Shown here piece by piece: positions 1 through 57,179 of a stretch of 57,179 nucleotides of DNA. The notes under the pieces are model-generated. The model was not told where the DNA came from. It made no database searches and worked only from the letters and a program-made list of their open reading frames with translations. A program made the position numbers and the translations under genes. Every line of letters begins with the position of its first letter. The first letter of the stretch is position 1. This DNA is from Klebsormidium nitens (Eukaryota; Plantae; Klebsormidiophyceae), in assembly GCA_000708835.1 (NCBI GenBank), contig DF237525.1:1-57179 (forward strand), written 5' to 3'.

Positions 1-422
1 GGTATGGTACTTTTCATGGCATGTTACTCCTGTGGTATGTACCTTGGGTTACCACGCGGATCTGGAAAGCCATACGATTGCTGAAAAACCTGGAAAGCTT
101 TTTGCAGCTTTTCGGTCGACGCGCACCCTTACGCTCCCCTACTCCTAGCTGCATTGCCAATAAAAGGCTTGATACAACGTACCAATCATCTCTCACAAAC
201 CATGGGCTATACTGACCACCAGAATGGCTTGAGAGGATTCGGCTTACCCCCTCAGACCAATGAGGGGGCTAACACCTCCGCAAGATCAGAGTTATATTCA
301 GCGTCCCATTGTGTATTCACCACTGACCAGAGAATGCCTCTTTTTCGTTTGTTAAGACTCATTGCATTGGTGAGTTCGAATTTGACCCTGAAATGCCCAT
401 TCAATGGTCTGGAGTGACTCAC

Positions 423-602
423 CTTCACTGCAGCCTCCAACTTCTCAGCTCGACGAGCAGCCAGGACGACTTTGGCGCCCTGGCCCGCGAGAAAGCGGGC
501 AAACGCGAGGCCAATCCCGGAGGAAGCCCCGGTCACGAGCGCGACCTTGTCCTCGACGGAGAACAGCTCCCCGTAGGGGCTGCACTTCTTGCACTGCGCC
601 AT
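423..602 (-). CDS. Short-chain dehydrogenase/reductase (classical SDR), first coding exon; the rest of the gene is probably left of the window
   Basis: ATG at 602 gives MAQCKKCSPYGELFSVEDKVALVTGASSGIGLAFARFLAGQGAKVVLAARRAEKLEAAVK, with the Rossmann TGxxxGIG motif. GTGAGT donor at 422. No convincing exon 2 in 1-420. Confidence 0.85.
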
Positions 603-1132
603 TGGTGAATCACTGCAACTTGCCCAGCTGAAAGTGGATTGCTGATCAGGTTGTAACGGGCTGTAAGCTGGGACAGAATGCAGCTGGGCGTTCAGATGGC
701 CTTGGATATACTAGTGCGCTTGAAGGGGGGCTGGAAGAGGCGGGGAGTGCAAGTGGGGAAGGAGTGGACTAACGTGGAAGTTCGTCCGAGCTGAAGATCA
801 ACCGAGCTCTCAAGAGTTTTGAAGTACCGAGTTGCAAGGTGTCCCTCTTATACTCTCCCCGTACCAGCCTATAGCGGGTCTTATTGCTGATGACTCTCCT
901 TTGACCCCCAGCTACGGTATGCAGTTCAGAAGGCAACGCAGCCAGCTGCTACATCAGAAGAGGAGCGCGGCAGCTGCGGCATCCCGGTCTACTTATACTC
1001 TTAATATTATACTATCAAGGTAGGGCGGTCTTGGGGTATCTGGATACCTAGCAATTCCAGTGCCAGGTGGAGCAGGCCGACAGTCGCCGACCGCCAAGTC
1101 CGTACGCCCCGGCGCCGCGGACAGCCTCGGCC

Positions 1133-1209
1133 CACGTGTCATTGTGACGCTCAATCAAAGTTCGTGCGCGAGCAAGTTATAGTCCATAATGTACTTACTA
1201 CTGACGTCA
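1133..1209. promoter_or_regulatory. ACGT-core elements upstream of the SDR gene: G-box/ABRE-like CACGTGTC (1133-1140) and CRE-like TGACGTCA (1202-1209)
   Basis: Motif match only, about 530-600 bp upstream of the SDR ATG. Confidence 0.25.
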
Positions 1210-2738
1210 TGTACAGAAGTCGCATAGAAGTTTCGTGTGATGTAAGTGTGGACATGGTGCGCTGGTTCGCCGGTCCGTACTAGTGGTTTGTACCGTAAAT
1301 ATACAAGTACGTTCAGTCAAATATCGCGAACATTGTGTATATTGTCGAAAGACTGCAGAGTCCAGACTTACTTATCGCTCGACTCCCGAGCGCCCGGCAC
1401 CGATGCCGGCTGTTTCGACGACAAAAGAGTTTTTTAATGTAGAAACAGGGCAATATTCTCCGGTACTAGGTAGCTGAGATGTGTGCAGAGAGGCAATAAT
1501 AGGGTTACGTTTTGCGGGTTTCCTAGATTAGGGTTTCCACATCCTGCCAAGGGAATCTGCCACCCAATGCAGCAACACTGTCAGCAGGGGGGCAGCAGGG
1601 ACTCGGGAGTCAATTGCACCTTCAAAGCTCATTGGGATCGATGGCGTCCTCCCGGCGTCCTCGTAGCTCTGCATCCAACAGAGGTCCTTCTTGGCCTCTG
1701 GATTCTTCTGAGTGCGTGCGTGGAGTGACTCTCCTTTGAATCTCTTTCGTCCAAATCAGTGCATTGACAACCGATCAGCGATGAATGGGTCAGGCGAATA
1801 TCACATATCATTCCGATTCACAGAGCTAGGCGGCCGCTTTGTATGTCATGCAGAATGCGGTTTGGACATCTGCCTGCCAACGCATGGTCTTGCACCGAGC
1901 AATCTTCTGAAGCTTAGTGTGCATCGCTTATTCGCGCAATGGCAGACTCAAAACAAACTGCCGCATACTCATGCAAGATGCACGCAAGATGCGAAGCTAT
2001 GAAAGATGCGCGTCTACTTTACAGCGGCGCCTAGGCTATGATTAATTACTCGCGACGCGTCCACCGCAATCAGATGCACGCATGCAAGCTCTCCGATCCG
2101 ATGGTTATCGTTGCAATATTCAACAATATTGCTTGATTATTCAGGCAAGTTCTCAAATCGGACCGGTGCGTTTGATGCGAATTGATGAAAGAAACGGCCT
2201 CAGTGTGCCGCTGCAGGCGGCGCCAGCTGCGCGCGCGCTGATTCTGGCAAGGCTGCACAGGGACTCTACTCCCTATACAATGATAGGGCCGAACTTGATT
2301 AAAAGCACATGCTTGCAGAGCCAGCCGCCATATGCAGGTGCACGGCCGCCGTGAGTTTTGCATTCATTTCGTCATAAACGGGCGGCAAAAATCCGAGGCA
2401 TGCACCATTTGGCGTTGCGTAAAAACGGCGTTTGAAGAGATCCCAAGTGTCACTAGAATTCCTTGTGTGCTAGCACGCACGATGATCAGCACGCTTGAAA
2501 TACAATTGAAACTTGCGGAGGCTTTCATTGACCGTCCTCAACTGCATTGCTGGTCAATTTGTCGAATAAATTAGCAACTGACGAACCATAACTTAGACGA
2601 AACCTCTATCCCTCATCTACCGGTCCGTGCTCATATGCCAGGTCGACCTCTGTTCTTCTTTCATTCGCCGCAGAATAAATACGTCCTTTTACAAGTTGTG
2701 GCATCAGATTTGCACTGTGCACGGGACCTGCAAAACCT

Positions 2739-5700
2739 TTATGACAACGGAGAATCCGTCGAGTAGACCCAGATCGCGCTGATTTTGGGCTCATCTCGAG
2801 TCCCGGTCCCCCGGAAATAGACCTCCAAATTGGGGCCGTCCAATTGGACTGTTCTGGCTCGAACGGGCGCCGCCTTGAACTTTCCCCCCGCGTCCTTGAA
2901 CGGATCGACGCCTATCGTCGCGCCCTCTTGAATGCCGAGGTACTCAATGTTCAAAACGCGCTGGCCGGGCTCATTGACGTTGAAAATGGTCGTGTCGTTG
3001 GGCGAGATCTCGGCGAAGAAGGTGTTGACACTGTAACGGCCTGCGGGGACCTGCCAGAACGGGAGAGAGTGCTTTGGTGTCAAAGTTGGTGTCAGATTTG
3101 ACACGGAGATATGCAAGAAGCGCTGCGCTTGGCTTGCTCGCAAACAAATACCGTAGTTTGTGTTCGAAGATGAGATACTTAAGACTGCGGCCGAACTTGG
3201 ACGATGAGGAGAGAAGCTGATGTGACAAAGTTCTCAAGACGTTTGCGACAGTTTGCGTTCGAGTGCCTCCAAGTTGTTTTGATCGGTTGATCTACCACGA
3301 AATTGCTTCTGTAATGGAACGACATGAATGTCGAACGAACAGATCGAAGGAAAAGGGCTTGGCTGAGACAAGAGCACCGGTTTATAAAAATCAAGGGATG
3401 ACGGACATAAAGAAGATGGCAGACTTTCCAAACGCAAAATTTACTTACCACAATCAGGTAGTGGTTCGTCCCAATCCGCTCCGCCTGAAAGATCTTAGGG
3501 TCAGTAGTCCCGGTAATGGTTTGTTCGGTGGATGCCGCGAACCCCCCGTTCGCACCGTTATCGTCGAACCGGCAGTACGGCGCTCCGGGGGGCATGTCGC
3601 GGAGGTTGAGGCAGGGGGTGTCGTCAGCCTTGAACGTCACGCCGAACGTGCTGACGTAATCAGAGAAGCCTCCGCAGAGGACCGCAAAAGAGAATTTTCC
3701 GTTGTTGACGGCGGGTGGGGACTGGGACAGAACGGGGACGCCCGCGATCAAACCGGTCGCGCCTGTAAAACAATCGAGTATATTCTCCTTTGTCTTGTTT
3801 TGGTGAATATCATCTTCGGGAAGAAAGTACGAAACAACCCATCGGCCCCAAGTCTCTTCCGAGCTTTGAACTTTGAGAAGCGACTTCAGCAACTTCGTCT
3901 TGTCTTTTCCTGGGATCCAGAATGATAAGAACGGAAAAACGCGGTTTGCTCTCAACCTGCGCAGTTTACATCCTGGCCTAAAACCCATTTGCAGGATCCT
4001 GTGTAACTTGATGAGTGTGTTCGCTCGATATGAGGTGGCAAAGATGCGGGCCAGGATTTAGTCAGCATACTGTAATTACTGTACTCTACACAGCCTCTTC
4101 TTGCTTCCGAGAAATACCTCTTAAACGCGTGGGGTTGCAACACGCTATGCGACCCAATGACCCAATCATTCGCTTTTCGGCCTTCGTCATCGACGCTCTG
4201 AAATTACTCTCGAATATGCCGTACCCTCTTCGTTCTGGCTACTTGTCGAATCAATGGACCCGCTTCATGGAAATGAATATTTAAGATGAGGCAACGGAGA
4301 TCTGTTCTTCAGACGCCACCCAACAAAATTTAAAAACCACTGAAGATCAGAGTTACCAGCCTCAGCGTGCACAAAGCTTACTCAGGCGTATGAGACGACT
4401 GACCGTATTTACAAGAGTCACATCTTTCGGTCTCGCCGTTCCGCGACTTAGAGACGTATGCCAGTCTGCAAGCTCCACCTGATGAGCTGCACAATATCTC
4501 AGTAATACCCCGCCGAGAAATTTCAAAAGATTGTGGCAGAACGTATCAAGAATCGACGGATCGAAGGGCAGCCTCACCTGACGGGAAGCTTCCCGCCTGC
4601 GACGGCGCCAAGAAACCAAATGCTGACGTGGCAGTCGGCGCGCTAGCCGGCCCGGCCGTAACTGCGGTAACCGCAGGCGACGGCACCGCTGTGCCTGCTG
4701 ACGTGGCAGGCGCGACAGCTGGCGCGACCTGGGGGCTCGCAGCTGACGTCACCGGGGTTTGAAGGTTGGGGGCGGGGGCGGGGGCGGGGGCGATGGCGGG
4801 AATAGGCCCCGGGGCAGAGTGAACGAAAACTGCGTTGAGGAGGGGGGGAAGCGGGGACGTGCCGGCGAAGGAAAGGGTTAGGTTACCGCCCTGGGTTAGG
4901 TTGACCGGAACCTGGTCAAGAAAAAAGGAATCACGCAGGTTTAGTTTTTGATACCAAAGACTTGGGTCGGGCTGGTAGGTGTTTGAATACCGAGCGACTT
5001 GCGAGACCAATCACCGGCTTCTCGCCACCATTCCCAAAATTAGTCGGATCCTTTCAAAGCTCCCTCTTTTAGAATAGTAGCAAGCCAATTCTTAGTCGAT
5101 GTCAAACTCTTCCTTCCACGGTGAAAAAACATGCAGCACATCAAGGGCGATTAGCGACCATTCTTTCATGGTTTACGGCGAACCTCCCTTTCAGGAGCCC
5201 ACGTTTATCTTAGCTCATCCGATCGACCCTTCGTAGAGTTCAGCCACGATTCAACCGAACAACGCCCCCTCTTCGTCTTTTCGCACCTCCTGACCTCCAA
5301 GAGACTTCTACAACGCAGAGCACATTCAACCGAGAGGACAAAAGTGTGTGGTTAAAAGCTCGAATTCAGCTTATCGATGCTTCGATTTCGGTCTTCAAGT
5401 ACCAATGGACGACTTCTTGTGGTTACTGCTAACCTGTAGCACGAGCGCTGTGAAGTTGGCCCCCGTCGTGGCGTAGATGTCGACATTGGGCGCCACGATG
5501 ACGTTTTGGGCGGACACGTTGAACACGCGCTGTCCGGCACCTATGAGAGGAGGGATTTGCAATCAGGAACTGGGCTTTGAAAAGGTCGCCCTCGTATGGC
5601 AGTGCGTTCACGTGCCTCCAATTTGGACGAGATTCGAGTGCCAGACCGTGGGTGCACGTGCGTAAATTGACGCGTCGACATCTCGAAGACTTGCACTGAC

Positions 5701-8700
5701 CAACGGCCAGACTGGCCGGGTGATCGGCTGACTGATTCTTCAAAGTCCTGGGGGAAAGTGGACATTTCAGAGGCTTGCACCGATTGAAGGCCACACCGGC
5801 CGCTTGAATTGCTAGTGACTTCGACTCTAAGAAAAAGAAGCGCCTCATATGGTCGACTGAAGCATCCAGTGACGTCACCTTTGCGACCCGTTGGGAAGAT
5901 GCTGACGCCCCAGAGCCCAGAAACCACCGAACGTTCTTTAGAAGCTCTAAGTTTGGGAGTCCGAAACTTAATACTCGAAACTCCAAATGAATCCCACCTG
6001 ACGCTACGGAGGCAGCAAACAATATCTGCGCGGTCCGACACCGTCAAAATGCGACAATCTTAAACCTCCAGAGTGTTACATTTTCATCAACTCTTGAAAT
6101 CCGTAAATTTTCACACCCCCAGAACCTTACTCACAATAATCTTCGATGGAACTCACCGGAAGCGACGGGATCCGCAAAGTGTAGATCGACCAGGTAGGTC
6201 CCGGCGAGTCCCACGGGGAGGCTGTAGCTGAAGTTACCGGTGCGTCCGTTTTTGTACAGGTCGCTGTTTACCTCGGCCGACCGGTACGACGGGAGAGTGA
6301 CGTTCGAGGCGAGGGAATAGTTTGTGCCACCTGCACAATCAGAAAAGTGCGCTTTCAGGATTGTCAGCATCTCAACCATTGTAAGCACATATTTGTAATG
6401 CACAGGCGCTTTTGTGACTAATTGTTGGTCGGTCGGTAAGAGCTTCTGTGAGAGCTCCTGAGAGTTGCTTGAGCATCTCCCATCCATTCCTACGACCTCG
6501 ACATCCTCTCCTCGCGAGTGAGTATACCGAACAAAAAACAGAGGTTTGAAACCTGCGAAACTGCCTGAAAGCAAGAGTAGAGGGCTCATATTTGCCAGCA
6601 AAGATGCTGCGACTTGCATGAAGTCAGAAACGTTCAACCGGCCGACATGGTGTTGGCGGCTGCTCTTGATACTAATGGTGGATTGACGAACCCGGTGTAG
6701 GTAGGCCCCAGACTCGGTAAACCAAAAACCCTAAACCCTCGTCGTTGGACAAATGGCTCACCAGTGAAGTACTGGTCCCGGCTGAACACGATTCCCCGCC
6801 CCGAGAGCACGTCCTGCGGGGAGCCCGCCGCGACCGCGACCAATCGGGAGTTGCCACTTGGCACCACGTTGACGCTCGCCACCGTGGCGTTGCTGCCGTT
6901 CGCGCCGCGGAGGCCGATCGTCAGGAGACCGTTGCTGACGTAAGCAGCGGTGGTAAGCGAGCTCGCGTTGGCGGGGAGTGTGACGGGGACGCCCTGCGGG
7001 TGTGACGTCATCCGCTCTGGTTAGTGACATCATTGGATGGCCTTTCAACTCAGTCTCAATGAACTGGCTCTTATCTTTTGTCCTGTACGCTGAAGATCCA
7101 CCTCACGATCCTCACGAGAAAATCGTTCGTAAGTGAGTTCGAGTCTTGCCGTGCAGAAGAGTACAACCCAAAGTAGTCCCTCGGTTTGGACAGGAGCCTC
7201 TTCAACGTAGCTTAGAACCTCTCGTCTTGTGCCACTTCAGAAAATCGTGGCTGGCTTTTCGTGGAGTCACTTTTGAACGCACAGTATAAGTCGCACTTTC
7301 AGGGGCTTAGCCAGTGACCACAACCCCTTTAGCCAATCAGTGCAAAATCCTGGATTTCGGTTACAAAGACCTCGAAGTTTGTTGAACACTGCCCTGAACT
7401 TTCGCTTAACCATGCTCTTACGCCTCACCTGGATCAGCACAATTGGCTGGCCAGTCGTGTTAAAAAGCCCAGTCCCGAAGTCGAGATCGACCTCGTAGTT
7501 TCCCCGCGCAAGGTTAAGGGCGTAACCAAAATCGGGACCCGTGCGAGCATCTTGCTGGGGGGTAGCAATGAAAAATTGGGCGGTGGAAAGGATTGTGGTG
7601 CCTGCGCAAGGACGGGGACTGATTAGCTAAACGCGTTGCTAACTCGACACGGGGTACTGTTTCAACTTTTTGACGGAGGATGCTGCAGTAGGACGGATGG
7701 AGACTAGCGGCCCAGAAAAAGTGGAGTTCCGGTCCAATGAAAGGCAACAAATATCCGACTCGACTGCTATATGCAAAAGACCGCTTGAAGGAGCCATATA
7801 AGTGGTACAGATCAGATCAACATGCTCCACGGTTTGAGGTGGGGTTAGGGTGGATTCTGGGCCGCTAACCTCGTTCCGCAGAGCATGTTGGTTCTGGGTT
7901 ACGGTTTGCAATCTACGTGAGCCTGGGGAACCGATGCAACCCAATGTAGGCCTAAATCGCAAAGCTGAAACTTGAATCAACTCACTTGTCCCGTAATAGT
8001 ACGCATCAGCCGTGTAATTTCCGATAGCGGCACCACCGGAGTTGATCGCGAAGCTCGTGGGTAAAGCCAGCGAGCTGTTTGACGTCGTGCTGTTGTCAGA
8101 GATGCGGATTGCGCTGATGCGGGCGGGCGCTCCGGCAGCTGTCAGGACAATACTGCAAGAGCCACGTGGCAACATGATGTCAGCAACAAATGAGAGGCAG
8201 CAGAAGTTATTGGAGCGACCGAGAAGGGGACCAAGTAGAGTACTTTGTAGGTTGTGCTGATGCAGAAAGTGCGCCGACTCCTGTGGAGAAGACAAGTGCC
8301 AGTCCGGCGTCACCCAAAAAGTAACATTCTAAGGGTCAAACCTTCACGGCCAGTTCGCTTCAATACTAACGCTCACTGTGCTGAAAGGGCTACACGAGGT
8401 GTTGAAGCAAGGTCTGGTGTGGAGGACTTGGCAGGTCTTTGCTGCACATTCTGCTGACGTCAGCACCCCACGATGTTGACACATGGTTAAGGGGCGGTGG
8501 CCCGAGGATCTATAGAATGTCGAAAAAAGAGCCTTCAGGAGAAGGGAGTCGATCAAGCAAGTACAAGAAACACAAGCCCTACAAAGCAACCAGCTCGCAG
8601 TTGCGGAAGTGCAGTGAAACAACGTGAGACCCGCCTGAAACAACGCGATTGTGTTGAGGTCACGGCCAAGAACTGCCCCTTAAGAGATGCTTTCTGCCTT

Positions 8701-10796
8701 AAGAAAGTCACATGACCAGAGCCCGAGACATGTCGCCAGTCTTGTGGCGATGCGCGCGCATGGGTCAGCTTTTCAAGCCCGTTGGCCAGTAGGAAGTCCA
8801 TTTCTTCGACTCCGTTGATCGAACCAGATGTTGCATGATTCCAAGCTGACCGCATCTCAAGAGCTGCTCGTAAAGCTGGGTTTAAGGGAACGTGATGTCA
8901 AAACTGGAAAGTCTGTTCGTCCTAGTCTGCAATTCCCAGGTGGAACTGCTACAATCTTACGTGCCATTACTAACACACAAGACAACTCAATCTCCTCGGC
9001 TTTAGTGCCCTGTAATTGCCAGCTTTCACCTTTAAGAGTAGCTCGGCAAATTCTCTTTCCAGTTATTGAGTCATTAAAAGCAGCATAGCTTCTGCACACC
9101 AAAAGGCATAGCTTATGAGAAGACCGAAGCCCTCACCTCAAGAGTCCTGTTGTCACGCTTGCTTGCGCCGTCAGAATCTCGACAATACTCGGGTTAACCG
9201 TTGCATTGGGCTCCACAATTGGCGTCACGCCCCCTTGATCAACTATAACATTCTGGACTTGGATTCTAGGCGAGGGTCGGAGAGTCCTTGCAACATTGCC
9301 AATAATAAGAGCCACTGAGTAGTTCCCGTTGGGCACGTTCACATCGTACCTGCAAGGGGCACGGCAGTCGGCGAGAATAAGCCCTAGGGTGGGAAATTGC
9401 TAGTTGCATGGAATAATCGCCAGAGCCGCATCCTATGACGCCACACAACACAGGCGATCCTGTTGCTCGGCTCAATTCAATGGAAGATCCGCTCACCCAA
9501 GCAGAGCCCGTTTAAAAAGTTGCGACTACCTTTGACTAAAGCTGCACCAAGCTGGAAAACGACTTATGGGAGCCACTTCCAAATGTGAAACTGAAGTCGC
9601 TTGCTGGCCTGCAAGGATGTTTCAGGACCATTGAGACATTTCAAACTTCCTGGGAGAGGCTATGTCCACAGATAGCCCGATCTTTCAACTAAAATCCTGG
9701 TTTGGACAGTCTATAAGAGTTGCATTGTAAGTCACAACCTCGCCACCGCCCTCTTGTCACAAAAAGCCCGCTTGATCACTGGTCGATGACCCAAGCATGG
9801 TCTTCTCAATCATACTACAAACGTGCGCAGAGTTCCTGAACACGGTGGAGCCTTCAAACTCAGGGGTTTAGAATTTTCAATCTTACAATGCTGTCAGGTC
9901 ATTGTCTTGCTTTCAAAGAGGCGCTTTTGTCTGCCGGGGGTGAAACAGAGTCAAGCTTTACTTTCTCCTGATGAGTGACAAGACAACAAAAAGCACAGTT
10001 TTGCAGATCTCGACCGGCATCACGTTTTCTGCTTTCGAGTGTAACTGTTACTCCTGGCTAGCTGACCTTTCAATTGCAAGCTGACCACATCAGATATGTC
10101 TGAATCGGTGGTACGACCACTTAAATCATGCAATGCAGCCAGATCTTGCCTAATGCCAATCTACACAGCCTTGCAACAGCAGTCAATTTAGACTTTTCGG
10201 CTGAGCGACTCTGTGTTGCCTAGATGACAGCATTGCTCAGGGTAGTACCCCAGGTTAAGGGCCTGGCTAGCCTAACCCTGAGCAAACCATCCTGGGCTTT
10301 CAACATAAAAAGAAGAGTCCCGTTGAACATGCAACTAAACACAATAAAGGTCACCTCTCTGCAAGCACGTTCTACACATTCTGGCTCAGATAACAGTTCT
10401 TTTAAGAGGCAAACTGCTGATCTCAAGTATGACGCTTGATTTGGGGCTCAACATTCCATATGATCTCCGAGCTGGCTTGTGAAATGCATACCTGATCAGC
10501 TGACCGGTCCTCTCAGTCGCGTACAATGCCACATCGGGCACCCCACTGAAACTGGCATTTGTGCTCAGGTTCCCGTAACTCACGATTCTTAGATCTGTGC
10601 CCGAGTAGAATGCGTCCGCCTGATAGACCATGCTAGCATTTGTGCTGCTTGTGTAATTGTTGCCTGGGGAGTAGATAGCACCGGAGGACGCATTTACACT
10701 GGAGGGGCCCCCACAGTTGATACCAAGATCAAAAGCAGCGGCAGAGGGAACAAGGAGGAGAATGGCAGAAAATAATATGGGAACAAAGGTAGCCAT
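2739..10796 (-). CDS. Gene A: secreted protein with 4 malectin-like domains and an Ala/Pro/Thr-rich linker (about 776 aa, 10 exons)
   Basis: Exons 10796-10492, 9349-9137, 8152-7986, 7601-7429, 6993-6762, 6330-6157, 5540-5434, 4911-4578, 3762-3449, 3050-2739. All GT-AG, phases consistent, total 2331 nt. Signal peptide MATFVPILFSAILLLVPSAAA. Malectin motifs GINCGG, LYATER, GTYLVDLHFAD, GQRVFNVSAQ, GRYSVNTFFAE, PKISAIWV. Confidence 0.88.
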
Positions 10797-12132
10797 TGCG
10801 AGAGGACTATCTTTGAACACTCTTGTGGCTTCTTCTTACCCCAGAATTGCGACGTTCACAAAGTTCTTTTCAGGAGAGGACAGCAACATCAGCCTAGAAA
10901 AGCTTCACTCTCCACAATATTAATAAGCAAGACACCTGCAGGATTGCTTTGCCTGTTTCTTGAGCAGCTCTTCTTCAAAATTGCACTACGATGCAACCTA
11001 CGGTATGCTTTCCTGATCTTGCCTTGCTCAAAACTACGGTACTAGGTCCTACCGTAGCGCAGCGTTTGATTTGACTCGAGTACATTCCTAGCTATAGGTA
11101 TAACACCGACAAAACCTGTTGGTGTTGTACTACCGTACCGGTAGCTGCCGGTACGGTCAGGACTCAGGTGAAAGGTCCGCTTGTACACTTTTGCTCTCGT
11201 AACGGTACCTATGTGGGTTGTACCAGGTAGTAACAGAGTCCAGACCATAAGTTACCGGTCGGGGAAGTGCCGCAAAGCCGTCAAGCTGAGAATGTCGCCA
11301 TAAGGCCAGCTGTAGAGCATGCAAAGCACCGACGTGGTACACATGTCCCATCGGTCGGTCAGGGTCCATGACACGTCGCCTAGCGATTGGCTGAGGGAGA
11401 TTCCACCAGGAGTCTGTCGACAACCGGTGAGCTTCTCCCGCCGCTTTCGATAAACCTCCCCCGCTGTACGGACGTCGCATGGCCAAACACTTTGAGCCCC
11501 GGGAAGTCACACCAGTGCAAAGAATCGACCCCCACCTCAGCCTTCTGCAGACGTGTCAGAGGGTTTGCTGGGAAAGTGTACCGGGCACAGAAGCAGCACA
11601 GAAGACGGCTCACAAAAGTGCGGTAAATGTGACGGACGGTGGGGTGCTCCCGTGCTGCCATTGGTACTGCATGCTACCACAGACCTTGGAAGCACCGCGG
11701 CAATTCAAGTTGTGGTGTTGCCACTCTTGAGCTGAACCGAAGAGGAGATCAGCTGATTGCTAGCTTGCCAGTTTGCAACGCAGTCTCTTCGAAACCAGCT
11801 GGGGAATACCGTAGGACCTACCAGGAGACCCGGCCACTTTTCGAGGTGCACTGCACGACCAAGGTGGTCCCATCAGAAAGCCGTGCTTTGATCCAAGAGC
11901 TGACTGTTGATCAGGTTCCCTTAGCACCGGCATTGATCTTGGATCGAGAAAGTAGTGCACAGAACGTCTTTTTTCACGTTGCCTCACCAACTTTCGTTTG
12001 GCCAGCGAAGGCCACGATCGCCGCGAGGTTCCTCGGATCCTGATTCTATGCTTTGGTAGTTGCGGTTCTAGGATCAAGAAAGAGAGCCTCTTTCTATCCT
12101 TGACTTTGAAAAGCATATAAGGGATTATCGTA

Positions 12133-15100
12133 ATGGCTTCATCACTGATCATCCTCCTTGTGGCGCTCCTAGCCCCATTCACACTCGCCCAGGTCCCCGC
12201 CCCCGCCCCTGTGGGAACAGCCCCCAACTCCAGCTACATTGCAATTAACTGTGGCGGTGTCACGCCGGTAAATTCCAGCATTCCAAGCTACTATGGGGGG
12301 GTGACTTATGGGGCGGGACCCTTCTATTCTCCCAACAATTCTTTGGTGTCCACCAGCAGTGCAGCCCCTGGTGTGATCTTTGCGCCTGACGCATTCTACT
12401 CGGGGGAGAGCACCAAGCCGCTGAGCTATCCGGGTCCACTGAATGCGTCGGTTCAGGACGCAGCTCTGTATCTGACGGAGCGGTATGGGCTGAATTTCAG
12501 GTGAGAAACGGGACTTTCATGAGGAACTCATGGCCTGTCCCTGCGGATGTAATATGGAGAAGGTTTGGGAGCTTCAAGAAAAGTTGTGGGCTGAGGTTCA
12601 GTTTGGTCAAGAACGATTTTCATAGAGATTGGCTCGAGGATGGGCTGTAGTGTCTGTGAAGGGTCAGCATTGTGTTTCCTCGGGCTTGATCTTGGTTTTC
12701 AAGGCGCCAGTTTGCCACCAACACCGGATCTACTTCTTGGCTGCTTCAAATCATTGTGATTAGTGGTTTGAGAATGAGGACGTTTGTTGGATGGGGAAAA
12801 GCTGTCTTGAAGCGGCCAGCAAGCTCCAGCTTCTGACGCGTGAAATCAAGGGTCATGCTGTGGTGTGATCCTCTTGGTGACGAAAGGACAAGCTCAGATG
12901 ACATCAATTGCGGAGATGCAGCTCCCTTTTGGCCCCACAATTCGGTCTAGTTGTAGAGAGGCAATGCGGTTGTGATGTTCGGAGCCAGGGCATTCCGCGT
13001 GGGATGGGTTGCTGTACAATGCTGTCTACAAAGAGAACACTGCTTGCTTTTTTCCAAGTTTTCTCGAAGGCAGTGTTTACATGCAGTAGTGACTGGCAGG
13101 CCAGAGAGTGAGCTTGCTGTCGCGAAAACAGTGGAAGATCTTGATTTTTCTGCTTGCCAAACCAATTGGCGGTCTAAGATTGCGGAAATCTACATCAAAA
13201 TCAACGATCTGGATCACAAGAAGCCTCCGCTGCCGATTCCTCTTCATTTGCCATCTCTATGTCTGGCTGGTTGTGAGAATCACGCGTATGGTTGACTTTA
13301 GCTTCATTGCACTGCTTACGTCCTACAATTGCGCAATGCCAGTCTTCAAATCTTTTTTACAATGCTCTCTGCCACAGGCTGCAGATGGCCTTGTTTGCCT
13401 TTGTGCCTTATGGTTGTTCTTTGTCGTGATGTTGGTTCATTCTCTCGGCACTCTCAGCGCCACTTCAAAATGGTTCTACAGAACTGTTTTCGTTCATTTC
13501 AGCAACTTTGAAAGATTAAGCTGTGATAGCCATCCACTGGTTTCTGCCAGATCCGCTTGCCCAAGTGTTATCAGTAACATTGCCTCGGGGGTGGTTCTCA
13601 ATTTGTGACTATCGACATCCGCTTGATTGTATGTCGTCATACATTCAATGCGGCGCCGCCCCATCATCAGCTTTGGCTCACCTAAGCAAGCTTTTACATA
13701 ATGAAGCGGAGCAGCAAGATACTCATTCTTTGGTTGAAGTGGAGAGTCCCCTGAAACACCGAGCAGGCACTCCTCCAATTCAAAATTCTTGATATCAGTC
13801 ACCTATCCGACGAGGATGACTTTGGAAATTTCTTTTGTTTGGGATCTGTGATACTTGCGATCTAGTTTGCCGTATCCGAGGGCTTGCTGCCTGCTCATAA
13901 CGTATGGGCCGAGACCAAGCTTTGCCCAAATTGCAGCTACACTCCACATGAGCACTCTGCTGTTGTGACCGACCTCTATTGAAGTGGCTGTTTGCAAGTT
14001 CACCCTGCCCCTAAATCAGTGATCAGACCCTATAAACCTGAAGGTAGGGCTTTGGCCATGCCTAACCAGTCCCCGCTCAATAGCAAAACTTGCCGCACCA
14101 AGTCTTGAACCCTCAATTTTCAAAAAAAGGTTCCCACTTTTCAAGTGCAATACTTGTGTTTACAGTCACTCCTCATCAATGGTGTCCTGTATGTTGGGGC
14201 AACGCATACAGTGTCAATCAAACATAGCTGCCTCCGCTCAGAGAATCTTGAAGTCCTAACCCTCTTTACTAAGGCCTTGGCACTTTGTCTTCTTGAAACA
14301 ACGTTTTAGTGCCGAAGTTGACAGTTCGGCCATCCGTTTAATCTTGCCACTGCCCCCAGATGCCCCGCAGTGACCTGGTTGTCAGTCGCCAAACCCCCTT
14401 CCGGCAAGCTAACCTGACCCGATTTCTGGTTATGAGGTATGACCTCGACATTCCCAACGGCAACTACGCGGTCTTACCTTCTTTTTGAGAGTCCAGTATA
14501 ACACCTCAAACCCAGTGATCTGCAGCTTTTCTACTTTTAACCTCTCAACATGTTAACAAAGCCCAAAGAGACCCAGCTTGCAGGTATGTCTTCGAGGCAA
14601 TTACATGGTCTGCCACATATCGAGCCTCAATCTTCAAACCCGGCAATCTGAAAGTTTTGCTTCACTTTCTTGCAGTCTGCTGACTTCACCCAATGACTTG
14701 TTTATCCAGGTACGACTTCAACGTTCCTAACGGCAACTACACGGTCTTCCACTACTTCTCGGAGCTCCAATACAACACCATTGGCGCCCGCGTGTTCAAC
14801 GTCAGCATCCAAGGCGTGGTGGTTGCTCCCTTGGTCGATATCTTTGCGCTCGCGGGCGCAAACGCGAGCCTGATCGTCCCTGTGAACACCACCGTCACAA
14901 ACGGACTGCTGACGTGAGTCCTCTACCGCTGACCTCAGGTCTTTTCTGTGAAGTCGTTTCGTTGATACTGCTGTGCTTGTAGCTGCAAAGTAGAGCCCAG
15001 TGGGCTTGGTGAGCATGCTGTACTCAGTCGGGCTGCTGAAAGCCTCTTGACCGTTTCGGAAAATTGTTGTGTTCAAACTCTGTTCAAGTAGGCTACTGAG

Positions 15101-18100
15101 ATACGTCTCCAGCGGTTTTTTGAACGCTGGAGCTGAAGGTACAAAATTTAGGTTGTTCTGATTACAAGAGACTTTGCAGCCGATTTACTACACTCTGCTC
15201 TGTGCGTACGGTTGATTCGGTCTTTAAGAACGTTTGACGAATACAGAAAATTCTCTAACCTGAGCTCACGAGAGCAAATTGACTGGCGATGTCAGGCTTT
15301 CAATCCTGACCTTCTGATACCGCAGTAGCGGTTGTGACCATTACAAAAGCCGTTACTTCCAGCTGTTCTGATATCCGGATACTTGTTATCACCCAAAAGG
15401 TGCAGGACTCATGAATGGTGTCTCTCCCGACTAAGCAGAAGATTGCAGCATCGCGCTGAATCCGTTCGCATTGTGTCCATTCGCGACTCACCGTCAAAAT
15501 CTGTTGTCTCATTCCCTTTTGTCAAGCGGTTCCATCCTACTACCATCCTTCTCAGCCGCCCTAAGGCCTCAAAGCGTAAGATCGTTTCATTGCTAGCAAC
15601 ATCCAGAAACAATCTAAAAGGCGCCCATTCTTACTCCCTGCAGGGTCGCGTTCGCCACCGTTTTTGCCACTAACACGGCCGGCCAGGCCAAGGTGAATGC
15701 GCTCCGGATTGTTCCGCTTGCCCCGCCCGCCACGGCCTTCTCTAACACCCCTCCCTCCAGCTACCGTATCGATGCGGGTAGCAACGCTAGCTACACGTCA
15801 GCAAATGGGACCGTGTTTGCCAGAGACGCCTTCTACTCAGGTTCATGTGAGTGCCTTTCAATGACCAGCGTCACGACGATTTTGATTGTTTTGGCATTTA
15901 GTATTCAACCCATTATCTCGCCCTTGAATTGAGTTCGAAAAAGGGCTTCTCTGCTCTGCTCTGCTGTTCACACTCGCTGAGGGTTGAGACGCTTCTTGAA
16001 ATTTTCAATTTGAACTACATAAGAGACGCTTTTCAAGTTTTATCGTTCTAAGTGTTTGCGCTCAAGAACCTCCGAAAGATTGTCCACGAAGATACTCTCC
16101 TTCGTTGAGTTACTTGGTTGAGGATTGCCATCGTATCCACTGCTGTGGGTTGGATCTTACAAGAGCGCACCAGTATTGAATTCTTCGAAGATTGTGTAAA
16201 TACGCCCAGCAAGATCTCCACATCTGAATGTGAAAAGCCGTAAAGTGGCCAACACATCATTCGACGCCGCCTCGTCTTTCGCGTTTATAGTGAACTCAAG
16301 GATCTTCGCAACCAGCAATAAAGCTTTTTTCAGATTCCTCTGGTCACGTGGATTCCATCAGGGGCGTCCAAACATCAGAAAGGACACAGGCGTCCGTGAA
16401 GATAGTCATACACCGCACTGGCTAGCATCCGAAAACGCCAATCCCTCGATTAAAGATATCCCCGATCAACGATTGACTGTTGCACAGCCAAGCGAGGCAG
16501 ATTCAAGCCGGGTCGGTGCTACTTTCACTTTTGGCGAGCTCTCTCGTCTATTGGAGAGGCAACTGTAGTCTCGAGAGACACACCCAATACGCGTTCTACT
16601 CGGTTCGAATTTCAGGACTCGTTAGCCCGCCGCCGGTGAAACATACATTGTAGTCTTCAAGCCGAGGATTGCCAAGTGAGCTGAAAACAAGGACAGCTTC
16701 CCTCAACTACTCGTTCTTTGACTAAAACTTGGAGAAACGAAACTCATCACAGCCCAGAGTTTTGTCCCAAGTGCCAGCCGCAAGGCCCCAAATCCAGTCG
16801 GATCTGGTTTTCTGAACCCGGTTTTTCCTCCCTTCGCGCAGCTGCGATTGGCAACGCCACCGTTGCAAACACCACCGCCGATGCGCCGCTTTACACCACC
16901 GTTAGGACGGGCCCCGCCTTCGCCTACTACCTTAACCTGCTCAACGGTTACTACCTGGTCACGCTCCGGTTTGCGGAGGGCCAGTTCACACTGCCGGGGC
17001 AGAGGGTGTTCTCGGTTGATGTACAGGTAAGGGATATTCTCCCGCAAGGCACTTCCTGGTGTTTCTGTCTGCAAGACTGAAGTGTTCCTAAAGTTACAAT
17101 GCTGAAGTGGTTTGAAAGTGTTCGTTGACAGATGGTTGACAGGCCGAATGATGAAAATGACATTGCAATGCCGACACGAGTCAGCGTGTTCAGGCCAAGT
17201 CTGACCACGGGGGCGGTTAGGGTGGGGATTAGGTGTCTGGTATGGGCGCCTGATATTCTTTGCCGTTCATCGCTAACCTGCTTAACCGTTTTGAGTTCGC
17301 CTTCTGAACGGTTGTTCTTCATCAACCAGCACGCTCCGTTAGCCAGCACGCTGAGGAAAGCAAGTTTGTACGATAATCTATCATGAACCTCTCCCTCTTG
17401 ATTCCTCTTGTTTATTCAGGGCAACCCCGCCTTCCCAGCCGTCGACATTGTCGCTAACTCCTCCGCCGGGTTACCGCTAACCCTCCGCACAACCGCGGTG
17501 GTTGCGAACGGTCAGCTCCGGATTCAGTTCACCGGACTGAACGGCACAGCGGCTTCCGTCGCCACTATTGAGGTGACGCCCCTAGTGGGCGGAACGAATA
17601 CGACGGTCGCCATCGACTGCGGATCACCTATTGACGTCATCTCAGGGGACGGGATTATCTACCAAAAGGACACCTTCTTTGCTGGTGAGCGGCTTCTGCG
17701 TACCGTTTTACTTCTGGTCAATTGCTGACCTGAGGTGTAGACTTTCTCGCTGCTCTTGAAGCCTTGCTAAAAATTTGCTTGAATAAAGTCTCAGCAGGTC
17801 CAAGCCCTGACAGACTCGCTTAGAGGATGAGACTGTCTCTTAGTCAGAGCGTTTCAAGTTTCTAAATTCTAAATCCTTTCTCGAATGCTTCAACACGAAA
17901 CGAGTCAACGCTTCCCGAATTGCACTGCAGGTGGCGCAGTTTCTCACTATTCAATATTCTTCGGAGCAACATGTGGACGAACCTCAACCAGGTGCAAACC
18001 GTAGGGCTGCAGGACTTCACAACCTGCAAAACTCAACGCACTTGTCCTAAATCCATTTCAGAGACCCTGTACGAAACTCGTGTCAAACGTGTCAACTTCG

Positions 18101-21100
18101 ATTCTGCAGGTGGAGCGGCTCTTTCCACAAACCCGTACCAAACCTTCCAGCCGTTCAACCAGCAGATTGACGATTTCCTGTACCCGACCGCGCGCCAGGG
18201 CAACTTCACGTACAACGTATCGCTGCCCAATGGAGCGTATCTCGTGACGCATCACTTCGCCGAGCTGGTAGCGACCGGTGCGCAAACTAACCTGGCACTT
18301 AACCTGGCACTTACCTTGGCACTCAAACTGCCACCTAATCTGGCACTTAACGTGGCACTCAACCTGCCACCTAACCTGGCACTTAAGCTGGCACTTTAAC
18401 GCTGAACGTAATTTTGCAGTAAATGCGCCTTTGAGGCCCCAAAGGTGAACGTTTTGCAATGCTTTCCTCGAGGATGCCACTGGGATCAGTCTCCTTGTTA
18501 GCATTCACGTGAAGGAGTCTTATGAGCGAATTGGGATGCAGATCGTGCTACTTACCCGCTTGTTACGCTTGATTGAGACTGTTGTGCAGAAGCGTTTATT
18601 CGAAAGGCCGTTGGTGCGGACTGGTGCTTTGTGTGAGGCACCAAAATGGCGAATTGCGTGTTTTTGTAGCGCCTGCTCGTTTGGTTTTTGGACAGAAGAG
18701 GGATTTAGCGCAGGCCTGTTCGTATCACAAGCCCCAAAAACGTTTGTCGCCTGCCCGCGTATCAGAGAAGGTGCTGACGTCTGCTGTCCCTTTGCTGACG
18801 TCAGGCCCCGGCCAGCGGATCTTCGACGTGATCCTGCAAGGCGCGACCGCCCTATCTCAGTTCGACATCTTCGCTGTGGCGGGGGGGAACGCCACGGTCT
18901 ACAAAGTGCAGGTACGTATCTCGTATACGCGAGTCCGTCCTTTTTCAAGTTCAGGTAGATTGTCTTCTAAAGCAGGTACGTAGGTACCTCATTTCGGTGG
19001 TGTCGTGAGTTCTGTCAGCAGCCGAGACTTTGGCAGGTTACGTGCACGGATCTGGAAATTACGTCATGCCCTGTGGCTCGGAGATCTCGTTTGGAGAAGT
19101 TATGTCTTGACGTTTTTATCGACGGTAACATTCCAGTACTGGAAGGGTGCTTAAGTTTCGCTGAGACTCGAGCCGAATGTGCCCTTCTGAGCGTCCGTTA
19201 GAGAGGAAGCTCCGCTGCTTGGTCGTCTGGAGGGACCGATCCTCTCTGGGAATGTGTAGTCAGATGCCAGAAGCTTCAGAGTGCAAACGCGACCGTGATA
19301 AGATACAGTTGCGATTTGGACCCCTTTTTAAAGACGAGCATTTGTCGGGTTCCAACTTTCCCAAGGCTCCTCCGTTCATTGACGTTTCGAGGCTCCTCCC
19401 AAGCGGCTATTCTTCTACGTGGAGGATAGTCGTCGTACCTTCGTGCCCTCGCTTCAATCAAAGAGGCATGCCACGGCTAGCAGCGATTCGGTGACATGAC
19501 ACTGCTATCATCGACTGTAAACTGGGAACTTAGCGTCTCGATATTTTGCATCCTGATATATCGTTACTGTTGTAACTTCAATCATCTTTCTAACTTACTC
19601 CTTCGACATCATACGTCTTGATAACCTGTTCTGTTGTCACTTCAGATCATATTCCTAAGTTACCCCATTGGTTTCTTACATCTTTTCAACTCGTTACTGT
19701 TTTTACTTTAACTCATCTTTTCTCTTTTTCCCAACAGGCCCCCGTTAACGTCACCAACGGCTTCCTCACCGTCAGCTTCCAGACCAGCCCCGCCGCGTTT
19801 TCCCTCCCCAACGTCACGCTCTCCAACTACACTCTGGGGGGGACGAATTTCACGAACGCTCTTCTCCCCCCTATGATAAACGCCCTCCTGATTCAGCCGG
19901 GCATCCCCCCCCCGAACGCAACCGCCACTGCCCCGGCCTCTGCCCCCGCTATTGGGCTGGGTACCCTTCCGATTCCCGCTGTGACCGGTAAGTGGGGTAT
20001 TTCTGCCCGGCATCTTCGCCCGAATTTGTGCCCGGTTGTGCGCCCGGTTTTGTGCCTGGTCTTCATGCCCGGTGTTTCGGCCTATCGTTGTCGCCCGTTT
20101 TTGTGCCCGGTTTGTCGGCCTGGCGTTCTTGCCCGGTATCCGTGCGCACTCTTCCTGCCCGCTTCCTCTGCCCGGCGTTTCTGCCCGTTTTTGGCCCAGT
20201 TTTTGTGCGCGGTCTTCTGTGCCCGGATTTGTGTCATCTGGGGCCGCGAGCTGCTTCAAGATGAACGCATGATTGGAGCAGATGCTGATGGGACCAATGA
20301 TAAACAGCTCGAGGTGGAATAACCGGACGTCTGCCTTTCCTCGACACTTTGAAATGACCAGTGATCCTTCCAAAAGCTCTTCGCTTTCTAAGCCGAGTTG
20401 GGCCCGTACGGTTCAAAGAACTGGTGTTAGGACATGTTTCCAACCTCTTCCTCTCCCTCTTGACACACCAACAATTGCTTAAATCTGATTGACAATCTCC
20501 CCTAACCAAAATGCAAATGGATAGCCTCGGGAGTTATCCATTGGGACAAAAGTAAATTAAGCACTTGGATCAGCTGAACCGCAGAACTCCATGAAACAAA
20601 TCAGCAAGTGATCAAATCAATCGTCAAATTATCCATCCTTACCCGTCCGCCCTTCATCGCAGCGGCTGTCGTCGCCCCCGCCCCCGCCGTTGTCGCCCCG
20701 CCCCCGCACCTCTAGCTTCCGCTACCCCCAACGCTTCNCTCGGCCCCNCCCGNCCAANCCGCGGCCGCCCGCGCCCCCCGCNCNCNCNCCNCCNCCNCNC
20801 NCNCNCNCNCNCNCNCNCNCNCGCGCGCGCCGCCGCGNNNNNNNNNNNNNNNNNNNNNNNNNNNNNNNNNNNNNNNNNNNNNNNNNNNNNNNNNNNNNNN
20901 NNNNNNNNNNNNNNNNNNNNNNNNNNNNNNNNNNNNNNNNNNNNNNNNNNNNNNNNNNNNNNNNNNNNNNNNNNNNNNNNNNNNNNNNNNNNNNNNNNNN
21001 NNNNNNNNNNNNNNNNNNNNNNNNNNNNNNNNNNNNNNNNNNNNNNNNNNNNNNNNNNNNNNNNNNNNNNNNNNNNNNNNNNNNNNNNNNNNNNNNNNNN

Positions 21101-24100
21101 NNNNNNNNNNNNNNNNNNNNNNNNNNNNNNNNNNNNNNNNNNNNNNNNNNNNNNNNNNNNNNNNNNNNNNNNNNNNNNNNNNNNNNNNNNNNNNNNNNNN
21201 NNNNNNNNNNNNNNNNNNNNNNNNNNNNNNNNNNNNNNNNNNNNNNNNNNNNNCCTTCGCCCCCCCCGTCCCGCCCGTACCGACCCGCCCGGCCCGGCCC
21301 CGCCCGCCCCCCCCCGCGACCCCGAACGCCCCCCCGCCCCCGACCCCGTATTTCGCTTACGTGGCAACCGCTGCTGACGCGCCCCGGGCGCCCCTGCCCC
21401 CGGTTGCGACGTACGGAGGCAGTGCAGCAGCCAACCCGTCCTGCCCGGCGAACGGCGCGGCGCCACAGGTAAGCGGTTGCGGTTTGGACCGGAAGCTTGT
21501 CTGGGGAGTCCCGTAATGGCATGTATACTTGCATTAAGAGGCTTGCGCCTGTTCCTGCTTTTTGTTCCGCCCGTGTCGACGTGTATGTTCAGTATGTCAA
21601 GTTTTAGATTTGGACCGGAAGCTGCTGTAAGTAGTCCCGTAACGGCCTGAATATTTGCAGCTAATTTTACGAGGCTTGCTCATGTTCTGGTTCTCGTTCT
21701 TCCCTGTATGAATATTTGCAGCTAGTTTTACGAGGCTTGCTGAAGTTCTGGTTCTCGTTCTTGCCTGTATGAATATTGTGTCAAGCTTTACGAGGTTCCT
21801 GCAAGGCACATCAGGCAGATAATTACACGGTAATCCTGCCAGTAAAGCAGACCGATCTGCGTTTGGAAACGAACAGACCATGCTTCCATCATTAGGTCTT
21901 TCGAGCTCAAAAAGCTCGTTGATTGACTCCTTGAAAAGACCTAATCCTTGAGAGAATCAGCGCAGGAGATTTGGGTTCTGTTGCAAATCTTTCCGCTTGT
22001 TTGACCGAGGAGCTTATAGTGACAAGGGCTTGGAAAAAGCCGTATCTAGGACCTTGATCAATCATTGCAATCCTAGTCAAAGACTTGAATGGAGAACGGT
22101 TGGACTGCCGCACACCAGCGCTCACTGGGCACACCCAAAGTGGTACTGCTTTTAGTTGTTGGCACAAAAAGCTGTACAACGAGGTTTTGTGCCAACATCT
22201 CTCCGGCAGATCTGCAAAGTGAAAAAAAGGGTGTGTTGTACTCGAGCAATATCAACTTTCAGGGGCAGATCGGAACTGCCCGGAACGTCGCTCTGAAAGT
22301 TGGGCTTTCTTAAGTTAAGCCGTCAATTCTCTGCAGGCGATCAACTGCCTGGCCCCCTGCCCCACATACACCCCACCCTACACCCTCAACGTGGCTGTTA
22401 ACACCGGGGGCGGGGGATATGTGTCATCATGCGGCGTGACGTTCGAAGAGGACTACCAGGACGCGACACGTTGCACCCCAAATAACCAGGTTCCGGCCGG
22501 CCTCAGGTGGTGCCGGTGAGTGCTGCGAACCAAAGTACCTTAACGGTGTTTGCTCTTGGCACCTTCGACGCCCAACATTTGATCATGAAACGTTCAAGGC
22601 TCTCGGCAGTCCTGAGGTTACCTGCTGACGAGAATCGGCGTCGACTTTGAATTGATGATCGCCTACAACTTCCGGGCAAGTGATGTAACTTGATGGCGGA
22701 GTCGAATACCATTATTACAGGGTCGCTTGAGCTTTATCCCGGTAGTGCTTGGTGTACTGAGACCGCCGTTGATGCACTTCGCCTGCTCTGCTTCTTGACC
22801 CACCCGCCTGTTCGCTGATTCGAACCTAAGAGTGGGCATAGGCCGTCAAGCTGGCGGCATCGGATTGGACGGAATCGACGTCGATGTGGATCAATTCAGC
22901 GTCAGTGATGATATCACGTCGATCTTCCGGGCCTTTTTTTTTTTATTGAAGCGCGCTTTGCTGCGCCTGCTCCATTTTCACGTGTTCTCTTGATCCTCAG
23001 CTAAAATAAGATTTTTTGCTATCAACTATCTCGCGGCGCAGGCATATACTCAAGAGGCGCCAACAAGAACGCTGTGCAAACGATCAGAGACTCGGACCGC
23101 TTTTGCAACTCGTTGAAAGGCGATGGTTCAAGGTTGGGGCATATCCGTAACCTCCATTTTGTAGAAGGACCATTTCCTTGAGATTCAACATAACTGGGCA
23201 CTTGACCGAAAACACTCAACCCACAAATTTACGTATGTAAACCCATCCTAACCACCCAGCTAACACCACCAGATTCCCTGACGCCTATCTTGAGTAAAGT
23301 ACTTCTCGAAGTGGGTTGGGACTCACAAGAGTGCTCATGGAGGCTCGAGAAAGGCTCACTTTGACCGTCCGATTCTGCCCAGGTCCAACATCGACGGACC
23401 GCAGGGCGGCTACCTCGCAGCCACAACGGAGCAGATTGCTAACACGACCGACCCCACCATTTTCCAGTCCGAGTCGATCGGGTGGAACTTCTACTAGTAA
23501 GTCCTCCCCTCATCACTATTTCTCGTTTGTTTTTTCACTAGTGACTGGTTCACAGAGGTTGGAAACTCCTCTCTTCTACCTTCATCCACTGGGTAAGTGC
23601 AAGGAGCTGGCTCCAAAACGAAGAGAATATGTATAGATCAGCGGATCAACATCATAAATGTCGTAGTGTCGTTGCTCACATGTGATGTAAGCAACGAGAG
23701 GTGCGTGCAGTTCGTGTGTGCTGTCTGCGCAAGTTCGTTTGCAGCAGGCGTACTCTGTAAGGAGGGGTCGAAGTGGAGTCTTTGCGCGCTTTCCACATGA
23801 TTCAAGGAGCCAGAGAACTTGAGGCTCAGAGATTCAAGAATTGAACCCTCTTTTGAAATATTTGACGTTTCGTCGAGCTTTTTTGATTCACGTGTAAAGC
23901 TGGAATTGTGTCCTTTCGCGTGAGCGCTCCAAAGCAGATTGCAAAGGGTCTGAAGGACCGGCAAATAAGAAGATGGGAGTCAAACGAGGTGAGAATAAAA
24001 AAAGGAGGGCTATGATCGCCAAAATTCGAAGTGCTTAGCTTCTTGCCTCTTCGCTGAAAAGAATGATTGTCAGCGTCTATCTTTAGTCCGAGAATGGCCT

Positions 24101-25399
24101 ACTCTAATATTTACCAACTTCGCGCAAACTCTTTGAAACCCGCCAATCTTTATATTCCACCTACTTGCAACGAAGTTTTGCAACACCCTCCATCGCTTTA
24201 CTCCCTCTGACCATTTCCCTGCTCCGTGCAGTTTCACACTCCCCGCCCCAGGGAACTACTACGTCTCCTCCTACTTTGCGGAGACTTCGGGCAAGGACCC
24301 GGTGATCAATGTGAATAGGCCCAACCTCCGGGTGTTCTACATCCACTACAATCTGAACCCTGCCGACTCTCAAGGCCCAATCGACACCTTCGCCGACGCA
24401 GGCAACCAGAAGTTCGTGCCGATTCCCACCGTATCCAGAGTAAGTCTCAGGCAAGAGAGTGAGAATACGCCCCGCGCTGGTTGTGAGTGGGAAGAGATCT
24501 TCCACTCAGCGGTCTTTGGACCGAGTGGAAAAGCAAGCGGGAAATGTCCCCGCAGTTTCTACAAAAGTGAGCTTCGAAGAATCAAACATATCGCCTTAAT
24601 TGAACCCAGAAGGTTTAACCCGGTTGACGGGAAATTGTCAGTAGTACAGGTGTGCGAGTACAAAAGTGTTCGGTACTTGCTGTCGCTTGTCCGTGGAGTC
24701 GGGATTGCTTTGAAGGCCAGGGAGCCCTGAGCTGGTTTCAGCAAATCTCTTGCCTTCCTCGTCTATTTCAGCATCTTAGCAACGCTCTTGCTCTTGTTCT
24801 TTTTCGTGGTGTTCATGCCAAGAGAGTGAAAACGAGTACGAAACGTAGAGTGGAGCAAAATTGCGGCAACTCGAAGGGCCGTCTGAAATGAGGCCCTTTA
24901 CAAAGCGGATGGAGAATTGTGTGTATCAAGCACCAGAGGTGCACCAGAGTGCCCAACAAAAAAGGTCGCGAACCTACGCATGTATTAGCCCTTATGTATT
25001 AGCCCTTTCATTCTTCTTCGTTTTTCCAGCCTTCTTGGTCTGCTCGATCTGCTCCTTAGTTTACCGCTTTGAAATTGACAACCTTGTTTCGTTTTTTGAA
25101 TAGTTGCCTTCCACCTCTTCCGAATAATAATCTCGTCAGAGCTCGGAACATGTGAAGCAAACGCTTGCACCTTCTCAATAGTTGACTCGCGCCTTTTCCA
25201 GGTTGTCAGTTGCCCTACAACTACGCTCGTCGTCGAGATGTCCCCAACCCAGGCGCGCGACGCACCCAAGGTTAACGCCATCTGGGTTTACGGTCCCGTT
25301 CCCGCAAACTATGACCCCGCAACAGCTGGAGCCGTTACCACAACGGCTGCGTCGGCTCCAACCGCGGCAAAAACAGCTGCCGCTCCCACATCGGCATAA
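12133..25399 (+). CDS. Gene B: secreted protein with 4 malectin-like domains, a long Pro/Ala-rich linker and a Cys-rich module (about 1080 aa, 13 exons; exon 9 spans the assembly gap)
   Basis: Exons 12133-12500, 14710-14913, 15644-15846, 16842-17026, 17420-17684, 18110-18277, 18805-18911, 19738-19987, 20663-21468 (gap inside), 22337-22515, 23383-23496, 24232-24439, 25202-25399. Phases consistent. Signal peptide MASSLIILLVALLAPFTLA. Motifs AINCGG, LYLTERYG, GNYTVFHYFSE, GARVFNVSIQG, PKVNAIWVYG. Ends TAASAPTAAKTAAAPTSA*. Confidence 0.88.
18287..18394 (+). repeat. 12-bp minisatellite (consensus TTAACCTGGCAC) x9 just after the donor of gene B exon 6
   Basis: ctaacctggcac ttaacctggcac ttaccttggcac tcaaactgccac ctaatctggcac ttaacgtggcac tcaacctgccac ctaacctggcac ttaagctggcac. 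Confidence 0.9.
20005..20230 (+). repeat. Degenerate A-poor intronic repeat with a (T/C)GCCCG core, about 12 copies
   Basis: Repeated tgcccggttt / cgcccgttt units in gene B intron 8. Explains the spurious Cys/Pro-rich ORFs at 19992-20322. Confidence 0.75.
20838..21253. other. Assembly gap (N run), with scattered N from ~20737, inside the GC-rich Pro-rich exon 9 of gene B
   Basis: Directly visible. Both flanks code for Pro/Ala-rich sequence. Confidence 0.97.
21648..21800 (+). repeat. 61-bp tandem repeat, about 2.5 copies, gene B intron 9
   Basis: TGAATATT...TTTACGAGG units start at 21648, 21709 and 21770. Confidence 0.8.
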
Positions 25400-27096
25400 A
25401 TAGCAAAATTGAGAACACGCAAGTGGTACATTGCAGGTGCACAAGTTGTGGCGAGAAAATCCGTTTGCACAGAGCTAATTTATGATTGTTGCAAGCACAC
25501 TGGTGTCGGATGAAGTTATTGAACAGGTCTAGGATTGAACTTTCGCATTGGTGGACACCGCTGGATCGATTTCACGCAAAACGGTGTTGACGTCGATAAA
25601 GGTGTTGACTGGTCGTAGGTATAGGGCTTATGGTCACCGATTTGCATGTCTTTTATGACACCTTCCAATCAAGCAGAAGACTCGGGTTCTCATAGTTTAG
25701 AGCCTTTGAAAATCTGCGCGGGCGGTACTGAGCTGCATGGACAAGTGAATTCCAGGCCGGCTAATAAACCTTGCTTTCGTGCAATCAATCTCTGAATGCG
25801 CCTGGCACTTAAATGAGTCATCACCGCGGTTCGTAGAGACAAGCTCAATCCTTCAAATGTTTACTAAATCGCAGCTGCACGTACTTCAATTGAAACGTCG
25901 ACCAGAAAGGAAGTCACATCTTTGCAAGAGCTTAGTATCATTACAGTCGCCAATGATTGGCATGGTTGAACTTGTAACGATCAAGCATGCACACGAGTTG
26001 AAACATGTCGGAAGTTGACAACAAGTGATGTGACCATCAAACAAATGAATGTGTATAGACCAATTGCAGGGTCGCCCATCATTGACTCTATGCATGCGAG
26101 TGATAGACCCAGAAAGCTGTCTTAGTAAGGAACGGTTATATGTTAAGGGGTGTCCCATCCGGCGTTACTAGATTGCAGCATTGATGCTGAGTCACAATAC
26201 GTGGTGGTCCCGGCTTGGCAGATCTGTAATCCTAGGTTCCCCTAGGCTTGCACCAGGTCGATCACCGGAATGGTCACCATCTTGCTGTTACAAACCCTGA
26301 GCCACGCTACCATTTGGGCAACGCTCCCGTGAGACCGGGGTAAAATGACTGAATGCTTGAGGCAACAATGACAATCACGCAAGTCGACACTAATTCGCAC
26401 TTTGTAGCGTTAGCCGCCTTGCCCCCGCCTTGAAGCCTTCTTTAATTCGTGAGTTATACTCGACTGACAATGTGACAAGGATCTCAAAGGCTATAATAAT
26501 CACTGAGTCAGGTGACTCTCATTGTCAACGTGTAGTTTATGCACGTAGATGGTCATTCATGCGTGTATTCGGCCCGTTGATTGAATGAAAAACAACTTCA
26601 AACTAAATTGCTCCAACTGCGAGAGTACGGTAGTTGAAACTTGAGTGGTCTAGCACCGACACTGAGAACCGACACACCAAGTAGCTGGAGTGATACCCAC
26701 AGCAGAAGGTCAAAAAGATTCTTTGGTCTGCTTTGCTTCATAGCAGTAAGCCAATGTGGTGTATGGTGCCTGCAAGGTAGAGCCCCCGGATTCCCCCATT
26801 TGCATTTGATTGAATCAAAGGCTAAAAGCAGCGTCGCAGCAGCCAGATTTGCCCTGACACGTGTCAGAAGGTGATACAGTGACCAGTCAGCTTCCACGAA
26901 GTCGTAGATGTGGCGGAATCGACGGTGCTTATTCTCTCACCTGTCAAATCAAGCTGCCGGGGCCCGGGTGACAGCCCGGCGGGCGTTGGACGGTAGACGG
27001 GCCGGGTGGAGTCTGGAGTCTGGACCAGTACTAATTGGACGGTAGTTTAATATCGATCACTCACGTGCAATGAAACAAAGCCCAAAGAGCGGAAAG

Positions 27097-27340
27097 CGGG
27101 GGGGCTCGGGGGACGGCAGCCCCCCCGTTTTAAAAGGTTTAAAAAAGGTCGGAACAGATGTACCGGTCGGAAAGATAATTCTCAAGAAAGATAATAGTAA
27201 CTTGAAAGCCAAGATAATAGTAAGCTCCGACTAACACTAAAACCCTAACCTTAAATAAAACACCGCCGTATCCACCCTAACGGTAAACCACCATGCTAAC
27301 CCTACCCGTCTCAGTGCGGTTACCTTACTATTATCTCGGC
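27097..27340. mobile_element. Possible non-autonomous transposon remnant (Helitron/Helentron-like or MITE) between genes B and C
   Basis: Perfect 10-bp GC stem CGGGGGGGCT/AGCCCCCCCG (27097-27127) followed by T/A runs. 16/17-bp inverted repeat GCCAAGATAATAGTAAG/CTTACTATTATCTCGGC (27208-27224, 27324-27340) around a CCCTAA-rich core. No TSD or transposase seen. Confidence 0.4.
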
Positions 27341-28102
27341 TAATACTATTTATTTTTCTTGAGTTTCATGTCGGAAAGTCCTCTATGCAGAATCTGGTTA
27401 TAAAAAAGGACACCCGTTATACAGACCGGCGTACCCAAGGCTCGTCGCCCCCGGGAGCCCGGGGGTCGGTCCGGCATAACCGTAGCCTTAGGTCAGCGCA
27501 CCGTATCCGAAAAGGACGGGCATGCCTTGCATGCAGTCCGCCATCCCTGATTTTACGGACAAAGCCAAGTCAGAGCTGGTCAAGTCTTGACTCAACGGAC
27601 ACCACCCAACGGCTACCGCACGAGCCCCGGTATGATACTGCGGAAAGTATGTTGAGACCGACCATATCACCCGGGAGAGCCAAGAATGGCAGAGGCCAGC
27701 TGAGCAAAGGTGATCGGGTGCCAATCGCAGATCAAGCTGGTATGTACCGTCTCTTGTGTACAGATTGGTACTCTCAGATTGGTAACTCCGACAGGACATT
27801 TGCTGTGCATGGCACAGGGTGACTCTGTGAGGAAGAAGAATCTCTGTAGTCCCATTTTATCCAAAGCTGCACAGCATTCCGACACCAGATCTGCAATTGC
27901 GAGCTGTGAGAACGGTTACGTAAAAGAGAGCGGAAGCGAGAGTGGCCAAAATTGGAGGAGCGCCTCGCCAGGTCTGGCGCCATCTTCTCGGCCCCGAGCT
28001 AAGCTCTACATTCACCCTCCCTCGCGCACACAAGTTTGCGGGCGCTCCAGATCTAGACCGGAGAGGACATCTGGTGTCAGTGGTGGGGCGCAGGCGTGCG
28101 CA

Positions 28103-31100
28103 ATGGGGGGCTCCCAGCTGGTGGTGTGTGTTGTTTTCTCTGCTTTATTGCTTCTGGGCACCGCTCAGAGCCAGCCCGTCGGCGCGCCAGCTGTCAACGG
28201 CGGGTTTGCTCCCGCGCCAGCTCCCATAAAGTCAACGCCGGCGCCGGCGCCAGCTGTCACCGGACCCCCTTCTTACATCGCGATCAACTGCGGAGGGCTC
28301 ACTCCTCCAAACGCCTCGATCCCTCAGTACTACGGGGGGGTGAACTACGGATTCGGGAACGGGAGCTTCTACCAGCCAAACAACAGCTACGTCTCGACGG
28401 CGCCCGCAGGAAAGGGCGACATTGTGTTCCTGACGGATAGGTACTATTATGGGACGAGCACCAAGCCGAGGCAGTACCTGGGCTTTGCCCCATTAAGCGG
28501 GGCAGATGGGGCTCTGTACCTGACTGAGAGATATGGCCTCAGCTTCACGTAATTTTCTCTCCTTGCTTTTCTGTCATTCTCCTCGATACTCGAGTGTGTG
28601 GTTTGTCCAATCAGCGTATGTTTCAAGTGAGTGCTTCTCCTCTTCTTTTCTACTTGGCAGATCTGAGTGCTTGTGGCATTTTTTCCCAGCAGTCTTGTTT
28701 CTCTGGCTACTCGATCCTTTTGTAGAAAAGTACGCTTCTTTCTGGCTACCACGTGATTTTCCGTCGTGGTGGTAGTTTCTAATATCTCGAGGCCTTGTAG
28801 GTTTGTGGGAAAGTTGGCATCGTTGGGCAGTGCCCTGGCCCGATCTCCTCATGGCGCCACCTGTCGCCAGATGGAAATTTCTGGAATGTTGATGACGTCA
28901 CGTGAGATCTTCTGGGATCTAATATGAGATCTGGGTTGGTGGAATCCCCTGGTTAGACATCCTAGCTCTTTGGAGCGAGCAAACGATCAATATGGCAAAC
29001 GTTCATGTTGTAGCTCTCAGTAAAAATTTTGATGCAATTGGAGGACTGCCATGACATTTCATTCCAATTCCCGTGTGCTTTTCCTGACTCCAAGTGTAAT
29101 GAGCTCTGTGAACAAACTTTGGACGCAGTGGGGCAAAGAAGGACCTCCATGTGTTGTTCTCCTGCTGCCAGTAATTGTACTATCCTCAACGTCAAAGCCT
29201 TTCAAAGAACAACAAAGCAAGGCATTTCCACCAGAATATCGTCAAGTCCTTCCTGTGAAAGTCTTACAAATGCAAGTGAAAGTAAGACTTTTCAACTGAA
29301 GGTGCGTTTGATGTCAGCATTTGTATACACGGGGCGGTGGGCCACTGGCACACCGCACTACTGATGATGCAGTTTGAAAGAGCTCGCCTTTCACACCTGG
29401 CATAAGAATATTACATTTTTGCCTTTTCGAAAGCCAATCCTGCCTAAAACAGTTCCTGCCTTGCACTCAGAAAACTGCAAACCTGCAAGGTGTTCGGGTT
29501 GCTTGCTCGGCGCTTTGAGTATCTTGCTGGTCTTGTCCGAGATTGCTTGTGTGCAAAGTTGAGCATTTGGGACTTGGACTGTGAATTGTCGAGCTCCACG
29601 GTCTTATACTGCCCACGGTGAGGGCTTATGGGTGGCACTTGGCGGCGTGAATCATTGCACTCACCGCTCATACGCCTTCACTTTCAAAGATGTATTCCGC
29701 TCGCCCAATTTTTGAGAGATTCCGCGGTAAGCAATAAGGATAAAGTTAGCAATAAACTTAGGCTGGCCTGTTTTCTTTGATGATCTGGAGCGCCGTTACT
29801 TTCTTTCATTCAGTACTCTTTCCTGCGGTACCTAGATCAGACTGTCGAGACTCTGAGGAGTTGCCACTCCGTATTTGGTGACGACATGTTGACATGGGAT
29901 TGCTCCTGAAGCCCCACGCAAACTGTCAGCGCATAACGCCATCGAAGGGTCACAACTAGGAGTGTTCCTCGTTAAAGGTTAAGATTGCAGAAAGATAGAT
30001 GGACTTGCAAGCTTGCGTAAGAGAGGCTCTCAAAACCGACGCTCTTAGGACCTCTTCCCTTATAACACCTTTCGTGGCCACTTCCTCTTCTCAACCAGTG
30101 TCTTGCGGTTTGCAGTTACGAACTGGACTTGCCGAACGGCGTCTACAACGTCGACCTCCACTTTGCCGAGACGCAATTCAACCAGGTCGGCGCGCGCGTT
30201 TTCAGCGTCACAATCCAGGGCGTGAAGTCGGTGCCAAACCTCGACATTTTCGCGACCGTGGGCGCCAACACCAGCACCATCGTGACAAGGCAGGCGACGG
30301 TGTCAAACGGCCTCCTCAGGTGAGCGTGCGCCACTTCCGTTGATTCCTGGCAACGTTCTCTCGTGTCCACCACGCTTTACAAACCGGCGAAGGAACTCGG
30401 TGGAAATTGCGAAAGTGAGGGAAGCAGAGTGTTGAACACAATTTCTTGATTCCCAAGCGAGTTCAAACTTGTTAACCAACCAATCGAAAGTTCATCGAAA
30501 TCTCAGGATGTGATGAGTCTTGGGAAACTTTTGCCAATGACACGCCCTGCGGGCAAACTTCGAACCGTGCGTAGTCTATACGCACCAACATGAAGCTTGC
30601 CTGGATTATAATACAGCATCTATGACCAGAACATGTCTCGTTTGGAGACCGCGACAGAATCTCTCAGGAAAAAACGCCCTTGACTGCCTTACGTCTGCAA
30701 AAACCTTTTCTTAGAAGTCATTTCCCCTTCGAGAATCGCTCCCGACACCTGTCTTCCTCTTTGCAGCATTCTTTTCGAGACCGTCTCCTCAAACGTAGGC
30801 GACGGAGAGGCCAAGGTTAACGCCATCCGGGTTTACACGGACTCGAGCACTAACGTGCCCTTCCCGGCCCCCCCGAGCTCCTACTTCGTTGACGCCGGAG
30901 CGAGCGCTTCCCGCGTTTCCCCCGACGGTGTCAACTACACGAGGGACTCTTACTTCTCGAATGGAGGTTAGTGTAACCCGACCCTTCAGCAGGTATTGCT
31001 AGAGTCAATCGTTCCAGCTTTTGACGCCGGAGCGAGCGGTTCCATGTCTTTTCTGACGGCGTTAACCACACCAGGGACTCATACTTCTCAGACGAAGTTA

Positions 31101-34100
31101 GTCTAACCTAATTTTAAGTAGGTCTTGCTAGTGTCGGCATTTTTGCCCTGAAGATTCCCAAATAAATTGTAGTGTAACTTGACTTGAGTAGGTAACGCTA
31201 CTGTCAATTGTTCCACCCTTTACTTCTTACTTCCATAAGAGGGATAGCATGAAGTGCGTGTAACCTATCTTGCAAAAACCAAGCTAAGGGTGTCACGTCA
31301 TACTGGAAAGCAAAGGTTCCAACCGGAGGTCTCAATCCGAACATATCTGTGATGTAACGTCTGCAAGCGCGTCGATTATGATCCAGCACCGTCGTCCCTT
31401 TTCTTTGACTTCGTTCTCTTTCTACCCACAAACTAGGTTACCTCCCCTCCCATCGTCTCCTTTCCGTTGACACAATTCTCCATGCTCAGATCAGTTCAAT
31501 CATCTGCAAGCCACAACTGCAAAACACAGTGAAGTGTCAGAGCTCAAGGCTAGCAGCGGCTCCTTTCTGTCCTCTTCGATTCTGTCTTTCCTTTACGTCT
31601 ACACTTTTTGTTTCCTCTCGTTTCTTTTCGTTCTTGTCGAAGTCCGTCCTTACGATGTACCTCCATCCAACACAATCATCTCAATTTAAATTCTCACAGA
31701 CTCACCTTTCTCAAACAGCCGCCGTCGCCTTCACGTCCGTCGGCGCCCCCTCCCCCCTCTCTGTGGCGCAAACCACCGACGCAATCGTTTACTCCACCGC
31801 TCGCGTCGGCCGCAGCTTCTCGTACTACTTCAACCTTCCGGTTGGCCATTACCGGGTGGAGCTCGCGTTCGTCGAGGGCCAGTTCACACAGCCCGGCCAG
31901 CGGCTGTTCACGGTCGAGATCCAGGTGGGTGTGAACGGGCCTTTTGGGCAGGACTCTTCTCGTCTCACTTTCTAGTTCGGTGAATCTTGTGTTCGGTGAG
32001 AACAGGTCCTTTTGAGCAAGAAACTGGAGGGGAGAGTCTTCCCTTTTTTTGCTCGTCCTAGTTCGACGAGCCTTCTCTTTGGTATGACCAGGTCGGTTTG
32101 AGCAAGACTCGGAGGCGAGTCTCTTCTGTTTTCTCGCTCGTCTCGTTCAACGGACGTTCTCTTTGGTGCTAGCAAAACGTGCACACTTAACCATAGGCCC
32201 GGCATTACGGAATTAAGTGTGGGCCTATGGTTAAGTCCACTTTCTTCCCAATACTATTGCCGTGTTCCCCGGCAACAGTTTTGTCTGCAAACGCTCCTTT
32301 GGGTGAGTGATGTCAAGTCTCGTACTCTCATCTCCCGTACTCACAGGGCATGCAAGCTTTCCCGGTGACTGACCTTCTTGCAAAATCCTTCCTCCGCTGT
32401 CGGTCAAGTTGTTCACCCCCATCCTTGGTTAACCGTTTACTCCCATCTCCAATTGTTTCAAAGTGTCCTCAAGCTTTTTCAGTAATCGACATCATTGCAA
32501 ACCTGTCCGCTGCCCCTTTCCTCGCCCTCAAACCAAAACCCTGGACCCCCATCCTGATTTGAACCATCATCCGCTTCAGGGTGTCCAGGCTTTCCCGACG
32601 ATCGTCACCATCGCGAACTCGACTTACGCCCTTTCCCCCGCCCTTAACCAGTTTTGAAACCCCATTGGTGGCCCTATCTATCGCCCACTTAGACCAAACC
32701 CGTAATCCCTATCGTTGGCTAACCCTTTATCCTTTCCCAATTCTTTATAGGGCGTGCAAGCTTTCCCGACGATCGACATCATCGGAAACTCAACCTACGC
32801 GCTTTCTCCCGCCTTTGACCGAAGTCTTAACCCCCATCCTAAACTCGATTTCCATTTGTTACAGGGCGTGCAAGCTTTCTCGACGATTGATATTATTGGC
32901 AACTCGACCTACGCGCTTTCCCCCGCGCCCGCTCCCGCCCCCGGCCCCGCCTCATACCTTTACACCCCAACCTCGTTCAACCTCACAACCGCGGCCGCCG
33001 TGGCCAACGGGCTGCTCCGGATCGACTTCAACGGAACCAACGGCGGGAACGCGACCGTTTCCGCGATCAAAGTGACACCGCTCAATGCGAACACGAACGG
33101 CACGCTCGCGATCGACTGCGGGTCGCCAATCGACGTGCTGTCCGGGAATGGCGTCATCTTCCAAGCGGATACCAACTTTTCCGCTGGTGGGTTGTCCATT
33201 GCTCGTGCAACTTGTTTCGTTTTTTTGCCGGTGTTGTGAGAGGAGCAGGAGTTGTCTTTCTCTTCTGAGAGAGGGCACATTCTAGCACTAGTGGAGAGCC
33301 AAACAGTGATTCCTGAACACTGGTCGATTACGCTTCCTTCGGCCAATTTCGATGTTGCACATCAGGTGAATCCTAATGTTTTCCTTTTGAGATAGCTGCT
33401 GATGCGATCAACCAATGTATCCAGAGTTGACCTCATCGAATCGGGAAACACGTATCCGCTGATTAGGAATCTCCGTTATGCTGACTGAAGCTTGGTAGAC
33501 AGCACGACTGAAGCTTGGTAGACAGCACCTTCTGTGCAAGGCAAATGTTGCGCCAACCAGCTCAGGTGCCAGCTTTTCTGCTCTTCGGATGCATCGTTGG
33601 CCGCATGACATGAACGGAAGGAAACCTACAAGATCTGACGGTTTCCTTCTTTCACGTTTCGCAGCAAGCTACTCGGTCCAGAGCAACCCGTACCAGGTGT
33701 TTTTGCCGTACAACGATGCTGTCGACGATTTCCTGTACCCCACCGTGCGCCAGGGCAACTTCACCTACAACTTCTCGCTGCCCAATGGGACCTATTTGGT
33801 CACGCTCTACTTTGCCGACCTTAACGCGACTGGTGAGCGTTTGCTCGTCTCTTTTTGACTGCCAAGTACAAAATATTCTATTGTCTTCACCTGAATTTTA
33901 TTGTCGCCCAACGGGACCTATTTGGTCACGCTCTATCGTGCCGACCTGAACGCAAACGTCAATTATCATTCTACACGTCGTGGGGGATTTCCAATTAGAC
34001 CTTGTGCTTGTCAAAGCTTCGGCGACTGGAAGGCTTGCACGTACTCCATGAAACTGTTACGAACTACACGCCGAGGAATCGGAGCGAAACAACCGCCTCG

Positions 34101-37100
34101 AGGCTTACAAAAGGCTTACAAAAGCCTTTTGCCACTTCATTCGCGAATCTGGTTGGAACACGAGCTCTGCTAAGGAGCCTCTTGATGCCATGATCTTAGT
34201 TGAAAGTCAAGTTTAATATCTGGATAGTGTTCGTGCCTTTGACGCTTTCTGTTTCCAACGAAGGGGCGTTTCTCGACGAAGGGGCGTTTCTGTTGGGCTC
34301 AATGCTTCCTATTTCAAGAACAAGGATTGCTTAGAATGTAAGAATCTGTTCCTGACTTAGCATCTGTCGCTTGCAGGGCCCGGTCAGCGCATCTTTGACG
34401 TGTACATTCAGGAGGTGAAGGTGCTCTCGCAACTAGACGTGTATGCCAGGACGGGCGGCGCCATCACCGCATACATCAGACAGGTACTGTCCAAAGCCAT
34501 ATCCCGTGGCGAGTGCAAGATACTGCACATGTATTGTCGATCACGTTTCCTGTGGCGAGTGGAAATGAGTAGTACGTCAAAGTTCGGTGCGTGCTTTACT
34601 CGAGGGCTCTTGCTCGGGCTCTCGCTTTGAAGTAACGTCATAGGATCGAAGCCCGCATTTGATTGGTGCCCATATTCTCTCGCGACATTGCCTTCTAAGG
34701 ATAGTCGTCGGGATTCGTGGACGTATTGCTTTCTACCAACAAGGTTGCAAGTCTCTGCCATTGGAGGGCCATGAGGGGTATGTGAACCTCTTTCGAACTC
34801 ATCTTGGCGCTCCGATTCACCTTCCTGAATCGCGGCCTACGCTGACGTCACCTTTTCCGCCCCGCAGTTCCCCGCCAACGTCACCAGCTCCCGCTTCCTC
34901 TCAATTCGCTTCCAGACCAGCCCCGACGCGCTCTCGCTCCCCAACGTCTCCCCCCAAAACTACGTTTTAAACGGGACCAATTACGCCAACGCTCTTTACC
35001 CCCCCTTCGTGAGCGCCCTCTACGTCGAGCCAGGGATACCCCCGGCCCCCGCACCCGCAAGAACGGTCGTCGCGCAAGCCCCCCGGCCGATCGGACCCCC
35101 CCCACCGCCGGGCGCGCCCGACCCGTACTTCGCTTATGTGAATACCCCGGCGGATCTCCCTCTGGGACCGGTTCCCCCGGTTCCGACCTTTGGGGGCGCG
35201 GCGAGCGCAAACCCGAGCTGCCCTGCCAATGGGGCGCCGCCGCAGGTGGGTGTCAGTTCGATGTGTTTCGATGGGTCCGCTTACGGAAATTCTGGTCAAA
35301 TCCTTTGGAAACATCTTTCTGGGTGACACATCGAGATCTGGGTCCGCTTACGGAAATGCTGGTCAAATCCTTTGGAAACATCTTTCTGGGTGGCTATGAA
35401 GGTTTGGACGAAATCTAGTTACAAACTCTCTCTGGGCTTGCTCGAGAACAATTGTGAGGCTGGCTCATGCAAGGATTGCGCCGTGATTTTTATAACCTCG
35501 TGCCCGAAAACTTTGTGCATAAGCCGAGTTTTTCTTTGACACTCGTCTCTGTCCCTTTTCCTCTCTTCAGGCGATCAATTGCACCGGCCCCTGCCCTCTA
35601 TGGACCCCCCCCTTCGGTCTCAACGTCGCCGTAAATGCCGCCGGCCCCCGCTACGTGTCGTCGTGCGGGATCGTTTTCGAGGACGACTCCAACAACTCGA
35701 CGCGCTGCGGTCAGGGTGACGTCATCCCGCAAGGCGTCCGGTGGTGCAGGTGAGCGCCCGGGAGTCGGTGCGCTTTTGTGCTTTCGCGTACATGCTTCGT
35801 TCCTGTTTGTGAGTGATTCTGGTCGGTTCCACGACCTTGTCTTGGTCCCAGTTCTCCCCCTCACCTTTATTGGTAGAGCTTCCTCTGCATTTGTACCCTC
35901 AAAGTTCTGGTCGTCGGAATCCTCATAGGACATTTCCGGGACTCCAACAATGTCATTTCTATTGATCTGGTCTTAGAACAACCTCAACCCTTCTATGCGT
36001 TGCCTTCAGATTGACTCACTTTTGGTCCGAGTTAAACCCATCTTAGTGAATCCTCTTTGGAGGCGTCCGACTCAAACACTCGTTACAGTGAGTCATCTTT
36101 GGAGGCGCCGAAATCAGCATCCCGCCAACTTTTTATGTTCTATCGGATTCAAGAAAGGGCTTCAAGAAAGGCCGCTAAGGACTCGTCTGCTTGACCCAAA
36201 ACGTAAACACTAAGCAAATCGTTGCACCGCCTGCGTGACCCAAAACGTAAACACTAACCATATTGTTTCACCGCTCGCGTGACCCAAAACGTAAACACTA
36301 ACCAGATCGTTACACCGCTCGCGTGACCCAAAACGTAAACACTAACCGAATGGTTACACCGTTCGCGCAGAACCAACATCAAGGGACCTGAGGGCGGTTA
36401 CCAATTCTCAACGGGCGAGGGCATTTTCAACACGTCCGACCCGACCATTTTCCAGAGCGAGTTCATCGGATACAACACGTACAAGTGAGCGACTGTGCTA
36501 CCGCAGCAACATGCCGTTTGGGCATTGATTGTTCTCGTTCGATTCTGCCCGAAAGATGTAAACGCTACGGATAGTGTGAATGTCAGTTTGCCCAACTCGT
36601 CAAACGATTGGCAATCCGATATAAGAGGGCCGATGCAGGTACATTAAAGTGATGAAATAAGCCTTTGTCTGCATGTTTTCAGATCACCACCAATCCCAGA
36701 TCCCCAAACGTATTGCCCAAATTGCAAAACATACAAACTGAAAAGTGCTCAACCCGCATCGCATGTAAGTAAGGTATTGCGCAATCCCTTCTTCTCCATG
36801 TTTTGTCAGGAGATTTCGAGCTCCTTTTGCCTTCGTAAAGAAAAGCCCTATACTCCCAGCTGCACTTGAGCAGGAAAAAACAATCTGACAAATCATTAAA
36901 ATATATCTCTCGTGCTCGTGAAATTGCGACGCTTCTTAGGGCTTTAGAACAGATGCTAGAAACCGTTTCTGTCTCCAAACTTCGAAATGCTAGAGAGGAC
37001 GTGGTTTCGGCGACGCGCCATTAAGCAAACCGACTCGCTGGTCGACCATGTCTCGTCACCGTGTGATCTTTTAAGGATTTTAGTAGGGCGACCATCGTAG

Positions 37101-38440
37101 TCAAGGCTCCAGTGAGAGAGTCGCCCGTGTAGGTGCATCCGCCCAGACTCCCCATTCGAGTTGATTGTTTGGAAGTTTTGATTTGGATCATAACGGGATT
37201 CAAATGCCGTACAAAATTCGGAAGGTTTGATTGGATCATAACGGATTGAAATGCCACACAGTTTACCGCACTTGGCAGCTCTGGCCCGCTGAGTTCCACT
37301 AACTTCCAAATGCTGTTTTACAGAGAAGACCTTCAAGTTTTGTCCTATTCACAAACTGAAACTATTCACACCGTGCAGGTTCCGGCTGCCGAGCCCCGGT
37401 GTTTACCAGGTGTACTCCTACTTCGCCGAGGTCTCCGGGGACGACCCGATCATCAACGTGAACCGGCCCGCGCTGCGAATCTTCTACATCCATTTCAACG
37501 GCAACAACGCGGACGCGATCGGCCCGATCGATCCCTTCGTCCTGGGGGGTGACCGGAAGTTTTATGCTGCGCCGGCGATTGGACGGGTGAGTTTTCTCAA
37601 GACTCTCGCTGCTTCCGAAGAGGCCTTCTTGTGCGCCGGCACTCGACATTGGGATTCCGTTCGAACTCTTGATCGAATGAGCGCTTGGGAGAGAGAATGT
37701 CAAAAACGCTCTCAAGGATTGGGGATGTGAGGCGAATCTGTGTGGGTTTTTGTCGTAGAGTTGGGGTGTGAGTTTGGGATTTGGAAAGGATCGGAGTCGA
37801 CGATTGGGGTATCGGAGCGGAGATCGAGGACCCCTTTTCCTGAGAAAACGATGATGATGTGTTGCTCTCTTTGTTGCTTGCTTCCCGGACTTGCCTTCTC
37901 CTGCCACTTTAGCGCTCCGTAACTTTGCACTCCACGTTGCGTTCTTTCAATCCGAAAAGTGAATCCTTAACCCAAGAAGCGAAAAGGACGGATTCCTACC
38001 GCATAAATCAGTATGCTTTGAACAATTCTTGAACGGCACTCGGTCCAAACACACGAGTCAGCAGTTTGGGTGTTCCGAGAGCACATTAAGATGACGGCGA
38101 AAGTCTGCCACAGATTGTCACCCAACCAGTCGGGAAGATTGCCACTCATAAAACGTTACTCTGAAGCGTGCACGTTTCTTTACAGGGCGTGCAATGCAGC
38201 TCCAACGAGCTCAGTATTCAGTACGAGGCGGTCGCGGCCGGTCGGGATGCGCCGGCCATCAAGGGTATCTGGGTTTACGGCCCCGTGGACGCCAACTTTA
38301 ACGCCATGGCACCCTTGGGTGCGCAATCTCCTGCTAGCCCGGCCAGTGGTGTCAATGCACCCCCTCCCCCCGTCGGTGTGCCCCCGAGTGCCGCTTCGTC
38401 CGGTGCCCCAACGCCCGCGCCGACACCGAGCGGCTCTTAA
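28103..38440 (+). CDS. Gene C: secreted protein with 4 malectin-like domains, Pro-rich linker and Cys-rich module (about 928 aa, 12 exons); closest paralog of gene B
   Basis: Exons 28103-28548, 30116-30319, 30767-30966, 31719-31924, 32865-33186, 33665-33832, 34377-34483, 34868-35245, 35571-35749, 36371-36484, 37379-37586, 38186-38440. Total 2787 nt. Exon lengths 204, 168, 107, 179, 114 and 208 are identical to the gene B exons. Signal peptide MGGSQLVVCVVFSALLLLGTAQS. Confidence 0.9.
32185..32236. repeat. Perfect 16-bp inverted repeat with a 20-nt loop, gene C intron 4
   Basis: ACTTAACCATAGGCCC (32185-32200) and GGGCCTATGGTTAAGT (32221-32236). Confidence 0.85.
32344..32820 (+). repeat. Four decayed tandem copies of the acceptor plus 5' end of gene C exon 5
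   Basis: Copies begin at 32347, ~32462, 32580 and 32751 and encode variants of GVQAFPTIDIIGNSTYALSPA. The real exon starts at 32865. Confidence 0.88.
35273..35392 (+). repeat. Direct duplication (67-bp period) in gene C intron 8
   Basis: GGGTCCGCTTACGGAAAT(T/G)CTGGTCAAATCCTTTGGAAACATCTTTCTGGGTG at 35273 and 35340. Confidence 0.9.
36193..36370 (+). repeat. 44-bp tandem repeat x4 ending exactly at the acceptor of gene C exon 10
   Basis: GACCCAAAACGTAAACACTAA... units at 36193, 36237, 36281 and 36325. The last copy ends in GCGCAG (the acceptor). Confidence 0.92.
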
Positions 38441-39907
38441 TTATTTATAGCGAGTCTTGTGCGTGAGAGTTGTGTCAGAGAGTCTGGGCGCGCAGGTTAG
38501 AGAGGTTAAAAACGCTTCCCCGAGTGTGTGTGGGCTAGTGAGGATCTTGCTTACGCCTTTTTGCATATTTTGGATACAGTGAGTGAGGCTAGTCGCATCT
38601 ACTAGGGATGATTCCAGTGACATTGTTAGACGTAACTCAGGAGGCAATGCGAGATTTACGATGAGTAGGTTCGAAGCACATAAGGGAGTGAGAAGTCAAC
38701 TTGTTGTGTACGGCTTCATAGAGGTAGGCTTATAAGTTATTCTTTACAATCAAATAAGGTCCGGCTTTCTCTCTCGCGACAGTGAGTGCAACTTCCGTTG
38801 CAACATTTCCAGTCAGGAGCTGCGGCTTATTGTTAGCTGGATTTCGGTTCAGTCTTGCACTTATGTGCTAGCTATAGTCTCAAACGTTGGCCGGAAAGCC
38901 GAAAAATCCGAGTATACAACTACGAGGTCGGAGGAGGATCATTACCGCCCTTTGGGTGGTATCCTCCAAGCAATAATGGAATTGAGGGACCGCCGTGGTG
39001 TACCGAGCCGGGCCTCAAAATTAAGCCTGGCGTATATACGTACATACAAGCCATATGTTTGCCCGCGGCGGCTGCAGGCTGGTGACCTCCGCGACCATGC
39101 ATGCATATGAGCCGGAGATAAACCTACTGATTCGTCTTTCCTTGCTCCAACAAGCGATCCACATTGAATGCATAAATCTAGCTAGAATCATAACATTTGA
39201 TGTGTACCGTCTCAACACGCCATTCAATGTATACTGTAGTAAAACGGAATGGCACACTAACTTGCAACTATTCTCATAAGCACATGCATATGCATCCAGG
39301 CCACCCCGAGATCGCACTGCAGGACGTACCGCGTCATGCCCGGGTTGTTGGCATGTATTTAATTTGGCCTCTGGCAACTGTCACCATCGCTAGCTCAGTG
39401 GCATCCGGTATACTGACTTCCATAGCCTGCTTTATTTGGTGGTCAATTAAGCCTACATAATTGCAGAAGCCCCGTGAAGTGGCGGCCGTCGAGTACCGAA
39501 GGGACCTCAAAATATGTGCTTGATTGGAGCGGCACCCCAGTGTTTAGAACCTTTATATTGATGTCGACCTTCACAATTGTCAGTGCTTCGTATCCTAGCT
39601 AAAGATACGCTAAGAAGAGGCTTATGTTACTTTACATATGTACAATACAAAAGGTGTTGCAAAGGCGACGTTGATATCGGGAGATAGCTAGGCATTTGTA
39701 GGCAACATAGAGAGTCTGCACCTAGCCTGTCCAGACAATGTGCATAAAGCTTCCTCTGATAGACCGCTCGTTCTGCGTCAATGAGACTGTTACCATTATC
39801 CAAAGTGCATCAAATTGATTGCAACCACGCTGATAGGTACCATGCCCCTAATAAGTCCGACTTCTAGAAGGGATATGTCTTTCTAATATGAAGTCGCACT
39901 AAGGAAG

Positions 39908-42900
39908 TTATCTTGCCCCTCCGATGCTGACGTCACTTCCTGCGGCTCCCAGAGGATGGCTATTGCTTTGGCGCCCAAACTCTTCGCGTCTCACCATCAG
40001 CTTGATGATCGACCCCCCCGTCGACCTCACAATGTCGATGCACTCGGCGAGATCCTGCGGATAGAGTTGCAAGATACAAATATTATCGACCCAGCCTTTG
40101 CTTGTTCCACGGCACATGAATCTCTCGCAAACTCCAGGTTCGATCAGACCTTTCTCCACAGATGCGATCGTGAGAACACCGGAATCTGGACCGCACTCGG
40201 GAGAATACACCTTTCGGCTCATATCGCTGCAAACGTTGCAGTAGTTGGGCTTGCCGTGCGCTTAACGGTGGAAGTTTGGGAGTGTGCTCGGGCGATGGGT
40301 CAAGTCCTTTAGTACCCTTACAGGCTGTGTCACTTGACGATGTGATTCACATTATGCAGAACACTGACAACTTATGAAGCATCTGCTCAACACACTGCTC
40401 AAATCCGTGCAACCCAAAACACTTTCGGACACCTCGTACGTTTGCGCTGCACTCATAGCATTGACTCTCAAAGCCAAGAGGAATCTGGAGTCCCATTTGG
40501 GGCTCAGTCGAGCACCATTTGTTTGGCCCTTCTGTCAGGCTTTTATAGTTCGACATCTGCCAAACAAAAACGAGCGTACGAGGAAGTTGCTTTGTATAAT
40601 TCAGGAAAGAATCTATAGAGCTGACCAGGGACTTGAAAAACTTCAAAGCTTCGACAGTATTTATGCCTTCCGGCAGACAAGAGGAATCACAAAACATCGG
40701 TCTCTAAAATGGTCATAAGGAGCTCGAGTTACTGGGGCGGGTGGATCTGGTACGGGTTTGAGTCCAAGCTCTTTAGTAGTACCTTCGTTCCTATTGCAAG
40801 TTGAGCAGAGATTTATGCGAAACACCCGTGATGCGTCTTGCATTGCCCTTGGAGCACGAGAAAACAAGAGGAAACCCCGCAACAAAAGCTTTACCTGGTC
40901 GGTGGAGAGAAGCATCCACTCTTGTTCATCGTCCAGATACTTGAGCTTGACCGATGTAGGCTCCACATTCAGCCGCTTCGCCACTTCCGCAACGACGTCC
41001 GCCCAACCCATATCGGGGTTTAACTTGAACCGGGCAGTGTCCTGCAGCAAAGTGGCCGGATGTGGTTAAGTCCGAGTTAATGAGAGCGTCTTTTAACCAT
41101 CTTTGGAACCACGTCCGACAACCATTTCGGGGTTTAACTTGAACCGGGCAGTGTGCTGCAGCGAAACGGCCGGATGTGGTTAAGTCCGGGTTCATAGAGC
41201 GTATTTTAACCATCTTTGGAACCGCGTCCGACAACCATTTCGGGGTTTAACTTGAACCGGGCAATGTCCTGTAGCGAAGAAACAGAAGGTGGTCAAGTCC
41301 GGGTTAATAGGGCTTGACCGGCTCAGCCATGACGTCCGTCCAAATCGCTTGGAATCTACTTCGCATCGCGCGGTGTCCTGCAGCAAAGTGCCAAAAGCCA
41401 GTTATCACCGGGTTACAAAAGCCTCGCTTTTCACTTCAGCAACGACGTCGTCCGCCCAACCCATTTCGGGGTTCGACTTGAACCGGGCAGTGTCCTGTAG
41501 TGAAACGGCCGGATGTGGTTAAGTCCGGGGTACTGAGAGCGTCTTTTGGCCCATCTTTGAACGACGTCTGCGCACTCCAATCTGAGGAAAGCGCCAAAGC
41601 TGGTTCATTTCGGTTTTACGAGAGCGTCAACTTTCTTTCTTTCCGCTTTCACAGTGAAGAATGACGTCTGAACCGTTTGAGAGTTTTGACTTGAAACGCC
41701 CAGTGTCCCGCAGCAACAAATGTCCCTCGACACCCTTCCGGACTAGATGGGAACTTTTGCGAAGGGCAACAAAGTGTGAACTCGGTGTTAGACCTGCATA
41801 GTTGCTCAGGGTGCTGCCATACTGCTCTTTGCTGCATAAACCCTCGAGGTTAGCGGGGGGGGTGGACAAGGGCTTTTACTGAGGTACACGACAACCCAAT
41901 AGGGAAGTACAAGACCTCCTAGACACAAACATTCAAAAATAGCAAGTGAATGCAACGGTAATCACGCCCTACTCGAAAGTGCAAAACGTCTGCTAACCCA
42001 CCTGTCCCAGAGTCGCCTTAACCGTAAGCCCCGTCTCCATTTCCTTCCTCTTGCCGCTCTGCTGACTTCCCGACACCCCTCCCCGTTCCACCGCCTGGCT
42101 CCCAGACCCCCCCTTGCTCGCCTGCGGTTTGCTCCCCCCCCCGCCGGACTCCTTCCCACTCCCCCCCCCTTGGGGGGATCCCTTCCCGATCTGGCTCGCA
42201 TATAGGTGCACGTTTTCGCTGCTGATCTTATGGACGCGCTTCGCCCCGCTGTGAACCGTCGCCTCCTCCTGAACCCGGGGGTTCTCCTTCAGCTGTTTCA
42301 GCCCCCCCTCGTGGAACTGCACGCCGCCCCCCCCGCAGCGCAGCCAGAGCCGCCCCCCGCCCGTCGCACTCGGTCCTCCACGACTGGGGCCCGACTCGGC
42401 GCGTACGGCCCGACGAACCCCCCCGGGAAAGGCGCGGGGATCCACCCCCCCACTTGCTGCATGTACATGTCCCCTCCCTGGTGCTGGAAAATGCCCATTT
42501 GCGGCGGCGGCGGCTGCCATTCCCGGCGCATCCCCGCTGATTCCAGGTTGCTCATGGAGTGGTATTGGGGTTGGGAGACGAGGGACGGCCCGGGGCCCCA
42601 TCGGTGCATTGGTTGGAAATGTTGCTGGGGTGCGAAAGTCGTGACCATAGTCTCAACGGGGCCCGAGGGGGGACTTCCGGGGGCGGGGCCACGTGGTTCG
42701 AACGGCTGCAGAAGACGAGGAAAGATTCTGTTTCAGCTTCCGAAACAATGGGATTCAGCCTCCAAATTATTTCATGAAAAAAGTTTCCGGACTGCTCTTC
42801 TGTTGGCAATAGGGTCTCTGTGGTCAGCACTTGGAAAGGACGCAAAGAGGTCTCATGTTGGATAAGAATAGGAGCCTGCAGTCGAACCTGGAGAAAACAA

Positions 42901-45900
42901 GACGGTTGGACGATAGACCCTGATTTGGAATGACTTTTAACAAATCCTACTCTGTTTGGTGTGGAATAGCCTAGGTTGGAGCCGCGAACCAGATTCAGAA
43001 CATTTGCAAGGCCTCACTTGATAGCTGCTTCCGCCCTGCCCTAATTGCCCTGATGACTTTTCCAAGAGAACAACAACAAAATAGAGGCGATTACGAGCAA
43101 CGGATCCAAGTGGCAACCGAAGAACTTACAAATGAATTTTGCTGACGTCAGCAAGGGACAGACTCTACAGGAATGACGTCACGTTGACCGCATCGGCCTT
43201 GCCTGGCTGCACTGGCGAAGGTCCTCATAGAAAGACATCAAAGACAGCGAACCCTGAACCCATTGCAAAGTAAAAAAAACCCACAACTAAGCATCGCTGA
43301 CGTCAGCAAAGACGAAAGGTGGATTGTTCGAGAGTCTTCACCTTCGGCGCTTTGCCTCGGCGTTCCCAGTGCACGTTTCCAAAGCAACCGAGGCAAACGG
43401 GTCCAACTGCGACGTACAATCTCACAAATTGCATTGCTGACGTCAGCGAAGGGTATATCTCGGAGGCCTTACCTTGGGCGCTTCAGCCTTGCCCTGACTG
43501 CCCCGATGCACGCTTCCCTCGTCCCCGGCCGCATGCCCCGGCACATGCAACGCAGGGGTCCCCGCAAACGAGCTGCTGCGTTTCAAGAGGCCCGACTCGG
43601 ACTCGAGGTGGCGCTTGGATCCGACGACGCCGCTGCCGCTGCCTGGGAGATGGGAGAGAGAAGAAAACGTTGAGTTAGACTGAGAGAAAAAGGAAGTCAA
43701 GAAAGGGATCGAGCTGCTGCAATCCATTAGGCCCGGCTTGGACTCGAGGAACCTCTTGGTATCAGAAGTGGTTCAAGAAGAGGTCAGGAAAAGAAAGAGC
43801 TCTAGAAGCCCGGTTTGGCTCGAGGTGCCCCTGAACGCCACAACGTCGGTGCCGCTGTGTGAAATGAGGTAAGCAGCTTCTGGACTAGACTAATAATGGA
43901 AATGGTAGGGGTAACTTCAGAATGTTAGTCCCCACTGACGATTGGAAAGGCGAAACAGAAGGATCGCAGTTGGCTGGGCGGAGGTTGGTGGTTAAGAACA
44001 CGCCAAGATAACGCTTTGCTTTTGTTGCATGTACCGCCCATGTCTTACACTCCACCTCAAAGCCGGCAGAGAAGGCGTCACGAAGTTGTCTACATCTGAG
44101 GGACAATATCGTGCATTTCCTGGTCATGTCTGCTGACCCGACGGGAATGTCGCCCAGCTACCGCCAATGAAACCTGAGAGCGCTGGAGTGCGAAGCTAGA
44201 AATACTGCCCTAGTCCAGCCAGTCCTTTACGGTGCGGAAATAAATGGGAAATCAAGAAGAGCCGGATAGACAAGGAAAGCACTCTTCACATGTTGGATCG
44301 CCCCGGAGGGGCGCCAGGGCTTGCCTCTAAAGGGGGTTTCCGGGCGGTGAATTTGTAACATTTTTAGCGGCGATGTTCTCGGAAATTCTGCGGTATACTG
44401 GAAGACACGTGCCATCGGCTATGGGGTTCCGCGTTGATTGATTGATTGAAACATGACACTGCGCTACTTATCGAGGTACGTTACCGGGCACTGTCGCAAA
44501 GCTGATACGAGCGACGTGACAGTATTGCAACCGTCCAAGACTGACAGCGTTTCATCGTTACGGAACTAATCGTGCGGCCGGCGCGGCAGGCTTCGACGCA
44601 ATACATCTCATCTGCGCCGCTCTGCGGGCCAGCCCAAACGCAAAACCCATCGTGGTATGAGTGTTTTTGGGTGGCTACTGTACGTTTTATCGTCGAACGC
44701 CAGCAAACAAAGAGAAATTTCACCGACTGGTCACTTGCGTAGCCGCTCACCACGTCGTACAGTTCGGAAAATACAGCAAAACAACTTGCCTTTTTACTGC
44801 GTAGAAAAAGAGGCAAGCCAAAATAGAGTGGCCATAGCCATGCGATTGTCAGTCCAGACTTCGGGCCATCAATCAGCCATCAGCAATCATTCAGCAGAAC
44901 CACCTGTCACATCTGCCTCCGACAACCGACAGCTTACAGTATTTTCCGTGTTGCAGCAACTTCGAAGCTGCACTAACAAACCCACTGCCACGCTCAAGGG
45001 AAGGCAAATTTGCAGACGGAGAAGAAAACGCAAATATCCAAGCTTTGAGACTGGAGAATTTTCAAACAAGGAAAGAAACGAGATGTCAACGTACCTCCCG
45101 TCGACCCGAAACTGTTCTGTCTTGGCAAATGGTTCTGCCCCAATCCGCTGTGCACGGGGGGAGGCGGCCCCCATCCCGTCGAGCGGGGGGGTCCCATTCC
45201 CCCACTCATAGGCCCCGGCCCCAACCCCCCATTTGCAGAACTCTGCATCATGCTCGGAATCGCTCCGGGCACCTGCGCCAACGCTGCCAAATCTGCCCCC
45301 CCGAACGCGTGGAAATTGTACGGCCCCTGTACGGAATCGATCACCCCCTGGAGCTTCCGAATGCTGCGCGAGACTTTGTTGATTTTGCGACTGGGCCAGC
45401 GGCTAATCCCGTGCTGCCGGCAGATCCGCTTCAGCGTCGTCGGGCACACGCCGATCGCCTTCGCCGCGTCTTTCAAACTCCCCGCGAAGTATTGTTGGAG
45501 CGTCGCCAGACTGATGTTCCGGTCCGAAACCGACTGCACGCGCCGCCGTTCCTCCCCCAGGGGGGGACGCCGGCCCCGGCAGGATCAGCCGCGGCCGTGT
45601 CGGGGGGGGGGGCGTTTTGCTGCTGCGACGGCCCCCCCGGTTTCTGCTTCTCCCGGAACGCCTGCATACGCTGCAGGATCGGCACGTCGCTCCCGCTCCC
45701 CGACCCATCTCGTATGGACCCGTCCCTCACGGACCCATCTCGTATGGACCCTTCCAACGACCCGTCTCTGACGGAACCCTCACGTAACAAGCCCCCCCGC
45801 AGCGATCCTTCCCTCGGCAAGCCCCCCCTCACGGAGCCCTCTCTCGCCCCCCCCTCGCTCCCGTGCATACTAACCCCCCGTTGCGACCCCCCTGGCCGCG

Positions 45901-48900
45901 GTAACCCCCCCAAAGCGATGTTGACCTTCTCTTCCACTGGGTCGTCTAAAACGTCTCTCGGGCCGCCGCTTGCGCTGGGGGGGGCTACCGACGAAGAAGC
46001 GGAGCCGGCGGGCCGGGCGGGGGGGGTGATTCCGACTTTGACGTCTTCCCCCCCGAGAGAGAAGCCGGCGGCGGAGGAGGGCCGGGAGGAGAAGGGGGGG
46101 CCCTCGGAAGGAATGAGCGGGGCGGTGAGTGGTGACGATTGGGCCTCGTCTCCGTCCTCCCCATCTGCATTTTGAATAAGAAGGTCTAAGAGCGGCGCTT
46201 TCGTGCGGCTTTTCTTCTCCAAACTTTCGACCTTATGCACCGATCGTTCTGTTCTGGACGTTGATGGTTCTCGTATTCCTCAAAAACAAGGCCGCCGTCG
46301 ACGATTGGCTTGAGAGCGATTCCTAAACCTCCGTGTCCACCACTTACAACGCCTTCGTCCTCTGAACTGCCAATCTCTTCAGACCTCCAAGTGAAGATAC
46401 TCCATCAAAAGAAAACACGTTTGTGGACGTGAAGGGAACGCTTTTACCTTATTTTCTAGGCACGAGCCCAACCCGAAGACGCCCCTTGAAAGGAGGATCT
46501 TACCTTCCGGCGACTTCTTCACTTACGGTGCCTACCTCAAGTCAGACCCATTCGTTTGGAAGAAACCTTCACGCTAAAGAGGCTCAAAGAATCTCGTTTC
46601 CTCTTACCAAAGTCTTCGTCATCATCTTCGTCTTCGTCTGAGTCGTCCAGCATGTCCGGATCGACCTCGTCCGGCCGCAATGTCCGAAGCGTCCGGCACT
46701 TCCGGGCCATCGTCGCATCATACGAGCCCAACTGCGTCATACCGATCCCCAAAATCCAACGCTAAAACCATACTTTCCAAAACCCCGAACCCGTAAACTC
46801 AGACGTCCACCTACCAAGATCCTCGTCGTCGTCTTCGTCATCGTCCGAATCGTCCAGCGGGTCCAAACCTACCTCGTCCCGCCATAGCGTCCGAACAGTC
46901 CGGCACTTCCGTAGCCTAATCAATTGGTTCACACCGATTCCCAAAATCTAACTCTAAAACCCAAAGTGTCGAAAACCCCGAACCCCTAAACTCAGACGTC
47001 CACCTACCAAGATCCTCGTCTTCATCTTCGTCTTCGTCCGAGTCGTCCAGCATGTCCGGGTCGACCTCGTCCAGCAAACGCGTCCGCAAGTGAAACGAAT
47101 CTATAAACCCGAACTCAACTCTGTTGTGAACCTCTAAGACTCCAATACCGAACATCAATCCTCAAATCTTAGATGACAAGTCCACCTACCGAGATCCTCG
47201 TCGTCATCTTCGTCTTCGTCCGAGTCGTCCAGCATGTCCGGGTCGACCTCGTCTGGCCGCAGCGTCCGAAGCGTCCGGCAGTTGCGCGCCATCGTCGCAG
47301 AGATGGCCGACAGCACGGCCTGCTGCTCGGCGTGGCTCACGCAGCTGGCCGGCAGAAAGAACTCCACCACGTAGTCGTCGTCCCCAGTCTGGTTGCAAAA
47401 TAGAGGGAAAAGTATCTGGTAACCAACTTTGTGGAGATTTTCCGCGACCCCGTTCTTTTGAATGGGTTGACTGGGAACAACTGAAAAGCAAGCTGGCCGG
47501 CAAAACGAACTCCATAACGTAGTCGTCGTCCCCAGTTGCGACGTCCAGTTGCGACGAACCGATCAGATCGTCAGTGTCACAGCTACTTCCAGTCAAAATG
47601 CCAATTTCAGTGGAAAGGTCTGGTCTGTCTGCTGCTGAGCGGAGTTAAACTGGCTTAGTCGACACTAAAGTTAGTAGGTTGCTCGGAAGGTGTTGTGAAT
47701 GTCGGGGATTGAGACTCTTCTTCACCAGAGAAAGCCAGATTGAGAGTCCTGCGACAAGCAACTGACAGGCAGGAAGGGATCCACCACGAAGTCATCGTCC
47801 CCAGTCTAGTTGCGACAAACGGAGCAGATCGTCAGTATTTGCTCCCCTACATCTGTCATCTGACCAGATTATACGCGACCAGGAGTTCTATACCATAGAA
47901 TCTAGGCCCAAACTCATTGCGAAACGTGTCCGCACTGCGACAGGTCTGCCTGTTGCGAATGCTGAACGCACTGGGGCTGTTAAACAACAATCAAACGGCT
48001 GCAATACGGCCTTGGCCGTAGTAGGACTAGACTTCTACGCTCCATCTGCCCTTCTTTTCGTACTCCTGAGGATCGACTCCGCTGCCCTCAGGCCAAATTT
48101 CGATAAGACGACCTTGCTATCTGAGCAGCTTATATCATAAGTTACAAAACACAAGAAGACTTAGGAGAAAAATAGAAAAGCAAACGGACATCAGTCCTAC
48201 CTGCGTACTCCGGAGTCGGATCGACACCGCGGCCCCCAGCCCAAAGTGGCGCGCGTAATGTCCAAGTGGGTACTGCAACTTGCTCAGCTCCTTCACGTCC
48301 TCACAGAACGCGGGCGTGTTGCGCAGAAGCGCCTGGCCCGGAGTGCCCTGCCCGGCTTGGAGCTTGTGCTCGCAGCATGCCTGTTTACAAAACGGGAGGG
48401 GCTCCGTATACTGACGAAGGGGGTGAACGTACTTTTTGCACCAGAAGAGAAAAGGGCTTATACATTGCGGCTCTTGTCCAAAAAAACGAAAGCGCCTGAC
48501 CCGGAATCCTGTGGGCTTGCCTTAAGGCACCTCTGTCCACAATTGAGGCTGCGGGTCATATGTAATGGGGAGAGTTGGGCTCCGTACGCCTATGCAGTCA
48601 GCGACCACTTTTCAATGTCAATTGCAGAACATTGCCGTTGTAGTATCCCGTACAAACGAAGAAGGACCAAAGTTCAAGCGACAATCAACCCACCTTCCGA
48701 GCATGCTCAAAACCCTTCCCGTTCCAGAACAAACGCAAATGACACCAAACAAACACTGAGGGGGGTTCCAAATCCCACCTGCCGAAACCCCCAGAGCCGC
48801 GCGTCAGTCACGCAGCACGGCCCCCCCTCCGTCCGCAGCACTTTCCCCTCGTCCACGCTCACGTGTCCGGAGCCCCCGCTCTCGTCCGATTCGTACGGCA

Positions 48901-51213
48901 GCCAGCACTGGGCGACCGGGAGGCCGTTTTCCTCACACACTCTAGTTAGCACGTCCAGGATCTCTTGCATGACGGGCCCCTGAAACGAGGGGCGGATCTC
49001 CTGGGGTAGGGGCTCCCATGCGCGAATGCTCGACAGGCTCACAGCCTGCAGGGAAGGGGTTTAGAGTTGCGTTACGAAAGCGTATGCAAGATGCAAGGGG
49101 ACGGGGTTCGAAGTTGAAACAGGCGCCTTCACAGTTGTCAGCGGACCAGGAAGAAAGCACATTTTACATCTTCCATGGGGTCGCTTGAAGGAAAGCCCTG
49201 GAGAAAAAAAAGACCTTTGACGGAAAAGCGGTGTACCAAGGCGGCTTCCAACTTACCGACAGCGCAGATGAACCCGCGTACTGATCATTTCTCTTCCCGA
49301 TCCAGATCTCAGGGACAAGTACGTCAAGCAACGTAAAGGCAGAGCGCATCTCTGCTGCCGTCTGCCTGGGAAACAACCCTCAGCAGTTTTGAATGCAGAA
49401 TGAAACCCGTGCGTGATCTGGCTCAGCTTTTGGCTACACCTCCAAGAACGCCCTTGACCCTAAATTCGCGCAAGCATAACCTCAAAAGTAACCCACCTGC
49501 AGAGCATTACAGATGGAGTCGATCTGCTGCCCCGCGCGCACGTCCTCCCCCATCATTACCAGCTCCATCACCGCAACCGGCCCCTCTCTAGTTGGCTCAA
49601 AGATGGGCACCGCCAGCGAGCCCCGGACGTTGCACCTGCGCGCACAATGACGTCAGCATTGAGGATGTGACACCACCAGAACGATAACAACGCGCGGTTT
49701 GAGCTGATGCGTTTGAAAGTCAAGTGTGCAGTTTCAGTTGCTGCTTCAGAATGAAGGTTGAGATGGGGTTCTAACTGATGGCACAACACTCTGCTCTGCA
49801 CATGGGTTGGATATACACAGATCCCTATCTTTGGGAAGCCTAGATTCAATTTTAGCCTTCTACGAATCCTGGCTGCAACCTGGCAATGCGGCTAGCAGGA
49901 TGGCGCACTCTTGCTTCCCCTCCGCATTCCGACTTTCCTATACTATGTCCGATGCCTCAACTCTCAGAGCACCATATCCTTAGCAGGACTTTTGCATTCT
50001 CAAAGCTTCCACGCTCTGGAAAAGCATTTAGCTTGGGATCAAGAACCAGGGGCCACTATGGTGTCAAGCATCTGGCGCTCCCGGTCACTTTATCTCTCCA
50101 ACTGTTGACAAGACAAGCAGTGAAATGAAGCCGATTGCACAAAACGCCCTCTCACCGTGTTGCATGGTCCACTCTGAGGTACTCTGCGCTCGTGTAATAC
50201 TGCACGTTCGGCGACCACTCCGGCCGCCCCGACTTGAACACGCGCCCCGGCAGCCCCTGAAACCCGGTGCCCATCTCCGCGTCAAACAGGAAGCTCGCGC
50301 TCACGTTCCGGTACACTTTCAGCTTATCCAGCGCTTCGTCCACATGGTACGGCTGCTCGCGTGTGGTTAACAACTGCCGGGAGCCCTCCTTCTTCGGAAC
50401 CCAGATTTGCGCGAGGATGTCCCGCCGCGCTTGGCCGACGAACTTGAGCGCGTGCAAGAGCCGCTCCCGGAAGCGGTTCGGAAACTGGTCCGTCTCCGGA
50501 GGGATCCCCCTGGGGACGATGGACTGCACCTCGACGTTCTCCGGCTCTCTCGGACTGTCCGACTCGCCGGACTCGTCCAAAAAGGGCTCCCCCCCGTTGC
50601 GGCCCCGCTTTGGAAGCGGCTCGAGCGCGAGCGAGTCCTCTTCCTCCCCGTTTCTACCCCCCCCCTGAGACAGACTTTCGCCTGCATTTCCCCCCAACAT
50701 TGCAAGAAGCGCGCCCTCCATTCCCCCAGAAGGAGAGCCCGCCCCTCGGAAGATCGAAGAGAAGCCCCCCGAGGTGGAGGGCGCTTGGGGGGAGGGTGAG
50801 CTCGGGGAGGGGACCCCAAACAGAGAAAAGCTAGCGTCTGGACCCCCCAGCCAGCCGTCCGTCAGATGATCCGGAAGCGGGTCCAACTCCATCAGCTCTG
50901 ACATCAGCGCATCATTACTCGGGTCCAGGGGACTCATCCCCTCCTGGCCGTTTAGACCCGGGCTGCTGGGGAAGAGATCCCCTGAGAAAGCCCCCCCCCA
51001 ACTGTTCGCAGTGCGCTCCTCAAACACATCCGGGGGGGGGCTCGGAGAGCCATTCGGAAGGGGGTGTGCCGCGTGCTCGTCCTTTCCCCCCAGGGAGTCA
51101 AAGTGGAGGTTTGCTGGGAGGTCAAAGTTGGTTAGCATTGAGGGCGACCAGGGGGGAGGCGCGCCGGGGGCTGCCAGGACCTCGGTCGGCCCCGGGCTGC
51201 TCGACCGGCCCAT
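39908..51213 (-). CDS. NLP: NIN-like protein (NLP) transcription factor: N-terminal GAF-like nitrate-responsive region, RWP-RK DNA-binding domain, C-terminal PB1 (about 1390 aa after correcting two 1-nt frameshifts)
   Basis: Exons 51213-50156, 49635-49497, 49045-48779, 48380-48201, 47388-47190, ~46248-45095, 43642-43473, 42705-42002, 41041-40895, 40054-39908. An in-frame TAA lies two codons before the ATG. NLP motifs [68 protein letters not shown]. The 5' boundary of exon 6 is uncertain (46248 or ~46278). Confidence 0.92.
39980..42030 (-). other. PB1 domain of NLP, split over three exons
   Basis: LTVKATLGQ|[49 protein letters not shown]|[21 protein letters not shown], with the basic VKAT lysine and the acidic OPCA motif KYLDDEQEW. 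Confidence 0.92.
41050..41720 (-). repeat. Four to five decayed copies of branch point, acceptor and 5' part of the NLP PB1 exon
   Basis: Copies of CTTAACCACATCCGGCC...CAG|GACACTGCCCGGTTCAAG with acceptors near 41158, 41270, 41383 and 41495, plus a faint copy near 41710. Confidence 0.88.
45345..45551 (-). other. RWP-RK domain coding segment of NLP
   Basis: [71 protein letters not shown]. Confidence 0.95.
46604..47080 (-). repeat. Three copies of the 3' half plus donor of NLP exon 5 (acidic [20 protein letters not shown] segment)
   Basis: Copies at ~46604-46745, ~46805-46925 and ~46995-47075, each ending G|GTAGG or G|GTAAG. Confidence 0.9.
47495..47840 (-). repeat. Two decayed copies of the acceptor region plus 5' end of NLP exon 5
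   Basis: [15 protein letters not shown] at ~47495-47545 (AG lost) and TAG|[13 protein letters not shown] at ~47775-47810. Confidence 0.85.
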
Positions 51214-53053
51214 AGCTTATGGAGGAAGCGGCGGGTTATCCCCTGGCGTGCGAGAAACAGGCTACGAGGCACGAGCGATCCGGCTGACGGTCTAGGCACC
51301 ACATACTGCCCAGAGGGGCCCACCGATCTTTCGAGGTTGGACGTGAATCGTGCCAACTGCTACCTGCTCGAGTTGCGCGCCGAGTTCCGCCCCTCTGATT
51401 GCTATGCTATTTCTTCCCCCTCCATCTGATCCTTTTCCCGCCCTACTTCTGTCTTCAGACCCTGTTTGCTGCCGCTACTCCTGGGTGTTGCACACGCAGC
51501 AGGTTTCTGTAGCTTCTATGCGCTTGTTACTCTTTAAACCTAAGTAGACTCCGGAAGAAAGCTCCAACCTGTGATCAAGAAGAGTTGGATAAATCAATCC
51601 GAAACACCATCTAGGGGAGTGACCAACACAACGGGAACCACTCTGCCACTCAAGCAAAATCACCAGCTTGTATGGTGTGGTCATGTCAAAGAGAGTCGAC
51701 AAGATACATAAGCCGCCTGCGATCCCACATATAATCATCTATCCTAGTAACATCATGCTGAAATGGAAGTTTCTGCCCGCCGGAATTTCTTATATTCGAT
51801 TCAGCATCGCATTTTTAACGAGCGGCTAACGACATCAGCGCAATGTCGCCATGAGTCAGATAGTAAGCAGCCATCTGAAGGCGGTGAAGATTTGCAGGGT
51901 AAGTCATTCTTTCTTCTGAGACACCCTGGCACGCAGAGTGCAGATTCGCAAAGTACAGCCACAACTGAAAAAGCTAGCTCTAGCAGCGCTGCAACTCAGC
52001 AGCCATGAGAAAGCTCGTTTACTCGTACTGTGTTGGTTGGAACACTAAATGCGTATTAACCTCTCTTGGAGGCTTGCCACGATGTCCCTAGAGACTTGTA
52101 GAGACCACGGAGGCCTTGTAACAAATCATTTTCCGGATAATCGACGCGTTCACCACCTTCAATCAAGTATCCTATGTTCTTGTTGAGCGCAACATCTAGC
52201 AAACTTACAAGAAGCAACAGAGGAGAAGCAGCTTTTCCTCACCGCTGCACGAGACTCGTGCAATGCAGGGACACACGAACTGCCCAGGAGCTTTCCCCAG
52301 AAACTTCTCGGAAATTTCTGCCTGCCTTTCTCCTTCCTTTAGGTAGCTTTTTCCACGTGACTGCCCCAACCAATACCCTCACCCCTGTGTTGCAGACTAT
52401 AAGATCTTGAGTACTATTTTGCTCGTAACGAAACAAGGTTGCCAAGCATATCCATATGCCAGAAACTTTCTGAGCACCTAAAGCAACAGATCTCTACGCC
52501 GGCACACACCCCTGGCAAATCTAGAACATTGCTTTGTACGTTGCAAACACTTCAGTAGATACTTTGTCACCAATCACTCCTGTTCAGAAGCGGTTGTTAG
52601 ACGTCTGAGCAGGAGACCATGACATTTCCACAGCACGACTTTCACTCAGCTCATATGCAGATTGCAATGCCCGTCCTTTGGAAATGTCATGCAGGAAAGC
52701 AAGATTTTCTCGATCGTCTCTAGCTGCGGGCTTGCAGGCAGTTGCTCAGAAGTAGCCTGTATCGAATTTGTAGTTCGTCTTTAGTGCAACTCCCGCTCAC
52801 CTTGGACCGTTCGATTGAATTCTCAACAGAAGCTGAAAGGATTCGTGGACATAAGTTGTTCGACATGACCAACTTTGTGCCATGTGGCACACATGGGTAG
52901 GGTCTAAACTCAAACCACTAAAGGCTCTGCACCATTGCCAGCTGGCGGCTGCGGCGACCAGCAAGATTCAGCTGGGCCCTGGCACATTTCTTCAGGTCTC
53001 CTCGCGGCCAAAATTCTAGCGTCGAGTTTTCGGCTGCTGGGAAGTTCGGCCTG

Positions 53054-53117
53054 CATGATGGTCATGACGCTCATCATGGTCATGCTGGTCATGATGGTCA
53101 TGATGGTCATAATGCAT
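53054..53117. repeat. 9-bp tandem repeat (CATGATGGT-like), about 7 copies, between the NLP 5' end and the TMX 3' end
   Basis: catgatggt catgacgct catcatggt catgctggt catgatggt catgatggt cataatgca. Confidence 0.85.
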
Positions 53118-53794
53118 TCCACATGCAGCAATTGGCCGGAAGGAATTCTTGGAGCTTGCCAGCCAGCCCATTCAAGTTAGATTACCTAGTGCTATGTAAA
53201 GTGTGCCAGTGCAGTGGTGCATGATGTGTGAGTGTGTGTAACCAGGCTATGGTGTGATGGGTAAATATCCAAGCAACCTCGCCCTGAGCGCAATGGGAGC
53301 GCATCATGTGTGCTTGAGCAATTTCAAGTATCATTCAATGTGGGCTTTCGCTCACCACCAAGAGCTCATATATAAGTGCAGCTCATTCGCACATACAAAG
53401 TGGACTTTGACGACTTCAGACTTGACTAGAGATTCGAAACACCGAGAACTTTACACCTTCAATATAGTGGGATGGCCGGAAGCCTCCACTCTTTGCATCC
53501 CGGCGTTCCGATCGAACCTTAACAATTACAGTCAGAAGTTTGAGTTCGTCAACCCTTTCCAACTACTCGCGGATATGCATTGGTCTCATTCTTGACACAC
53601 TGAAATGCAGGTTGAATGGAGATGTTGCAGGGCAACCGCACATGACCGAAGATTGATCTTTCGAGGTGACGGGATTCAGGCACTTTAGATTGACTAGACT
53701 CCATTGAAATCACGACGTGATACGAGATGGTTGAAGCGAAGGATACAAACGCTTTCCAAAGCACTCAATGACCAGGTTCGATATCTTAGATACT

Positions 53795-56549
53795 TCATCG
53801 CCCTTTCTTCTCTTGTTGCGCTTTGTGTAGCTGCTTCACTCGAGCGCTTGTCTTTTTAACTCGATCTGTCCCCGCTTGCTGGAACCGGATTAAGGATGTG
53901 GCCACCAGGAGTAGAAGCAGAGCGCCAGACAGCCGCGCAAGAGGGTTCAACTGAAAGAAGGACAAGCAAAGTTACTTCCCCTCCGAAAAAGTGCGGGAAC
54001 TGCTGACCAGGTCGAAGAATCTTTTGATATCAAATCAACTTTTAGAGTGCAAAAGGGTGGCAACGGTGCACTGTTCAGGTAGATTCTTAGACGAATCAGT
54101 TATCAAAAAATAAACACATAAAGATTAAACAGCGGACTGTCAAAAAAGGCGAATCCTCCAAGTACATTTAATCAACCAAGCACTGGACGGTAAGCTCGAA
54201 ACGTTCTAATCAAAGACGGCCATTAGACACTTGAGATAAGCGAAGATTAACTTTGGCAAAATGATGGGGGCCTACAGAATGAATCGAAGCGTCTTACCTT
54301 ATTGTACTCAGCCCACGCGGTGGCCAGCTTCTCCCTCAGTTGCTGCACCACGCCTTTCTCGAGCGGCACGCTCTCAGCTGGCGCAGCCCGATACCCGCCC
54401 TGCTAAATAGCAGATGGAACATATCAAGCTCTGTAGACATACGTACTCAGTGCGGACATTTTTGCTGGGGTAGGGTTCGCATCGACCAGATAGAGGATTG
54501 GTTTCGTAGAACTTGATCACGCCAGCACTGCTGAAGCCGCCGATAAGCCTGCCAGGATCCAGAAAGTCGTTGATTTAACCCGAGGTTAATGTGCAACATA
54601 GGCGTGATTGAATCCCCAGCGTCTCTGATTGATGCGGCCTCTTCCAAACGACCTGTAATGCTGACAGATCCAAACCGTTGGGATCAACCACTCTCGATAT
54701 TGGGGATATAGTCACAGCCTCTTAGGTCGAAGAGCGTCTCCCTGCTCAGAAGGCTACTGCTTGAGTCTTGAGATGGCACAAGAGTGCAGCTTTTATCCAT
54801 CGTTCCGGCCAAAGTACCTCATAGACTGAAATCGGAGACGTGCAACCTATCGGTGCCGTACGCTGTTTGTTGTGACAGCTGTTTCTGGAGTGCAAAAGGG
54901 GCTTCGAGATAAAAGGACTCGTTGATCCCTAGAGTTTCTCACTTGAGATTTCGAACATTTATTTGAACAAAGCGACTCACTGCCCAACCATCACATCTTG
55001 GAAGACACACACCTGAAAAAAACTACTGGTGTCCAATGAACCTCACCTCCAGAAACTCTCTGAACTGGTCTGCCGAATGACCTCCCGTGTACGAGTACAT
55101 TTTCCGGTCCCGGAACAGTTTCAGGATGGGCGTGCTTTGGATGTCAAAACGATAGGCCGTGACGGGGTTTCCCGTTACGTCAACCTGAGAAGGAAACAGC
55201 AAACCTGGGCATCTGTGGAACTCAGTTGGCTTTACTGTGACTAGAAGGTGCCTGAGATCAGGCCGCCTCTTGTGAGAGAATAGTTCCAAAAAGAGGTAGG
55301 AGAAGAGGTCTTTGGACATGAGCTGGCTTAGACGAGTTGCAACAGTCGGAGGGTTTCAGGGGTGGAAAGCTTTGGGGATAGTACAGGTGGTTCCATGAAG
55401 TTATCAGGGTGATACGAATGAACTTAAACTCCAGGGGCCGAATAGAAATGGATTTGTAGTGCGACTTCACTGGCGCCTCAAATTAGAAAATCTTGCAACG
55501 GCGAATCATGACTGCGGCTGTGTCCGCCTTTCTTTCTAATTGTTTGATCACGCAAAAGAAGTGAAGGAATAAACGGTTGGCAGATGGGTCACCAAGGAGA
55601 TTATGAGGTAACACCGCTTTAAAGACGCTCTCCAGTCAAAACGCTTTCCATGTGCCATCTTCCTTATCTGCCTCTTTTCGCACGAGGCTTGTGAGCTTTC
55701 AAATCTCACCAACCAATCATGTCAGGAGATGTTCGGCAGCCTTTCTACTGCTCATTCTCTGATTGTACGGTCGGCTGAGTGGCAGAAAACGAGAATCTGC
55801 CATTGCTTAACCTTAGTCCATAAGAAAGGATTCACTTTACGTGGTTGACAGGCTCACCTTCGCCAAGATTGCGTTGTCTTCAAAGTCTTGTGCAAGTTCG
55901 CGAAATGCCTTTTCAATTGCTTCGCAGGCGGGGCAGTTTGGTGCGCCAAAAAGGACGAACCTGCAAATCACACCCACTGCTTGGATTTCTGTGACCCAAA
56001 GACCCATACCTGTTTGGCTTCGGGACGCATAAGTTCACAAGCAAGATCGCTAAACATACACAACAAGATTGTCTCCACCTTTCCTGGTCTCAGAGATTGT
56101 TGCTCCTGAACAATCAGGTCGTGCGCCTTCGTCCCGTCAGACCTCTCGCCGAATTGTACACTTGATCAATTGTACCACCACTCTAGCTCTAAGAACCAAT
56201 TTAACATTTGTGTGCTCCACAATGAGTCTTTCCAAACGATTGAGGAGACGTCGTGACTTCCTGGAAGAAATCCACTAGCTTGCCACAGGCTAAACTTAGA
56301 TGAGCTGACTTGCAAATAGAAACTTCAAGCAACTCCACAGATAAATGGGCGCCATAAAAGCTGGTCTTACCAGACCCCCGTTGTTTGCCCACTTGCTGCC
56401 TGCGTGTCATGCTCAAAGGTTTTGTCGTTTAGCTCCAAAAGTCTTGCTGTGTTGTCATCATCTATAACGTTCGCCCCCGCAGAATGCGAGAAGCACAAGA
56501 GTGACAGGAAAACAAGGCTACATAGGCGGAAGCTTCTCTTTGCCGCCAT
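53795..56549 (-). CDS. TMX-like ER membrane thioredoxin/PDI-family protein (signal peptide, one Trx domain with CPAC, C-terminal TM helix, KKxx ER-retrieval signal), about 225 aa, 5 exons
   Basis: Exons 56549-56371, 55960-55858, 55184-55047, 54399-54298, 53950-53795; phases consistent. LLELNDKTFEHDTQAASGQTTGVWFVLFGAPNCPAC...AKVDVTGNPVTAYRFDIQSTPILKLFRDRKMYSYTG...LSGALLLLLVATSLI...EKKGR*. Confidence 0.88.
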
Positions 56550-57179
56550 CGCGCTGTCCCTAGGAGCTAGACCCTCAATGAGCATGTGTGTACAATTCAA
56601 AACCGTCATCAAAAGCAACAATTTAGAGTAGGCCGGGTGGCTCCAATCTGCACCTGCTGCACCTGCTGCACCTAGCTACTTGCAAAATTGAAGTTAATAT
56701 TACGAAAGTTGAACCTGCATGAAGAAACCGTGGCTGCTGCGTTGGTGCTAGCCCAGATTGAGGCGGCCTCAAAATGGATAAATCCTGAGTTGTCGTTCCA
56801 GCGTTTGGTCATACCGTAGTCCAACGTGATCATTCCGAAAGGATTTTTCCAGTAATATTTTCCAACAATCCGATCAGGAGTGCGGATTTATTTATGCGGA
56901 TTCCGACCAGAATCCGAATGCCCTATGTTCATACTTGAAGAAGCATTTTAGGACTGATTTGTGCAGTTTTCAGCCTTCCGAGGACCATTTCAGATTTATT
57001 TAACCTTTCCGAATTTCCACTTTCCGAACGGGAAATCTGAATTTCTGACTTTCCGAATGCAAATAATGAATTATTTATTCGGATTCATTACCTTGGACTA
57101 CGGTACCTATTTATTCTCAGTACCGGTATATCAAACGACGTAGGTAGTGTATTGAACTTGAAATGCCACCGGATCACCG

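Follow-up and report, generated by a model that had tools for sequence, protein, structure and literature searches.

Three paralogous genes for predicted secreted multi-malectin proteins form a conserved cluster in the streptophyte alga Klebsormidium nitens

Plant malectin domains are familiar almost exclusively from the extracellular portions of receptor kinases with a role in surveying the cell wall, and their ligands are debated. The question raised by a 57,179-nt stretch of K. nitens DNA (contig DF237525.1 of assembly GCA_000708835.1; hereafter the window) is what such domains do in a group of genes for which an earlier note, made from the letters alone, had described no receptor or kinase part. 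Comparison by tblastx showed that positions 2739-38440 hold three paralogs, here called A, B, and C, that are collinear over their whole length, and a three-way protein alignment gave identities of 41% (A-B), 40% (A-C), and 56% (B-C). The arrangement given in the note, with A and B head-to-head and B and C in tandem, held exactly, down to the gene limits (Table 1). All three genes are nuclear and rich in introns.

Every modelled splice site in A, B, and C is GT..AG. Introns 1-7 agree in position and phase among the three genes, as does a 107-nt exon 7, which the note had picked out and which RNA confirmed in C; further downstream the claim of shared intron positions gave way, with A lacking two introns (exons 9 and 10 are fused, as are exons 11 and 12) and B having one additional intron within exon 8. 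The model of gene A came from a paralog-guided splice search, and its exons 8 and 9 are predictions only. RNA evidence concerned gene C only, in its 3' two-thirds, the models of A and B being derived from sequence. Spliced RNA contigs from four runs in four studies matched C exons 5-12 base for base and confirmed introns 5 to 11 (seven introns) together with the end of exon 4; exons 1-4 are predicted, and their summed length, 1056 nt, is consistent with the 1247 nt lying upstream of exon 5 in an RNA contig. The C mRNA contigs pass the stop codon unspliced into the 3'UTR, to about 38640-38920, and there is therefore no downstream transmembrane or kinase exon for C. Gene C is thus the best supported of the three, its expression and true C-terminus being established. 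Searches of the open reading frames downstream of and between the genes found no kinase, LRR, or other Pfam match, which together with the end of the C mRNA upheld the description of the proteins as lacking LRR and kinase parts.

Table 1. Positions of the genes, exons, and protein-coding features of the cluster in the window
Feature	Positions	Strand	Remarks
Gene A	10796-2739	-	10 exons, 776 aa; ATG at 10796, stop codon 2739-2741
A exons 1-5	10796-10492, 9349-9137, 8152-7986, 7601-7429, 6993-6762	-	
A exons 6-10	6330-6157, 5540-5434 (107 nt), 4911-4578, 3762-3449, 3050-2739 (including stop)	-	
A signal-peptide-like N-terminus	10796-10734	-	Kyte-Doolittle
Divergent intergenic region between A and B start codons	10797-12132	none	1336 nt
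Gene B	12133-25399	+	13 exons; ATG at 12133
B signal-peptide-like N-terminus	12133-12192	+	Kyte-Doolittle
B exons, first seven	12133-12500, 14710-14913, 15644-15846, 16842-17026, 17420-17684, 18110-18277, 18805-18911 (107 nt)	+	
B exons, last six	19738-19987, 20663-(gap)-21468, 22337-22515, 23383-23496, 24232-24439, 25202-25399	+	
B exon 8b, Pro/Ala-rich linker exon	20663-21468	+	contains assembly gap and apparent frame problem
Gene C	28103-38440	+	12 exons, 928 aa; stop codon 38438-38440
C exons 1-6	28103-28548, 30116-30319, 30767-30966, 31719-31924, 32865-33186, 33665-33832	+	
C exons 7-12	34377-34483 (107 nt), 34868-35245, 35571-35749, 36371-36484, 37379-37586, 38186-38440	+	
C signal-peptide-like N-terminus	28103-28174	+	MGGSQLVVCVVFSALLLLGTAQSQ; highest Kyte-Doolittle window
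C exon 2, core of malectin domain 1	30116-30319	+	PF11721 56.9 bits, E 3e-15
C exon 4, core of malectin domain 2	31719-31924	+	PF11721 43.2 bits, E 5e-11
C exons 6 and 7, core of malectin domain 3	33665-34483	+	PF11721 26.7 and 26.0 bits; splice RNA-confirmed
C exon 8, end of domain 3, Pro/Ala-rich linker, conserved PYFAYV...NPSCPANG motif	34868-35245	+	both borders RNA-confirmed
C exons 9-12, divergent malectin domain 4 with Cys-containing insertion, Pro/Ala/Ser-rich tail, stop	35571-38440	+	hhalign, RNA

Gene B contains an assembly gap (scattered single Ns from 20738, solid N at 20838-21253) inside its Pro-rich linker exon, and reading on from exon 8a leads to a TAG at 20713-20715, shortly before the low-quality letters; given the gap and the apparent frameshift next to it, reading continuity across this region cannot be established from this assembly. 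On its 3' side (21254-21468) the gap is followed by sequence whose frame continues into exon 9 and through exon 12. The in-frame TAG after the 8a/8b splice, the shift of frame before the gap, and the loss of canonical motifs from the first two domains of A would all fit a cluster that is partly non-functional, with at least B a decaying pseudogene, but we regard such decay as very improbable. An assembly error is the likely cause, because the TAG lies only ~25 nt before the single-N run and the gap, in a GC-rich homopolymer stretch. Moreover, both halves of B (5' part, dN/dS 0.146 over 554 codons; 3' part, 0.11 over 230 codons; together the range 0.11-0.15) are constrained relative to an ortholog (JGI metagenome contig L001/L009; 71-84% nucleotide identity, in exons only) whose equivalent linker exon (L001, about 6330-6628) is open, with no stop. 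Across A, B, and C, dN/dS against sister-species orthologs was 0.07-0.15, with dS above 1, and the exons were conserved end to end whereas the introns were unalignable. For C, exons 2-12 are each kept end to end in the ortholog on L005 (dN/dS 0.147 over 766 codons), and for A the first and last exons have orthologs in other assemblies (dN/dS 0.10 and 0.07, respectively) that keep the C-terminal ...STDSPLS-stop. Stop positions and the character of the tail are kept in the orthologs of all three genes, and the head-to-head arrangement recurs in the sister species (L009: A exon 1 at 943-659 on the minus strand, B exon 1 from about 1977 on the plus strand). Purifying selection acts on the genes, and the cluster is conserved in the sister species.

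The protein encoded by C starts with a signal peptide, followed by three malectin domains of canonical type; a linker rich in Pro and Ala then leads to a fourth malectin domain, which is divergent and bears Cys. In all three proteins the N-terminus is the top Kyte-Doolittle 19-residue window (2.0-2.3), and in these profiles we found no second transmembrane-like segment outside domain beta-strands or the linker and no GPI-type hydrophobic C-terminal tail, the last 20 residues averaging -0.51 in A (...SPLS), 0.17 in B (...PTSA), and -0.22 in C (...PSGS); these profiles agree with the signal peptide and hydrophilic ends reported earlier. Each malectin domain is divided over 2-4 exons and none lies whole within one. 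The PF11721 profile (gathering score 23 bits) was run exon by exon and its scores are for this reason lower bounds; besides the C exons listed in Table 1, it matched A exons of domain 1 (26.2 bits) and domain 3 (23.1 bits). Domain 4 stayed below threshold (18.4 bits on the last exon of A, no match on C exons 9 and 11). Against a malectin reference built from 12 Pfam-delimited malectin segments, however, hhalign aligned its N-terminal half to template positions 3-51 (96.4% probability, E 1e-9) and its C-terminal half to positions 63-144 (98.4%, E 8e-15), and a profile of the latter half matched Pfam-verified malectin proteins at E 1e-12 among 1.84 billion proteins. A local HMM of Pfam-delimited malectin segments recovered all four domains of C and, in B, 3+1; in A it was weak on domain 1 and missed domain 2, the two being eroded (hhalign 60% and 81%). 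Judged by these sequence profiles, all four domains are homologous to malectin. The claim of four malectin domains in each protein therefore stood for C, by Pfam for domains 1-3 and hhalign for domain 4, but is blurred in A by the erosion of its first two.

Two database searches found the nearest relatives to be bacterial or metagenomic multi-malectin proteins, none of them with a kinase, and the nearest solved structures to domain 1 were those of animal malectin (2JWP/2K46), ahead of a plant receptor kinase. This affinity does not support the earlier suggestion that the algal proteins are soluble counterparts of the ectodomains of malectin receptor-like kinases (RLKs). The bacterial "malectin domain-containing carbohydrate-binding proteins" and their metagenomic counterparts likewise carry tandem PF11721 domains behind a signal peptide, some with no other domain (e.g., five domains in P0022, four in P0012, and a signal peptide plus six in P0098-P0100), and they gave the best full-length matches, reaching 329 bits locally for the 5' part of B, with single alignments covering three consecutive domains. 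Most of them, none characterized, have extra modules (T9SS tails, Ig-like, fn3, TIG, subtilase, GDSL), and they differ from the algal proteins in having no spliceosomal introns, Pro/Ala-rich linker, or Cys-bearing fourth domain. Land-plant malectin proteins also have a signal peptide and put the malectin fold to use at the cell surface, with tandem domains in CrRLK1L (PMC8287233). The land-plant classes (LRR-malectin RLKs, CrRLK1L/FERONIA, MLD-LRR-RLKs, MLD-RLPs, and malectin-domain kinesins) are, however, each described with a transmembrane segment, LRRs, kinase, or kinesin motor, which the algal proteins lack. The algal domains are of PF11721 and not of PF12819 type, and they number four instead of one or two. 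For the plant lineage, a secreted four-malectin build with neither anchor nor kinase has no description.

Malectin domains are carbohydrate-binding modules (PMC8287233), and in Xenopus malectin the sugar is contacted by Y67, E87, Y89, Y116, F117, and D186 (PMC13335976). Alignment of C domain 1 with 2JWP placed Q/F at Y116/F117 and R at the position counted as Lys123 (human Lys138, PMC13335976). Overall, the Xenopus contact residues appear to be only partly kept, and the E..Y pair is absent from domains 2-4. The E87/Y89 pair, going by what we take to be the Xenopus motif, apparently survives as TERY in B and C, and there only in domain 1. Domains 2 and 3, which lack TERY, may have other ligands or serve as spacers. 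Lectin activity is not to be assumed, since the malectin-like domains of plant CrRLK1L receptors work mostly with proteins and peptides as partners.

The earlier note had also called the proteins AGP-like and possibly Hyp-glycosylated. By composition, A has a ~70-residue Ala/Pro/Ser/Thr stretch, and B and C have PAST-rich stretches of 30-60 residues at the N-terminus, linker, and tail; a signal peptide combined with a PAST-rich region of clustered AP/SP/TP is the compositional mark of chimeric AGPs. The likeness to chimeric arabinogalactan proteins and Hyp-rich glycoproteins extends to the placing of short stretches with AP, SP, and TP between folded domains, but the algal stretches are short (about 30-70 residues) and there is no GPI signal. 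Klebsormidium has been reported to show no reactivity to AGP antibodies (PMC7612518), which counts against classical AG glycans and leaves composition as the part of the claim that stood. Each protein has about 22 N-glycosylation sequons.

Taking domain content and predicted topology together, we favor the reading that these proteins are soluble, secreted, multivalent glycan-binding glycoproteins of the wall, and we think it probable. A cleavable signal peptide would send each protein out through the secretory pathway as a chain in which three malectin (CBM57-type) domains follow directly on one another and are joined by a Pro/Ala-rich linker to the divergent fourth domain with its Cys insertion and then a short hydrophilic end, presumably heavily N-glycosylated, to judge from the sequons, and possibly O-glycosylated in the linkers. 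Several lectin modules on one chain could then bind, and so tether or organize, polysaccharides of the wall or extracellular matrix. First candidate ligands would be glucans such as callose, in which Klebsormidium walls are rich (PMC10762512).

Three other roles were weighed against this one. The absence of any transducing part would also suit soluble signaling partners located in the wall, where they would hold back ligands or offer them to membrane receptors, by a logic like that of LRX or LLG with CrRLK1L receptors, and thus an early, unfused form of wall sensing by malectin; in land plants it is mostly within receptor complexes that malectin and malectin-like domains function, and those MLD-RLPs that lack a cytoplasmic domain have been proposed as RLK partners (PMC8287233). 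By analogy this is conceivable but rather unlikely, as there is no receptor kinase among the nearest relatives, CrRLK1L and RALF are reported absent from charophyte data (bioRxiv 10.1101/2020.12.23.424085), and in the exon-wise search PF12819 (CrRLK1L type) stayed below its gathering score of 24.5 bits, its best match being 16.8 bits on C exon 2, where PF11721 scored 56.9. Similarly doubtful is that the proteins are defense or biofilm lectins, acting in agglutination, adhesion, or exclusion on the glycans of bacterial or fungal neighbors in the alga's terrestrial biofilm and not on the wall of the alga itself. The closest relatives are multi-malectin proteins that bacteria secrete or carry on their surface, equipped with T9SS sorting tails and with Ig-like and hydrolase modules, and local expansion with paralog divergence (A at 40% to B and C) is characteristic of proteins directed at other organisms; on the other side, the full-length C transcript was assembled from RNA of ordinary cultures in four studies, and dN/dS of 0.07-0.15 indicates plain purifying selection and not an arms race.

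A place in the ER lumen, as glycoprotein quality-control factors like animal malectin, is the least credible of the three and we give it hardly any weight. Animal ER malectin (Xenopus 2JWP/2K46, human 6S7T/9IKP) is indeed a member of this Pfam family and, among solved structures, the nearest to domain 1, which appears to keep TERY; LY.TER.G and FAE, at the sugar-binding site, are motifs common to both. Yet the animal protein has a single domain and a C-terminal membrane anchor and acts in the ER on Glc2-N-glycans, whereas the algal proteins have four domains, no C-terminal transmembrane anchor, no H/KDEL-like end, and long Pro-rich linkers of a kind typical of extracellular proteins.

Where the binder of wall glycans that we favor came from bears on the receptors of land plants. 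The cluster could preserve a pre-receptor state, the stock of later LRR-malectin and CrRLK1L ectodomains, or else a multivalent wall-glycan binder acquired independently from bacteria, a proposal that we advance with considerable reserve. If true, with either origin, malectin domains would have been in streptophyte walls before the receptor kinases of land plants, and the question becomes whether receptor ectodomains arose from such wall proteins or the algal array came from bacteria. Klebsormidium was among the organisms covered by a 2019 lectin survey, which listed malectin domains only for embryophytes and one red alga (PMC6362431); this record is corrected by their presence in Klebsormidium. 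Here an early-diverging relative of land plants has conserved genes, C among them with RNA, that use malectin four times in a predicted secreted protein, and such natural soluble proteins would provide material for learning the ligands of malectin domains in the plant lineage.

The three collinear paralogous regions that tblastx detected in the window were modelled as genes A, B, and C with a splice-chain search that took conservation among the paralogs as its guide, after which all junctions were inspected by eye; every modelled splice site is GT..AG. The earlier note had described a cluster of three secreted proteins with four malectin domains each, and the outer limits of our models match its coordinates exactly. 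Its layout of the genes was likewise reproduced, as A and B lie head to head with 1336 nt between their start codons, C follows B in tandem, and a 107-nt exon 7 is common to all three. The claim of common intron positions held for introns 1-7, which agree in position and phase, but not for the complete set: A has lost two introns (exons 9 and 10 are fused, as are exons 11 and 12), and B has one extra intron within exon 8, which is also found in B's ortholog. Aligned proteins were 41% (A-B), 40% (A-C), and 56% (B-C) identical. Introns abound in the window, which is eukaryotic DNA with a GC content of ~50%. The NIN-like RWP-RK gene beyond the cluster is convergent with C, and this gene and the short-chain dehydrogenase on the side of A assign the window to the green plant lineage.

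Genes, repeats, and other features located in the window
Feature	Position	Strand	Remarks
Short-chain dehydrogenase exon	255-710	minus	adh_short by Pfam, E 1e-10; downstream of gene A
Gene A	10796-2739	minus	10 exons, 776 aa
Gene B	12133-25399	plus	13 exons, 600 aa + gap + 303 aa
12/36-nt repeat	18288-18396		Starts immediately past donor of B exon 6
Run open in three frames	19985-20320		Intron after B exon 8a
Assembly gap in B	20838-21253		Solid N; single Ns from 20738
Gene C	28103-38440	plus	12 exons, 928 aa
C intron 4	32330-32926		Contains decayed exon-5 copies
Decayed copy in C intron 6	33885-33953		81% identical to exon 6 3' end (33759-33827)
44-nt x 4 tandem repeat	36192-36367		Directly abuts acceptor of C exon 10
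NIN-like RWP-RK gene	about 40.6-51.2 kb	minus	RWP-RK domain by Pfam at 44997-45584; PB1-like end near 40664-41065, judged by eye only

Contigs of four RNA runs from four studies were compared with 32650-38649, the part of the gene C region from just before exon 5 onward, which is contained at ≥99% identity in runs carrying two organism labels. Each of the four runs had a spliced contig with the same seven joints (33186|33665, 33832|34377, 34483|34868, 35245|35571, 35749|36371, 36484|37379, and 37586|38186), which are exactly those of modelled C exons 5-12, and the loose end of the contig before 32865 is the end of exon 4. One contig extended 1247 nt upstream of exon 5, a length consistent with exons 1-4 (1056 nt) preceded by ~190 nt of 5'UTR. 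At the other end the contigs ran unspliced through the TAA at 38438-38440 and on to about 38640-38920. The RNA thus shows that C is transcribed and agrees with its modelled splicing; the gene ends at the stop codon placed by the earlier note, with no downstream exon joined to it.

Two introns of C contain decayed partial copies of its exons. In intron 4, the acceptor of exon 5 together with the opening 60-100 nt of that exon recurs upstream in four decayed copies at spacings of 114-171 nt; these were missed by Tandem Repeats Finder and detected by a general repeat search; in the RNA the acceptor at 32865, belonging to the last copy, is alone in use. The decayed exon-6 copy in intron 6 was absent from the RNA contigs.

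Ways in which these proteins might be membrane-bound were weighed. No spliced contig in the four runs joined C to a downstream TM or kinase exon, and the ORFs between and downstream of A, B, and C gave no kinase, LRR, or other Pfam match; a downstream kinase exon was rejected. So was a GPI or TM anchor; by hydropathy, all three proteins have hydrophilic C-termini, and strong hydrophobicity is confined to the N-terminal segment (Kyte-Doolittle 19-residue score 2.0-2.3). A role as an ER malectin was also considered and rejected.

Gene B is interrupted by an assembly gap within exon 8b, which encodes the Pro/Ala-rich linker between domains 3 and 4. To the left of the gap, joining the exon 8a donor to the 20663 acceptor gives a frame that reads AAVVAPAPAVVAPPPHL up to a TAG at 20713-20715; an adjacent frame goes on with ortholog-like sequence. 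To the right, the frame of exons 9-12 extends back through 21254-21468. Because of this frame break and the run of Ns, continuity and frame of B across the gap are not demonstrable. The break could mark B as a pseudogene, but it more probably reflects an assembly error at GC-rich homopolymers; the orthologous exon in the sister species is an open frame. In the intron after exon 8a there is also a stretch in which all three frames are open for ~90 codons, with repetitive Pro/Gly/Phe/Cys-rich translations, and this has the look of a low-complexity repeat, not of coding sequence.

Single exons served as queries in the Pfam, PDB, and library searches, and each malectin domain extends over more than one exon; the joined spliced models were used only in local hydropathy, HMM, phmmer, and alignment work. 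Against PF11721 (Malectin; gathering score 23), C scored 56.9 bits for domain 1, 43.2 for domain 2, and 26.7 and 26.0 for domain 3, and A scored 26.2 for domain 1, 23.1 for domain 3, and 18.4 for domain 4; the CrRLK1L-type PF12819 was below threshold on the C exons. Domain 4 is divergent and has an insertion of ~19 residues with cysteines, but its N-half (96.4%, E 1e-9) and C-half (98.4%, E 8e-15) matched, by hhalign, a profile made from 12 malectin segments delimited with Pfam and jointly cover template positions 3-144. Trained on Pfam-delimited segments, a local HMM placed the four domains of C at residues 111-226, 258-365, 435-567, and 731-857 and found 3+1 domains in B; in A, domains 3 and 4 were clear, domain 1 was weak, and domain 2 had no match, while hhalign recovered the core of A domain 2 at 81% and the C-half of domain 1 at 60%. 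By descent A is thus a tetra-malectin, but two of its domains (1 and 2) are eroded.

The solved structures nearest to domain 1 (C exon 2) were, in order, animal malectin, a bacterial GH2 binding module, and a plant receptor kinase; a PDB search with C exon 1 gave chance matches only. A TERY motif, which we take to include two of the sugar contacts of Xenopus malectin, is retained in domain 1 of both B and C. In the published list of those contacts (PMC13335976), the place of Y116 is occupied by Q here, and the remaining domains diverge further. Some of the domains may have other ligands or act as spacers.

N-x-S/T sequons are numerous, with 22 each in A and C and 24 in the two readable parts of B, and Pro/Ala/Ser/Thr-rich stretches follow the signal peptide, separate domains 3 and 4, and are present in the tails of B and C. 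The AGP-like reading of these proteins agrees with this composition, but Klebsormidium reportedly shows no reaction with AGP antibodies (PMC7612518); the AGP label describes composition and is not a finding. Klebsormidium walls are reported to be callose-rich (PMC10762512).

Orthologous loci in a sister species were reached on metagenome contigs via exon-sized ORFs from related algae. Contigs L001/L009 carry the B ortholog with A exon 1 upstream in head-to-head orientation, and a separate contig, L005, carries the C ortholog. The alignments cover the exons along their full length, at 70-85% nt identity, but not the introns. The dN/dS values, which are rough because dS exceeds 1, were 0.147 for C (766 codons), 0.146 and 0.11 for the 5' and 3' parts of B (554 and 230 codons), and 0.10 and 0.07 for the first and last exons of A (94 and 103 codons). 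Stop positions and hydrophilic tails are kept: A ends in ...STDSPLS in both species, and C ends in ...PTPSGS where its ortholog has ...PTPVGS. An RWP-RK gene also follows the C ortholog (L005:16790-20252), in the orientation opposite to that in the window, which suggests an inversion between the two. Downstream of the B ortholog (L001:12172-17971), in the place occupied by C in the window, is a block with an integrase (rve) ORF.

A HMMER search of 1.84 billion representatives with the domain 4 profile gave 83 matches, of which the top three were algal exon fragments and the remainder multi-malectin proteins with bacterial modules (T9SS tails, Ig-like domains, fn3, TIG, and subtilase); kinase motifs were absent from all of them. 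A second, word-based search added ~1100-aa proteins that have six malectin domains behind a signal peptide and nothing else (P0098-P0100). The neighbours of P0098 on its contig match WDR3-like beta-propellers and DUF1749 and are eukaryotic-looking, and the source of P0098 may be an intron-poor eukaryote instead of a bacterium. Neither search returned a protein of this genome; since the second search scored only 8000 candidates and bacterial words prevailed in its query, this absence is no proof that annotation of A-C is missing. Sequence affinity gave no support to a reading of A-C as soluble RLK ectodomains, the nearest relatives being the kinase-free multi-malectin proteins with bacterial modules.

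In a lectin survey of 2019 with K. nitens among its species, embryophytes and Porphyra were the only reported sources of malectin domains (PMC6362431). The plant malectin proteins listed in a 2021 review are all RLKs, RLPs with a TM helix or LRRs, or kinesins (PMC8287233). We found no description of secreted multi-malectin proteins of streptophyte algae in the full-text literature. The tetra-malectin cluster is a real feature: A-C are conserved, C is expressed, and all three code for soluble secretory proteins with four malectin-type domains, which we infer to be glycosylated, to reside in the wall or matrix, and to bind glycans multivalently. As such, the cluster bears on wall biology and on the origin of plant malectin receptors.
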